Positions 1 to 64,000 of a stretch of 64,000 bases of DNA are shown here, one piece after another. A program made the translations under genes and the position numbers. The stretch's first letter is position 1, and every line of letters begins with the position of its first letter. The notes beneath the pieces were generated by a model that saw only the letters and a list, made by a program, of their open reading frames with translations, had not been told where the DNA came from and did no database searches. Origin of the DNA: Marsupella aquatica (lineage: Eukaryota; Plantae; Marchantiophyta); the NCBI GenBank assembly GCA_973895155.1, contig OZ316896.1:18402754-18466753 (forward strand), given 5' to 3'.

Positions 1-860
1 GGACACATATCATCCTCTGGATGCAAGACAAAGTTTGAAGTCGACCCTGACATTGGTTTTGATTTCGCAACCTTTGCCTTCTTTGTCTGCTTTTTTTGGG
101 GGCCCTCATTATCTTCATTTTTTTTAGCCATCTTCTTATGGCGTGAACTCCCAGATTGTTTCTCTTGTTGAACAACCGGCTCTTGAAGCTTTCGTTTCTT
201 CTCTGTCTTTGATTGCGCACTTCTTTCCACTGTCTTCTTTCTCTCCTTTGCCTTATGCTTTGCTTCTTTTTTCTTCATCTCTGAAATCCACGTCCGGCAC
301 GCGGCCTCTTGAAACTCTGGACAAAAAATGAAACTCTTGTCGATTGCTTGCTTGTATGAAAAATGTGCCTTATCAATCATCCTTTGAACTATCCAAGTAG
401 ACGGAGGGTCCACACTGTCCGCATTGTCATGCATGTGCTTCTTTACGTAGAGAAATCCAAACACTAGGTCAACTCCACTTATTTGAGAACGCGTCTTCTC
501 AAACATCTGATCAATTGTTACTCCATCTGGGAAGAATCCCATATCAGCTACGCTTATCTCCAATCGAGCCATCCACTCAACATTCAGTAAAGTCGAGTAG
601 AGTTTTATTGGCACTAGAAGTCTCATCCACTGAGATTTCTCATTGGACTCAACAATAATCGTTGCATTGCGGTTGTTGTCCGTGTTCACAAGGACGACTA
701 GACCTAGAGTAACAATTGTCTTGCGGTCATTCAATTGACTTGTGAGGCCCTTGAAACAAATCAAGAGACTGTCTTCCGCCGACACCCCAACTTCTAGTGC
801 CCATCTAAATCCTGGAGTATCTTGGTCAGGGAAAACAAAGTCCTTGATATCCTCGTCCAT
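1..860 (-). CDS. Partial ORF (>286 aa, runs off the left edge), unknown function, Lys-rich C-terminal part; probably transposon-associated
   Basis: Manual translation from ATG at 860: MDEDIKDFVFPDQDTPGFRWALEVGV...CPEFQEAACRTWISEMKKKEAKHKAKERKK..., with no stop before position 1. Absent from the ORF track because it has no stop in the window. Confidence 0.55.
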   Translation of the reverse strand, partial: MDEDIKDFVFPDQDTPGFRWALEVGVSAEDSLLICFKGLTSQLNDRKTIVTLGLVVLVNTDNNRNATIIVESNEKSQWMRLLVPIKLYSTLLNVEWMARLEISVADMGFFPDGVTIDQMFEKTRSQISGVDLVFGFLYVKKHMHDNADSVDPPSTWIVQRMIDKAHFSYKQAIDKSFIFCPEFQEAACRTWISEMKKKEAKHKAKERKKTVERSAQSKTEKKRKLQEPVVQQEKQSGSSRHKKMAKKNEDNEGPQKKQTKKAKVAKSKPMSGSTSNFVLHPEDDMC

Positions 861-964
861 AATATTTAACTCCGGCTTCTCAAGATTTTTTCCTGGTAAG
901 AAACATTGAAAACAAAATGGTCAGCATCATATTTTTAACATTGACATGTGGAAAACTTTCAAGG

Positions 965-1570
965 TGCCTTGCCCTTGGGGCGAGGCGACAAATAGAAGAT
1001 TGCAAAATCTTCTTTGCTCCTAGTGCAATTAGCCCTGCCACCTCATCCAAGAAATCAAACATTATTTAGGAATGCAGACGACATCGCCTCGCCCCAAGGG
1101 CGAGGCAACTTCTAGGAAAGCAAACAACATTTAGGAATGCAGAAAACATCGCCTCGCCCCAAGGGCGAGGCAACTTCTGGAAAGCAGACAACATTTAGGA
1201 ATGCAGAGGACATCGCCTCGCCCCAAGGGCGAGGCAACTTCTGGGAAAGCAGACAACATTTAGGAATGTAGAGGACATCGCCTCGCCCCAAGGGCGAGGC
1301 AACTTCTGGGAATGCAGACTACATTTGAGGAATGCAGACGACATCGCCTCGCCCCAAGAGCGAGGCAAAAAATAGAATATAGCTAAAGATCCTTTATTAA
1401 TGTAAGATACAAGGTCCAATACGCCTTCGGAGCAACAAGAAATCTAGAATGAAGTAGACGTCGCCTCGACCTTGGGGCGAGGCGACTGCAAAGGAATATA
1501 GAAATTTTCCTAATAAGAAGTTTGAAATCCAAATTAAAGTAAAGTTGCCTCGCCCTAAGGGCGAGGCAAG
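965..1570. repeat. Tandem ~65-bp repeat array with palindromic core GCCTCGCCC-CAA-GGGCGAGGC
   Basis: About five tandem units at ~1065-1370, further or inverted cores near 965, 1461 and 1546, and degenerate AGAGCGAGGC half-sites to ~1965. Confidence 0.85.
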
Positions 1571-2842
1571 AAGTTGAAGCAGGTGGTGCCTTACGTGGAA
1601 AAGTTAACTGGGCTTTCTTTGACGCCTCCAACGCATTGTTAACCAATTTTTGGACATCCGGGTCTTCAGGGTCATATTCATACAGAGAGTTATAATTGAA
1701 GTTCAATGACTCTTGAGAACTGGCGGAGGTGGTGGAAGCTTCAGAACTGGAGGAAGTAGACATTGTAAGGGGCGAGTGAGATTTAAGATGACACATGGCA
1801 GCAATGGAGAATGCCATAGGCTGCAAGAGGGCACTAACAGGCAAACAATGATCGAGGGAGCGACCCAAAAGGGAAGGGAGCAAGGCGGAAATAAAAGCCT
1901 TAGAGCGAGGCGGAAAACAAATCCCAAGAGCGAGGCAAAAACAGAAGCCCTAGAGCGAGGCAAGAGGGAGGCAAGGAGTGAGGAGACGAGAGAGGAGGCA
2001 AGAGGGAGGCAAGGAAATGAGGCCTCAAGCGCAAGGCCTGCCTTCCTATACCCCCTGCGAGCGAGGAGTCCGAGGAGGCAAGGATCCAAGAGGGTACGGA
2101 GGCATCAATGCGCGCCAATGATGGAGACCCTCCTCGGTGCATGTGATCGTGAGTCACCGATGGTGTGACCACTCACGACCACTCGCGACTCACCTACCAA
2201 TTTTAAACTTCCGAGCTGTCAGCGGTGTGTGCTCGCAACTCACCTATCACTCGTGAGTGATTGGCTGACACCCTATCCGATGTCTACTTGTGTGCTGGGT
2301 GCGTGCCTCATCCACCCGTGCCCGATCTGTTGGTGTCCACTCGTGTGCTGGGTAATATGTGGGCTTTTTGCCTCTCAAACTGAGTATAGACCTCCCACAA
2401 TCCATTTTTTGGTTCATTGTCATTTAGACAGTGATTGGTACGATCACTGACTCTCCTCTGTCCGAGTGCCTTGTTTAGGTCCGCATGGTTGAATGCAAGG
2501 TTTAGTAAGGGCACTGGTGAGCATTGTGGTGCTAAGAGTTACAATGCTGGCATCCAAGGTACCCATTTAGCTTGTACAAGGGTGGACAGAGATATATTGC
2601 GGAGCAGGTTAGTGATTTTATTTATTTATCTTAGAAGTACTAGCTCAACTACATCTAATTCAATACCTTTAAGCCAAACCTAGATTAAGATTTACACATT
2701 AGGTTCTAGATCATATATTTTACTCATTCTAGACCTTTATCCACAGTCTAGCATGTGTAGAACTTATTGTACCCCTTTATGTGATTACTAACATAGTTTC
2801 TAGAAGTGGGTCGGAATTATTTCGTTAAGAATAATTAAGAAT

Positions 2843-3476
2843 AAAGCAGTTAAGAACCTTGCTGACAGGAAGGAGGAAAAGAAGGAAACTACCTTTTGTG
2901 GAGGCCTTGAGACTAGAATGGGAAGATAAAGGACCTCCGGAAATTGAAGTTCAGGTCATGGGGTGTGTAATACCCGCAGTACCAGTAGACGGAGGATCGA
3001 GTGTGAACATCATGACCGAGGAAACAGCATCCAACATTGGCATCCATAAGTTTGAAAAGACCTTACAAATACTACGCATGGCCGATCAATCCAGAGTAGT
3101 GCCAGTAGGAAAACTTATTGGGATCGACACAATTATTGGGGGCCTGACTTTCCCCTTAGATTTTGTAGTTCTCCGACCTGAAGTTCCCTCCTCCTATCCT
3201 TTGCTATTAGGGAGACCCTGGTTATATAAGGCCAAGGTCAAGGTTGATTGGCACCAACGACAGATGTCCTTTGGGACACCCCGAGTCACTATCAGTTGGA
3301 TGGATGAACCACATATGGGCGAAACCCAATCAGATGATGGGTACACTTCTGACTTCTCAGATTCTACTCTCCTTATCAAAGCTCCCAAGTTTGAATCTCT
3401 AGAAGTCGGATATCTTGATATCATGGAGGTCGAGGGTGACACACCAAGTGAAGGGACTCACCCACCAGTCTCCTGA
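2843..3476 (+). pseudogene. 3' remnant of family A gag-protease (copy 1), aspartic protease domain only
   Basis: VPVDGGSSVNIM...LLLGRPWL. Matches 28233-28866 except for a substitution (LPF vs LPS); upstream gag is missing. Confidence 0.9.
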
Positions 3477-6395
3477 CATGAGGAGAGGGCAGAGGAAGAC
3501 ACCCGGATGGGCGGAAATCAAGATATAAGGAAGGCGCTTACCTGGGATGACATTTCACCAAACGAAACAGATGGAATTGTCGATCTCCGAAAATGTCAGA
3601 AGATTGAGATCGAACCCGGAAAATTTTTAAATATCAGTAATCATATTGAAGGAGAGTTAAGGGAAAAATATATTGATTTGCTTACTCAGTATAAGGATGT
3701 ATTTGCCTGGAGCCATAAAGACTTAAAAGGGATACCACCTCACTTAGGAGAGCACAGGATTGACTTAACTGAAGGAGCAGTTCCAGTAAGGCAAAGACAA
3801 TATCGTTTGAACCCAAAATATTCTATGCTTGTCAAAGAGGAACTTGATAAGTTGACCGCTACTGGTTTTATTTACCCAGTCCTTAGCAGTGAGTGGGTTT
3901 CACCCATTGTAATTGTTCCAAAGAAACCCGGACCAGATGGGAAGCCAAAAATCCGAGTATGTCAAGATTTCAGGAAGCTGAATGCTGCTACTAGAAAAGA
4001 TCACTACCCCTTACCATTCATAGACCTTGTGTTGGATATGGTTGCTCTTCATGAACTTTATAGTTTCCTAGATGGATACTCCGGCTACAACCAGGTGTCA
4101 ATCCGTGAGGAGGACAGAGACAAAACCACCTTCACTACGGATTGGGGAACGTATGCTTTTCGAGTTATGCCCTTTGGCCTGTGTAATGCACCTGGAACTT
4201 TCCAAAGGATTATGATGATTATTTTTCAGGATTTTCTCAGAAAATTCCTGGAAATCTTTATAGATGATTTTTGTGTTTATGGATCAGCCACCCAACACCT
4301 GGATCACTTAAGACAAACGTTCCAACGCTGTAGGGAATCACAGTTGTGTCTACATCCTGAGAAATGTTTCATTGGTATGAAGGAAGGTATTATGTTAGGA
4401 CATGTTATCTCCCAAAGAGGAATCGAAGTGGATGCAGAGAAAGTTCGAATTATTCTGGCATTACAACCCCCTGGAAATTTGAAGGCGTTGCGAGGCTTCC
4501 TAGGCTATGTGGGGTATTATAGAAGATTTATACGGAAGTATGCTGACCTTGCCATGCCTTTAACCCAGCTCCTTAAGAAGGACGTAGCATATGTATGGAC
4601 TGCAGCAAGGCAAACAGCCTTTGAAGTTTTAAAAACCAAACTAACTGTTGCGCCCATTCTACAACCGCCGGATTGGCAGAAACCTTTTCATGTCTATATT
4701 GATGCCTCAGCTTTTTGTGTGGGCGCTGCCTTAAGTCAACTGGATGATGAGAAGAAAGACCACCCTATATATTATGCCAGTAGGCAAATGAATAGTGCTG
4801 AAAAGAATTATACGGTCACAGAGAGGGAGGCCTTAGCAGTCATTTTCTCTTGTAAAAAGTTCCGGCACTATCTTCTGGGTTATAAAACTATTTTCCACAC
4901 GGATCATTCTTCTTTAAAATACCTAGTGAATCAGGCAGATTTAAGTGGGCGCATTGCTAGGTGGGTACTTCTTTTACAAGAATATGATTATGAGGTACAA
5001 GTTCGAGCCGGGAAACACCATGAGAATGCAGATTTCCTATCACGATTGCCTGGAGCTCCTAGTGCCGAACCTTTGTCTGATCAATTTCCGGACGAACAGC
5101 TATGGCATTTGGAAGGAGAAGAATCAAGGTACTTTGACATTGTTCAGATGCTTACTCACGGAATTTATCCACCAGGGTTGAATGCAGAAGAAAAAGCTGT
5201 TTTCCTCTACAAAGTAGGACCATATACTATTGTGAGGGGTGTTCTATTTAAATTATTGCCAAATCAGAGACTTCACCGTTGCTTGGAAGCTCAAGAAGTT
5301 CCAAAGGTCATTTCAGCCTTACACACTGAAGCCTCCGGTGGACACTATGCCGTAAATACAACTGTTAAGAAAATTAAGGACGCTGGATTTTGGTGGCCTA
5401 CCATGCATAAGGACACTTATAACTACATTCAAAGCTGTGACCCTTGTCAGCGAATAGGGAAGCCTACTGCAACATCAAAATGGCCTCTAACACCCATTTT
5501 GCCTCTAGCTCCATTTGAGAAATGGGGGATAGACTTTATTGGCCCCATTTCCCCTGCTGCTAGACGAAGTAGAAGCAGATATATCATTCTTGCTACGGAC
5601 TACCTCACCAAATGGGTGGAGGCTAAGCATACTAGGAAGAATGACGCTGCCACAGCCGCCAATTTCTTATTTGAAAACATTATTACCCGGTATGGCTGTC
5701 CCTTGGAATTGGTAAGTGATCGAGGCCTGCACTTCCTTAATGAGACAATTGAGCTCATCACTGAGAAATATCTGATTAAGCATCGAAAGACCACCCCTTA
5801 TAATCCCCGAGCTAACGGATTGACTGAAAGAGCTAATGGGTTAATGGGCAAAATATTGAATAAAATGGTGGAAGCACATAAAACGGATTGGGACATCAAA
5901 CTCCACTCTGCTTTATGGGCTTACAGAACTGCAGAAAAGATTACTACCTTGAGAACGCCCTTCTACTTAACTTTTGGTATGCATAGTGTTACCCCCATTG
6001 AATTTGAACTACCTACTGAACGGCTTCTGATCTCTGAGAGGTTACCTGAACTTGATAGTTTCCACACTAGGTTGGAAGTTCTGGATGAATTAGAAGAACA
6101 TAGACTTCTAGCGTTACAGCATACCATACAACAACAGGATAAACGGAAGATGGCCTATGATAAGAGGTTAAAAATACCGACACTACAGCCAGGAGATTTG
6201 GCGCTTGTGTATGACTCTAGGTATATGTTCTTCCCTGGGAAGCTTCACACTCACTGGATCGGCCCTTACAGAGTTGTTACCGTATGGCCTAATGGGTCTT
6301 TAACTTTGGAAACCCTGAATGGAGAACCTCTTGATACCAGAATCAATGGATCCAGAGTGAAGAAATATTATATACCCCACTCTAATGGCTTGTGA
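3477..6395 (+). CDS. Family A pol (RT-RNase H-integrase), copy 1, intact; in frame with gag-PR across a TGA
   Basis: RT motifs FLDGYSGYNQ, MPFGLCNAP, FIDD; RNase H YIDAS...ERE...TDH; integrase H..GGH..C..C, WGIDF, SDRG, NGLTER, WIGPY. First ATG at 3507. Confidence 0.93.
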   Translation, partial: HEERAEEDTRMGGNQDIRKALTWDDISPNETDGIVDLRKCQKIEIEPGKFLNISNHIEGELREKYIDLLTQYKDVFAWSHKDLKGIPPHLGEHRIDLTEGAVPVRQRQYRLNPKYSMLVKEELDKLTATGFIYPVLSSEWVSPIVIVPKKPGPDGKPKIRVCQDFRKLNAATRKDHYPLPFIDLVLDMVALHELYSFLDGYSGYNQVSIREEDRDKTTFTTDWGTYAFRVMPFGLCNAPGTFQRIMMIIFQDFLRKFLEIFIDDFCVYGSATQHLDHLRQTFQRCRESQLCLHPEKCFIGMKEGIMLGHVISQRGIEVDAEKVRIILALQPPGNLKALRGFLGYVGYYRRFIRKYADLAMPLTQLLKKDVAYVWTAARQTAFEVLKTKLTVAPILQPPDWQKPFHVYIDASAFCVGAALSQLDDEKKDHPIYYASRQMNSAEKNYTVTEREALAVIFSCKKFRHYLLGYKTIFHTDHSSLKYLVNQADLSGRIARWVLLLQEYDYEVQVRAGKHHENADFLSRLPGAPSAEPLSDQFPDEQLWHLEGEESRYFDIVQMLTHGIYPPGLNAEEKAVFLYKVGPYTIVRGVLFKLLPNQRLHRCLEAQEVPKVISALHTEASGGHYAVNTTVKKIKDAGFWWPTMHKDTYNYIQSCDPCQRIGKPTATSKWPLTPILPLAPFEKWGIDFIGPISPAARRSRSRYIILATDYLTKWVEAKHTRKNDAATAANFLFENIITRYGCPLELVSDRGLHFLNETIELITEKYLIKHRKTTPYNPRANGLTERANGLMGKILNKMVEAHKTDWDIKLHSALWAYRTAEKITTLRTPFYLTFGMHSVTPIEFELPTERLLISERLPELDSFHTRLEVLDELEEHRLLALQHTIQQQDKRKMAYDKRLKIPTLQPGDLALVYDSRYMFFPGKLHTHWIGPYRVVTVWPNGSLTLETLNGEPLDTRINGSRVKKYYIPHSNGL

Positions 6396-6407
6396 GGGCA
6401 CGGCGCC

Positions 6408-6424
6408 GTTTGAGGAGAGGGCTA
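6408..6424 (+). promoter_or_regulatory. Polypurine tract of family A (also ~31799-31815 and ~43974-43990)
   Basis: TTTGAGGAGAGGGCTA directly followed by TGTAG, the same GAGGGCTA|TGT junction as the verified 3' LTR of family B. Confidence 0.75.
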
Positions 6425-8611
6425 TGTAGATAGGCAGTAATTCCAAAGTCATGAAGAAAACCGGAAAATTTTTAAATTTTTGAAGTAGTTAAACTATATT
6501 TGCTGATAACTCGAGTAAACTAAACTCTGCCGAAGATTAAGAGTTTAAGAGTTGAAGAGTTGAAGTGTTTAAGAGTTTACGGGTTTACGAGTAAACCCTA
6601 CTTTAATAGTTGAAGAGTTGAAGAGTTGAAGTGTTTAATAGTTTAAGAGTTTAAGGGTTTACGAGTAAACCCTACTTTAAGACTTTACGACTTTAAGAGT
6701 TGCGACTTGCGAACTGGCGAGCCCCGCGATTGTGACAGGCTACGGCTAACTCCAACGGGACTTTGCAACAAAACGAGGAGCAGGCCTTGAAGGGGGAGGA
6801 ATCCAGAACATAGGCGCTCACTCCTGACTTCTCTTCCGCTGCATTTTTCATCGCTCTCGACTCCAAACAATTCTTCGCGCAGCTCAGTGAGCAGAATTTG
6901 AGCTATGGCTGACTTGGACGCTGATGCACAGTATCGTGTTCAAACTCTGGCAATTCCTAAGAGTGTGGTCGCTCGAATTCCTTTGGCGCCCGACAGTTGT
7001 GAAAATTTGAGAACATCGTTACAGCAGCTCGGATTGGAACATCTACTCGCAATCCCTTGGAATGTGGAGCTCGACTCTTATTTATAGGATTTTGTGAGAG
7101 GATCACTGATTGCCCCTGAATTTCGACAAACCATTCGAGCTCGGCCAAGTTTATGGACAGTTGAGCAAGTAGCTCATGCCTTCCGCTGCCCCTTAGATGG
7201 AGAAGGATTATATTCAAAGAAAAAAGATTTGTCCACTCCTTACTTTTCAGGGATTCGCCATCCTACCAATGGCTGGAATGTGACACAATGTACCTATCCG
7301 GATTTGAGGATTCTTTTAGAATTTCTAGTGCCCATTCTCCATCCGAAGAGACCAACTATCTGCCCTGTGGCATTGGCGAATACTATCGTAGCTTCTCACA
7401 GTGGAGCTATCCAAGTAAATTGGGCGTTGTTACTTTTCAATGTGATGCACGATCAGGTGAGAAGTATGAAGGCAGGCAGACCTACTTGTCTACAAGTCTA
7501 TCTATCTCAGCTGTATCAAGCACATGACTGTTTACATCCAGAGGAGAAAACAGAAAGGGGATTACTTCTGATCGAGTTGGACATTGAGAAAGAAATTAGT
7601 GTAGCAGAATCAGAACAGGACATTCTGCTGAATTCCACTGATCAGGATGTTAATATGGACATCGATGTTAATATGGAGGATGTCTCGATAGGTGGTTCGG
7701 AATTTCCCCCTGAACACAACATGGAGGTCATTTTATACTCTCCAAGAGAAATCAGTGGAGCAGATCAACTTGAAGCTGAAGGAGACGAGATTTTTCCTGA
7801 GCAACAAGAAGTCGTTGTTGAACCAACTATTACTGCCATACGAGGAGTCACCATGCCCCCTTTTTCGAAAGCAGAGTCAAATCAGCAGCTTATTGATAAG
7901 TTAATCTCTCTCTTCGGTTGCAGTGATGTTGAACTCTACGATGTTGTCTGTGATTTGAGATCCGAGGCAGTTAGCTTATCCTCTCCATTTCCAGATCAGC
8001 TAACCCCTGTCAGGATCGCTTCTCCCATTGAGAGGTCAGCACCAGAAGAATTTGTTGCTCTCACTCCTACTGTCCCACAGAATCTACCTCCAGAGCCAAG
8101 TGAACCTGTCTCAAGGATAGGAAACACAAGTTGTGTTGCAATTGTAACTGACCTACTGGAATTGCTTCAGTGTGAACCTGAGGAGATAATCTCTGTGGTT
8201 AGTGACTTAATTCCGAAGTACATAGAATTCAAAGGCCCTTCCAACCCGGGTGACTGCATTTATAGTCCAGATTCCAATTATGAACCAACCGAGGGACCTA
8301 TTTATACCCAACCACAGTATGAACATCCTTCTGTTAGACAGGATCTTCCTGAGGATTCTGATCCACCCTCTGATTTTGATTCCATCCGATCTTATGACAA
8401 CTCTGTCGAGTCGTCACCAAGGCAAGGATTTGAGGATGTTGACACTACCTTAAGATCTGATCCAAATTTAGTGGCAGTTGTCACCTCCTCTACTCAAACA
8501 CCCCGGTATTCTGTCATTGAGAAAAGATATACACGACATCCAGAGTCTCAAGTGCAGAGGTACGTGGAGACTTGTAAGATAATGCAGGCCAACAGACCCC
8601 CAATTGGAGAG

Positions 8612-10002
8612 TGTGGTATGGGTGTCCCTGCAATTTTTTCTGGAAACTTGTTTATTTTTAGCATATCACAAGATTTACTTACACTTTAGACACCTTCCGG
8701 CCAACATTTACTTGTTCTGGACACTTATAGAAATATTTGACATCTCCGGCTTTCCTGACGATTCCTAGTGTACTTTGCCCGACGCTGTGACCAGCGCCCG
8801 TTTCTTTTACTCAAGACGCTGCGGAAGCGTCCAACCTCCTCATGACGCTTTTGGCAGTGCCCGACCGCCACCAAGACTCTATGAGGATTTCGACCGACGC
8901 TGTGGAAAGCGTCAGCTTCAACACACGACGCTGTGAGCAGCGTCCACCCTAGTATTGACGCTGTGAGCAGTGTGAGCAGCGTCCGTTGGTTTTACTTAAG
9001 ACGCTTCTAGCAGCGTCCAGATTCTCCCGACGCTTCTAGCAGCGTCCGCTCAACACTTAGTTTTTGAAGTAGATTACTAGTAAAGTAGTATTCTACCACC
9101 CTTGTTGAAGTACTTATGCTGTGCTTCTCCCTTGTTTAGTTTTAAGCTTGGAAAGGCACGACTGTTCTTACCTCCTCCATTTTAGGATTCCAGCACTTAT
9201 AAGACAGAGTAGAATGCTCATTTGAAGTAGAGAGAAATAGAGTTAATACTGTATTCAGAATTGAGTCTTCTGAATAGTTTTCTCCTCCTTCCATTGTAAC
9301 AAGGCATGCTGTGAGTGTTTTGTATGGAAGTAAAGCTATATTGATTGAAGTTAAGATTGAATTCAAGAGATTCCTGTGGTGATTGAATTCAGTTGCAGAT
9401 TTCTGAAACTCGTATTGAATTCACTGCTAGGCTTGCTTGCAGAGTCGGGATTCGCTAGCCAATTCAAGAATAGTTAATGATAAATGAGAAGTAAATTCTG
9501 ATTCTCAGAGTAGTTAGTACTGTTGCTTTGATTCTGGAATATGGTTTAGAGTTTGACTGAATTGCGTATCGCTGATGTCAAACCATGTTGACGGCATTTT
9601 AAATCATATCATTCATTTGCAATCAGAAAGCTTCTGCTTCATCAGATTGAGAATTCCATTATCATTAACCTTTGTGTTTTGAAGAGTGAGATGGATGAAT
9701 TATGAGATAGATTTCATGTCTATACTGAGCCCAAATCCTTTCTGAAGGAGTGGCAGTAGCAGCTTGTAGTCTCTAAATCCTTACTCATTTCTTCTCTAAT
9801 TCATAAATCAGAAGTTCAGTTACTTTGTTGTTTGTTTATTCGATTTTTTTTATTGAGAAGTGAAGTCAACATAGAGCTCAAGACTCTAAATCACTCGGAG
9901 TGATAAAAGTTATACAATTCATTCTGAAATCTGTTCTTAAAGGGATCGAAACCCTGGTTTTAGGTGAGGAGAGTCACTTTTGATACTTAGCACTATACGA
10001 CA
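8612..10002 (+). repeat. 5' LTR of element B (1,391 bp)
   Basis: TGTGGTATGG...CTATACGACA; direct repeat of 20432-21822 with no differences seen by eye. Confidence 0.96.
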
Positions 10003-10008
10003 TCTTTT

Positions 10009-10026
10009 TGGCGCCGCTGCCGGGGA
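10009..10026 (+). promoter_or_regulatory. Primer-binding site, tRNA-Asp type (element B)
   Basis: TGGCGCCGCTGCCGGGGA, one mismatch from the Athila tRNA-Asp PBS TGGCGCCGTTGCCGGGGA; 6-nt spacer after the LTR. Confidence 0.88.
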
Positions 10027-10140
10027 ACGAATTTAAGATTGAATTGACGTACAGGCAGTGTATGCCAGAAGGAGCTAGACGGGAGAGGAATTCACGTTCT
10101 ACTATAATTGTGAAGATGCGTCATCACTCCAGTTAAAAAG

Positions 10141-10347
10141 ATGAAGAGCTTCCATTTCGAGGTGATGCCGTACTCTATCCAAAGCGCCCCGGAAGCTCTC
10201 TTAAGAGTATTGGAAAAATTTGTGGTGCCAAACTTAAGAGAAGAAACCGCCCTCCCACCAGAAAAGGCCTCACAGAGAGGAGCTGTTGCTCGTCAAGTTG
10301 CTTTGGAGATAGTCGAAGACACCAAAGACACTTTGAGTGACAAGTGA
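10141..10347 (+). CDS. Small leader ORF (68 aa) of element B, unknown function
   Basis: ATG ORF with weak positional and sequence similarity (YSIQSAPEAL vs FTMENAPEAF) to the family A ORF at 23840-24007. Confidence 0.3.
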   Translation: MKSFHFEVMPYSIQSAPEALLRVLEKFVVPNLREETALPPEKASQRGAVARQVALEIVEDTKDTLSDK

Positions 10348-10415
10348 AGTTATTCTAACGTTGCTCGGGACGTATGATTTGTAAAATTGTCCAACCATCC
10401 TGGTTCGTGTGACCG

Positions 10416-10676
10416 ATGCCACCTATCCGATCTTTGGGAACATTAAGAATTAGGAATTTGAGGAATCGTTATGTTAATTCTTGGGTTCTGAGCCTGAGAG
10501 GGAGGAATGGCATACATTGGTTAACTATCACCTGGTGGGAAGATGAAAGTTTGCATTTAGTAATATTAAGGCTGAATGGTAGGATCACACAGGAGTGATA
10601 TTTAGTCATTTCCATTCGGGAGTTAGCGGAAAGAATCATGCACCAGGAATTGCGTAGAAGATTAGGAAGGAGTTAG
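10416..10676 (+). pseudogene. Conserved small leader protein (MPPIRSLGTLR family) of element B with an internal TGA at 10596-10598
   Basis: Strong similarity to the family A ORF 24978-25229 continues in frame past the stop (YLVISIRELA vs YVIISIQELA). Confidence 0.75.
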
Positions 10677-11220
10677 ACGTCTGATTAGTAGGATGGCCTA
10701 GTGTAGCGTACCATGTGGTAAAGAAATTTCAGGGTGAAGGAAGTCGGAGATTATGGGGAACGCCCGGTTCCAGTAATCGCCACCGTAAAGGAGATAAGGA
10801 AGGACGCCGCGAAGAGCGTCCAATGCGATTCGTCCCAGAAGATTCCGCAAGTCAGGACGCTTCGAGTAGCGTCCGATCCCAGTGGACGCTGTGAGCAGCG
10901 TCCGGTGGAATCTGTGACGAACCAACGTGCGCGACGCTTCTGGTGTGCCTTTCCGCGTCTCAACCTGAAGGACGCACCAGAGAAAACGAGGTTTTAGAAT
11001 CTCGGCTGGTCACAGAAGGGAAGTATTAGCTACGGGATAGCAAGGGGGAGGAATCATGCAAGGGATGTTGAACGACGCTACGGGAAGTCACTTTGAGGAA
11101 GCAGGTTCATATCTCCCGGAGTGGGGTGATAACGTCGCACCTAAATGGTGACTCCTTGCATAAAGACTCCTGAGGAGCGGGTCTGGTGTCTCAAAATCAC
11201 CCGTGCTTGGAGAATGAGGG

Positions 11221-14200
11221 ATGTCTGAGGGAGATCCACCGAATAAAAGAAAACCTACCAAGACCTCCAGTAATTCGGATGCTGCAAAATTAGTAGTGAC
11301 CCCTCGCACATTGTTACCCGAATTCCAGTCACCAGGAGCACCTGCACCGGGTAGTGTGTGGAAACAAGTGGGATCTATTCAAGAGGCAAGTGGCTCTTTG
11401 GAAAGGCCCACGTCGACCCGACCCCTGTTTGTAAATCTTCGTTCAGGTCCAAAACTTATTGGTTCTCAAAAGACCAAGCTCCGCCAGCAGACAGTACGTT
11501 CGGTGAACCAAATTGACTCTGGTGTGGATAGTACCACTGAGAGGGCCTTATCTCATACCGAAGGAAGAAATTTGGGTTTGCCCGAGAATACAGTTGCAGA
11601 ATCGCTGGCCCAAGATAATTCTGTCGATCTTTCACAATTGGATAATCCAGAACCACTGAGTGAAGCCGGTGGTTCGTCTTCTAGTGAGACAAGCAGCAGT
11701 TCAGGCTTGGGCAGCCCAAACCCATTTGCTACCCGATCAGCTCTTCCTTTCGTTACCCTCCTAGCTCCAACCACGATGGCTCGAAATAATGTGAGGTACG
11801 ACCGGTTCTTCGGTACTTCCAAGGAGGATGCAGAGGTGTATTTGAAAGAATTTGAAGCTGCAGCTGCATCCAATGGACAGAGTCAAGACGCTGAAAAAGC
11901 CAATCTGTTTGGTGGTCTAATGAAAAAGGGTGCTCAGAAATGGTATGACCGTTTTCCGGACAAGCAGGATTGGGGGAAATTGAAGGCTGCTTTCTTGGCC
12001 AAATATAAAGAAGAAGGAGCAGCTGCGCGTGCCTTTGCCCGAATCTCACATCTGCACATGAAGAAACATGGGTCTGTGAGGAAATATGCCGACAAATTAT
12101 TGGATTTGGTAGATCAATATAATCCAGCTACCTCGAAATCTACTATCAAGGACTGGTTTATTAACGGTTTACCCTCCAGGATTGCTCGTTACGTGAGACG
12201 AGAAGGTGGCACCACTTTGGAAGAAGTACAAGAGGCAGCCCAGAAGTACGTAGACTCGGAGATTTCAGAGAGAAAACGAGTTAAGAAGGACCTGAAGAAA
12301 GACAAAAGAAAGAAGAAGAAAACGTCCAGGTCTAAATCTGACTCGGAGACGGAATCAAGTGAAAGTAGCACTAGTGAGGAGGACGAGAGTACAAATTCGA
12401 GCACTAGTGATAGTTCAAGCTCAAGTTCCGACTCAGAATCCGTTGCTCCTAAAAAAAAGAAATCCTCTGTAAAAGGGAATAATAAAGTTCCCAACCAGAA
12501 GAAGATGGATCGCATGATGGAAGAACTCTCTGGCCAATTGTCCAAGTTGAATGTCAATATCGCCGCGGTAAAACCAGTACGAAGGTTGCCTGCTCCCATG
12601 AGAATGAACGTATGGTGCACCCGATGCAGTCAGCAGGGCCATTACCCGAACGAGTGCCCCACATTACGAACCCCGGTGAATTATGTAGATGGTCAAGAAG
12701 AGGCTGAGGAGTATGAGTACGATCCCACGTATACCGTCCAAACAGCACCCCCTGGACAGTATTTCCCACCACCTCCTGCTTCCAGACCGACTTGGGGACC
12801 ACCTAAGCCCACTTTCAATAAACCAACGTCAAGACCACCCATGGGACCCCCGGGAGGATACCCACCACGAGGAATGCCGCGTCAAAAAGGGGCTTGTTGG
12901 AATTGTGGCCAACCTGATCATTATTCACCCCAGTGCCCTTATCCCAAACAGGAGGTGGGGTATACACCTGTCTGTGGGAACTGTGGAAAAGAAGGACACT
13001 TACCGGTGGAATGCCCGAATCCGGCTAAGCCTAGGCTGATGGTTCGATTTGCTCAAGAGCCAGTTAAAGAAGCAAGTCGACCTGAAGCCAAGATTCGGAT
13101 GGTTTATTCTGAAGAGATGGAGCAATGCAGCTTCATTCAACATATGGATGTAAATCGGGTGGAATTAAAGCCAGATTCACTTTTTCATCAACCAGTATCC
13201 GGGGTGGTGCCTGATGTCTTGGTAAGTCATTTAGTGAAACCTGAAGTAGTTGGTATGCCGAATGATCGAGTTCAGAATCGGGATAAAGTTCTGACTAATA
13301 TTTACGCAACTACTCGTTCGAAGAAAAAGGAGACCAAGAAGCACGAGCATCAGAAGGTCGCGAAAGCTCCCAAGGATGAAGGGCGCAAGCCATGTAAGGA
13401 AGGCCTCGACAAAGAAGACGACCCTGCTTATGACCGATATGACCCAAAATACTTCTTGCCCGACATCTCTTTGGAAGTGAAAGACCATCTGGAAGAGCTA
13501 GTTAAGGAGCAAGTGCAATCTCCTAACCCACCAGTAGTAGTCAAAGCTAAAGAGCCACTGAAAAATCCAGGTTATGATATTGTTGAAGATGTCAAGAATC
13601 ATCCTGCACATATCACCATTGGGGAATTATTACAGGACAATCCGGTTTATAGGCGACAGCTGAGGAGCCTCCTTGCAGGAAAACGGAGGAAGAAGAAGTT
13701 ACCTTCTGTGGATGTGCTACGAACAGAGTGGGAGGACAAAGGACCGATGGAAATTGAGGTTCAAATCCAGGGGTGTGTCATTCGGAGAGTTCCTGTGGAT
13801 GGAGGAGCCAGCGTTAATCTGATTACACAGTCAGCAGCATTTAATTTGGGTTTCACTAAGTTTGAGCCCACTCCCAAGATTTTGCGCATGGCGGATCAGT
13901 CTCGTGTGGTACCCATAGGGAAGCTGACCAAAGTAGAAACTTTGATTGCTGGTGTCCCTTTTCTGTTGGATTATGTGGTTATTAATCCGGAAATACCATC
14001 CAGCTTTCCTGTTTTGTTAGGCCGACCATGGTTGTATAAGGCTCAAGTTCAGGTTAATTGGCAATCTCAAGAGCTTTCATTTGGGAAGCCTAAGGTGACT
14101 GTTAGTTGGGTTCCGGAACCACATTTTGGAGAAACACAAACAGATGATGGGTACACCTCGGATTTTTCGACCTCTTCGCTAGTCCTGCAGCCATTGGAAT

Positions 14201-14274
14201 TTGAACTGGAGGAAGTTCGTTACTTGGAAGTTTATCTGTCTGATGCTCCCATAAAACCAACTAGGCCCTCCTGA
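11221..14274 (+). CDS. Element B gag-protease polyprotein (1017 aa)
   Basis: Capsid-like region (MARNNVRYD...WFINGLP), three CX2CX4HX4C zinc knuckles, retropepsin VPVDGGASVN...LLGRPWL. Confidence 0.93.
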   Translation: MSEGDPPNKRKPTKTSSNSDAAKLVVTPRTLLPEFQSPGAPAPGSVWKQVGSIQEASGSLERPTSTRPLFVNLRSGPKLIGSQKTKLRQQTVRSVNQIDSGVDSTTERALSHTEGRNLGLPENTVAESLAQDNSVDLSQLDNPEPLSEAGGSSSSETSSSSGLGSPNPFATRSALPFVTLLAPTTMARNNVRYDRFFGTSKEDAEVYLKEFEAAAASNGQSQDAEKANLFGGLMKKGAQKWYDRFPDKQDWGKLKAAFLAKYKEEGAAARAFARISHLHMKKHGSVRKYADKLLDLVDQYNPATSKSTIKDWFINGLPSRIARYVRREGGTTLEEVQEAAQKYVDSEISERKRVKKDLKKDKRKKKKTSRSKSDSETESSESSTSEEDESTNSSTSDSSSSSSDSESVAPKKKKSSVKGNNKVPNQKKMDRMMEELSGQLSKLNVNIAAVKPVRRLPAPMRMNVWCTRCSQQGHYPNECPTLRTPVNYVDGQEEAEEYEYDPTYTVQTAPPGQYFPPPPASRPTWGPPKPTFNKPTSRPPMGPPGGYPPRGMPRQKGACWNCGQPDHYSPQCPYPKQEVGYTPVCGNCGKEGHLPVECPNPAKPRLMVRFAQEPVKEASRPEAKIRMVYSEEMEQCSFIQHMDVNRVELKPDSLFHQPVSGVVPDVLVSHLVKPEVVGMPNDRVQNRDKVLTNIYATTRSKKKETKKHEHQKVAKAPKDEGRKPCKEGLDKEDDPAYDRYDPKYFLPDISLEVKDHLEELVKEQVQSPNPPVVVKAKEPLKNPGYDIVEDVKNHPAHITIGELLQDNPVYRRQLRSLLAGKRRKKKLPSVDVLRTEWEDKGPMEIEVQIQGCVIRRVPVDGGASVNLITQSAAFNLGFTKFEPTPKILRMADQSRVVPIGKLTKVETLIAGVPFLLDYVVINPEIPSSFPVLLGRPWLYKAQVQVNWQSQELSFGKPKVTVSWVPEPHFGETQTDDGYTSDFSTSSLVLQPLEFELEEVRYLEVYLSDAPIKPTRPS

Positions 14275-17247
14275 CAATTAACTTCATCATCGGAAGTGGG
14301 CCCAGCAGCAGACGAACCTCCTAATACTGAGGCTAATAGGGATTTACACCATGATATGGGAGTGTCAGCTACCCTTGAGCCATTTGCACCAGAAGTATCC
14401 AAACTTGGACTTCAGCCGGCAAACCTCACGGATGGAATTGTGGATCCAAAAGCTTGTCAGAAAATCGAAATTGAGCCAGGCAAGTTTTTGAATATTGGTA
14501 AGCATATCGAAGGAGAGCTACGGGAACAGTATATCAGTTTATTAACCCAGTATAAAGATGTCTTTGCCTGGAGTCATTCTGATTTAAAAGGTATCCATCC
14601 ACATTTGGGCGAACATCGTATTGACCTTATGGAAGGAGCAGTACCTGTCCGACAGAGACAGTACCGTTTGAATCCCAAATATTCCATCCTGGTTAAAGAC
14701 GAGTTGGACAAGCTCACGACTGCTGGATTTATCTACCCGGTCTTGAGTAGTGAATGGGTCTCACCAATTGTCATTGTCCCCAAAAAGCCGGGACCCGATG
14801 GTAAAACGAAAATTCGCGTTTGTCAAGACTTCCGGAAGTTGAATGCTGCCACTCGGAAAGATCATTATCCTTTGCCATTTATTGATCTGGTACTTGATTC
14901 AGTGGCCTTGCATGAGTTATACAGTTTTTTAGATGGGTACTCTGGTTATAACCAGGTGTCCATTCGGAAGGAGGATCGCGACAAGACTACGTTCACCACC
15001 GACTGGGGTACATATGCATTTACCATGATGCCTTTTGGGCTGTGTAATGCCCCGGGTACTTTTCAGCGCATTATGATGATTATTTTTCAAGAATATTTGC
15101 GGCATTTCATGGAGATTTTTATTGACGACTTTTGTGTTTACGGGTCAGCGGCTGAACACCTCGTCCATTTGGAGAAGACATTTCAGAAGTGTAGAGAGGC
15201 TCAGTTGTGTCTTCATCCAGAAAAGTGCTTTATTGGTATGAAGGAGGGAATTTTGTTAGGCCATGTTATTTCACAACGCGGCATTGAGGTTGATACAGAG
15301 AAGGTTAGAGTAATTATGGAGTTGCAACCACCGACCGATTTAAAGCAGCTTCGTGCTTTTCTGGGACATGTGGGGTATTATCGTCGGTTCATTTATAAAC
15401 ATGCTAATATTGCCTTACCCTTAACCCAACTGTTAAAAAGTGATGTGGAATATACCTGGAATGAGGAGCGGCAGCAAGCATTCCAGTTGCTCAAGGATCG
15501 GTTAATCTCTGCACCTATTTTGTCACCCCCAGATTGGACTAAGAAGTTTCATGTCTTCATTGACTCTTCTGCGTTCTGCATTGGAGCTAATCTCAGTCAG
15601 AAGGATGTGGAAAACCGTGACCATCCAATTTACTATGCCAGCCGCCAAATGAGTGCAGCCGAGAAAAACTACTCCGTCACTGAACGGGAAGCTTTGGCCA
15701 TCGTCTTTGCGTGTAAGAAATTTCGTCACTATTTGTTGGGGTATCAGGTTACTTTTCACACTGATCATAATTCCTTAAAATATTTGGTTAACCAAGTGGA
15801 TCTCTCAGGACGAGTAGCCCGCTGGGTTTTACTACTCCAAGAATTTGATTATGAAGTTCATGTCCGACCTGGCAAACATCATGAGAATGCAGACTTCCTA
15901 TCTCGGTTACCTGGTCCGGAGAATCAGCATAATCTCTCCGATGAATTTCCTGACGAGCATTTGTGGCACATTGAAGGGGAGTCTTCTCGATATTTTAATA
16001 TTGTGCACATGCTGCTTCATGGAACGTTCCCTGAAGGCTTTAATGCGGAAGAACGAGCTGTCTTTGCTCATAAGGTGGGTCCCTATACCATTATTCGGGG
16101 CACTTTGTTTAAACAAGGTCCTGATCAACAATTGCGACGTTGTCTAGAGGATAGGGAACTTCCCCAAGTAATTGAAGCTTTACATTCAGGAGAAACCGGT
16201 GGGCATTATGCTGTGAATACCACAGTTAAGAAAATTTTGGATGCTGGATACTGGTGGCCTACTATGCATCGAGATACTTACAATTTTATTAAGACCTGTG
16301 ATCCCTGTCAAAGGATCGGGAAGCCCACTGCTAGTTCCAAATGGCCTCTTACGCCTATCCTTCCGTTGGCACCATTTGAGAAATGGGGGATTGATTTTAT
16401 TGGCCCAATTTCTCCAGCAGCTCGGAAAAGCCGAAGCAAATATATTATTCTGGCCACTGATTATGCCACCAAATGGGTAGAGGCGAAAGCTACTCGCAAG
16501 AATGATGCTATAACCGCAGCTGCATTTCTCTTTGAGCACATTATCACCCGGTTTGGTTGTCCTTTGGAGTTGGTAAGCGATAGGGGTTTGCATTTTCTTA
16601 ACTCAACTATTGAGTTAATCACTGACCTTTATCTTATCAAGCATCGCAAAACTACTCCTTACAACCCCCGAGCTAATGGCTTAACCGAGAGAGCTAATGG
16701 CATTATGGGCAAGATTCTGAATAAAATGGTAGAATCTCACAAGACAGATTGGGATGTGAAGCTCCATTCTGCATTATGGGCTTACCGCACCGCTGAGAAG
16801 ATTACAACTCTTCACACCCCCTTCTATCTGACCTATGGCCTGAATAGTATTATTCCAATAGAATTTTCGTTACCAACGGAACGTATCTTGGTACCACACC
16901 GACTCTCTCCTTCAGATAGTCTCTCACATCGGTTTTCCAATATTGTTAAATTAGAAGAAGTTAGACTTTTAGCATTAGACCATACAGTCACCATTCAGAA
17001 CCAGCGTAAACTTGCTTATGATAAGAAGCTGCGCGTAGTGCAGTTAGATGTTGGTGATTTAGCATTAGTCTTTGATTCTCGTTATATGCTATTTCCTGGG
17101 AAACTTCATACTCATTGGATTGGTCCTTACCGAGTTACACACATCTGGGATAATGGTTCAGTTTCATTGACTACCTTAGATGGTCACCCACTTAACACTA
17201 GAATCAATGGGTTTAGGATTAAACGGTACTATGAGTCTTCCATTTAG
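14275..17247 (+). CDS. Element B pol (RT-RNase H-integrase), intact; probably expressed by stop-codon readthrough
   Basis: Same motifs as family A pol; in frame with gag-PR across TGA-CAA-TTA. Confidence 0.93.
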   Translation, partial: QLTSSSEVGPAADEPPNTEANRDLHHDMGVSATLEPFAPEVSKLGLQPANLTDGIVDPKACQKIEIEPGKFLNIGKHIEGELREQYISLLTQYKDVFAWSHSDLKGIHPHLGEHRIDLMEGAVPVRQRQYRLNPKYSILVKDELDKLTTAGFIYPVLSSEWVSPIVIVPKKPGPDGKTKIRVCQDFRKLNAATRKDHYPLPFIDLVLDSVALHELYSFLDGYSGYNQVSIRKEDRDKTTFTTDWGTYAFTMMPFGLCNAPGTFQRIMMIIFQEYLRHFMEIFIDDFCVYGSAAEHLVHLEKTFQKCREAQLCLHPEKCFIGMKEGILLGHVISQRGIEVDTEKVRVIMELQPPTDLKQLRAFLGHVGYYRRFIYKHANIALPLTQLLKSDVEYTWNEERQQAFQLLKDRLISAPILSPPDWTKKFHVFIDSSAFCIGANLSQKDVENRDHPIYYASRQMSAAEKNYSVTEREALAIVFACKKFRHYLLGYQVTFHTDHNSLKYLVNQVDLSGRVARWVLLLQEFDYEVHVRPGKHHENADFLSRLPGPENQHNLSDEFPDEHLWHIEGESSRYFNIVHMLLHGTFPEGFNAEERAVFAHKVGPYTIIRGTLFKQGPDQQLRRCLEDRELPQVIEALHSGETGGHYAVNTTVKKILDAGYWWPTMHRDTYNFIKTCDPCQRIGKPTASSKWPLTPILPLAPFEKWGIDFIGPISPAARKSRSKYIILATDYATKWVEAKATRKNDAITAAAFLFEHIITRFGCPLELVSDRGLHFLNSTIELITDLYLIKHRKTTPYNPRANGLTERANGIMGKILNKMVESHKTDWDVKLHSALWAYRTAEKITTLHTPFYLTYGLNSIIPIEFSLPTERILVPHRLSPSDSLSHRFSNIVKLEEVRLLALDHTVTIQNQRKLAYDKKLRVVQLDVGDLALVFDSRYMLFPGKLHTHWIGPYRVTHIWDNGSVSLTTLDGHPLNTRINGFRIKRYYESSI

Positions 17248-17269
17248 AATTCCACCTGGGACAGGTTGC

Positions 17270-17285
17270 AATTTAAGTGGAGGGC
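17270..17285 (+). promoter_or_regulatory. Internal duplicate PPT of element B
   Basis: AATTTAAGTGGAGGGC, identical to 20414-20429. Confidence 0.75.
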
Positions 17286-17630
17286 GGTAGTTATACTTAG
17301 TTAGAATTAGTGACCCTCCCTAGTAAGTATTCGGCATATTTTTTTAATTTTTTTTAGTTACTTTCAGTTTTTACATTGGACGCTGTGAAAAGCGTCCATT
17401 GTAACTCGACGCTGGGGAAGCGTCCACTTAGTTTACAAAGGACGTTGTGCAGAGGTCCGCTTTTGTATTAGTTCAGTTGCATGAGACGCTGTGAGCCGAT
17501 GACTAGGCATCTTGTACAATGGCGGATTGCGACAGCTCAACGGGACGCTGAGGAGTAAGCAGTCGCGCTTCGCCCTAGTTCACTATGGAACACGATTCTC
17601 ACTGAGCTTACGGAGCTAACAAGTCACGCG

Positions 17631-19865
17631 ATGGCGGAGACTGAGCTGACGACGCGACCAATACTCGCAGACATTCCATCGAATGCAGTGCATAGGCGGC
17701 AGTTGAAGACGGCTCTGGCAAAAATGGGCTTGAAGAAGCTGCTTCAACTTCCTTGGAAGATTTGCGAATTCAGCCTTATCGATCAAGGTGTCTGGGACGC
17801 TGAAGAAAGGATTGGTGTGCGCTCGCGTCCCAGTGTTTGGACTGAAGCGCTCATAGCGAAGGTCTATTCGACGCCGATGGAGGGCGAGGATTTACAGAGG
17901 GTTGATTGTGAGCCTCGGGTTTATGTAGAATCCTTCTTCGCTCCAGGATCCTTCAAGAGGCGGAATGGATGGCTAGCGGCGGACTGCTTAGATAATTCTC
18001 TGCAGCGTCTATTTCGATTTCTGGCACCAATTTTCTACCCAGAAAGCCAGACGCGCATCACTCTTTCGTTCGCTGCAACGGTGATCTGTTCATTAGAACA
18101 GACGCAGTCTATCAATTGGACGAAGGTTTTGCACCGAGTAATTCATACTCAGGTCAAAAATTTTCGTAGCAGGCTGAAAACGGGGAAAATAAGGTGTACC
18201 TACTTGGCCCCTTATTTAGCTCACATTTACCATAAGTATGACTGTCTGCTTGTCTTGGAAAAAGATTTTTATCGCAACAATCAGAGAGCATCTACCGGTG
18301 AAGCAAATTATATGCCTGAAGTACGAGAAGTCCGAGCCAATTCCACAGTGGTAGAGCTATGTGCAATACTCGACTGTGAGGAACCTGAACTGGTGGGTGA
18401 AGTTCGGAAATTGAAAGAGACAAGAGCATCAGCTGAAGGGAGTGACGATCCGATTCTTCACCAACCAAGAGAGGCTCAAGTTGCCGAAGATGTTCCTTCA
18501 GCAATGCCAACAGGGTTGGAGCATTCTATGTCACCTCGACTCTCGTGTTCACCTTGTGCTGCCGAGCCTATTTATGATGTTGATCAGGATAATTCTGCTT
18601 CTCGGATGAATGTTGAAGATGAGGTGAGGGTGGATGAAGAAGGTTTTTCAGGGGAACCTCTTCAACATTCTACTGCTGAGGACGAGTATGATGGATTTAC
18701 TTCTACCCCTGTTTTGGTTCCCATAGAGGCAAATAGTGATGCTTTGCAGGCTTTACAGGAGTATGATTCGTCCGACTCTCTTAGTTCTAGCCCAAATATA
18801 GGTGAAATCCCTCTGGTCCAGGAGTCAGAAATATTAAGCTCAGCACCAGTTTCATTGGCTACAAACGAGGATAAAAACATTCGGGAGGAGTTTTCAGTGA
18901 CGTATACTCGAAAATCTTGGAAACGGTTGCGCCATGCTATCAGTCGACAGATCTTTCCTGAAGCATCTTCCCAGGATTTTGAACAGGGAGAAGCACCTGT
19001 CGGAACAGACGAGCTACCCCTTCCTGTACTTTTGACAGATCGAACTAACCAGGAAGTCTCTTTACCTAGCGATAATTTTAAAGAAGAACTTCCTGTTTTA
19101 GTACCAATGCATCCCATTGCAGATCAACCAGCTACTGTTGCAAGAGAAGAATTTGAACCACTGGAGCCCGAACCTTCTGCTCCTTCGTCTCCTGTTACAT
19201 TGCCAATTCGACCAGTTAAGGAGTCAGTGATTCCTTCCGCTATGCCAGATGTAATTTTCCGTTGGATAGGAGCACCAAGTGATGGAGAAGAAGACGAAGA
19301 CCCTCGCATTATCAGAGTACCTCCTCGACTTCGGCATACAGTGGATTTGCCACCCCGAAATCCTATCCCTAATTTGGCTTCAATTCACAGGTGGGAGAAG
19401 AAACATTTTCGAGTAGCTTTTCGACATCTGGAGATGGAGAGCATTTTGCAGCAGCAGCAGATTTTGCCAATGACATCCCATCCGAGGATTCGTAGTTTGA
19501 TTCGCACATATGAACCTGGGAAGGCGGTTCCTCCCATTGATAAGGACAGACGACATAAGTTTTCGGAGTTCGAAATTTGGTGTTGGGTGTATATGCTTCG
19601 ACGAGCTCAAGCTCCATTTCCGCCCCTTGTGCCGGAAATTCCATGGCCCTATCCATACTATGTTTGGGTTTGTCCTGGTGGGTTTGCTATTCCAATTAAA
19701 TATGAGAAGAAGCTTGTTAAGCTAAGGGAGCAGTTGATTACAAAACAATGTATGCTACCGGCTTCCCAAGGGTTCAAGTCGCTTAGGTGTTTAGCGTTCC
19801 TACCTATTATTCCTTCTTATCCGGATGTGATTATTCAAGGTGTTTTATCTAGGACACAGATTTGA
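17631..19865 (+). CDS. Element B accessory ORF3 (744 aa) in the env-like position, unknown function
   Basis: N-terminal ~200 aa homologous to family A ORF3 (GL..LL..PW, R.RPS.WT, NGW...C, FL.PI..P, NW..L, YL..Y..DCL); acidic disordered middle. Confidence 0.8.
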   Translation: MAETELTTRPILADIPSNAVHRRQLKTALAKMGLKKLLQLPWKICEFSLIDQGVWDAEERIGVRSRPSVWTEALIAKVYSTPMEGEDLQRVDCEPRVYVESFFAPGSFKRRNGWLAADCLDNSLQRLFRFLAPIFYPESQTRITLSFAATVICSLEQTQSINWTKVLHRVIHTQVKNFRSRLKTGKIRCTYLAPYLAHIYHKYDCLLVLEKDFYRNNQRASTGEANYMPEVREVRANSTVVELCAILDCEEPELVGEVRKLKETRASAEGSDDPILHQPREAQVAEDVPSAMPTGLEHSMSPRLSCSPCAAEPIYDVDQDNSASRMNVEDEVRVDEEGFSGEPLQHSTAEDEYDGFTSTPVLVPIEANSDALQALQEYDSSDSLSSSPNIGEIPLVQESEILSSAPVSLATNEDKNIREEFSVTYTRKSWKRLRHAISRQIFPEASSQDFEQGEAPVGTDELPLPVLLTDRTNQEVSLPSDNFKEELPVLVPMHPIADQPATVAREEFEPLEPEPSAPSSPVTLPIRPVKESVIPSAMPDVIFRWIGAPSDGEEDEDPRIIRVPPRLRHTVDLPPRNPIPNLASIHRWEKKHFRVAFRHLEMESILQQQQILPMTSHPRIRSLIRTYEPGKAVPPIDKDRRHKFSEFEIWCWVYMLRRAQAPFPPLVPEIPWPYPYYVWVCPGGFAIPIKYEKKLVKLREQLITKQCMLPASQGFKSLRCLAFLPIIPSYPDVIIQGVLSRTQI

Positions 19866-19877
19866 AGAACACCATTT

Positions 19878-20354
19878 ATGAGAGATATCAAACGGTGTTG
19901 TCATTTATATGTATATAAGCCGTTACTTTTGCAGCATCCTGCAATTGTTTCCTTCTTTCTCCTTCGAATTGATATTTATCTGCTCATGTGGGACATCAAA
20001 GCTACTATGGATTGTTGGAATTCTTTACCCCGTGCTTTCCAACATTCCTTTGAAGGCAAGATCAAACTGGGAGGACATGCTATTCAACACTTTGTTATTG
20101 ATCCAGGCTCTCGAATTAATTTCCTCTCCCACAGACTGTGCCAGCAATTTGTTCATCAAGAAGTACAACCGATATCTGCTCAGATATCAATCGATGGACG
20201 AATCATTAATCTTTGGGGAAGAGTTAAAGGAGTCCCAATACAGATCGGAGAAGAATTCCATGACCTCGATTTTTATATTCTGGATTCGGATATCTCCCAA
20301 CTCCCGTCAATGATTTTGAGCACTACTTGGATTATTAAGCCAGAATATTATTAA
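19878..20354 (+). CDS. Second, divergent retropepsin-like (aspartic protease fold) ORF of element B
   Basis: FVIDPGSRINFLS...GRVKGVPIQIG...LDFYIL...PSMILSTTW aligns with the main protease VPVDGGASVNLIT...GKLTKVETLIA...LDYVVI...PVLLGRPW. Confidence 0.7.
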   Translation: MRDIKRCCHLYVYKPLLLQHPAIVSFFLLRIDIYLLMWDIKATMDCWNSLPRAFQHSFEGKIKLGGHAIQHFVIDPGSRINFLSHRLCQQFVHQEVQPISAQISIDGRIINLWGRVKGVPIQIGEEFHDLDFYILDSDISQLPSMILSTTWIIKPEYY

Positions 20355-20413
20355 TGAAGAACATGTCACTCGCTTCTGATTCAATTCGGTCATGTCTTGT
20401 GGGGACACGGCGA

Positions 20414-20431
20414 AATTTAAGTGGAGGGCTA
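20414..20431 (+). promoter_or_regulatory. 3' PPT of element B
   Basis: AATTTAAGTGGAGGGCTA abutting the 3' LTR. Confidence 0.85.
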
Positions 20432-21822
20432 TGTGGTATGGGTGTCCCTGCAATTTTTTCTGGAAACTTGTTTATTTTTAGCATATCACAAGATTTACTT
20501 ACACTTTAGACACCTTCCGGCCAACATTTACTTGTTCTGGACACTTATAGAAATATTTGACATCTCCGGCTTTCCTGACGATTCCTAGTGTACTTTGCCC
20601 GACGCTGTGACCAGCGCCCGTTTCTTTTACTCAAGACGCTGCGGAAGCGTCCAACCTCCTCATGACGCTTTTGGCAGTGCCCGACCGCCACCAAGACTCT
20701 ATGAGGATTTCGACCGACGCTGTGGAAAGCGTCAGCTTCAACACACGACGCTGTGAGCAGCGTCCACCCTAGTATTGACGCTGTGAGCAGTGTGAGCAGC
20801 GTCCGTTGGTTTTACTTAAGACGCTTCTAGCAGCGTCCAGATTCTCCCGACGCTTCTAGCAGCGTCCGCTCAACACTTAGTTTTTGAAGTAGATTACTAG
20901 TAAAGTAGTATTCTACCACCCTTGTTGAAGTACTTATGCTGTGCTTCTCCCTTGTTTAGTTTTAAGCTTGGAAAGGCACGACTGTTCTTACCTCCTCCAT
21001 TTTAGGATTCCAGCACTTATAAGACAGAGTAGAATGCTCATTTGAAGTAGAGAGAAATAGAGTTAATACTGTATTCAGAATTGAGTCTTCTGAATAGTTT
21101 TCTCCTCCTTCCATTGTAACAAGGCATGCTGTGAGTGTTTTGTATGGAAGTAAAGCTATATTGATTGAAGTTAAGATTGAATTCAAGAGATTCCTGTGGT
21201 GATTGAATTCAGTTGCAGATTTCTGAAACTCGTATTGAATTCACTGCTAGGCTTGCTTGCAGAGTCGGGATTCGCTAGCCAATTCAAGAATAGTTAATGA
21301 TAAATGAGAAGTAAATTCTGATTCTCAGAGTAGTTAGTACTGTTGCTTTGATTCTGGAATATGGTTTAGAGTTTGACTGAATTGCGTATCGCTGATGTCA
21401 AACCATGTTGACGGCATTTTAAATCATATCATTCATTTGCAATCAGAAAGCTTCTGCTTCATCAGATTGAGAATTCCATTATCATTAACCTTTGTGTTTT
21501 GAAGAGTGAGATGGATGAATTATGAGATAGATTTCATGTCTATACTGAGCCCAAATCCTTTCTGAAGGAGTGGCAGTAGCAGCTTGTAGTCTCTAAATCC
21601 TTACTCATTTCTTCTCTAATTCATAAATCAGAAGTTCAGTTACTTTGTTGTTTGTTTATTCGATTTTTTTTATTGAGAAGTGAAGTCAACATAGAGCTCA
21701 AGACTCTAAATCACTCGGAGTGATAAAAGTTATACAATTCATTCTGAAATCTGTTCTTAAAGGGATCGAAACCCTGGTTTTAGGTGAGGAGAGTCACTTT
21801 TGATACTTAGCACTATACGACA
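20432..21822 (+). repeat. 3' LTR of element B (1,391 bp)
   Basis: Direct repeat of 8612-10002, followed by the TSD GAGAG. Confidence 0.96.
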
Positions 21823-23726
21823 GAGAGTTTTGGAGATACTACTACCTTAAGAAGACTGAGGCCAGTTACATATTTGACCTCAGAAGTTTCGGAACTTCAA
21901 GAGTGGAGATGGCTCAATTTGATGAGTTCTGGACTGACTCAATCTACTTCCGACCCATCCTTGCTATGATGCTACTTCAAGGGGATGTAGAAGTAGAAGA
22001 TCCAGATTTGGTTTTGGCCTATTTCGGGAATTTTGCAGCTTACGCTCTGGACTTTGTGATTTCTTTTCTCATGCAGAGTAAGAAATCCACTTCTCACCAG
22101 AACTCTTACATTCCACGAGAGCCGAAGGTTGTCCTTGTTTCCACCAGTTCCCTAGCTGAGAAACAGAGGATCTGGAATAATGTCACTACTCAGACCCTGG
22201 CTCATTTCAACCGATATTTTAAAGATGTCAGATGGAGACTTCGACCCTTCTATTCCAGGATGATGAATAGTGATGAGTTTCTGCATCACTATCCCCAAGT
22301 ATATGCTGCCACCTGCAACAACTATGATGTACTAGGGATATACAGAGAAGCTCTTCGTATAGATTCCTGTTATTTGATGAAGCGAATGCCTTTGATGTAT
22401 CCTGAGAGACAACTAAGGTGCCTACCCTACTCTCGAGGATCACCACGTCAAACTGAGCTGATGGAGGTAACACAGAATCGGACTGTCACCTACGTGGAGC
22501 TGCTCGAACCCGATGATATTCGACAACAAGCTTGAAGGAGACTATCTTTTTAGCTAGTATTGAAAAGTATAGTACTTTTACCAATTTTTCTAAATGTGTT
22601 GTAGAGCTTTAAAAGCTATGAGACTTCTTTAGGCTGTAGTCTGTACCTAGGAAACCCTACTGGAAAAATTTCAGAGTTTTCCGAACCAGGAGTAGAAAGT
22701 TAAAAATAGTTGAATCTACTCAATTTTTAGTATACTGAAATTAAGAGTTTAAGAGTTTAAGTTTTTACGTTTTTAAGAGTTTAAGTTTTTAAGAGTTTAA
22801 GAGTTCATACTTAGCCATTTTTTCCGGCTTTCCACTTATTGAATCGTCGTTTTGACTTTTTGAGGGTTATGAAGAGGCATGTCTCTTCGACCCTGTGACC
22901 TCTTATTCTGTAGTTCATCACTATTTATACCTCTTCCCCTAGTGTAGAGAGATGGTTAAGTTTTGCAGTTTTGCCTCTCCCTTGTGTTAAACTAGTTGAT
23001 CATGAATCTATGAGTTCGAGATCAGGTTTAACATTTGGAGAGACTTACCTCCTTCTTGTATTTTGGAACCCAAATACTTGAAGTAAAACCTCAGTTATGA
23101 ATCTCGTGAATTATAATGTCAGATTCCGCTTTGGTGACACATTGTAATCTCACAAGTTCTTAGAGTTAACTCATTGAGTTTAAGTTGCATTGGAAATGAT
23201 GTTTTCACCTTCATGTTGCTTAGTACCATCTAAATGCTGAAGTATTTATCCTTTTAGATCTTGACTAAATATCACTTAGGAAGAAAGGTCAAGACATGTT
23301 GCCGGCATTTTAAAAGGATACTCTAGTATGCAGTTTAGATCTGAAAAGCCGTGTGGATTTGGATTCCCTTTAAAGTCATTCCATTATTACTTATGTCTAA
23401 GGAGTAACCTTGGTCTATTCCAGACTCCCTTAAGCATACTCTGAGAGATTTTTCCTTGTGTTTTGTTAATTGCAATCTTTTGCTTAATTGAAGGTTATCT
23501 GATGTTGAGTTATCATCAAAAACTACTCACCGCTGTGGAGCGATCTTCAAAGTACCTGATTAAAGTAGTCAAGATTGATTACTATGTGTGACACAAGAGC
23601 TTAAAGCTTTGTTTTTAGTTTATTACATCAAACCAACCCCATCTTGTTCTTAAAGGGAACGAATACCGAGTTTGGAGACTTTAAAATGTGATTTTTGGTT
23701 CTCTATGGCAAACTACATGAGATTTT

Positions 23727-23744
23727 TGGCGCCGCTGCCGGGGA
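23727..23744 (+). promoter_or_regulatory. Primer-binding site, tRNA-Asp type (family A copy 2)
   Basis: TGGCGCCGCTGCCGGGGA, with a 9-nt spacer after the LTR end CTACA. Confidence 0.88.
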
Positions 23745-23839
23745 ACAAATCAAGGATGGTTTGAAGTACAGGCAGTGAATGCCAAAAGGAGGTTAATTCA
23801 GTGAATCTGGAATAAACAAAAGAAAGGTGGAAGTTGACC

Positions 23840-24007
23840 ATGGAACCCCAAGGAGAATGGGAGTTCCCTCCATTACAAATTCGATCTTTCACAATGGAAA
23901 ATGCACCAGAGGCATTTAGGGAGAGATTTGGAGGTGAAACTCCTTCCTCAATTTTGGAAAGAAAGAGAAAAGCTAAAGCCAAGAAGGAAAGACGAAATGG
24001 GGCTTAG
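23840..24007 (+). CDS. Small leader ORF (55 aa, basic C-terminus), family A copy 2 (also 36015-36182)
   Basis: MEPQGEWEFPPLQIRSFTMENAPEAFRERF...RKRKAKAKKERRNGA; below the ORF-track cutoff. Confidence 0.3.
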   Translation: MEPQGEWEFPPLQIRSFTMENAPEAFRERFGGETPSSILERKRKAKAKKERRNGA

Positions 24008-24034
24008 TGGGGGAATACCCTTCCCAAGAAAGAG

Positions 24035-24895
24035 ATGGTGAGGAAAAGCAGACCTCAGAAAAGAGAAAGAGCCTTGATTAGGTCAAGGGATAATCAAACA
24101 CACACGATTATCAGTGCCACTGCAAGAGAGAGAACAACTATTTTGAGAAGGCAGGTGTCCAACATCAGAGGAGGAAGCTACTTTTGGGGTGGCGAATTGG
24201 TGAAGGTTGACTCCTGGGACACCAATATTTTGTATGATTGTATATTTGTTTTCAGAAGAGCCCTAGATGGAAGACTGGAATTGATTGAAGCCACTCAAGA
24301 TGAGGAATTTGATGCCAATTTTATTCCCCCCTTACTAAAAGAACATGACATTAAGGAGGAAGTATTGGAGGAGGAACTTGAACATCAATTAAGGGAAACG
24401 TTGGATAAGTTAAAAGGGAATCCATTGTGGAGAAACCAACTTGATTATGTTTTAACAGAGTTTTACCAGAATAATCCCAATTTAATACTTAGGGAGGAAA
24501 GACCAGTTATGACCTCCAATAGAAGAGAGTTGGTTGACACTTGTAAATGGCATGCCGGAAGTGGATGGGTTCCATTGAAATGGAAGGAGGCAACTACCCA
24601 AAGGACATCCTTTAAGTGGACCATCCCACTCCCTCACTGCTCTGAATTAACTGATGTAATGGTTTTTAAGAGAGTTTGGATTGATGATGAGGAATACAAG
24701 TTGCAGCCCATTAAGGAAGAACATGATTTAGAATTTTTAATAAGCAAGAAGGGGCAAATTAGTAACGGGGTTACTGAAGAAGAAGAACTAAGAATTAAGG
24801 AGGTGTTGGAAAAATTACACCATGTTGAACACCCTTGGGTTGATGCCCTGGACACTCTAGAAAATTTGTTAAACAACTACCGGACCTCAGCATAA
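24035..24895 (+). CDS. Family A leader ORF (286 aa) with an internally duplicated domain, unknown function
   Basis: Long ATG ORF between PBS and gag with two copies of D..VF[RK]R...EE.E..L.E.L.KL...W...LD. Confidence 0.7.
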   Translation: MVRKSRPQKRERALIRSRDNQTHTIISATARERTTILRRQVSNIRGGSYFWGGELVKVDSWDTNILYDCIFVFRRALDGRLELIEATQDEEFDANFIPPLLKEHDIKEEVLEEELEHQLRETLDKLKGNPLWRNQLDYVLTEFYQNNPNLILREERPVMTSNRRELVDTCKWHAGSGWVPLKWKEATTQRTSFKWTIPLPHCSELTDVMVFKRVWIDDEEYKLQPIKEEHDLEFLISKKGQISNGVTEEEELRIKEVLEKLHHVEHPWVDALDTLENLLNNYRTSA

Positions 24896-24977
24896 AAGAG
24901 GACAACAGAGGAGCGGATTTCCCCAAATTACAATCTTGATTTCAACTTTGAATAAGCAATTTGGTGAAATAATTGAA

Positions 24978-25229
24978 ATGCCTCCAATCAGGTCTTTAGG
25001 CACTTTGAGAGTAAGAAATTTGCATAATCGGTATGTTCAAACATGGGTACTGTCCCTAAGAGGACGAAGGGGTGTTCATTGGTTATCTATTACCTGGTGG
25101 GAAGGAGGCATTTTGCATCTGGTTATTTTAAAGTTAAATGGTAGAATTACAGGAGAAGAGTATGTTATCATTTCTATACAAGAATTAGCTAGATCCTTGC
25201 TTCAAAGGCAAACTAGGAGACACAGATAA
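24978..25229 (+). CDS. Conserved 83-aa leader protein (MPPIRSLGTLR family), family A copy 2
   Basis: Protein-level conservation with the element B homolog despite many third-position differences. Confidence 0.75.
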   Translation: MPPIRSLGTLRVRNLHNRYVQTWVLSLRGRRGVHWLSITWWEGGILHLVILKLNGRITGEEYVIISIQELARSLLQRQTRRHR

Positions 25230-25668
25230 CATTAGTTAGGTCAAGAAATTTGTTAAGTACACCTACTCTCCTAAAAATGGGCGCTGCCGAGAACTGAAGG
25301 GACGGCATTACGAGTAAGCCTTTACGTTTTTCTTTAGAGTTGAAGTTTTACGAGTAAACATACTCGAGTAAGGGTATAATAGTTGACGACTTACGAGTTG
25401 CGAGTTGACGACTTACGAGTTGAAGGGCCGCGATGAACAGGCGCGCCACTTCAACACTTGACCACTCGCTGCGACTGTTGGGGTGTACACCCCCTGAGGG
25501 TTACGAGAAGAGGCGCCATCAAGGGCCACGACGGTGCGAAAGGGTGCCAGCGGGAGGAACAATGGAAGAACGCGACCCCTCCATGCAAACTTAGACTCCC
25601 AAAGGAAACCAGAGTCAGTCCCAAACCATTAACTCGCTCCTGAAGATTGCCGACTTTCAGGATGAGGA

Positions 25669-28600
25669 ATGTCTGATAAAGGGAAGCGAAGTTGGAGATT
25701 AAGACAAGAAGAAAAAGCAAGATCAGAAGCACCACCAACTCCCCTTAATCCTAGGGGACTATTGCCCGAATTCCAATCCCCAGATTACCCAACACCGGGA
25801 AATGTAGTAGAGCGAGTTACCCTCATCCAACGAAATGAAATAGAAGGAACAGTAGACAAGCCTGCAACAAGTCGACCAACAATTTATAAATTACGCTCTA
25901 GGGATGTCCAATACATCTCACCTAAGCCTAAGAAGAAAGAAATTGACATAGCCAAACCACTGAGACGAACACAAAGCTTGGATGAATATGAGGGAACACC
26001 TGCGTTTCAGATAATTGGAACAGGAAAAACTACCAATACAAGGCATGAAAGCATAATTGAAGGAGGAATTCAGCAAATTGAATCTTTAAAATTTAATTCT
26101 GACTCACCTTTACTTCAAAGAACGCCTATTGATGAATCTGTCAGATTAGCAGAAGCACTACCCTCGCTTGGTTATGGAAGTGCCAGCAGCAGCTTAAGTG
26201 CGATAAGCACTCCAAATTCCGTAAATTCAATTTCACCATTAACATCTCAAGGATCAGTCACCAGCACTAGCTCACAATCTCTGAGAGCCTATCCTCCAAT
26301 TAACCCAATTCCGGTTCCTATAAGACGACCTCAAATGGCTCGAAATAATATTCGATACGATACCTTTAAGGGAACATCTAAGGAGGATGCTGAGACTTTC
26401 CTCAAGGAATTTGAAGCTGCAGCCACCTCAAATGGGCAAACCCAGGATGCTGAAAAAGCCACGATTTTTGGAGGGTTATTAAAAAAGAATGCTCAAAAAT
26501 GGTATGATCGATTTCCAGATAAGAATGACTGGGGAAAAACCAAGACCGGTTTCTTGGACAAATATAAGGAGGATGGTGTTGAGGCAAGGGCTTTTGCTAG
26601 AATCTCTCAACTAACCATGAAGAAACATGGCTCAGTGAGAAAGTACGCAGATAAATTACTAGATCTAGTGGATAAATATAATCCCAATACAGCCAAGTCC
26701 ACCACGAGAGATTGGTTTATTAACGGGCTGCCCTCCCGAATTGCAAGGTATGTAAGACGAGAAGGTGGTACAACCTTTGAGGAAGCTCAGGAAGCAGCAC
26801 AAAAATACGTGGACTCAGAAGTTTCTGAGAAGAAAAGAGTAAAAAAGGATTTGAAGAAGGGTAAGAGAAAGGATAAAAAGAAAAAGTCCTCTTCAAGCTC
26901 GGAGTCTGGTGATAGCGACACTACCACTACTGAAGGAACTAGTTCCGACTCGGGCTCCAGCAGTAGCTCAAGCTCCAGTCCAAGTTCTGACGATGCGGAC
27001 ACCAAGACCAAAAGGATGCAGAAAAGCACGGTACCTCAGAAAGCCAAGACCCTGGATAAAATGATGGATTCCTTGACTAGTAAGTTGAATAAACTCTCTG
27101 TGAATGCCGCTATATTTAAACCAACTAGGAAACTCCCACCCACCATACGAAATAATGTGTGGTGTACACGCTGTAATAACCAAGGACACTATCATCATGA
27201 GTGCCCTTCATTGCAACGAGCTGTCAATTATGGAGAAGAGGAAGAGTTATTAGACTATGGAGATACCTATGCGGTCCAAGCACCGTTTGCAGGGCAATAC
27301 TTTCCCCCTGCTGCGGGACCACCTTCATGGGCCCAACAAAAATCCGCAGGACCTTCCTCATTTAATCGGCCTATACCAAGACCACCGATGGGACCTCCGG
27401 GAGGCTATCCACCCAGAGGAGCACCACGAGTACAAGGAACCTGCTATAATTGTGGTCAACCAGGGCATTACTCACCAGAATGTCCGTACCCAAAGAGAGA
27501 AGTAGGGTACACACCAATTTGTGGCAACTGTGGAAAGGAAGGTCATCTCCCTGTGGAATGCCCAAATCCTCCGAAACCCAAGATGATGGTAAGATTTGCT
27601 AAAGAGCCTGTGAAGGAAGCACCCAGACCTGAAGAAGTAAGGATGGTATATAGCCAGGAGAATCTGGAGCAATGCAGTCATGTGACCATAGAAGCAGAAG
27701 CTGAGGAGGAGGTGCATAATATCTATACCCAAAGTCTATCAGGCACTATTCCGGATGTTGATTTGGAGCACTTAGTACAAGACCATGTTGTGGGAATGCC
27801 CAACCTACGGGTCCAAGAACGGGACCGTGTTTTGGAAACTTACGCCACTACCAGATCCAAGTCTCATCATGAGAAGAAGCACGGTGAGGATGGTTCTAAG
27901 CGGAAGAAATCATCCAAACAGAAGAGCAAAACAAGGATACCGGCAAAGGAAGGTATCCCAAAAGAGGATGACCCAGCCTATGACAGGTATGACCCCAAGT
28001 ACTTCCAGCCCGACATATCTACAGAGGTTAAAACTCAAATACATGAGTTAACCAAGGATGCACCCCTGCTAGTGGAACGGAAGGAAGTCCCTCCAGAGCT
28101 AAAAAAGCCTGAACCCAAGATGACCTTGGTACCAACACTCAAACCAAAGGGGTATGATATCGTGGACGTTGTCAAGAGCCAACCTGCCAACATTACGATT
28201 GGGGAGCTATTAGTAGACAATCCCACTTATAAAAAGCAGTTAAGAACCTTGCTGACAGGAAGGAGGAAAAGAAGGAAACTACCTTCTGTGGAGGCCTTGA
28301 GACTAGAATGGGAAGATAAAGGACCTCCGGAAATTGAAGTTCAGGTCATGGGGTGTGTAATACCCGCAGTACCAGTAGACGGAGGATCGAGTGTGAACAT
28401 CATGACCGAGGAAACAGCATCCAACATTGGCATCCATAAGTTTGAAAAGACCTTACAAATACTACGCATGGCCGATCAATCCAGAGTAGTGCCAGTAGGA
28501 AAACTTATTGGGATCGACACAATTATTGGGGGCCTGACTTTCCCCTTAGATTTTGTAGTTCTCCGACCTGAAGTTCCCTCCTCCTATCCTTTGCTATTAG

Positions 28601-28866
28601 GGAGACCCTGGTTATATAAGGCCAAGGTCAAGGTTGATTGGCACCAACGACAGATGTCCTTTGGGACACCCCGAGTCACTATCAGTTGGATGGATGAACC
28701 ACATATGGGCGAAACCCAATCAGATGATGGGTACACTTCTGACTTCTCAGATTCTACTCTCCTTATCAAAGCTCCCAAGTTTGAATCTCTAGAAGTCGGA
28801 TATCTTGATATCATGGAGGTCGAGGGTGACACACCAAGTGAAGGGACTCACCCACCAGTCTCCTGA
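25669..28866 (+). CDS. Family A gag-protease (1065 aa), copy 2
   Basis: Capsid-like region, three CCHC knuckles, DGG-type retropepsin. Confidence 0.93.
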   Translation: MSDKGKRSWRLRQEEKARSEAPPTPLNPRGLLPEFQSPDYPTPGNVVERVTLIQRNEIEGTVDKPATSRPTIYKLRSRDVQYISPKPKKKEIDIAKPLRRTQSLDEYEGTPAFQIIGTGKTTNTRHESIIEGGIQQIESLKFNSDSPLLQRTPIDESVRLAEALPSLGYGSASSSLSAISTPNSVNSISPLTSQGSVTSTSSQSLRAYPPINPIPVPIRRPQMARNNIRYDTFKGTSKEDAETFLKEFEAAATSNGQTQDAEKATIFGGLLKKNAQKWYDRFPDKNDWGKTKTGFLDKYKEDGVEARAFARISQLTMKKHGSVRKYADKLLDLVDKYNPNTAKSTTRDWFINGLPSRIARYVRREGGTTFEEAQEAAQKYVDSEVSEKKRVKKDLKKGKRKDKKKKSSSSSESGDSDTTTTEGTSSDSGSSSSSSSSPSSDDADTKTKRMQKSTVPQKAKTLDKMMDSLTSKLNKLSVNAAIFKPTRKLPPTIRNNVWCTRCNNQGHYHHECPSLQRAVNYGEEEELLDYGDTYAVQAPFAGQYFPPAAGPPSWAQQKSAGPSSFNRPIPRPPMGPPGGYPPRGAPRVQGTCYNCGQPGHYSPECPYPKREVGYTPICGNCGKEGHLPVECPNPPKPKMMVRFAKEPVKEAPRPEEVRMVYSQENLEQCSHVTIEAEAEEEVHNIYTQSLSGTIPDVDLEHLVQDHVVGMPNLRVQERDRVLETYATTRSKSHHEKKHGEDGSKRKKSSKQKSKTRIPAKEGIPKEDDPAYDRYDPKYFQPDISTEVKTQIHELTKDAPLLVERKEVPPELKKPEPKMTLVPTLKPKGYDIVDVVKSQPANITIGELLVDNPTYKKQLRTLLTGRRKRRKLPSVEALRLEWEDKGPPEIEVQVMGCVIPAVPVDGGSSVNIMTEETASNIGIHKFEKTLQILRMADQSRVVPVGKLIGIDTIIGGLTFPLDFVVLRPEVPSSYPLLLGRPWLYKAKVKVDWHQRQMSFGTPRVTISWMDEPHMGETQSDDGYTSDFSDSTLLIKAPKFESLEVGYLDIMEVEGDTPSEGTHPPVS

Positions 28867-31786
28867 CATGAGGAGAGGGCAGAGGAAGACACCCGGATGG
28901 GCGGAAATCAAGATATAAGGAAGGCGCTTACCTGGGATGACATTTCACCAAACGAAACAGATGGAATTGTCGATCTCCGAAAATGTCAGAAGATTGAGAT
29001 CGAACCCGGAAAATTTTTAAATATCAGTAATCATATTGAAGGAGAGTTAAGGGAAAAATATATTGATTTGCTTACTCAGTATAAGGATGTATTTGCCTGG
29101 AGCCATAAAGACTTAAAAGGGATACCACCTCACTTAGGAGAGCACAGGATTGACTTAACTGAAGGAGCAGTTCCAGTAAGGCAAAGACAATATCGTTTGA
29201 ACCCAAAATATTCTATGCTTGTCAAAGAGGAACTTGATAAGTTGACCGCTGCTGGTTTTATTTACCCAGTCCTTAGCAGTGAGTGGGTTTCACCCATTGT
29301 AATTGTTCCAAAGAAACCCGGACCAGATGGGAAGCCAAAAATCCGAGTATGTCAAGATTTCAGGAAGCTGAATGCTGCTACTAGAAAAGATCACTACCCC
29401 TTACCATTCATAGACCTTGTGTTGGATATGGTTGCTCTTCATGAACTTTATAGTTTCCTAGATGGATACTCCGGCTACAACCAGGTGTCAATCCGTGAGG
29501 AGGACAGAGACAAAACCACCTTCACTACGGATTGGGGAACGTATGCTTTTCGAGTTATGCCCTTTGGCCTGTGTAATGCACCTGGAACTTTCCAAAGGAT
29601 TATGATGATTATTTTTCAGGATTTTCTCAGAAAATTCCTGGAAATCTTTATAGATGATTTTTGTGTTTATGGATCAGCCACCCAACACCTGGATCACTTA
29701 AGACAAACGTTCCAACGCTGTAGGGAATCACAGTTGTGTCTACATCCTGAGAAATGTTTCATTGGTATGAAGGAAGGTATTCTGTTAGGACATGTTATCT
29801 CCCAAAGAGGAATCGAAGTGGATGCAGAGAAAGTTCGAATTATTCTGGCATTACAACCCCCTGGAAATTTGAAGGCGTTGCGAGGCTTCCTAGGCTATGT
29901 GGGGTATTATAGAAGATTTATACGGAAGTATGCTGACCTTGCCATGCCTTTAACCCAGCTCCTTAAGAAGGACGTAGCATATGTATGGACTGCGTGCAAG
30001 GCAAACAGCCTTTGAAGTTTTAAAAACCAAACTAACTGTTGCGCCCATTCTACAACCGCCGGATTGGCAGAAACCTTTTCATGTCTATATTGATGCCTCA
30101 GCTTTTTGTGTGGGCGCTGCCTTAAGTCAACTGGATGATGAGAAGAAAGACCACCCTATATATTATGCCAGTAGGCAAATGAATAGTGCTGAAAAGAATT
30201 ATACGGTCACAGAGAGGGAGGCCTTAGCAGTCATTTTCTCTTGTAAAAAGTTCCGGCACTATCTTCTGGGTTATAAAACTATTTTCCACACGGATCATTC
30301 TTCTTTAAAATACCTAGTGAATCAGGCAGATTTAAGTGGGCGCATTGCTAGGTGGGTACTTCTTTTACAAGAATATGATTATGAGGTACAAGTTCGAGCC
30401 GGGAAACACCATGAGAATGCAGATTTCCTATCACGATTGCCTGGAGCTCCTAGTGCCGAACCTTTGTCTGATCAATTTCCGGACGAACAGCTATGGCATT
30501 TGGAAGGAGAAGAATCAAGGTACTTTGACATTGTTCAGATGCTTACTCACGGAATTTATCCACCAGGGTTGAATGCAGAAGAAAAAGCTGTTTTCCTCTA
30601 CAAAGTAGGACCATATACTATTGTGAGGGGTGTTCTATTTAAATTATTGCCAAATCAGAGACTTCACCGTTGCTTGGAAGCTCAAGAAGTTCCAAAGGTC
30701 ATTTCAGCCTTACACACTGAAGCCTCCGGTGGACACTATGCCGTAAATACAACTGTTAAGAAAATTAAGGACGCTGGATTTTGGTGGCCTACCATGCATA
30801 AGGACACTTATAACTACATTCAAAGCTGTGACCCTTGTCAGCGAATAGGGAAGCCTACTGCAACATCAAAATGGCCTCTAACACCCATTTTGCCTCTAGC
30901 TCCATTTGAGAAATGGGGGATAGACTTTATTGGCCCCATTTCCCCTGCTGCTAGACGAAGTAGAAGCAGATATATCATTCTTGCTACGGACTACCTCACC
31001 AAATGGGTGGAGGCTAAGCATACTAGGAAGAATGACGCTGCCACAGCCGCCAATTTCTTATTTGAAAACATTATTACCCGGTATGGCTGTCCCTTGGAAT
31101 TGGTAAGTGATCGAGGCCTGCACTTCCTTAATGAGACAATTGAGCTCATCACTGAGAAATATCTGATTAAGCATCGAAAGACCACCCCTTATAATCCCCG
31201 AGCTAACGGATTGACTGAAAGAGCTAATGGGTTAATGGGCAAAATATTGAATAAAATGGTGGAAGCACATAAAACGGATTGGGACATCAAACTCCACTCT
31301 GCTTTATGGGCTTACAGAACTGCAGAAAAGATTACTACCTTGAGAACGCCCTTCTACTTAACTTTTGGTATGCATAGTGTTACCCCCATTGAATTTGAAC
31401 TACCTACTGAACGGCTTCTGATCTCTGAGAGGTTACCTGAACTTGATAGTTTCCACACTAGGTTGGAAGTTCTGGATGAATTAGAAGAACATAGACTTCT
31501 AGCGTTACAGCATACCATACAACAACAGGATAAACGGAAGATGGCCTATGATAAGAGGTTAAAAATACCGACACTACAGCCAGGAGATTTGGCGCTTGTG
31601 TATGACTCTAGGTATATGTTCTTCCCTGGGAAGCTTCACACTCACTGGATCGGCCCTTACAGAGTTGTTACCGTATGGCCTAATGGGTCTTTAACTTTGG
31701 AAACCCTGAATGGAGAACCTCTTGATACCAGAATCAATGGATCCAGAGTGAAGAAATATTATATACCCCACTCTAATGGCTTGTGA
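28867..31786 (+). pseudogene. Family A pol, copy 2, +1 frameshift at ~29994
   Basis: ACTGCGTGCAAGG versus intact ACTGCAGCAAGG (copy 1, ~4604); split into 372-aa and 601-aa ORFs. Confidence 0.92.
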
Positions 31787-31815
31787 GGGCACGGCGCCGT
31801 TTGAGGAGAGGGCTA

Positions 31816-34800
31816 TGTAGATAGGCAGTAATTCCAAAGTCATGAAGAAAACCGGAAAATTTTTAAATTTTTGAAGTAGTTAAACTATATTTGCTGATAA
31901 CTCGAGTAAACTAAACTCTGCCGAAGATTAAGAGTTTAAGAGTTGAAGAGTTGAAGTGTTTAAGAGTTTACGGGTTTACGAGTAAACCCTACTTTAATAG
32001 TTGAAGAGTTGAAGAGTTGAAGTGTTTAATAGTTTAAGAGTTTAAGGGTTTACGAGTAAACCCTACTTTAAGACTTTACGACTTTAAGAGTTGCGACTTG
32101 CGAACTGGCGAGCCCCGCGATTGTGACAGGCTACGGCTAACTCCAATGGGACTTTGCAACAAAACGAGGAGCAGGCCTTGAAGGGGGAGGAATCCAGAAC
32201 ATAGGCGCTCACTCCTGACTTCTCTTCCGCTGCATTTTTCATCGCTCTCGACTCCAAACAATTCTTCGTGCAGCTCAGTGAGCAGAATTTGAGCTATGGC
32301 TGACTTGGACGCTGATGCACAGTATCGTGTTCAAACTCTGGCAATTCCTAAGAGTGTGGTCGCTCGAATTCCTTTGGCGCCCGACAGTTGTGAAAATTTG
32401 AGAACATCGTTACAGCAGCTCGGATTGGAACATCTACTCGCAATCCCTTGGAATGTGGAGCTCGACTCTTATTTACAGGATTTTGTGAGAGGATCACTGA
32501 TTGCCCCTGAATTTCGACAAACCATTCGAGCTCGGCCAAGTTTATGGACAGTTGAGCAAGTAGCTCATGCCTTCCGCTGCCCCTTAGATGGAGAAGGATT
32601 ATATTCAAAGAAAAAAGATTTGTCCACTCCTTACTTTTCAGGGATTCGCCATCCTACCAATGGCTGGAATGTGACACAATGTACCTATCCGGATTTGAGG
32701 ATTCTTTTAGAATTTCTAGTGCCCATTCTCCATCCGAAGAGACCAACTATCTGCCCTGTGGCATTGGCGAATACTATCGTAGCTTCTCACAGTGGAGCTA
32801 TCCAAGTAAATTGGGCGTTGTTACTTTTCAATGTGATGCACGATCAGGTGAGAAGTATGAAGGCAGGCAGACCTACTTGTCTACAAGTCTATCTATCTCA
32901 GCTGTATCAAGCACATGACTGTTTACATCCAGAGGAGAAAACAGAAAGGGGATTACTTCTGATCGAGTTGGACATTGAGAAAGAAATTAGTGTAGCAGAA
33001 TCAGAACAGGACATTCTGCTGAATTCCACTGATCAGGATGTTAATATGGACATCGATGTTAATATGGAGGATGTCTCGATAGGTGGTTCGGAATTTCCCC
33101 CTGAACACAACATGGAGGTCATTTTATACTCTCCAAGAGAAATCAGTGGAGCAGATCAACTTGAAGCTGAAGGAGACGAGATTTTTCCTGAGCAACAAGA
33201 AGTCGTTGTTGAACCAACTATTACTGCCATACGAGGAGTCACCATGCCCCCTTTTTCGAAAGCAGAGTCAAATCAGCAGCTTATTGATAAGTTAATCTCT
33301 CTCTTCGGTTGCAGTGATGTTGAACTCTACGATGTTGTCTGTGATTTGAGATCCGAGGCAGTTAGCTTATCCTCTCCATTTCCAGATCAGCTAACCCCTG
33401 TCAGGATCGCTTCTCCCATTGAGAGGTCAGCACCAGAAGAATTTGTTGCTCTCACTCCTACTGTCCCACAGAATCTACCTCCAGAGCCAAGTGAACCTGT
33501 CTCAAGGATAGGAAACACAAGTTGTGTTGCAATTGTAACTGACCTACTGGAATTGCTTCAGTGTGAACCTGAGGAGATAATCTCTGTGGTTAGTGACTTA
33601 ATTCCGAAGTACACAGAATTCAAAGGCCCTTCCAACCCGGGTGACTGCATTTATAGTCCAGATTCCAATTATGAACCAACCGAGGGACCTATTTATACCC
33701 AACCACAGTATGAACATCCTTCTGTTAGACAGGATCTTCCTGAGGATTCTGATCCACCCTCTGATTTTGATTCCATCCGATCTTATGACAACTCTGTCGA
33801 GTCGTCACCAAGGCAAGGATTTGAGGATGTTGACACTACCTTAAGATCTGATCCAAATTTAGTGGCAGTTGTCACCTCCTCTACTCAAACACCCCGGTAT
33901 TCTGTCATTGAGAAAAGATATACACGACATCCAGAGTCTCAAGTGCAGAGGTACGTGGAGACTTGTAAGATAATGCAGGCCAACAGACCCCCAATTGGAG
34001 AGTTTTGGAGATACTACTACCTTAAGAAGACTGAGGCCAGTTACATATTTGACCTCAGAAGTTTCGGAACTTCAAGAGTGGAGATGGCTCAATTTGATGA
34101 GTTCTGGACTGACTCAATCTACTTCCGACCCATCCTTGCTATGATGCTACTTCAAGGGGATGTAGAAGTAGAAGATCCAGATTTGGTTTTGGCCTATTTC
34201 GGGAATTTTGCAGCTTACGCTCTGGACTTTGTGATTTCTTTTCTCATGCAGAGTAAGAAATCCACTTCTCACCAGAACTCTTACATTCCACGAGAGCCGA
34301 AGGTTGTCCTTGTTTCCACCAGTTCCCTAGCTGAGAAACAGAGGATCTGGAATAATGTCACTACTCAGACCCTGGCTCATTTCAACCGATATTTTAAAGA
34401 TGTCAGATGGAGACTTCGACCCTTCTATTCCAGGATGATGAATAGTGATGAGTTTCTGCATCACTATCCCCAAGTATATGCTGCCACCTGCAACAACTAT
34501 GATGTACTAGGGATATACAGAGAAGCTCTTCGTATAGATTCCTGTTATTTGATGAAGCGAATGCCTTTGATGTATCCTGAGAGACAACTAAGGTGCCTAC
34601 CCTACTCTCGAGGATCACCACGTCAGACTGAGCTGATGGAGGTAACACAGAATCGGACTGTCACCTACGTGGAGCTGCTCGAACCCGATGATATTCGACA
34701 ACAAGCTTGAAGGAGACTATCTTTTTAGCTAGTATTGAAAAGTATAGTACTTTTACCAATTTTTCTAAATGTGTTGTAGAGCTTTAAAAGCTATGAGACT

Positions 34801-35892
34801 TCTTTAGGCTGTAGTCTGTACCTAGGAAACCCTACTGGAAAAATTTCAGAGTTTTCCGAACCAGGAGTAGAAAGTTAAAAATAGTTGAATCTACTCAATT
34901 TTTAGTATACTGAAATTAAGAGTTTAAGAGTTTAAGTTTTTACGTTTTTAAGAGTTTAAGTTTTTAAGAGTTTAAGAGTTCATACTTAGCCATTTTTTCC
35001 GGCTTTCCACTTATTGAATCGTCGTTTTGACTTTTTGAGGGTTATGAAGAGGCATGTCTCTTCGACCCTGTGACCTCTTATTCTGTAGTTCATCACTATT
35101 TATACCTCTTCCCCTAGTGTAGAGAGATGGTTAAGTTTTGCAGTTTTGCCTCTCCCTTGTGTTAAACTAGTTGATCATGAATCTATGAGTTCGAGATCAG
35201 GTTTAACATTTGGAGAGACTTACCTCCTTCTTGTATTTTGGAACCCAAATACTTGAAGTAAAACCTCAGTTATGAATCTCGTGAATTATAATGTCAGATT
35301 CCGCTTTGGTGACACATTGTAATCTCACAAGTTCTTAGAGTTAACTCATTGAGTTTAAGTTGCATTGGAAATGATGTTTTCACCTTCATGTTGCTTAGTA
35401 CCATCTAAATGCTGAAGTATTTATCCTTTTAGATCTTGACTAAATATCACTTAGGAAGAAAGGTCAAGACATGTTGCCGGCATTTTAAAAGGATACTCTA
35501 GTATGCAGTTTAGATCTGAAAAGCCGTGTGGATTTGGATTCCCTTTAAAGTCATTCCATTATTACTTATGTCTAAGGAGTAACCTTGGTCTATTCCAGAC
35601 TCCCTTAAGCATACTCTGAGAGATTTTTCCTTGTGTTTTGTTAATTGCAATCTTTTGCTTAATTGAAGGTTATCTGATGTTGAGTTATCATCAAAAACTA
35701 CTCACCGCTGTGGAGCGATCTTCAAAGTACCTGATTAAAGTAGTCAAGATTCATTACTATGTGTGACACAAGAGCTTAAAGCTTTGTTTTTAGTTTATTA
35801 CATCAAACCAACCCCATCTTGTTCTTAAAGGGAACGAATACCGAGTTTGGAGACTTTAAAATGTGATTTTTGGTTCTCTATGGCAAACTACA
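31816..35892 (+). repeat. Family A LTR 2 (shared between copies 2 and 3; 4,077 bp under the long-LTR model)
   Basis: PPT|TGTAG...CTACA|PBS; alternative shorter start at 34810. Confidence 0.65.
32296..34710 (+). CDS. Family A accessory ORF3 (804 aa), the only intact copy
   Basis: Uninterrupted ORF; N-terminal domain shared with element B ORF3, C-terminal ~230-aa domain not shared. Confidence 0.85.
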   Translation: MADLDADAQYRVQTLAIPKSVVARIPLAPDSCENLRTSLQQLGLEHLLAIPWNVELDSYLQDFVRGSLIAPEFRQTIRARPSLWTVEQVAHAFRCPLDGEGLYSKKKDLSTPYFSGIRHPTNGWNVTQCTYPDLRILLEFLVPILHPKRPTICPVALANTIVASHSGAIQVNWALLLFNVMHDQVRSMKAGRPTCLQVYLSQLYQAHDCLHPEEKTERGLLLIELDIEKEISVAESEQDILLNSTDQDVNMDIDVNMEDVSIGGSEFPPEHNMEVILYSPREISGADQLEAEGDEIFPEQQEVVVEPTITAIRGVTMPPFSKAESNQQLIDKLISLFGCSDVELYDVVCDLRSEAVSLSSPFPDQLTPVRIASPIERSAPEEFVALTPTVPQNLPPEPSEPVSRIGNTSCVAIVTDLLELLQCEPEEIISVVSDLIPKYTEFKGPSNPGDCIYSPDSNYEPTEGPIYTQPQYEHPSVRQDLPEDSDPPSDFDSIRSYDNSVESSPRQGFEDVDTTLRSDPNLVAVVTSSTQTPRYSVIEKRYTRHPESQVQRYVETCKIMQANRPPIGEFWRYYYLKKTEASYIFDLRSFGTSRVEMAQFDEFWTDSIYFRPILAMMLLQGDVEVEDPDLVLAYFGNFAAYALDFVISFLMQSKKSTSHQNSYIPREPKVVLVSTSSLAEKQRIWNNVTTQTLAHFNRYFKDVRWRLRPFYSRMMNSDEFLHHYPQVYAATCNNYDVLGIYREALRIDSCYLMKRMPLMYPERQLRCLPYSRGSPRQTELMEVTQNRTVTYVELLEPDDIRQQA

Positions 35893-35901
35893 TGAGATTT
35901 T

Positions 35902-35919
35902 TGGCGCCGCTGCCGGGGA
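35902..35919 (+). promoter_or_regulatory. Primer-binding site, tRNA-Asp type (family A copy 3)
   Basis: TGGCGCCGCTGCCGGGGA. Confidence 0.88.
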
Positions 35920-36209
35920 ACAAATCAAGGATGGTTTGAAGTACAGGCAGTGAATGCCAAAAGGAGGTTAATTCAGTGAATCTGGAATAAACAAAAGAAA
36001 GGTGGAAGTTGACCATGGAACCCCAAGGAGAATGGGAGTTCCCTCCATTACAAATTCGATCTTTCACAATGGAAAATGCACCAGAGGCATTTAGGGAGAG
36101 ATTTGGAGGTGAAACTCCTTCCTCAATTTTGGAAAGAAAGAGAAAAGCTAAAGCCAAGAAGGAAAGACGAAATGGGGCTTAGTGGGGGAATACCCTTCCC
36201 AAGAAAGAG

Positions 36210-37070
36210 ATGGTGAGGAAAAGCAGACCTCAGAAAAGAGAAAGAGCCTTGATTAGGTCAAGGGATAATCAAACACACACGATTATCAGTGCCACTGCAA
36301 GAGAGAGAACAACTATTTTGAGAAGGCAGGTGTCCAACATCAGAGGAGGAAGCTACTTTTGGGGTGGCGAATTGGTGAAGGTTGACTCCTGGGACACCAA
36401 TATTTTGTATGATTGTATATTTGTTTTCAGAAGAGCCCTAGATGGAAGACTGGAATTGATTGAAGCCACTCAAGATGAGGAATTTGATGCCAATTTTATT
36501 CCCCCCTTACTAAAAGAACATGACATTAAGGAGGAAGTATTGGAGGAGGAACTTGAACATCAATTAAGGGAAACGTTGGATAAGTTAAAAGGGAATCCAT
36601 TGTGGAGAAACCAACTTGATTATGTTTTAACAGAGTTTTACCAGAATAATCCCAATTTAATACTTAGGGAGGAAAGACCAGTTATGACCTCCAATAGAAG
36701 AGAGTTGGTTGACACTTGTAAATGGCATGCCGGAAGTGGATGGGTTCCATTGAAATGGAAGGAGGCAACTACCCAAAGGACATCCTTTAAGTGGACCATC
36801 CCACTCCCTCACTGCTCTGAATTAACTGATGTAATGGTTTTTAAGAGAGTTTGGATTGATGATGAGGAATACAAGTTGCAGCCCATTAAGGAAGAACATG
36901 ATTTAGAATTTTTAATAAGCAAGAAGGGGCAAATTAGTAACGGGGTTACTGAAGAAGAAGAACTAAGAATTAAGGAGGTGTTGGAAAAATTACACCATGT
37001 TGAACACCCTTGGGTTGATGCCCTGGACACTCTAGAAAATTTGTTAAACAACTACCGGACCTCAGCATAA
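36210..37070 (+). CDS. Family A leader ORF (286 aa), copy 3
   Basis: Translation identical to 24035-24895. Confidence 0.7.
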   Translation: MVRKSRPQKRERALIRSRDNQTHTIISATARERTTILRRQVSNIRGGSYFWGGELVKVDSWDTNILYDCIFVFRRALDGRLELIEATQDEEFDANFIPPLLKEHDIKEEVLEEELEHQLRETLDKLKGNPLWRNQLDYVLTEFYQNNPNLILREERPVMTSNRRELVDTCKWHAGSGWVPLKWKEATTQRTSFKWTIPLPHCSELTDVMVFKRVWIDDEEYKLQPIKEEHDLEFLISKKGQISNGVTEEEELRIKEVLEKLHHVEHPWVDALDTLENLLNNYRTSA

Positions 37071-37152
37071 AAGAGGACAACAGAGGAGCGGATTTCCCCA
37101 AATTACAATCTTGATTTCAACTTTGAATAAGCAATTTGGTGAAATAATTGAA

Positions 37153-37404
37153 ATGCCTCCAATCAGGTCTTTAGGCACTTTGAGAGTAAGAAATTTGCAT
37201 AATCGGTATGTTCAAACATGGGTACTGTCCCTAAGAGGACGAAGGGGTGTTCATTGGTTATCTATTACCTGGTGGGAAGGAGGCATTTTGCATCTGGTTA
37301 TTTTAAAGTTAAATGGTAGAATTACAGGAGAAGAGTATGTTATCATTTCTATACAAGAATTAGCTAGATCCTTGCTTCAAAGGCAAACTAGGAGACACAG
37401 ATAA
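37153..37404 (+). CDS. Conserved 83-aa leader protein, family A copy 3
   Basis: Translation identical to 24978-25229. Confidence 0.75.
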   Translation: MPPIRSLGTLRVRNLHNRYVQTWVLSLRGRRGVHWLSITWWEGGILHLVILKLNGRITGEEYVIISIQELARSLLQRQTRRHR

Positions 37405-37843
37405 CATTAGTTAGGTCAAGAAATTTGTTAAGTACACCTACTCTCCTAAAAATGGGCGCTGCCGAGAACTGAAGGGACGGCATTACGAGTAAGCCTTTAC
37501 GTTTTTCTTTAGAGTTGAAGTTTTACGAGTAAACATACTCGAGTAAGGGTATAATAGTTGACGACTTACGAGTTGCGAGTTGACGACTTACGAGTTGAAG
37601 GGCCGCGATGAACAGGCGCGCCACTTCAACACTTGACCACTCGCTGCGACTGTTGGGGCGTACACCCCCTGAGGGTTACGAGAAGAGGCGCCATCAAGGG
37701 CCACGACGGTGCGAAAGGGTGCCAGCGGGAGGAACAATGGAAGAACGCGACCCCTCCATGCAAACTTAGACTCCCAAAGGAAACCAGAGTCAGTCCCAAA
37801 CCATTAACTCGCTCCTGAAGATTGCCGACTTTCAGGATGAGGA

Positions 37844-40800
37844 ATGTCTGATAAAGGGAAGCGAAGTTGGAGATTAAGACAAGAAGAAAAAGCAAGATCA
37901 GAAGCACCACCAACTCCCCTTAATCCTAGGGGACTATTGCCCGAATTCCAATCCCCAGATTACCCAACACCGGGAAATGTAGTAGAGCGAGTTACCCTCA
38001 TCCAACGAAATGAAATAGAAGGAACAGTAGACAAGCCTGCAACAAGTCGACCAACAATTTATAAATTACGCTCTAGGGATGTCCAATACATCTCACCTAA
38101 GCCTAAGAAGAAAGAAATTGACATAGCCAAACCACTGAGACGAACACAAAGCTTGGATGAATATGAGGGAACACCTGCGTTTCAGATAATTGGAACAGGA
38201 AAAACTACCAATACAAGGCATGAAAGCATAATTGAAGGAGGAATTCAGCAAATTGAATCTTTAAAATTTAATTCTGACTCACCTTTACTTCAAAGAACGC
38301 CTATTGATGAATCTGTCAGATTAGCAGAAGCACTACCCTCGCTTGGTTATGGAAGTGCCAGCAGCAGCTTAAGTGCGATAAGCACTCCAAATTCCGTAAA
38401 TTCAATTTCACCATTAACATCTCAAGGATCAGTCACCAGCACTAGCTCACAATCTCTGAGAGCCTATCCTCCAATTAACCCAATTCCGGTTCCTATAAGA
38501 CGACCTCAAATGGCTCGAAATAATATTCGATACGATACCTTTAAGGGAACATCTAAGGAGGATGCTGAGACTTTCCTCAAGGAATTTGAAGCTGCAGCCA
38601 CCTCAAATGGGCAAACCCAGGACGCTGAAAAAGCCACGATTTTTGGAGGGTTATTAAAAAAGAATGCTCAAAAATGGTATGATCGATTTCCAGATAAGAA
38701 TGACTGGGGAAAAACCAAGACCGGTTTCTTGGACAAATATAAGGAGGATGGTGTTGAGGCAAGGGCTTTTGCTAGAATCTCTCAACTAACCATGAAGAAA
38801 CATGGCTCAGTGAGAAAGTACGCAGATAAATTACTAGATCTAGTGGATAAATATAATCCCAATACAGCCAAGTCCACCATGAGAGATTGGTTTATTAACG
38901 GGCTGCCCTCCCGAATTGCAAGGTATGTAAGACGAGAAGGTGGTACAACCTTTGAGGAAGCTCAGGAAGCAGCACAAAAATACGTGGACTCAGAAGTTTC
39001 TGAGAAGAAAAGAGTAAAAAAGGATTTGAAGAAGGGTAAGAGAAAGGATAAAAAGAAAAAGTCCTCTTCAAGCTCGGAGTCTGGTGATAGCGACACTACC
39101 ACTACTGAAGGAACTAGTTCCGACTCGGGCTCCAGCAGTAGCTCAAGCTCCAGTCCAAGTTCTGACGATGCGGACACCAAGACCAAAAGGATGCAGAAAA
39201 GCACGGTACCTCAGAAAGCCAAGACCCTGGATAAAATGATGGATTCCTTGACTAGTAAGTTGAATAAACTCTCTGTGAATGCCGCTATATTTAAACCAAC
39301 TAGGAAACTCCCACCCACCATACGAAATAATGTGTGGTGTACACGCTGTAATAACCAAGGACACTATCATCATGAGTGCCCTTCATTGCAACGAGCTGTC
39401 AATTATGGAGAAGAGGAAGAGTTATTAGACTATGGAGATACCTATGCGGTCCAAGCACCGTTTGCAGGGCAATACTTTCCCCCTGCTGCGGGACCACCTT
39501 CATGGGCCCAACAAAAATCCGCAGGACCTTCCTCATTTAATCGGCCTATACCAAGACCACCGATGGGACCTCCGGGAGGCTATCCACCCAGAGGAGCACC
39601 ACGAGTACAAGGAACCTGCTATAATTGTGGTCAACCAGGGCATTACTCACCAGAATGTCCGTACCCAAAGAGAGAAGTAGGGTACACACCAATTTGTGGC
39701 AACTGTGGAAAGGAAGGTCATCTCCCTGTGGAATGCCCAAATCCTCCGAAACCCAAGATGATGGTAAGATTTGCTAAAGAGCCTGTGAAGGAAGCACCCA
39801 GACCTGAAGAAGTAAGGATGGTATATAGCCAGGAGAATCTGGAGCAATGCAGTCATGTGACCATAGAAGCAGAAGCTGAGGAGGAGGTGCATAATATCTA
39901 TACCCAAAGTCTATCAGGCACTATTCCGGATGTTGATTTGGAGCACTTAGTACAAGACCATGTTGTGGGAATGCCCAACCTACGGGTCCAAGAACGGGAC
40001 CGTGTTTTGGAAACTTACGCCACTACCAGATCCAAGTCTCATCATGAGAAGAAGCACGGTGAGGATGGTTCTAAGCGGAAGAAATCATCCAAACAGAAGA
40101 GCAAAACAAGGATACCGGCAAAGGAAGGTATCCCAAAAGAGGATGACCCAGCCTATGACAGGTATGACCCCAAGTACTTCCAGCCCGACATATCTACAGA
40201 GGTTAAAACTCAAATACATGAGTTAACCAAGGATGCACCCCTGCTAGTGGAACGGAAGGAAGTCCCTCCAGAGCTAAAAAAGCCTGAACCCAAGATGACC
40301 TTGGTACCAACACTCAAACCAAAGGGGTATGATATCGTGGACGTTGTCAAGAGCCAACCTGCCAACATTACGATTGGGGAGCTATTAGTAGACAATCCCA
40401 CTTATAAAAAGCAGTTAAGAACCTTGCTGACAGGAAGGAGGAAAAGAAGGAAACTACCTTCTGTGGAGGCCTTGAGACTAGAATGGGAAGATAAAGGACC
40501 TCCGGAAATTGAAGTTCAGGTCATGGGGTGTGTAATACCCGCAGTACCAGTAGACGGAGGATCGAGTGTGAACATCATGACCGAGGAAACAGCATCCAAC
40601 ATTGGCATCCATAAGTTTGAAAAGACCTTACAAATACTACGCATGGCCGATCAATCCAGAGTAGTGCCAGTAGGAAAACTTATTGGGATCGACACAATTA
40701 TTGGGGGCCTGACTTTCCCCTTAGATTTTGTAGTTCTCCGACCTGAAGTTCCCTCCTCCTATCCTTTGCTATTAGGGAGACCCTGGTTATATAAGGCCAA

Positions 40801-41041
40801 GGTCAAGGTTGATTGGCACCAACGACAGATGTCCTTTGGGACACCCCGAGTCACTATCAGTTGGATGGATGAACCACATATGGGCGAAACCCAATCAGAT
40901 GATGGGTACACTTCTGACTTCTCAGATTCTACTCTCCTTATCAAAGCTCCCAAGTTTGAATCTCTAGAAGTCGGATATCTTGATATCATGGAGGTCGAGG
41001 GTGACACACCAAGTGAAGGGACTCACCCACCAGTCTCCTGA
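37844..41041 (+). CDS. Family A gag-protease (1065 aa), copy 3
   Basis: As copy 2, with one T/M difference visible (KSTTRDW vs KSTMRDW). Confidence 0.93.
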   Translation: MSDKGKRSWRLRQEEKARSEAPPTPLNPRGLLPEFQSPDYPTPGNVVERVTLIQRNEIEGTVDKPATSRPTIYKLRSRDVQYISPKPKKKEIDIAKPLRRTQSLDEYEGTPAFQIIGTGKTTNTRHESIIEGGIQQIESLKFNSDSPLLQRTPIDESVRLAEALPSLGYGSASSSLSAISTPNSVNSISPLTSQGSVTSTSSQSLRAYPPINPIPVPIRRPQMARNNIRYDTFKGTSKEDAETFLKEFEAAATSNGQTQDAEKATIFGGLLKKNAQKWYDRFPDKNDWGKTKTGFLDKYKEDGVEARAFARISQLTMKKHGSVRKYADKLLDLVDKYNPNTAKSTMRDWFINGLPSRIARYVRREGGTTFEEAQEAAQKYVDSEVSEKKRVKKDLKKGKRKDKKKKSSSSSESGDSDTTTTEGTSSDSGSSSSSSSSPSSDDADTKTKRMQKSTVPQKAKTLDKMMDSLTSKLNKLSVNAAIFKPTRKLPPTIRNNVWCTRCNNQGHYHHECPSLQRAVNYGEEEELLDYGDTYAVQAPFAGQYFPPAAGPPSWAQQKSAGPSSFNRPIPRPPMGPPGGYPPRGAPRVQGTCYNCGQPGHYSPECPYPKREVGYTPICGNCGKEGHLPVECPNPPKPKMMVRFAKEPVKEAPRPEEVRMVYSQENLEQCSHVTIEAEAEEEVHNIYTQSLSGTIPDVDLEHLVQDHVVGMPNLRVQERDRVLETYATTRSKSHHEKKHGEDGSKRKKSSKQKSKTRIPAKEGIPKEDDPAYDRYDPKYFQPDISTEVKTQIHELTKDAPLLVERKEVPPELKKPEPKMTLVPTLKPKGYDIVDVVKSQPANITIGELLVDNPTYKKQLRTLLTGRRKRRKLPSVEALRLEWEDKGPPEIEVQVMGCVIPAVPVDGGSSVNIMTEETASNIGIHKFEKTLQILRMADQSRVVPVGKLIGIDTIIGGLTFPLDFVVLRPEVPSSYPLLLGRPWLYKAKVKVDWHQRQMSFGTPRVTISWMDEPHMGETQSDDGYTSDFSDSTLLIKAPKFESLEVGYLDIMEVEGDTPSEGTHPPVS

Positions 41042-43961
41042 CATGAGGAGAGGGCAGAGGAAGACACCCGGATGGGCGGAAATCAAGATATAAGGAAGGC
41101 GCTTACCTGGGATGACATTTCACCAAACGAAACAGATGGAATTGTCGATCTCCGAAAATGTCAGAAGATTGAGATCGAACCCGGAAAATTTTTAAATATC
41201 AGTAATCATATTGAAGGAGAGTTAAGGGAAAAATATATTGATTTGCTTACTCAGTATAAGGATGTATTTGCCTGGAGCCATAAAGACTTAAAAGGGATAC
41301 CACCTCACTTAGGAGAGCACAGGATTGACTTAACTGAAGGAGCAGTTCCAGTAAGGCAAAGACAATATCGTTTGAACCCAAAATATTCTATGCTTGTCAA
41401 AGAGGAACTTGATAAGTTGACCGCTGCTGGTTTTATTTACCCAGTCCTTAGCAGTGAGTGGGTTTCACCCATTGTAATTGTTCCAAAGAAACCCGGACCA
41501 GATGGGAAGCCAAAAATCCGAGTATGTCAAGATTTCAGGAAGCTGAATGCTGCTACTAGAAAAGATCACTACCCCTTACCATTCATAGACCTTGTGTTGG
41601 ATATGGTTGCTCTTCATGAACTTTATAGTTTCCTAGATGGATACTCCGGCTACAACCAGGTGTCAATCCGTGAGGAGGACAGAGACAAAACCACCTTCAC
41701 TACGGATTGGGGAACGTATGCTTTTCGAGTTATGCCCTTTGGCCTGTGTAATGCACCTGGAACTTTCCAAAGGATTATGATGATTATTTTTCAGGATTTT
41801 CTCAGAAAATTCCTGGAAATCTTTATAGATGATTTTTGTGTTTATGGATCAGCCACCCAACACCTGGATCACTTAAGACAAACGTTCCAACGCTGTAGGG
41901 AATCACAGTTGTGTCTACATCCTGAGAAATGTTTCATTGGTATGAAGGAAGGTATTCTGTTAGGACATGTTATCTCCCAAAGAGGAATCGAAGTGGATGC
42001 AGAGAAAGTTCGAATTATTCTGGCATTACAACCCCCTGGAAATTTGAAGGCGTTGCGAGGCTTCCTAGGCTATGTGGGGTATTATAGAAGATTTATACGG
42101 AAGTATGCTGACCTTGCCATGCCTTTAACCCAGCTCCTTAAGAAGGACGTAGCATATGTATGGACTGCGTGCAAGGCAAACAGCCTTTGAAGTTTTAAAA
42201 ACCAAACTAACTGTTGCGCCCATTCTACAACCGCCGGATTGGCAGAAACCTTTTCATGTCTATATTGATGCCTCAGCTTTTTGTGTGGGCGCTGCCTTAA
42301 GTCAACTGGATGATGAGAAGAAAGACCACCCTATATATTATGCCAGTAGGCAAATGAATAGTGCTGAAAAGAATTATACGGTCACAGAGAGGGAGGCCTT
42401 AGCAGTCATTTTCTCTTGTAAAAAGTTCCGGCACTATCTTCTGGGTTATAAAACTATTTTCCACACGGATCATTCTTCTTTAAAATACCTAGTGAATCAG
42501 GCAGATTTAAGTGGGCGCATTGCTAGGTGGGTACTTCTTTTACAAGAATATGATTATGAGGTACAAGTTCGAGCCGGGAAACACCATGAGAATGCAGATT
42601 TCCTATCACGATTGCCTGGAGCTCCTAGTGCCGAACCTTTGTCTGATCAATTTCCGGACGAACAGCTATGGCATTTGGAAGGAGAAGAATCAAGGTACTT
42701 TGACATTGTTCAGATGCTTACTCACGGAATTTATCCACCAGGGTTGAATGCAGAAGAAAAAGCTGTTTTCCTCTACAAAGTAGGACCATATACTATTGTG
42801 AGGGGTGTTCTATTTAAATTATTGCCAAATCAGAGACTTCACCGTTGCTTGGAAGCTCAAGAAGTTCCAAAGGTCATTTCAGCCTTACACACTGAAGCCT
42901 CCGGTGGACACTATGCCGTAAATACAACTGTTAAGAAAATTAAGGACGCTGGATTTTGGTGGCCTACCATGCATAAGGACACTTATAACTACATTCAAAG
43001 CTGTGACCCTTGTCAGCGAATAGGGAAGCCTACTGCAACATCAAAATGGCCTCTAACACCCATTTTGCCTCTAGCTCCATTTGAGAAATGGGGGATAGAC
43101 TTTATTGGCCCCATTTCCCCTGCTGCTAGACGAAGTAGAAGCAGATATATCATTCTTGCTACGGACTACCTCACCAAATGGGTGGAGGCTAAGCATACTA
43201 GGAAGAATGACGCTGCCACAGCCGCCAATTTCTTATTTGAAAACATTATTACCCGGTATGGCTGTCCCTTGGAATTGGTAAGTGATCGAGGCCTGCACTT
43301 CCTTAATGAGACAATTGAGCTCATCACTGAGAAATATCTGATTAAGCATCGAAAGACCACCCCTTATAATCCCCGAGCTAACGGATTGACTGAAAGAGCT
43401 AATGGGTTAATGGGCAAAATATTGAATAAAATGGTGGAAGCACATAAAACGGATTGGGACATCAAACTCCACTCTGCTTTATGGGCTTACAGAACTGCAG
43501 AAAAGATTACTACCTTGAGAACGCCCTTCTACTTAACTTTTGGTATGCATAGTGTTACCCCCATTGAATTTGAACTACCTACTGAACGGCTTCTGATCTC
43601 TGAGAGGTTACCTGAACTTGATAGTTTCCACACTAGGTTGGAAGTTCTGGATGAATTAGAAGAACATAGACTTCTAGCGTTATAGCATACCATACAACAA
43701 CAGGATAAACGGAAGATGGCCTATGATAAGAGGTTAAAAATACCGACACTACAGCCAGGAGATTTGGCGCTTGTGTATGACTCTAGGTATATGTTCTTCC
43801 CTGGGAAGCTTCACACTCACTGGATCGGCCCTTACAGAGTTGTTACCGTATGGCCTAATGGGTCTTTAACTTTGGAAACCCTGAATGGAGAACCTCTTGA
43901 TACCAGAATCAATGGATCCAGAGTGAAGAAATATTATATACCCCACTCTAATGGCTTGTGA
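41042..43961 (+). pseudogene. Family A pol, copy 3, frameshift (~42169) plus nonsense TAG (43683-43685)
   Basis: Same GT-for-A frameshift as copy 2 and a private CAG>TAG in the integrase C-terminal region. Confidence 0.92.
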
Positions 43962-43990
43962 GGGCACGGCGCCGTTTGAGGAGAGGGCTA

Positions 43991-46900
43991 TGTAGATAGG
44001 CAGTAATTCCAAAGTCATGAAGAAAACCGGAAAATTTTTAAATTTTTGAAGTAGTTAAACTATATTTGCTGATAACTCGAGTAAACTAAACTCTGCCGAA
44101 GATTAAGAGTTTAAGAGTTGAAGAGTTGAAGTGTTTAAGAGTTTACGGGTTTACGAGTAAACCCTACTTTAATAGTTGAAGAGTTGAAGAGTTGAAGTGT
44201 TTAATAGTTTAAGAGTTTAAGGGTTTACGAGTAAACCCTACTTTAAGACTTTACGACTTTAAGAGTTGCGACTTGCGAACTGGCGAGCCCCGCGATTGTG
44301 ACAGGCTACGGCTAACTCCAACGGGACTTTGCAACAAAACGAGGAGCAGGCCTTGAAGGGGGAGGAATCCAGAACATAGGCGCTCACTCCTGACTTCTCT
44401 TCCGCTGCATTTTTCATCGCTCTCGACTCCAAACAATTCTTCGCGCAGCTCAGTGAGCAGAATTTGAGCTATGGCTGACTTGGACGCTGATGCACAGTAT
44501 CGTGTTCAAACTCTGGCAATTCCTAAGAGTGTGGTCGCTCGAATTCCTTTGGCGCCCGACAGTTGTGAAAATTTGAGAACATCGTTACAGCAGCTCGGAT
44601 TGGAACATCTACTCGCAATCCCTTGGAATGTGGAGCTCGACTCTTATTTATAGGATTTTGTGAGAGGATCACTGATTGCCCCTGAATTTCGACAAACCAT
44701 TCGAGCTCGGCCAAGTTTATGGACAGTTGAGCAAGTAGCTCATGCCTTCCGCTGCCCCTTAGATGGAGAAGGATTATATTCAAAGAAAAAAGATTTGTCC
44801 ACTCCTTACTTTTCAGGGATTCGCCATCCTACCAATGGCTGGAATGTGACACAATGTACCTATCCGGATTTGAGGATTCTTTTAGAATTTCTAGTGCCCA
44901 TTCTCCATCCGAAGAGACCAACTATCTGCCCTGTGGCATTGGCGAATACTATCGTAGCTTCTCACAGTGGAGCTATCCAAGTAAATTGGGCGTTGTTACT
45001 TTTCAATGTGATGCACGATCAGGTGAGAAGTATGAAGGCAGGCAGACCTACTTGTCTACAAGTCTATCTATCTCAGCTGTATCAAGCACATGACTGTTTA
45101 CATCCAGAGGAGAAAACAGAAAGGGGATTACTTCTGATCGAGTTGGACATTGAGAAAGAAATTAGTGTAGCAGAATCAGAACAGGACATTCTGCTGAATT
45201 CCACTGATCAGGATGTTAATATGGACATCGATGTTAATATGGAGGATGTCTCGATAGGTGGTTCGGAATTTCCCCCTGAACACAACATGGAGGTCATTTT
45301 ATACTCTCCAAGAGAAATCAGTGGAGCAGATCAACTTGAAGCTGAAGGAGACGAGATTTTTCCTGAGCAACAAGAAGTCGTTGTTGAACCAACTATTACT
45401 GCCATACGAGGAGTCACCATGCCCCCTTTTTCGAAAGCAGAGTCAAATCAGCAGCTTATTGATAAGTTAATCTCTCTCTTCGGTTGCAGTGATGTTGAAC
45501 TCTACGATGTTGTCTGTGATTTGAGATCCGAGGCAGTTAGCTTATCCTCTCCATTTCCAGATCAGCTAACCCCTGTCAGGATCGCTTCTCCCATTGAGAG
45601 GTCAGCACCAGAAGAATTTGTTGCTCTCACTCCTACTGTCCCACAGAATCTACCTCCAGAGCCAAGTGAACCTGTCTCAAGGATAGGAAACACAAGTTGT
45701 GTTGCAATTGTAACTGACCTACTGGAATTGCTTCAGTGTGAACCTGAGGAGATAATCTCTGTGGTTAGTGACTTAATTCCGAAGTACACAGAATTCAAAG
45801 GCCCTTCCAACCCGGGTGACTGCATTTATAGTCCAGATTCCAATTATGAACCAACCGAGGGACCTATTTATACCCAACCACAGTATGAACATCCTTCTGT
45901 TAGACAGGATCTTCCTGAGGATTCTGATCCACCCTCTGATTTTGATTCCATCCGATCTTATGACAACTCTGTCGAGTCGTCACCAAGGCAAGGATTTGAG
46001 GATGTTGACACTACCTTAAGATCTGATCCAAATTTAGTGGCAGTTGTCACCTCCTCTACTCAAACACCCCGGTATTCTGTCATTGAGAAAAGATATACAC
46101 GACATCCAGAGTCTCAAGTGCAGAGGTACGTGGAGACTTGTAAGATAATGCAGGCCAACAGACCCCCAATTGGAGAGTTTTGGAGATACTACTACCTTAA
46201 GAAGACTGAGGCCAGTTACATATTTGACCTCAGAAGTTTCGGAACTTCAAGAGTGGAGATGGCTCAATTTGATGAGTTCTGGACTGACTCAATCTACTTC
46301 CGACCCATCCTTGCTATGATGCTACTTCAAGGGGATGTAGAAGTAGAAGATCCAGATTTGGTTTTGGCCTATTTCGGGAATTTTGCAGCTTACGCTCTGG
46401 ACTTTGTGATTTCTTTTCTCATGCAGAGTAAGAAATCCACTTCTCACCAGAACTCTTACATTCCACGAGAGCCGAAGGTTGTCCTTGTTTCCACCAGTTC
46501 CCTAGCTGAGAAACAGAGGATCTGGAATAATGTCACTACTCAGACCCTGGCTCATTTCAACCGATATTTTAAAGATGTCAGATGGAGACTTCGACCCTTC
46601 TATTCCAGGATGATGAATAGTGATGAGTTTCTGCATCACTATCCCCAAGTATATGCTGCCACCTGCAACAACTATGATGTACTAGGGATATACAGAGAAG
46701 CTCTTCGTATAGATTCCTGTTATTTGATGAAGCGAATGCCTTTGATGTATCCTGAGAGACAACTAAGGTGCCTACCCTACTCTCGAGGATCACCACGTCA
46801 AACTGAGCTGATGGAGGTAACACAGAATCGGACTGTCACCTACGTGGAGCTGCTCGAACCCGATGATATTCGACAACAAGCTTGAAGGAGACTATCTTTT

Positions 46901-48067
46901 TAGCTAGTATTGAAAAGTATAGTACTTTTACCAATTTTTCTAAATGTGTTGTAGAGCTTTAAAAGCTATGAGACTTCTTTAGGCTGTAGTCTGTACCTAG
47001 GAAACCCTACTGGAAAAATTTCAGAGTTTTCCGAACCAGGAGTAGAAAGTTAAAAATAGTTGAATCTACTCAATTTTTAGTATACTGAAATTAAGAGTTT
47101 AAGAGTTTAAGTTTTTACGTTTTTAAGAGTTTAAGTTTTTAAGAGTTTAAGAGTTCATACTTAGCCATTTTTTCCGGCTTTCCACTTATTGAATCGTCGT
47201 TTTGACTTTTTGAGGGTTATGAAGAGGCATGTCTCTTCGACCCTGTGACCTCTTATTCTGTAGTTCATCACTATTTATACCTCTTCCCCTAGTGTAGAGA
47301 GATGGTTAAGTTTTGCAGTTTTGCCTCTCCCTTGTGTTAAACTAGTTGATCATGAATCTATGAGTTCGAGATCAGGTTTAACATTTGGAGAGACTTACCT
47401 CCTTCTTGTATTTTGGAACCCAAATACTTGAAGTAAAACCTCAGTTATGAATCTCGTGAATTATAATGTCAGATTCCGCTTTGGTGACACATTGTAATCT
47501 CACAAGTTCTTAGAGTTAACTCATTGAGTTTAAGTTGCATTGGAAATGATGTTTTCACCTTCATGTTGCTTAGTACCATCTAAATGCTGAAGTATTTATC
47601 CTTTTAGATCTTGACTAAATATCACTTAGGAAGAAAGGTCAAGACATGTTGCCGGCATTTTAAAAGGATACTCTAGTATGCAGTTTAGATCTGAAAAGCC
47701 GTGTGGATTTGGATTCCCTTTAAAGTCATTCCATTATTACTTATGTCTAAGGAGTAACCTTGGTCTATTCCAGACTCCCTTAAGCATACTCTGAGAGATT
47801 TTTCCTTGTGTTTTGTTAATTGCAATCTTTTGCTTAATTGAAGGTTATCTGATGTTGAGTTATCATCAAAAACTACTCACCGCTGTGGAGCGATCTTCAA
47901 AGTACCTGATTAAAGTAGTCAAGATTCATTACTATGTGTGACACAAGAGCTTAAAGCTTTGTTTTTAGTTTATTACATCAAACCAACCCCATCTTGTTCT
48001 TAAAGGGAACGAATACCGAGTTTGGAGACTTTAAAATGTGATTTTTGGTTCTCTATGGCAAACTACA
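43991..48067 (+). repeat. Family A LTR 3 (terminal 3' LTR of the array)
   Basis: Ends AACTACA and is followed by non-element sequence GATGTTGCGC instead of a PBS. Confidence 0.7.
44471..46885 (+). pseudogene. Family A accessory ORF3, copy 3, nonsense TAG at 44651-44653
   Basis: CAG>TAG at codon 61, the same lesion as copy 1. Confidence 0.88.
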
Positions 48068-51000
48068 GATGTTGCGCATGTTTCTAGAAAGGGCACTCTT
48101 CGAGATTTTGGCGTGTTTGGTAGTTCAAATATTTTCAATGATCTTCCATTAAAAGATTTTACACTACGTTCCAACTGGATGGCGGAGGAGGTTGATTTGT
48201 ATGACGCTTCTCGTTGTCGAAAGGTTGCAACAGGTGTTATCACGGTCCCATTTGAAACAGGTGCCGTTGACGATGAACTTCTTGGTGCAGATCATGTTGG
48301 TGTTGCTGTTGTGAATATCAATGAACCCGAATTATTTCCAAATATCCGTGTTGGTACCCCTGGCTTGGTGAGGTGGGAAATCAAATCCCTTCTATTGATT
48401 TCGTCTCAAAGGTTTCTTGGGGATATCCTTGAGGAAGTTTCAGAGAAGTGGATGGAGTCGGGTCGAACTAAGGGCAATCCGGATTTGGATGGTGATGGTA
48501 ACCTACAAAAAGACCATACAATTTCATTAGGAGGACAAAAGTTGATCTTGAGGAGAGGAAGAAAAGGCATTTGGAGTCGAGGGCACTTTTGAAAATTAAC
48601 GAGGAGTCCATTGATTCCATCCAAAGAGAAGGTTGTTGCAAGCTGAAGTGTTGCTTGAACATGCCCAGGGAGGACTTAGAGGCAATGAGGAGGGAATACC
48701 ATGGAATGTCAAGTGACAACAAAACAAGTCACATCTTTAGTCTCTTTGGGTGTAGAGAGGAGCAAGTCAAGAGAAAGGGATTTTTTGTTCTAAAGGGACG
48801 TGTGGTTTGTAAAGATGCATTTATTAAAATGCATGGGTTCAGTACAACAAAGTACTATGACTACAAAAATCAATACGAAACTGGTTGCACAATTGGTTTC
48901 CATGGAAATCAGGGACAACGGAAGACACGATCAAGCACTTTGCACGCTCGCGCCTTGTTGGAGTCCATTTTAATCCAAAATGGGGAACCAATGCCACATC
49001 TTCCCTATGGTGGGTCCAACGGCACTAACACTATTGAATATCGGCTCCCATCTTGTTTTACTAAGAAGGAGATTTTCCAAGAGGTGTTTACCAAGATGGA
49101 ATTAGATGGGTTTGCTAAGGTTACTGAAGTTACTATGTACAACATCTGGAAAAACTCATTTGATAATTTTGACTTTCACAAGGGAAGTGCATTTGCCAAG
49201 TGCACATTTTGCACTGAGTTCAAAGATCAATTGATGCGGGAGAAGAGAAAAAAAGAGCGTGCAGAGATTGAAGAGAAAAGAGCGCGACATCTTCGTGAAC
49301 AAATGTCAAGAAGATATGTTTACTATGCTCATAGGGTTCTTGCAAAGAAGGATCCTCAAAACTATCTTTGCATTATTCACGATAAGATGGATCAAGCCAA
49401 GACTTGGATCCCCAGGTTGGTCCCCACTCCAAAATCCCTCTCTGGCAGTGGTCAGCCTTTGCCTATTGCTCTTACTGGGATGTTAACCCATGGAAGAGAT
49501 CCTGGAGTGTATGCACATTTCAGTTTGACTGGACTTTGGCCTGGAGATGCAGACTTTACCGTGACATCTTTGGCCAAATGCCTCCGAGATTTGGAAGATT
49601 ACACAGGAGACAAAACTGGAGACCTTCTTGAGGGATTGAATTGGAATGCAACTAGGCCAATATTTCAGTCCCTTCTAGACTTTGAAGCATTTCTGGCCGG
49701 TTACTTGGAACCCAAAAATGTTTCAATTGTTCGATTTCAAGGCATTGAAGATGGTCAGGAGACTAAAAAGTCAAGCACAGTGGATGTTGGTTCTAAGGAT
49801 GATCCTGAGACTACTAGGGGCTCTTTCAAGCCCTTACCAAGGCACCTAACATTGCAGATGGACAATTCAGGGAAAGATAACAAAAATCAATATGTGATGG
49901 CATTTTGCACTGAGCTTGTTAGCAGGGGGTGTTTGAAACTGTGCAAATGTCATTCCTCATGGTTGGCCACACCCATGAAGACGTGGATGCATTATTTTCT
50001 CAAGTATCCAAACAGGTCAGATACAAAGAGGTTGCTACCCTCTTGGGGTTGATGGCTGAGGTTTGGGAGTGTGAAAGCATTCATCCTGTACCACGATTGA
50101 TTCAAGAGGTTGCATCTTACAGGAGTATTTGAAAACTTTCCAGGTGAAAGAGATAGAAGGTCACTCAAAACCAGTGGCATTTCTTTTCTCCATGAGGGAT
50201 AATGTGTCAATGTATCAATATAAAGCACATGTCAAGCAACCTTGGCTTCCGACAATGGGGAGGTCCATTTGGAGAACTGATCCCATCACAAATGCGCTCA
50301 TTTTACCGGAAGGCCAACCATTTGCAAAACCTATATCTGGGGATGTACAAAAGAAGGCTGGAGAAATCATCCCATTCCTTAATCGCTATATTGATTTCTT
50401 GAAGAAAAGTTGTAAGGATGAGACCTCTGCAGCATATAAAGAGAGATTTCCTCTGGTCAAATATTGGGAGAATCTTGTGCAAGCACTGTCCGAGGAACTT
50501 ACAATAGAAGGGGAGGGGGAAAGACATTTGCCATTGACAACTGATTTTTGGCCAAAGACTAACCATGGCACAGGTTACAAGATGATTTTGGGGACATCTC
50601 AGCCGTCAAGTGAACCTTCTCAAAATCCAGAGATGATGGACCTTCAAAATGAGTACATGGAAGAGATGGAAGATCAAGCTGCACCCTTTGTTGGTGCACG
50701 ACAAGAGCGAGAACCTGCACGTTGGATTCCTCTACAAGATATTCAAGAAGGTCACTTTGTATTTTTACGTCCAGAGGATGAATGGGAACAGGAAAATGTC
50801 AAAGGGCGTTTCTGGTTGGTTCAAGCTTTGGGTGGTGTGGATCCAAACCATGAGGTTCCCTCAACAGATTTGCAACATATTGAAGGGTCTTCTTCAACGT
50901 CTGTTGAGAGCATTCCTCTTAGGAATGCTCCTATGTTCCAAGTACAATGGTGGAGGCCTAAACATGGTAAGCATGATGCAAAGGATGATGTTCGATATGA

Positions 51001-51202
51001 ACGTTGCTTTCAAACCACTAAGACTTGGGAGCTGGATCCTGGGTTTGACAATGTTACTCAAAGTTGGCAGTTTGCAAATTCTGCAATGTATGGGTTTAAG
51101 TCAGGTGCTAAAGAACAAAATATTATGGATAGAGGTTTGACAATTCCTAAGAATGTTTTGAAAACTCTCAAAATTTACATGGAAGGTATAATTGATGAGT
51201 AG
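48068..51202 (+). pseudogene. Frameshifted DNA-transposon transposase-like gene (Sola-like DDD core), 5' part cut off by the retrotransposon array
   Basis: Motifs CxxC (CTFC), CIIHDKMDQ, LQMDNSGKDNKN and SFLMVGHTHEDVDALFS across frames, with shifts near ~48500-48570, ~49925 and ~50125. The N-terminal segment (VATGVI...LGADHVGVAV...RW) resembles En/Spm Tnp1-type beta-barrel domains. Superfamily assigned from motif recall only. Confidence 0.7.
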
Positions 51203-53966
51203 ATTGATAGAACTCGTAGGTTACAAGTCTCCACTCAAATGACTTGTGATTAAGAGGGTCGATTTGATTTCCATGCGTTGGTCTAAAGTGAGAGAACAAG
51301 ACAATCAAATTAATACTCTATGATCTCTCAAAGCTATTGAATGGAATTTCTTATAATTATTATTTATTTGTCTTAGTATATTTTAATTCTAGAAAATGAT
51401 GCCATTTCATTCCTTCTAGTAGGTTGGATATCATCCTAGTTAACTTTGTCTAGACACTATAGTCATTCCATTGTATTGGTGCTTAGTTAGATATCTTACT
51501 CAAGCTAAATGTTTTGAATATAGATGCTATCCAAGCTTATATGTTATTACTAGATTCTATCTATTTTCCAACCAAATGAACACTTTTATCACCCAAATGT
51601 TTTTTAATATCATCCAATTTAATATTTTACTTTCCCAAAATTTCATTTTTTTGTCCCCAAATTTACATTTAATGATGCTTGAATTTTCATTTTTCATCTT
51701 CCAAATTTACAATATTCATGCCTAAAACTATGTTTTTAAATCGCCAAATTTCCCTATATCCTTTATAATTTCAGTTTTAATGAATATAGTGATAATTGTC
51801 TTAACAAAACCTGTAACAAAACCCTCACCGTCTCGCTCATTGTTCCGTTTGACTTGATCTTTGGCTGATTGTATGCACTACATCCTATCAAATTGACATA
51901 CTAAATACACACACCTTATGTATGTTATTGACAAAACCCTGACTTCCAAACTGAGTGCCCCTTCTACGGAGTGGTTCTTCTACAGAGTGCCCCTCTACGG
52001 AGTGGGGAACGGAAAGATAGCAAAAACCATGTGAGGACCACACAAAGGGTGAAGGGGAACACAAGTGTGGGAACCCCTTCCTTCTAAGGGTCTTCCCACC
52101 ATCACTACTCCAAGATTGCCTAGTTTGCCGTTTTACAAGCGTTGAGGTCCCTCAAGATGTCACTGTTTGATATAAACCTAAAATCAACTAGATAACCTCA
52201 GTTTCGCATGGGGCTCATTGAGGGCTTCAAAATGAATTCAAACATGACCATGTTTGGAATAGTCCTAGCGCAACAACGTCTATTTTAAGTTTCAACGTTT
52301 TCTATATTTTGGTCATTCTTCCCGTTTTACGCCTTACGTGGAGCCTCCGACCAGCCCCCACCCCTCCAAGATGCCCACACCTTGGCTCCAAGTCCTTGGG
52401 CTGCCTTGTGGCCTCCTTGTACCCCCTCAATGGTTCCCTTGTCATCCATCACCGCCCGGCACCCCTCTCAACTCCGGCCTCCGGTTGTCGCATCCATTTA
52501 TTAGAACTAACAAAAATAAAAAATTTGAAAATCCAAACACTTTTACTACACCTACTTGTCTTTTTACTTATATACGTAATTATAAGTCATCACTAAGTTA
52601 CTACCGGGTTTGGGGCCTTGTCACAGAAGAAGAGTGAAAAGTAAATTGTTTCCAATTGATATCCAATTGTTGCATAATGGATACTACCAAGCTAGTTTGC
52701 TTCATAGCTGTAATTATTGCAGCAAAGCATTTCTCATTGTTAGTGAAACCCATTATTAATCTGACTTTTTGTTACTTGGCAGCATTTCAGATAGCATTTC
52801 TATTGGAATCAATATAAATTTTTTAAATAGTGTGAAAGAGAATATCAAATTAGCTAGAAATTTTAATCAGAAATATTCAATACCGGTAAAATTGAAACAA
52901 AAGCCCGGTGGACTGCTACATTATCCCCATCTATCTCCATGGACTGTGACAGGGGACAGACTATTTTACACCTAATTATGAGATAACTCAACTATAAATG
53001 GATGGTAAACTCTCTCATTAATTGTTTATCTACATTTCTGTCCCTCTAAGAACATTTTGTGCTCACCTCAAAGTCAAATTGAGAATGTCAATGAAATAGA
53101 ATGAAAACACACATTTAAAATTTTCCGCATCTCCGCCGCGGCATAGTACTCGAAGCGCTCCTTGTAACAAGAGCAACGCTCTCTAAAAAATAGGATTCAT
53201 TAACAATACTCCCCCAAAAAATCTCAAGTAGCACTATAGCAATAAATTAGTCAAAACATTACTTACAACAAGAACATTGGTCTGTCAAAAATAGTATCCA
53301 GCAATTAAAATTTCCTTTACCTCCACAATGAAAAACTTTCTTCAATCACGATAACAAGAGCAATGTTATATTAAATACAAGATTATGTAATAACATTTCT
53401 GAAAGTAGTATAGTCATTCGGCAAAGTGTCAATGCCCTACAATCTTTAAAAAATGTGTAGAAAAATATGAATCCATTGTCAAAATTGAGGTTATTTTGGC
53501 ATTAGATTTTCCCCATAGCCTCCTTGGTGAGAATTGTTCCTTTGGTTAATGATTCACTGTCAGTGTTACTTGCTTCCCTTTTAATGGGGCTTATAAACAT
53601 TAAAAAATATTTTTGAGTAAATTAAGTTCATTTGGTATTTTATCATTGAGAAAATTACTTGAGGTAGTATGAGTAAAATGTGAAGCACTCATACTCAAAG
53701 TTTCATATACCATGGAGGCCAAATCAAGTATTTATATAAGGACCTAAATATACTTTATATTTTTATTGAACTCTATTCGGGGAATGGAGCGCAGCCTTCA
53801 ATTAAAGTGCTGTGGCCTCTGACAAAATATCTTTAAGACATAAGTGAGGACAGAGTTAGTGAATGGGAAAATCTTTGGACAGAAGTGATGCTTTGGTCAT
53901 TGACACCGTTTTATGTGGACAGAAAAATAAACAATAGTATCCATGCAAATTTGTATATTTTAATCC

Positions 53967-54075
53967 CAGTCCATCTAAGTTTCATTTATCCATGGGGGCT
54001 TTCATGGACTCCATTTTATATGTTTTAGTCCAGTCCATCCAAGTTTCATTTATCCATGGGGGCTTCATGGACAAC
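53967..54075. repeat. Two-copy ~60-bp tandem repeat
   Basis: CAGTCCATC(T/C)AAGTTTCATTTATCCATGGGGGCT(T)TCATGGAC twice. Confidence 0.75.
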
Positions 54076-54944
54076 CTGCCAGTCCATCCCGGCTTTGGAT
54101 GGAGTTCCATCCAGGCTTTAAGTTATGTAAAATCAGACTTTGGATTATTGTTTTACATTACAAGAAAAAAAAATTGTGCGAAACCTCGAGCCCTGCACTT
54201 GAGGGGATCGAACGCTTTAAGTTTTTACATTTTGTAATTTGTTAATCTCTACAGAAGGTTGAACACCGCCACACCGGCTAATTCGCCAACTTACAGTAGC
54301 TTGGATCCTCTACTCAGGTAGAAGTCGATAGCAATGAGACAACTAAACAAAGAGTTTGATCTATAACTTTGCCTCAGTCGGTCTCTTGTCTTGCTCTTCT
54401 CTGAGACAGTTTAATTTGCTCGAAACGTTTGAGAATACGTCGGAATTGTCAATCGATCTCGTGTGCGAAGCTCGTTCAGAAAATGACAGCTCGTTTCCTG
54501 AAAATGTAAACCCAAAGCCAGAGCTCGATCGCACAAACAACTATAAAGGTGAAATTCAATCTGAAGGCCGCCGTCTTGAGTTGTCGGTCCCAAATCTTCC
54601 CAGCCAACTTGATCATGTGCTTAGTAAACACGATTCATGAGCCCTATAAAGAACTCTTTGTCTCTTTACACATGGAAATGAATCTTCTCATTTCAAGTCA
54701 ACGACTGTAGTGCTTTGATTTGCCTTTCACTTTTTCCGAAGTGATTGACCAAATATGCAACTAATTCTTGCCTCAAATTCGGTTCCTCAGGAGAGTATGT
54801 ATTATTAGTGTCGAACCTTCTTCATTCAATAAGCTCAGAACAGCATCCTGAGCACTTGTCTGTGCTAAGTCAGGATTGAGCAAGGAGGCCGAAGCTAGAC
54901 CGAACATACTTAAAATTCAATTCTCAAATTTGGATTGAAGACAG

Positions 54945-55820
54945 ATGGACCTGATGGGTACGGCTAAGGAAGTGCTATGGGCAGGACTCACCAGAGAAGT
55001 GCTGGCAGAAGTGTTCAGCCGTCTGTGCTTTGAAGACCGACTGGTAACTGTGCCTCTCGTGTGCAAGGACTGGAAGGCCGCCTCTCTGGACCCAGTGTGT
55101 TGGAGAAATGTCGATATGGACAAATGGTATCAGAACAAGGTTGAGGAGCTCTACTGGTGGCAGTATGAGTTCGAGTGCGAGGCCGAGATCGAGTTCTACG
55201 TCAGGAAGGTAGTGGATCGGAGCCGAGGGCAGTTGATGGAGCTGCACACAATGCACTGCTCGGACTCAATCATCGAGCACATCGCCAAGAATTGCACATC
55301 TCTGAAGGTGCTTTCAATTCCCAACAGTCTGTTAGTCACCGACAAGTCTGCTGCCAAGTTGGCTGCCCGGTGCTGTCACTTAGAAAAGTTAGACATTAGC
55401 GATTGCTATAACATTTCCAATCAAGCACTGGAAGCGTTCGGCAAGAGCTGCACGTCTCTGGTTTGGCTAGGCCGGAACATGTTGAACAAGGACCAAGTCT
55501 CATTGGAGACTTCTGGGGTTGAGTCTGGAGGTGACGAGGAGGCCATAGTCATCTCCAAGTATATGTGCAAGCTGAAGCATCTCGAGATGAAAAGGACCAG
55601 CTTGTCAGATCTGGGACTCGCCCATCTGGCTCAAGGATGCAACCAGTTGGAGACCTTGAATCTGGCCTTCTGTAGTTTACTATCACTGAGAGCGCTGGAG
55701 AATGTGTCTAAGCAATGCGTCCATCTAACGGAATTGACCCAGCCCATGACGCAAGGGTTGTCGATTAGCGCAAATGCTAACCACTTTCAATTCACCACAT
55801 ATGGCTGGGGTAAAAGATGA
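54945..55820 (+). CDS. F-box/LRR-repeat protein (FBW2/SKIP1-like), intronless, 291 aa
   Basis: N-terminal F-box WAGLTREVLAEVFSRL...VPLVCKDW...DP.CW; Cys-containing LRRs (CTSLKVLSI, CCHLEKLDISDC, CNQLETLNLAFC). Confidence 0.88.
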   Translation: MDLMGTAKEVLWAGLTREVLAEVFSRLCFEDRLVTVPLVCKDWKAASLDPVCWRNVDMDKWYQNKVEELYWWQYEFECEAEIEFYVRKVVDRSRGQLMELHTMHCSDSIIEHIAKNCTSLKVLSIPNSLLVTDKSAAKLAARCCHLEKLDISDCYNISNQALEAFGKSCTSLVWLGRNMLNKDQVSLETSGVESGGDEEAIVISKYMCKLKHLEMKRTSLSDLGLAHLAQGCNQLETLNLAFCSLLSLRALENVSKQCVHLTELTQPMTQGLSISANANHFQFTTYGWGKR

Positions 55821-56387
55821 CAAGGATAGCCTCGAATTAGGGTAGCCTCGAAAAAGATCATTTTGCAAAGTGTAGAATGTTGGTGCCTGAAAACTTATTC
55901 TTTTGGCAACTTTAAGACCAAACGTTAGGGGTCCAAAGCCCGCAACAAAGGCTATGAATTAACAAATGTTGGCATGATTTTTGTGCGCCATTCGCCAGTT
56001 ATTGTAAATTGATGTGTAGAGTGAAGAACTGTTGAGAATGATCCATCTCGATCCAGGATATAAACACCTGAGTGAGGGTACCAGCCCAATTGTATTTCTA
56101 CTTTAGGTATGCATGAGAGTCAGCAGTTTAGTAAGCTTGAAGCACAGCATGAACTATTTCACACTACAAATGCGAACAAAACCATTGTTCAGGCTGAGCG
56201 GAAATTACAATCTGGCAGAACTTTGAAAACTCTTTATGAGTCAAAAAAACATAATGCACAACAGAAGTTCACGCTGTTCTTGAAGGCAAATATGTGTTTC
56301 TGCTTAATGTTCATGGTCCAACAGGAGAAAGTAACAATTAGCCAGTTTGGGAATGAATGGTGGTGATGCATTTGCCAACCGTCCCCT

Positions 56388-56456
56388 ATGTGCTCACTTC
56401 CCTACTTTGTCTTCCTTCCACCTGTGCTCACTTCCCTACTTTGTCTTCCTTCCACC
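56388..56456. repeat. Two-copy ~35-bp tandem repeat
   Basis: TGTGCTCACTTCCCTACTTTGTCTTCCTTCCACC twice. Confidence 0.8.
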
Positions 56457-56889
56457 TCCGCAGTTCACCACTTTTGCACTTGTCCACTTCCAAAAACACT
56501 TTGCATTGAGTTGAAACTAGCCTGAATAAACTAGCCTGCACCCAGATTAGCCTGCACCCAGATTTCCATGCTGGTCCCGGCTAACAAGCATAGTCTAAGT
56601 ATTAAAATTTGTTGTCACCAGATTTCCATGTTCGTCCCTACTGACAAGTTGTAGTCTAGGTATTATTATTTGTTGTCATGAGGGAAAATTATGGCCTATC
56701 CCTTCACTCTAAAGAGCAGGGCATGAACTGTACACTTTGCTCACAAGAGATGGTGTAAAGTATGATTTCCCTGTTTCTTAGGCATTTGTCTTCTTTTCAT
56801 TTCGACTCAGTATCTACTATTTATTTAGGAAGAAATACCATGCATATGTATGCTTTATACAATGACTAGCTCAATACCCGTGCGTTGCA

Positions 56890-58170
56890 CAAAAGATGTC
56901 GTGACGGCCAAGATGTCGTTGAGAACAAAAGAGGTCATGTCGGCCAAGAGGTTGTTTAGAAGAAAGATGTCGTGTCGCCCAAGAAATTTTTGAGAACAAA
57001 AGATGTCGTGTCGGCCAAGATGTTGATGATAAACAAAATATGTCGTGTCAGCCAAGATGTCGTTGAGAACAAAAGATGTTGTGTCGACCAAGATGTCATG
57101 TCGGCCAAGATTTGGTTGAGAAAAAAGATGTCGTGTCGACCAAGAGGTTGTTGAGAAAAAAGTTGTGTTGGCCAAGAGGTCGTTGAGAAAAACGATGTCG
57201 TGTTGGCCAAGATCTCATTGATAAAAAAGATGTCGTGTGACCGGCCAAGAAATCATTGAGATAAAGGATCTTGTGTTGGCAAAGAAGTCGTTGAGAAAAA
57301 AGATGTCATCTCGGCCAAGACGTCGTTGAGAGAAAATATGTTGTGTCGGGCAAGACATCATTGAGAAAAAAGAGTCGTGTCGGCCAAGACGTCATTGAGA
57401 AAACAGATGTCGTGTTGGCCAAGACGTCATTGAGGAAAAATATCAGTGCATTGCACAAAAGATGTCAATGTCGCCCAAAATGTTGTTATCTGAAAGATGT
57501 CATGAAGTAAAAAGATGTCGTTAAGAAAAAAGAAGTCATTTTGCCAAAGATGTCATTATGTGAAAGATGGCGTTAAGAAAAAGGTGTCATTTTGCCAAAC
57601 TAAGTGATTGTGAAGTAAAAGATGTTATAAATAAAAAGGTGTCGTTTCACCCAATATGTCATTAATATGTGAAAGATGGCTCAATACCCGTGCGTTGCAC
57701 AAAAGATGTCGTTAAGAAAAAATATGTTGTGTTGCCAAAGATGTTGTCATGAAAAAAGGTGATGTTGCCAACAATTTTGTTAAGTAAAAACATGTTGTGT
57801 TGTCAAAGAGTTTTTTAAGAAAAAAGATGTCATGTTGCCAAAGATGTCGTTAAGAAAAAAGATGTCATGTTGCCAAAGAAGTTGTTAATATGTGAAAGAT
57901 GTTGTGAAGTAAAAAGATGTCATTAAGAACTATGATGTCGTGATGCCAAAGATGTCGTGAAGAAAAAATGTTCTTATGTGAAAAATGTTGTGAAGTAAAA
58001 GATGTCGTTGCACCAAAGATGTCTTTATGTCCAAGATGTTGTCAAGTAAAAGATGATGTTTTAAGAAAGATGTTATTAAGTATTTTTTTGTTAAGTACAA
58101 AATGGTCGATAAGTAAAGGGATGTCATTAGACAAAGATGTAAGTTGTGAAGTAAAAGATGTTCTTAAGTA
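56890..58170. repeat. Degenerate minisatellite built on AAGATGTC(G/A)T
   Basis: Dozens of AAAAGATGTCGTGTCGGCCAAGATGTCGTTGAGAA-like units (~35-40 bp) decaying rightwards. Confidence 0.9.
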
Positions 58171-58229
58171 CAATTGAAAATATTGCTAGTAAACCATATT
58201 ATTAAGTAAAAAAAGTTGTTAAGTTGTTG

Positions 58230-58790
58230 CCACTTTTTTGCCACCCCTTGCATCCTGAAGCCCCATTGATAACCCCAAAGTTTTTGTTACTTTAAGCTTT
58301 TTCCTTAAAGTTACCATGGCTGCTTACTTGGCTTTGGCCGCCCCAATGCCGAGCGGGATGCCAAGACCCCTTGGGATAATGGCACGGCTTGGCTGACTTT
58401 TCAACAACTCTTCACTACCCCTTGCATCTTAGAACCCTATTGGGCCCAAAGTTTTGGCTACCTTAGAGTTCTTACTTAAAGTCGCCGCAATAGCTTAATT
58501 GGCATTGGCCGCCCCAATGTCAAGACCCCCTCGGGTAACGGAGCAGCTTGGCTGACTTTTCAACGGCCCTTTCCCTACCCTTGCATATATCTTGGAACCC
58601 CATCAGTAACCCCAATTTTTTTGGTTACTTTAAGCTTAGTTTGCTTAAAGTTGACTGTGACCGCTTACTTGGCTGTGGCCGCCCCAATGCCAATTCCCCT
58701 TGGGGCAACGGCACGACTCAGCCCACTTTTCAACAAAACAATTTGCCTACCCCTTGCATGGAACCCCTTTGGTAACCTCATCCAAGTTTA
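58230..58790. repeat. About 3.5 copies of a diverged ~165-bp tandem repeat
   Basis: Recurrent CCCCTTGCAT...CTTAAAGT...TGGCCGCCCCAATG...ACTTTTCAAC. Confidence 0.75.
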
Positions 58791-60744
58791 CTTTGCTCCT
58801 TACTCGCCAATACCATGCCCCCCTGGGGTGGTGGTGTGGTTTGCAACACTTTCCAACATTGGAGGACCTGCCACCCCCGGACCAACTTTGGTCCAGATAT
58901 TTTGGCCCCCACCCCATGCCTCTTCCTGTGCTAAACAAAGTGGCAAGACATAACAACAACTGAGGGGTTGTTGGGGAGTTGGAACCCGGGGCAAGATTGA
59001 GTTAGGGTTGGGGATGGGACCTTGGGGTCTCGGGTTTCATTCCACCCTGGGATGTTGGGTCTAGTATTTTTTACAACATTATTTTTTTGTTTTTGGCCAG
59101 TGTGACAAATGTCAGCCTCTCAAAGGAAGGAAATGCTAGGAGTATTCTTCAACAATTTTTCTTGAATTATATCTTCTTCATCACATATCCCTAGATTGAC
59201 GTACAATGGTTAGATTTTGGCAAATGGGGTCCATGATTTGGTGGGAGAGTGGCCAATGGTATGCAAAGAATCTAGCAATTTTTTGGCAAAAGTGACGGAA
59301 AAAGTGGTGAACATATTTTGGGGAGGTGGAATTTGGCAAAAGTTTGCACCTAAAAACTAGGTTTGGATGAGGCCAGGGCCAGGGTAGTCTCAGGAGTCAT
59401 CATCCCTTCCTCTTCACTCTCCCTCATCGCTCTCCCTCTTCTAGCTATTGGGTAATGGGTATTGTTCCTCTTCACACTCCCTCTTCTTGCCATTGGGTAG
59501 TTGTTGTTGCTTAAAAGTACTCATTAAATGCCTGGAGCCCTTATAAGCTCACATAGGCTTGGAATAGAGAGCTCCAAACTCCAAAAGGAAAGAAGCTACG
59601 CTCTTCCCTCTCTCTTAAAAGTTGTAAAAGTTGTACTCTATGGTACAACTGTACCTCCTTTTACAGGACCTCTATCCCCTTTGTACCTTGTACTTGGGGC
59701 TCCTAAGAGTAATGAGCTCATATACTGTACCTGAAGGTACAATAGTACCTGTCTTGTGCATCTTTGTGTACTTGTTTTGTGCACACCAAACACTCTACCA
59801 GGTTTTCTCACGTTCCTTTTTTCCCCCCTTATTGGTTCCATATTTACAGGTTTCAATTATTCTCACCCAAAAGGACACTCCAAATTTGAATGACGACCAC
59901 ACCATTTTTTGGCGCAACTGTGTATTATAGTTTAGGATGAGATATACGGAGTCGTTGAAATTTCTAAGCTGGTTACAAGCACACGCAACTATTGTAACAA
60001 ACGGCCAACAAAGTTACACTCAAAGAAGGAGACGAACTCGTCTAAGATAACAAAATCCTCAGACAAGAAAAGGTCATCATAATTTGCAAAAGAAGGCCAA
60101 ACCTACAATGAATGAAAGCAGACCAACACTAAAGAAGAAGCAATTGCAAAACCCAAACTGTTAAAAGAAGATAAGCAAAAAATGAAAGAACTACCACTGC
60201 AATAGTGAGACGCGCTAATGGACCAAGTCTAATGCAAACCACATACAGTGTTGCAATGAAATCTGCAAGTGGTGGGGTGGTGGGGACATGGAAATGTAGT
60301 CAAAATATCCGCAAAGTTTGTAGGAGTGAGGTTAACCGAGGGCTTGTATTGATTGGACATCAGTCTACAAAAGGGGACATCGGTCAAAAAGGACTAGGCA
60401 GCATGCGCTTAAATGCTTAATGCTTTGCACACGTCCAATCAATCAACCAATGTCAAAAGACCTTTTCGACACCTAAAAAGGTGTGTATTGATTTACAAAA
60501 GTTAGGAACAACGTTTTAGACTGATTCCAGCAGCTTTCGACAATCCATGTCAGTGGAGCTGCGGCATCAACAAAGTGAAGAAGAGCTGCAAGAGAAGGAC
60601 AAAACCTAATCCCCGAAAGCTGAAAGGAATCAAAGCCAGAGGCAAATCAAGACTCAGAAGGGCCAAACAGGCTATCATTAGTACACCACTACGAAGACCC
60701 TTCGTTGACCATGAGAAACTACAGTAATTAGGATCACAGTGACG

Positions 60745-60975
60745 ACAAAATGGGGTGTTTCCAAGCTCACCTTCATTGACCACAACAAACTAACTACAGT
60801 AGATCACATTGACAATAGAATGGGGTGCTTTTTATGTAACAAGCTCACCTTCATTGACCACAATAAACTAACAAGATCACCTTGACAATAGAGTGGGGTG
60901 TCTTTTATGTAACAAGCTCACCTTCATTGACCACTATAAACTAACTAGATCACATTGACAATAGAATGGGGTGTT
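60745..60975. repeat. Three-copy ~75-bp tandem repeat
   Basis: CAAGCTCACCTTCATTGACCAC...AGATCACATTGACAATAGAATGGGGTG three times. Confidence 0.8.
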
Positions 60976-62434
60976 TTACATAAACCCACAGTAGCTCAAT
61001 GTTCTTGCACTACAGAATATAGTCCATAGTAAAATGATGTTGAAGAGAAGTGTCCTCTCACGCAAACTGAAATGTCCATGCAATCAAATCCCTGGCAAGT
61101 GAAATTCGAGTGTGCAAGTTGGGAGTCGGGTTAGGCATGGGAAAGGTGCACGGCAGCATTGTTAGGTCCATCTCATGGTTAGTAAATAATCATCACCATA
61201 ATCTAACAGCCAGAGGGCCTTCGACATTTCGTGAAGAGACAGTGAGAAAGACATTTCGTGAAGCGACAGTGAGAAAGAAAGAAGGGGTCTGCATATGATA
61301 ATGTTCTCTGTTAAGGTGTGTCTTCAGGTCCACAACCTCCCTTTATGTGGCAGATACATTAAGCGTCATACTTCTTGTCCCAATTTTATCAACGCCATCT
61401 CAATGCGCACCATTTGTCTACGGCGCAACGGAACCTCCCCTTTTCAGTTAGCATTTGTTTTCAAAAGGGAAGCACAGAGGTACAAACGTTACATCCAATT
61501 CACCACTCTGTATTCTCCAATTTGGCAATAATTGAAGAGAGAAATTGAAATGCATTCTTGTTCACAGCCCTCCATTCGACTTCTTTCCCAATCGATCTTC
61601 CTTCAGCTCTGTGTTGAATGTGCCAAGATTGTCTCTCTCCATCGATACCAATATCCTAGCCTCCTGAAGATCTGCCTCCGTCGCTTCCATTTCGCATGCT
61701 CTACTACAAAGCGCAACCGGTCCTTCTAAATGGGAACACATACTATCGATATGACGATACTCCACAAACTCGAACGGATTGGGTGCTGCTCTCCGAGATC
61801 GAAGTTCAGCCAGGATTACCTATTCCCTCGACGTTGATATTTGCGTGTACGCCCGTTCCAATAGTGCCTCCAGCCAGTCCAGATGCAGCCCCTTCTCTTT
61901 TTCTTTGTTGCCTTGAATGAACATTTGAACATTGTTGTATATCACAGGAGCAAAAACCAAACAAAAACCGGAAATGGCAACCCACATGCACGAACAAGAG
62001 AAATGGGTCCGAAACCAAGCCAGGCGAAGCATGATCGACAATAAACAATCGGGCCAAAGGAAAGACTTGATGCTGACGCAAAACTTAATTGCACTGGTGT
62101 TATTAATAAAGACTGAGCGGTAAGGGTCCTAGGGAGCGATTTAGATGAATGCAGGACCCGTGAGAAGAAACACTTCCGAAACTTACTTTCGTTGTCAGAG
62201 GCATCCTCATGAAAACGTACGTATACTTTACATGTACAATTGCAGATCCCGTGATTGACAATTGGGAAATACTTGTTTCAGAGACGTGGCTAGTACTGTA
62301 GACGACGCAATGGTAGCAATCTAGCTTGTTTGCTCCCGACTGGCTCCACGCCTTGGCCAACTGTAAGGGGCTGCAGTCTGTCCAAAGACGACAGGAACGA
62401 TCCTATGTATGCAAACTTCGGCAAGTCATGGAAG

Positions 62435-63052
62435 CTAGCTGTGGAGAGAATAGGCAGGATCATCTCGAGCTAGCTTCCAGAAAGAAGGCCTAACTGTCAA
62501 ATCCGGCTGGTGGTCTTCGCGAATTTGTCCTAGAAGTTGAATTGAAGATTGGTCGGTCGTATCAAAGCGGGTATTAAAGTCCATAAGCGGCACCCATCCT
62601 CTCCCTTTACCAGGCGCCTGCCTAGACCGTCTCACAAATTTCGCCCTCCACAATCTCCTCCTCCTCACCCCTTTGGCCGTCGTCCTCATCATAAGTCTCG
62701 CGAGGGTGAACTTAAAACGGGGCCTCAGGTCAAAAAAAAAAAAACTAGAGCCAGATGACTTCACTGGACTCTGAACTTGAGGCTCTTTGGCGATCTCTTT
62801 ATACTGATCGGGAATTGGGTACATAATGTAACACTGACCTAGACTTAGACGCTCTTCTGGATCCATTACTTTGATATGACGACGCTCTCCGGGAGCCACA
62901 GCATCATCGGAGCAGTGAATCACCAAGTAATCTGGATGCAGCGCCATCAACATTGCGACCTGAATGCTATAGTCGTACTCCACAATGATTCCATCCGGCC
63001 GAATCAGTCGAGCTGAGTACTTCCCGCCCATGCGTTGCGATGTATTGCCCAT
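62435..63052 (-). CDS. PADRE (DUF4228) domain protein, 205 aa, intronless
   Basis: Starts MGNTSQ (myristoylation-type MGN); ARLIRPDGIIVEY...LMALHPDYLV...PEERLSLGQCYIMYP is the typical DUF4228 pattern; basic C-terminus. Confidence 0.82.
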   Translation of the reverse strand: MGNTSQRMGGKYSARLIRPDGIIVEYDYSIQVAMLMALHPDYLVIHCSDDAVAPGERRHIKVMDPEERLSLGQCYIMYPIPDQYKEIAKEPQVQSPVKSSGSSFFFFDLRPRFKFTLARLMMRTTAKGVRRRRLWRAKFVRRSRQAPGKGRGWVPLMDFNTRFDTTDQSSIQLLGQIREDHQPDLTVRPSFWKLARDDPAYSLHS

Positions 63053-64000
63053 GGTGATGCTAAAACCTGTTCCCAATGTACAAATCCTCCGAAAATAGTC
63101 TTCGCAAAGTGGGTCACTTCTCTCCAAGAGATGGAAATGACTGAGTCAACGAGAAACCTGCTGATCCACCGAACAGACCCCTAACGCTCAGCGTCCTAAT
63201 AGCGATTTGAAATTGGGAAGTTATGCCAGGTGTTGCGAGTGAAACGACCCAAGAGACGCGCAGCTTCCAATTTCTTCTAATGTTTCGGACACAGTCGATA
63301 CAAGCCCGCCCAGCAATGGTTCGATGGAGATAACTCCCTTTTCTGTTGCAGTCCGGTATAGGGCTTCACACTTACGATCCACGAGATGCCACCCGCGTAC
63401 GTCTAAGTTCAAAAGAAAACAATGGTCAAATCAACAAATTTGCAAAAGTACGCACTCCAGGATTACATCTGCATTGACCAGTTTAGCCAAAGTCCACCTG
63501 ACCGATATGACGAGTACACTACAATCAAAGCACTCTTTAAGACTGATTTACTGTCAGAGCCCGAGCCGGATAGCCAATTTCTGTCAAGAAGACGTGTGCA
63601 GAACACGGAATGCTAATTCAAGCGGTAGCGATACTGAGGAATGCCTACAAATGAACGACCCAGTTCAGAAGCTCAGATGTATACTCCTCTCCTTTGAATG
63701 AACAGCCTCGACAGTAAACAAACATGTCTATCAAAGCGCGCTTGCAAAGAAAAAAGTGGAGTGACAGGAATCTGAACGGCCTACCATGAATACCAATCAA
63801 ATTCGAGTGGCCCTGTCTAGACCTACCTTTCCAACCGTCCTTTGCAATGACCGAATGGTGCCACGTAGAATATGAACGACTGCAGCGCGTATGCGTATTA
63901 ATTTGATGAATGGCCCAGTCCGCTTCGACGTACCGGGGATTCACCTTCGTCAGCCCAATCGTCCTTTCGAAGCGAGAATAGTGCAAGGCACAGAATCAGG

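Follow-up and report, generated by a model that had tools for sequence, protein, structure and literature searches.

Background

Non-chromoviruses have already been documented with extra ORFs on both sides, PMD, ATHILA and Transposase_28 domains, large LTRs and repeat arrays (PMC6317226, PMC7264820), and extra ORFs on both sides are also tabulated for Tekay in REXdb (PMC6317226). For Diaspora, a PBS is reported and leader ORFs are described as lacking (PMC1142308). REXdb gives the gene order GAG-PROT:s:RT-RH-INT for Retand (49%) and Ogre (14%), and not as the prevailing one in Athila (PMC6317226), and an ORF of the sunflower element Athila14 carries Transposase_32 (PMC11728184). The function of the extra ORFs of plant Ty3 elements and of their family-specific internal repeats is called unknown in reviews (PMC7264820, PMC11963269). 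Retand combines family-specific repeats with a predicted DNA-binding ORF whose role is given as unknown, and the text of that account mentions neither VANC nor silencing (PMC11963269).

Sequence-specific anti-silencing has been described for VANDAL DNA transposons, in which VANC21 and VANC6 bind words of 8-9 bp that are repeated in non-coding parts and differ between families (PMC5735166). Structural homology between PMD and VANC has been published (PMC13547354; bioRxiv 2024.09.27.615353).

Two related LTR retrotransposon families, A and B, were analysed in a window of 64,000 nucleotides (the whole stretch of DNA studied, numbered from its first letter; all features given below lie on the + strand). 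A sequence-only reading of this window had seen in them Athila-like elements with an accessory-gene repertoire on both sides of gag-pol.

Results

Organisation of the elements

Three family A units lie in tandem in the window and share their LTRs, with a period of 12,175 bp and 99.8-99.9% identity; the first unit is cut off at 2843. LTR-sharing tandems are frequent in plants (PMC11899658). The family B element (8612-21822) sits inside the first family A LTR and is bordered on both sides by the 5-bp target duplication GAGAG; its 5' LTR (8612-10002) and 3' LTR (20432-21822) are each 1391 bp long, with no differences between them. The family A LTR is split by B into a left part (6425-8611) and a right part (21823-23717), the latter acting as the 5' LTR for the unit that follows in the tandem. 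The best explanation is that A and B are recently active Athila-like Ty3 retrotransposons. F-box and PADRE genes, identified by Pfam, neighbour the elements and point to a land plant; the host may be a bryophyte.

Pfam searches of both families identified gag with three CCHC knuckles, protease, RT, RNase H and integrase. In family B, gag-PR (1017 aa, 11221-14274) comprises capsid, the three knuckles and an aspartic protease, and is followed in frame by pol (963 aa, 14275-17247; RT, RNase H and integrase). In family A, gag-PR (1065 aa, 25669-28866) is followed in frame by a pol (28867-31786) that is frameshifted in this unit; an intact family A pol is present only in the truncated copy, at 3507-6395. 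The 962/963-aa pol matched RVT_1, RT_RNaseH, Integrase_H2C2 and rve and nothing else in Pfam. A second, archaeal-type RNase H (aRH) was absent from every ORF by Pfam, and pol leaves no space for one; likewise, Pfam found no chromodomain in the polyprotein of either family. The pols of A and B are 79% identical.

A third relative, L001, was traced through one match of a profile search with the N-terminal domains (N-domains) of the large 3' ORFs of A and B, referred to below as big ORFs. L001 is a 10,852-bp metagenome contig holding a whole element in permuted form, with a pol 65% identical to those of A and B. Its order is PBS, 79-aa leader gene, gag-PR, in-frame stop, pol, polypurine tract (PPT), 742-aa ORF, second PPT and an LTR of about 1 kb. 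Common to A, B and L001 is the succession of PBS, leader gene of about 80 aa, gag-PR, in-frame stop, pol and a sense ORF of 740-800 aa. The PBS, which we take to be of the tRNA-Asp type, is an identical 18-mer in the three families (10010-10027 in B, 23727-23744 in A), 6-12 bp past the LTR.

No tRNA genes were found within the window, and Rfam gave no match in 8600-36000. The accessory ORFs had no match in NCBIfam, an exact-sequence look-up of eight accessory proteins of the window found none in the sequence collection, and scans of viral contigs with the big-ORF N-domain and with pol gave no matches. Judged by features, A, B and L001 are Athila-like; the sequence-only reading had come to the same view of A and B, and the target duplication of B and the missing aRH and chromodomain agree with it.

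In-frame stop between PR and RT

A conserved in-frame stop had been claimed, and all three families have one such stop past the protease, between PR and RT, in the contexts TGA CAA TTA (B), TAG CAA TCA (L001) and TGA CAT GAG (A). The B and L001 contexts match CAR YYA, the TMV-type readthrough context, with which readthrough in plants occurs at all three stops (PMC2754532). The occurrence of the same context with different stop codons in B and L001 speaks for selection on the signal. Leaky readthrough of the stop would allow pol to be made as a gag-PR-pol fusion. Sireviruses have the same readthrough motif ahead of the env-like ORF.

Leader genes and protease-like ORF

The accessory ORFs listed by the sequence-only reading were all recovered. 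Family A has leader ORFs of 55 aa (23840-24007), 286 aa (24035-24895) and 83 aa (24978-25229) and a big ORF of 804 aa (32296-34710), and family B has leader ORFs of 68 aa (10141-10347) and 60 aa (10416-10598), a big ORF of 744 aa (17631-19865) and a protease-like ORF of 158 aa (19878-20354).

The 83-aa ORF of A and the 60-aa ORF of B are copies of one leader gene, whose protein is as conserved between the families as pol (80% and 79% identity). In B, the gene spans 10416-10676, and homology runs about 20 codons past its stop at codon 61. The dN/dS comparison that had been suggested for the accessory ORFs was non-neutral for this gene, which is under purifying selection: between A and B, dN is 0.24 and dS 2.8, and the first, second and third codon positions hold 22, 13 and 43 mismatches. 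The 79-aa protein of L001 is 45% identical to the 83-aa protein (E 1e-18), and two of five candidates proved to be further homologues, at 88% and 74%. The 83-aa protein is basic (14 K+R, 4 D+E), and its low-confidence model (pLDDT 59) predicts a beta-meander plus a helix. It belongs to no known family in Pfam and had no usable match in the ESM Atlas; a fold search returned nothing informative (best Z 5.2), and scanning metagenomes with an alignment of the leader proteins gave no matches. The protein of about 80 aa is likely to be a small basic regulatory factor.

The lengths of the 55- and 68-aa ORFs are no evidence of a gene, as such ORFs are common in shuffled leaders: ATG ORFs of at least 55 aa arose in 588 of 1000 shuffles and of at least 68 aa in 292 of 1000. 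The two ORFs share a weak similarity, the score of which was reached by 19 of 500 shuffles. The 286-aa ORF exceeds chance length, none of 1000 shuffles producing one as long; it is missing from B and L001, and no homologue was found at E 0.1 among 978 candidates (lengths of 157-501 searched).

The 158-aa ORF of B was also unmatched in length in 1000 shuffles. In hhalign it aligns over 93 columns with the protease that these elements themselves encode (probability 68%, E 5e-5), and it gave a Pfam Asp_protease_2 hit under the cut-off (E 0.022); a PDB sequence search gave no match. The Asp is kept (DPGS motif) and the Gly of the C-terminal motif is replaced, so that the ORF is likely to be a diverged and possibly inactive protease copy, specific to family B; it was not found in A or L001. 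Both it and the 286-aa ORF are likely to be family-specific acquisitions. Searches of L001 by tblastn with the 55-, 68-, 158- and 286-aa ORFs found no homologue, and the conserved accessory set therefore comprises two genes. The expectation of at least two accessory proteins conserved across the two families was correct (leader protein 80%, big-ORF N-domain 30-32%); a two-sided repertoire also stands insofar as selected genes lie on both sides of gag-pol, but only two are common to A, B and L001.

Sequence and predicted fold of the big ORF

Similarity between the big ORFs of A and B is confined to the first ~210 residues (30-32% identity, E 4e-25). With an identity of 32% between the families, against 79% for pol and 80% for the leader protein, the N-domain evolves fast relative to pol. 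In B, the N-domain is VANC/Transposase_32-like and is followed by an acidic-proline linker and a conserved C-domain, which is common to B, L001 and four other representatives; A lacks it, and the C-domain of A recurs, at 79% identity, in an 808-aa relative that is intact. The 804-aa ORF is intact in the probable LTR at 31816-35892, and in each of the two remaining A LTR copies a stop interrupts it at codon 61.

Among 1.84 billion representatives, a profile of the A and B N-domains matched 451 clusters (50% identity) at E 0.001, the best 150 of the 451 being listed. An AF2 model from 79 sequences, drawn from the listed matches and the window, predicts a soluble helical fold (pLDDT 96). In the VIA fold search VANC21 was the top match (Z 7.9, rmsd 4.2, 200 of 220 residues; next match Z 4.2), a Z that according to the tool is within the range reachable by unrelated models. 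Foldseek also ranked VANC21 first (TM 0.43, E 0.55), at 10% identity. The structural comparison advised earlier gave VANC21 as best in both fold searches, the Foldseek E value counting against it. The profile of 79 N-domain sequences had no sequence-level match to VANC21 in the PDB, DUF1985 had no Pfam match in window ORFs or N-domain homologues, and BFVD held no match for the N-domain. ESM Atlas look-alikes (0.91, 158-162 shared features) were Transposase_32 (23 of 30 matches) and ATHILA, which is a lead only; Pfam Transposase_32 was hit by 1 of 79 and 1 of 34 N-domain homologues, both below the cut-off.

The complete coverage of the fold match, its lead over the runner-up and the published PMD-VANC homology make a common ancestry of the modelled N-domain and VANC likely. 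The big ORF falls among the domains of Transposase_32/ATHILA-ORF/PMD/VANC type that extra ORFs of plant Ty3 elements are known to carry. It is not env-like: by simple hydropathy, none of the three big ORFs showed a transmembrane segment, with maximum 19-residue Kyte-Doolittle means of 1.53, 1.48 and 1.30.

Private words

The family-specific repeats described in the sequence-only reading were confirmed by k-mer counting, after which one own word was picked for each of A, B and L001. In B, GACGCT occurs 7 times before gag (in 10677-11220, with a cluster at 10800-10950), 6 times before the big ORF (17370-17550) and 14 times just after it (20355-20954, at the 3' LTR), with 3 sites elsewhere; 27 of the 30 sites are inside these three non-coding regions, which together measure 1,527 bp. 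In A, all 12 sites of TT.AGAGTT are in the three regions (1, 5 and 6) and none elsewhere. The A cluster before gag (25310-25430) holds mainly variant forms, and 8-bp arrays lie upstream (TTAAGAGT, 31928-32093) and downstream (34916-34980) of the big ORF. In L001, AGCGCT has 3, 1 and 4 sites in those regions (8 of 14), and the other 6 are in coding parts. The A word is absent from the matching regions of B and L001; the B word has no site in the matching regions of A and 3 in those of L001. The clusters stand at three matching non-coding places: one precedes gag, one precedes the big ORF and one is in U3. A fast-diverging N-domain, paired with words private to each family at corresponding positions, fits a co-evolution of protein and target as in VANC.

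Extent of the family A LTR

B and L001 keep the big ORF internal, between two PPTs, of which only the second precedes CTA/TG; the internal PPTs have no TG. In B, these are PPT1 (17273-17285), with no TG after it, and the terminal PPT2 (20417-20431), which ends GGGCTA ahead of the TG of the LTR. Family A has one intact PPT, directly after pol (31801-31815), reading GGGCACGGCG...GAGGGCTA and then TGTAG, like the proven terminal PPT of B and in the same terminal-type context (GGGCTA/TG). The TGTAG at 31816 mirrors the CTACA end at 35892, and no purine run of at least 10 was found from the end of the A ORF to 35453. The family A LTR is therefore most probably the 4,077 bp of 31816-35892, containing the 804-aa ORF; the ORF described by the sequence-only reading as a 3' gene is real, but it is likely to lie within the LTR and not to be internal.

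In public runs, other families share the PPT and TGTAG and then diverge at 31819, and in one of the four runs a contig (in X5, among the 32 matches listed) begins exactly at 31816. The depth of window-like contigs rises about threefold across the 31816 boundary in runs X1-X3, but no such rise is seen against long internal contigs (X1, 1238 against 846-993; X5, 63 against 91-105), and contig depth is, by the tool's own warning, not equal to copy number. Loose-end tables held no flank junctions at the A LTR ends; they missed the known 3' end too, so that the test is insensitive. In the window, no family A element shows both a 5' LTR and a target duplication.

Degenerate PPT-like remnants lie past the A ORF. 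An ordinary LTR of about 1.1 kb, starting at one of these and leaving the ORF internal as in B and Athila, would accord with the remnants, which lie at about 34706-34722 and about 34780-34794, with a TGTAGT at 34810, with the climb of summed contig depth toward the 3' end from about 33750, and with the same layout in B and L001. The remnants, however, have no purine run or no TG, the PPT after pol stands in the terminal context of the proven LTR start of B, and one contig begins at 31816; the short LTR is quite unlikely. A phrase-based literature search, covering few subscription papers, found no ORF inside a plant LTR.

Stems in the LTR RNA

The covarying LTR stems reported earlier were retained in part. 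A 7-bp stem midway along the LTR (TCTTGAC/GTCAAGA in A, GTTTGAC/GTCAAAC in B) shows two double-sided changes, making covariation plausible from these two sequences. The LTR 3' ends of the three families have TTCTTAAAGG in common and no net covariation (term +0.44).

Discussion

We propose, at a probability of roughly one half, that the big ORF of these recently active Athila-like families encodes a VANC-type, sequence-specific DNA binder of the family's private word, which counters host silencing. With its predicted VANC21-like N-domain, the protein would bind the word of its own family, and this binding would lift host silencing of that family. Counting against this reading, stops are present in the B leader gene and in two of the three big-ORF copies of family A.

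Alternatively, the big ORF could encode a DNA or chromatin binder of the PMD/ATHILA-ORF type with another job, as plain transactivator, integration tether or even silencing factor (as MAIN/MAIL), the words being enhancer sites used by it or by host factors. Host MAIN/MAIL proteins are reported to use the same fold, the TRP28 ORFs of Retand have been proposed to regulate transcription (PMC11963269), and fold likeness says nothing on function. Fast domain divergence and private words at matching positions nevertheless fit VANC-like co-evolution, while sites for host factors would be expected to be common to families, and we consider another job rather unlikely.

The retrovirus-like complexity put forward in the sequence-only reading, if taken to mean an env-like 3' product plus five or six regulators, was overstated, as two accessory genes are shared and no transmembrane stretch was seen in the big ORF. 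Several ORFs do lie on either side of gag-pol, the small basic leader protein (14 K+R, 4 D+E) recalls Tat/Rev, and one covarying stem is plausible. Yet the maximum 19-residue hydropathy of the big ORFs is 1.53 and 1.48, their N-domain model is soluble and helical, the 55- and 68-aa ORFs are of chance length, and the 286- and 158-aa ORFs are missing from the other families; such a lineage is improbable here. Stops in several window copies would suit captured passengers with no function for the element. This is the least probable account, and a very doubtful one, given the dN of 0.24 against a dS of 2.8 in the leader gene, its intact homologues at 88%, 74% and 45%, the 451 N-domain clusters (50% identity) and the intact 808-aa relative of the big ORF.

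Returning to the VANC-type reading, the PPT right after pol in family A may prime plus-strand synthesis. Priming there would have brought the big ORF, along with the word arrays on either side of it, into the 4.08-kb LTR, and they would then persist in solo LTRs. More tentatively, the elements may represent a widespread non-seed-plant Athila-like lineage with its own VANC-type anti-silencing, in which a fast-evolving DNA binder co-evolves with the private word of its family, a switch of the priming PPT in A, from terminal to internal, put the gene and arrays into the LTR, every solo LTR became a self-derepressing trans-activator of its family, and the 80-aa leader protein, present throughout the lineage, is an undescribed retroelement factor. 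The sequence-only reading had missed the VANC-like fold and its private words, the readthrough context and the likely place of the ORF inside the A LTR.

If the proposed role is correct, the purpose of Athila-type 3' ORFs and of family-specific repeats would be explained, and a counterpart in LTR retrotransposons would extend sequence-specific anti-silencing to the repeats that plants have in greatest abundance. The three related families supply matched pairs of protein and word, open to a direct swap test, and the A/B pair offers in a changed priming PPT a simple path for a gene into an LTR. A literature search covering few subscription papers found no VANC-type anti-silencing by an LTR element or Athila-type ORF, and no description of the A/B layout; the exact combination, which the sequence-only reading did not recognise as described, was likewise not found there.

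The Asp-type PBS is presumably one of the likenesses of A and B to Athila. Athila (REXdb non-chromovirus|OTA|Athila) further resembles them in its length of about 12-13 kb, its 5-bp target duplication and the absence of both aRH and chromodomain (PMC6317226), and perhaps in a sense 3' extra ORF with an ATHILA/Transposase_32-like domain (PMC6317226; PMC11728184). It differs in that REXdb, which left out ORFs below 250 codons, gives it no 5' extra ORF of at least 250 codons, whereas A, B and L001 have the conserved leader gene of about 80 aa, and in that it has a single ORF or a stop between gag and PR, whereas the stop of A, B and L001 lies between PR and RT (PMC6317226). A further difference is the big ORF of family A, likely inside the LTR.

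The Tat clade (Retand, Ogre, TatII) is like A and B in the order GAG-PROT:s:RT-RH-INT, at the frequencies given above, and in the extra ORFs that flank both sides in TatII and Ogre (PMC6317226), as well as in PMD or Transposase_28 domains and family-specific tandem repeats (PMC6317226, PMC11963269). It is described with an archaeal-type RNase H and an antisense 3' ORF; no such RNase H was found in A and B, and their 3' ORF is sense. Phygy lacks extra ORFs and has a target duplication of 4 bp (NCGN), in contrast to the 5 bp and large extra ORFs of B. TMV-type readthrough has its stop-CAR-YYA counterpart at the PR/RT junction of B and L001, and the A context matches in the first two bases only (PMC2754532). 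VANC21 and VANC6 of the Mutator-like VANDAL elements (PDB 9lnk, 9lnj) resemble the big ORF in predicted fold and fast evolution, and their targets resemble the words of A, B and L001 in being short, family-private and repeated in non-coding element parts (PMC5735166). The VANC proteins are encoded by DNA transposons, whereas the big ORF, known here from sequence and model, is encoded by LTR retrotransposons.

Comparison of the big-ORF domains

The N-domains of the big ORF were compared between the Athila-like families A (window 32296-32985) and B (17631-18275) and the third related family, represented by the metagenome contig L001 (4222-4866). The N-domain of A shares 39% identity with that of L001 and 32% with that of B, whereas in pol A is nearer to B than to L001, and the C-domain of the big ORF is common to B and L001. 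These conflicting sequence affinities suggest that big-ORF domains may have been exchanged as cassettes among the three families.

In the public sequencing runs X4 and X6, single contigs connect sequences that flank the greater part of A's big ORF (window 32086-34961 and 32228-34381), suggesting that A-related LTR variants without this ORF exist. Summed contig depth rises steeply from approximately window 33750 onward.

Other features of the elements and their surroundings

Both A (25663-25677) and B (11215-11229) have an upstream ORF of four codons (M-R-N/D-V-stop) that overlaps the AUG start codon of gag; in A, the splice-acceptor-like sequence CTTTCAG lies immediately 5' of this short ORF. 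The gag-PR tail of L001 (637-700) contains an additional cluster of that family's private repeated word.

The end of the A array, followed by GATGT, adjoins ORFs with a DUF7869 domain (window 48179-51202), which are likely to be another transposon. The window also carries an intronless F-box/LRR gene (54945-55820), a PADRE-domain gene (62435-63052), and tandem arrays of 65 bp (1064-1368), 17/35 bp (56885-58073) and 73 bp (60762-60977) that are unrelated to A or B.

Directly 3' of the PR stop, all three A units carry a PPT-like 13-mer (window 28868-28880) with one mismatch to the PPT of A; recombination between this copy and the real PPT would remove pol cleanly.
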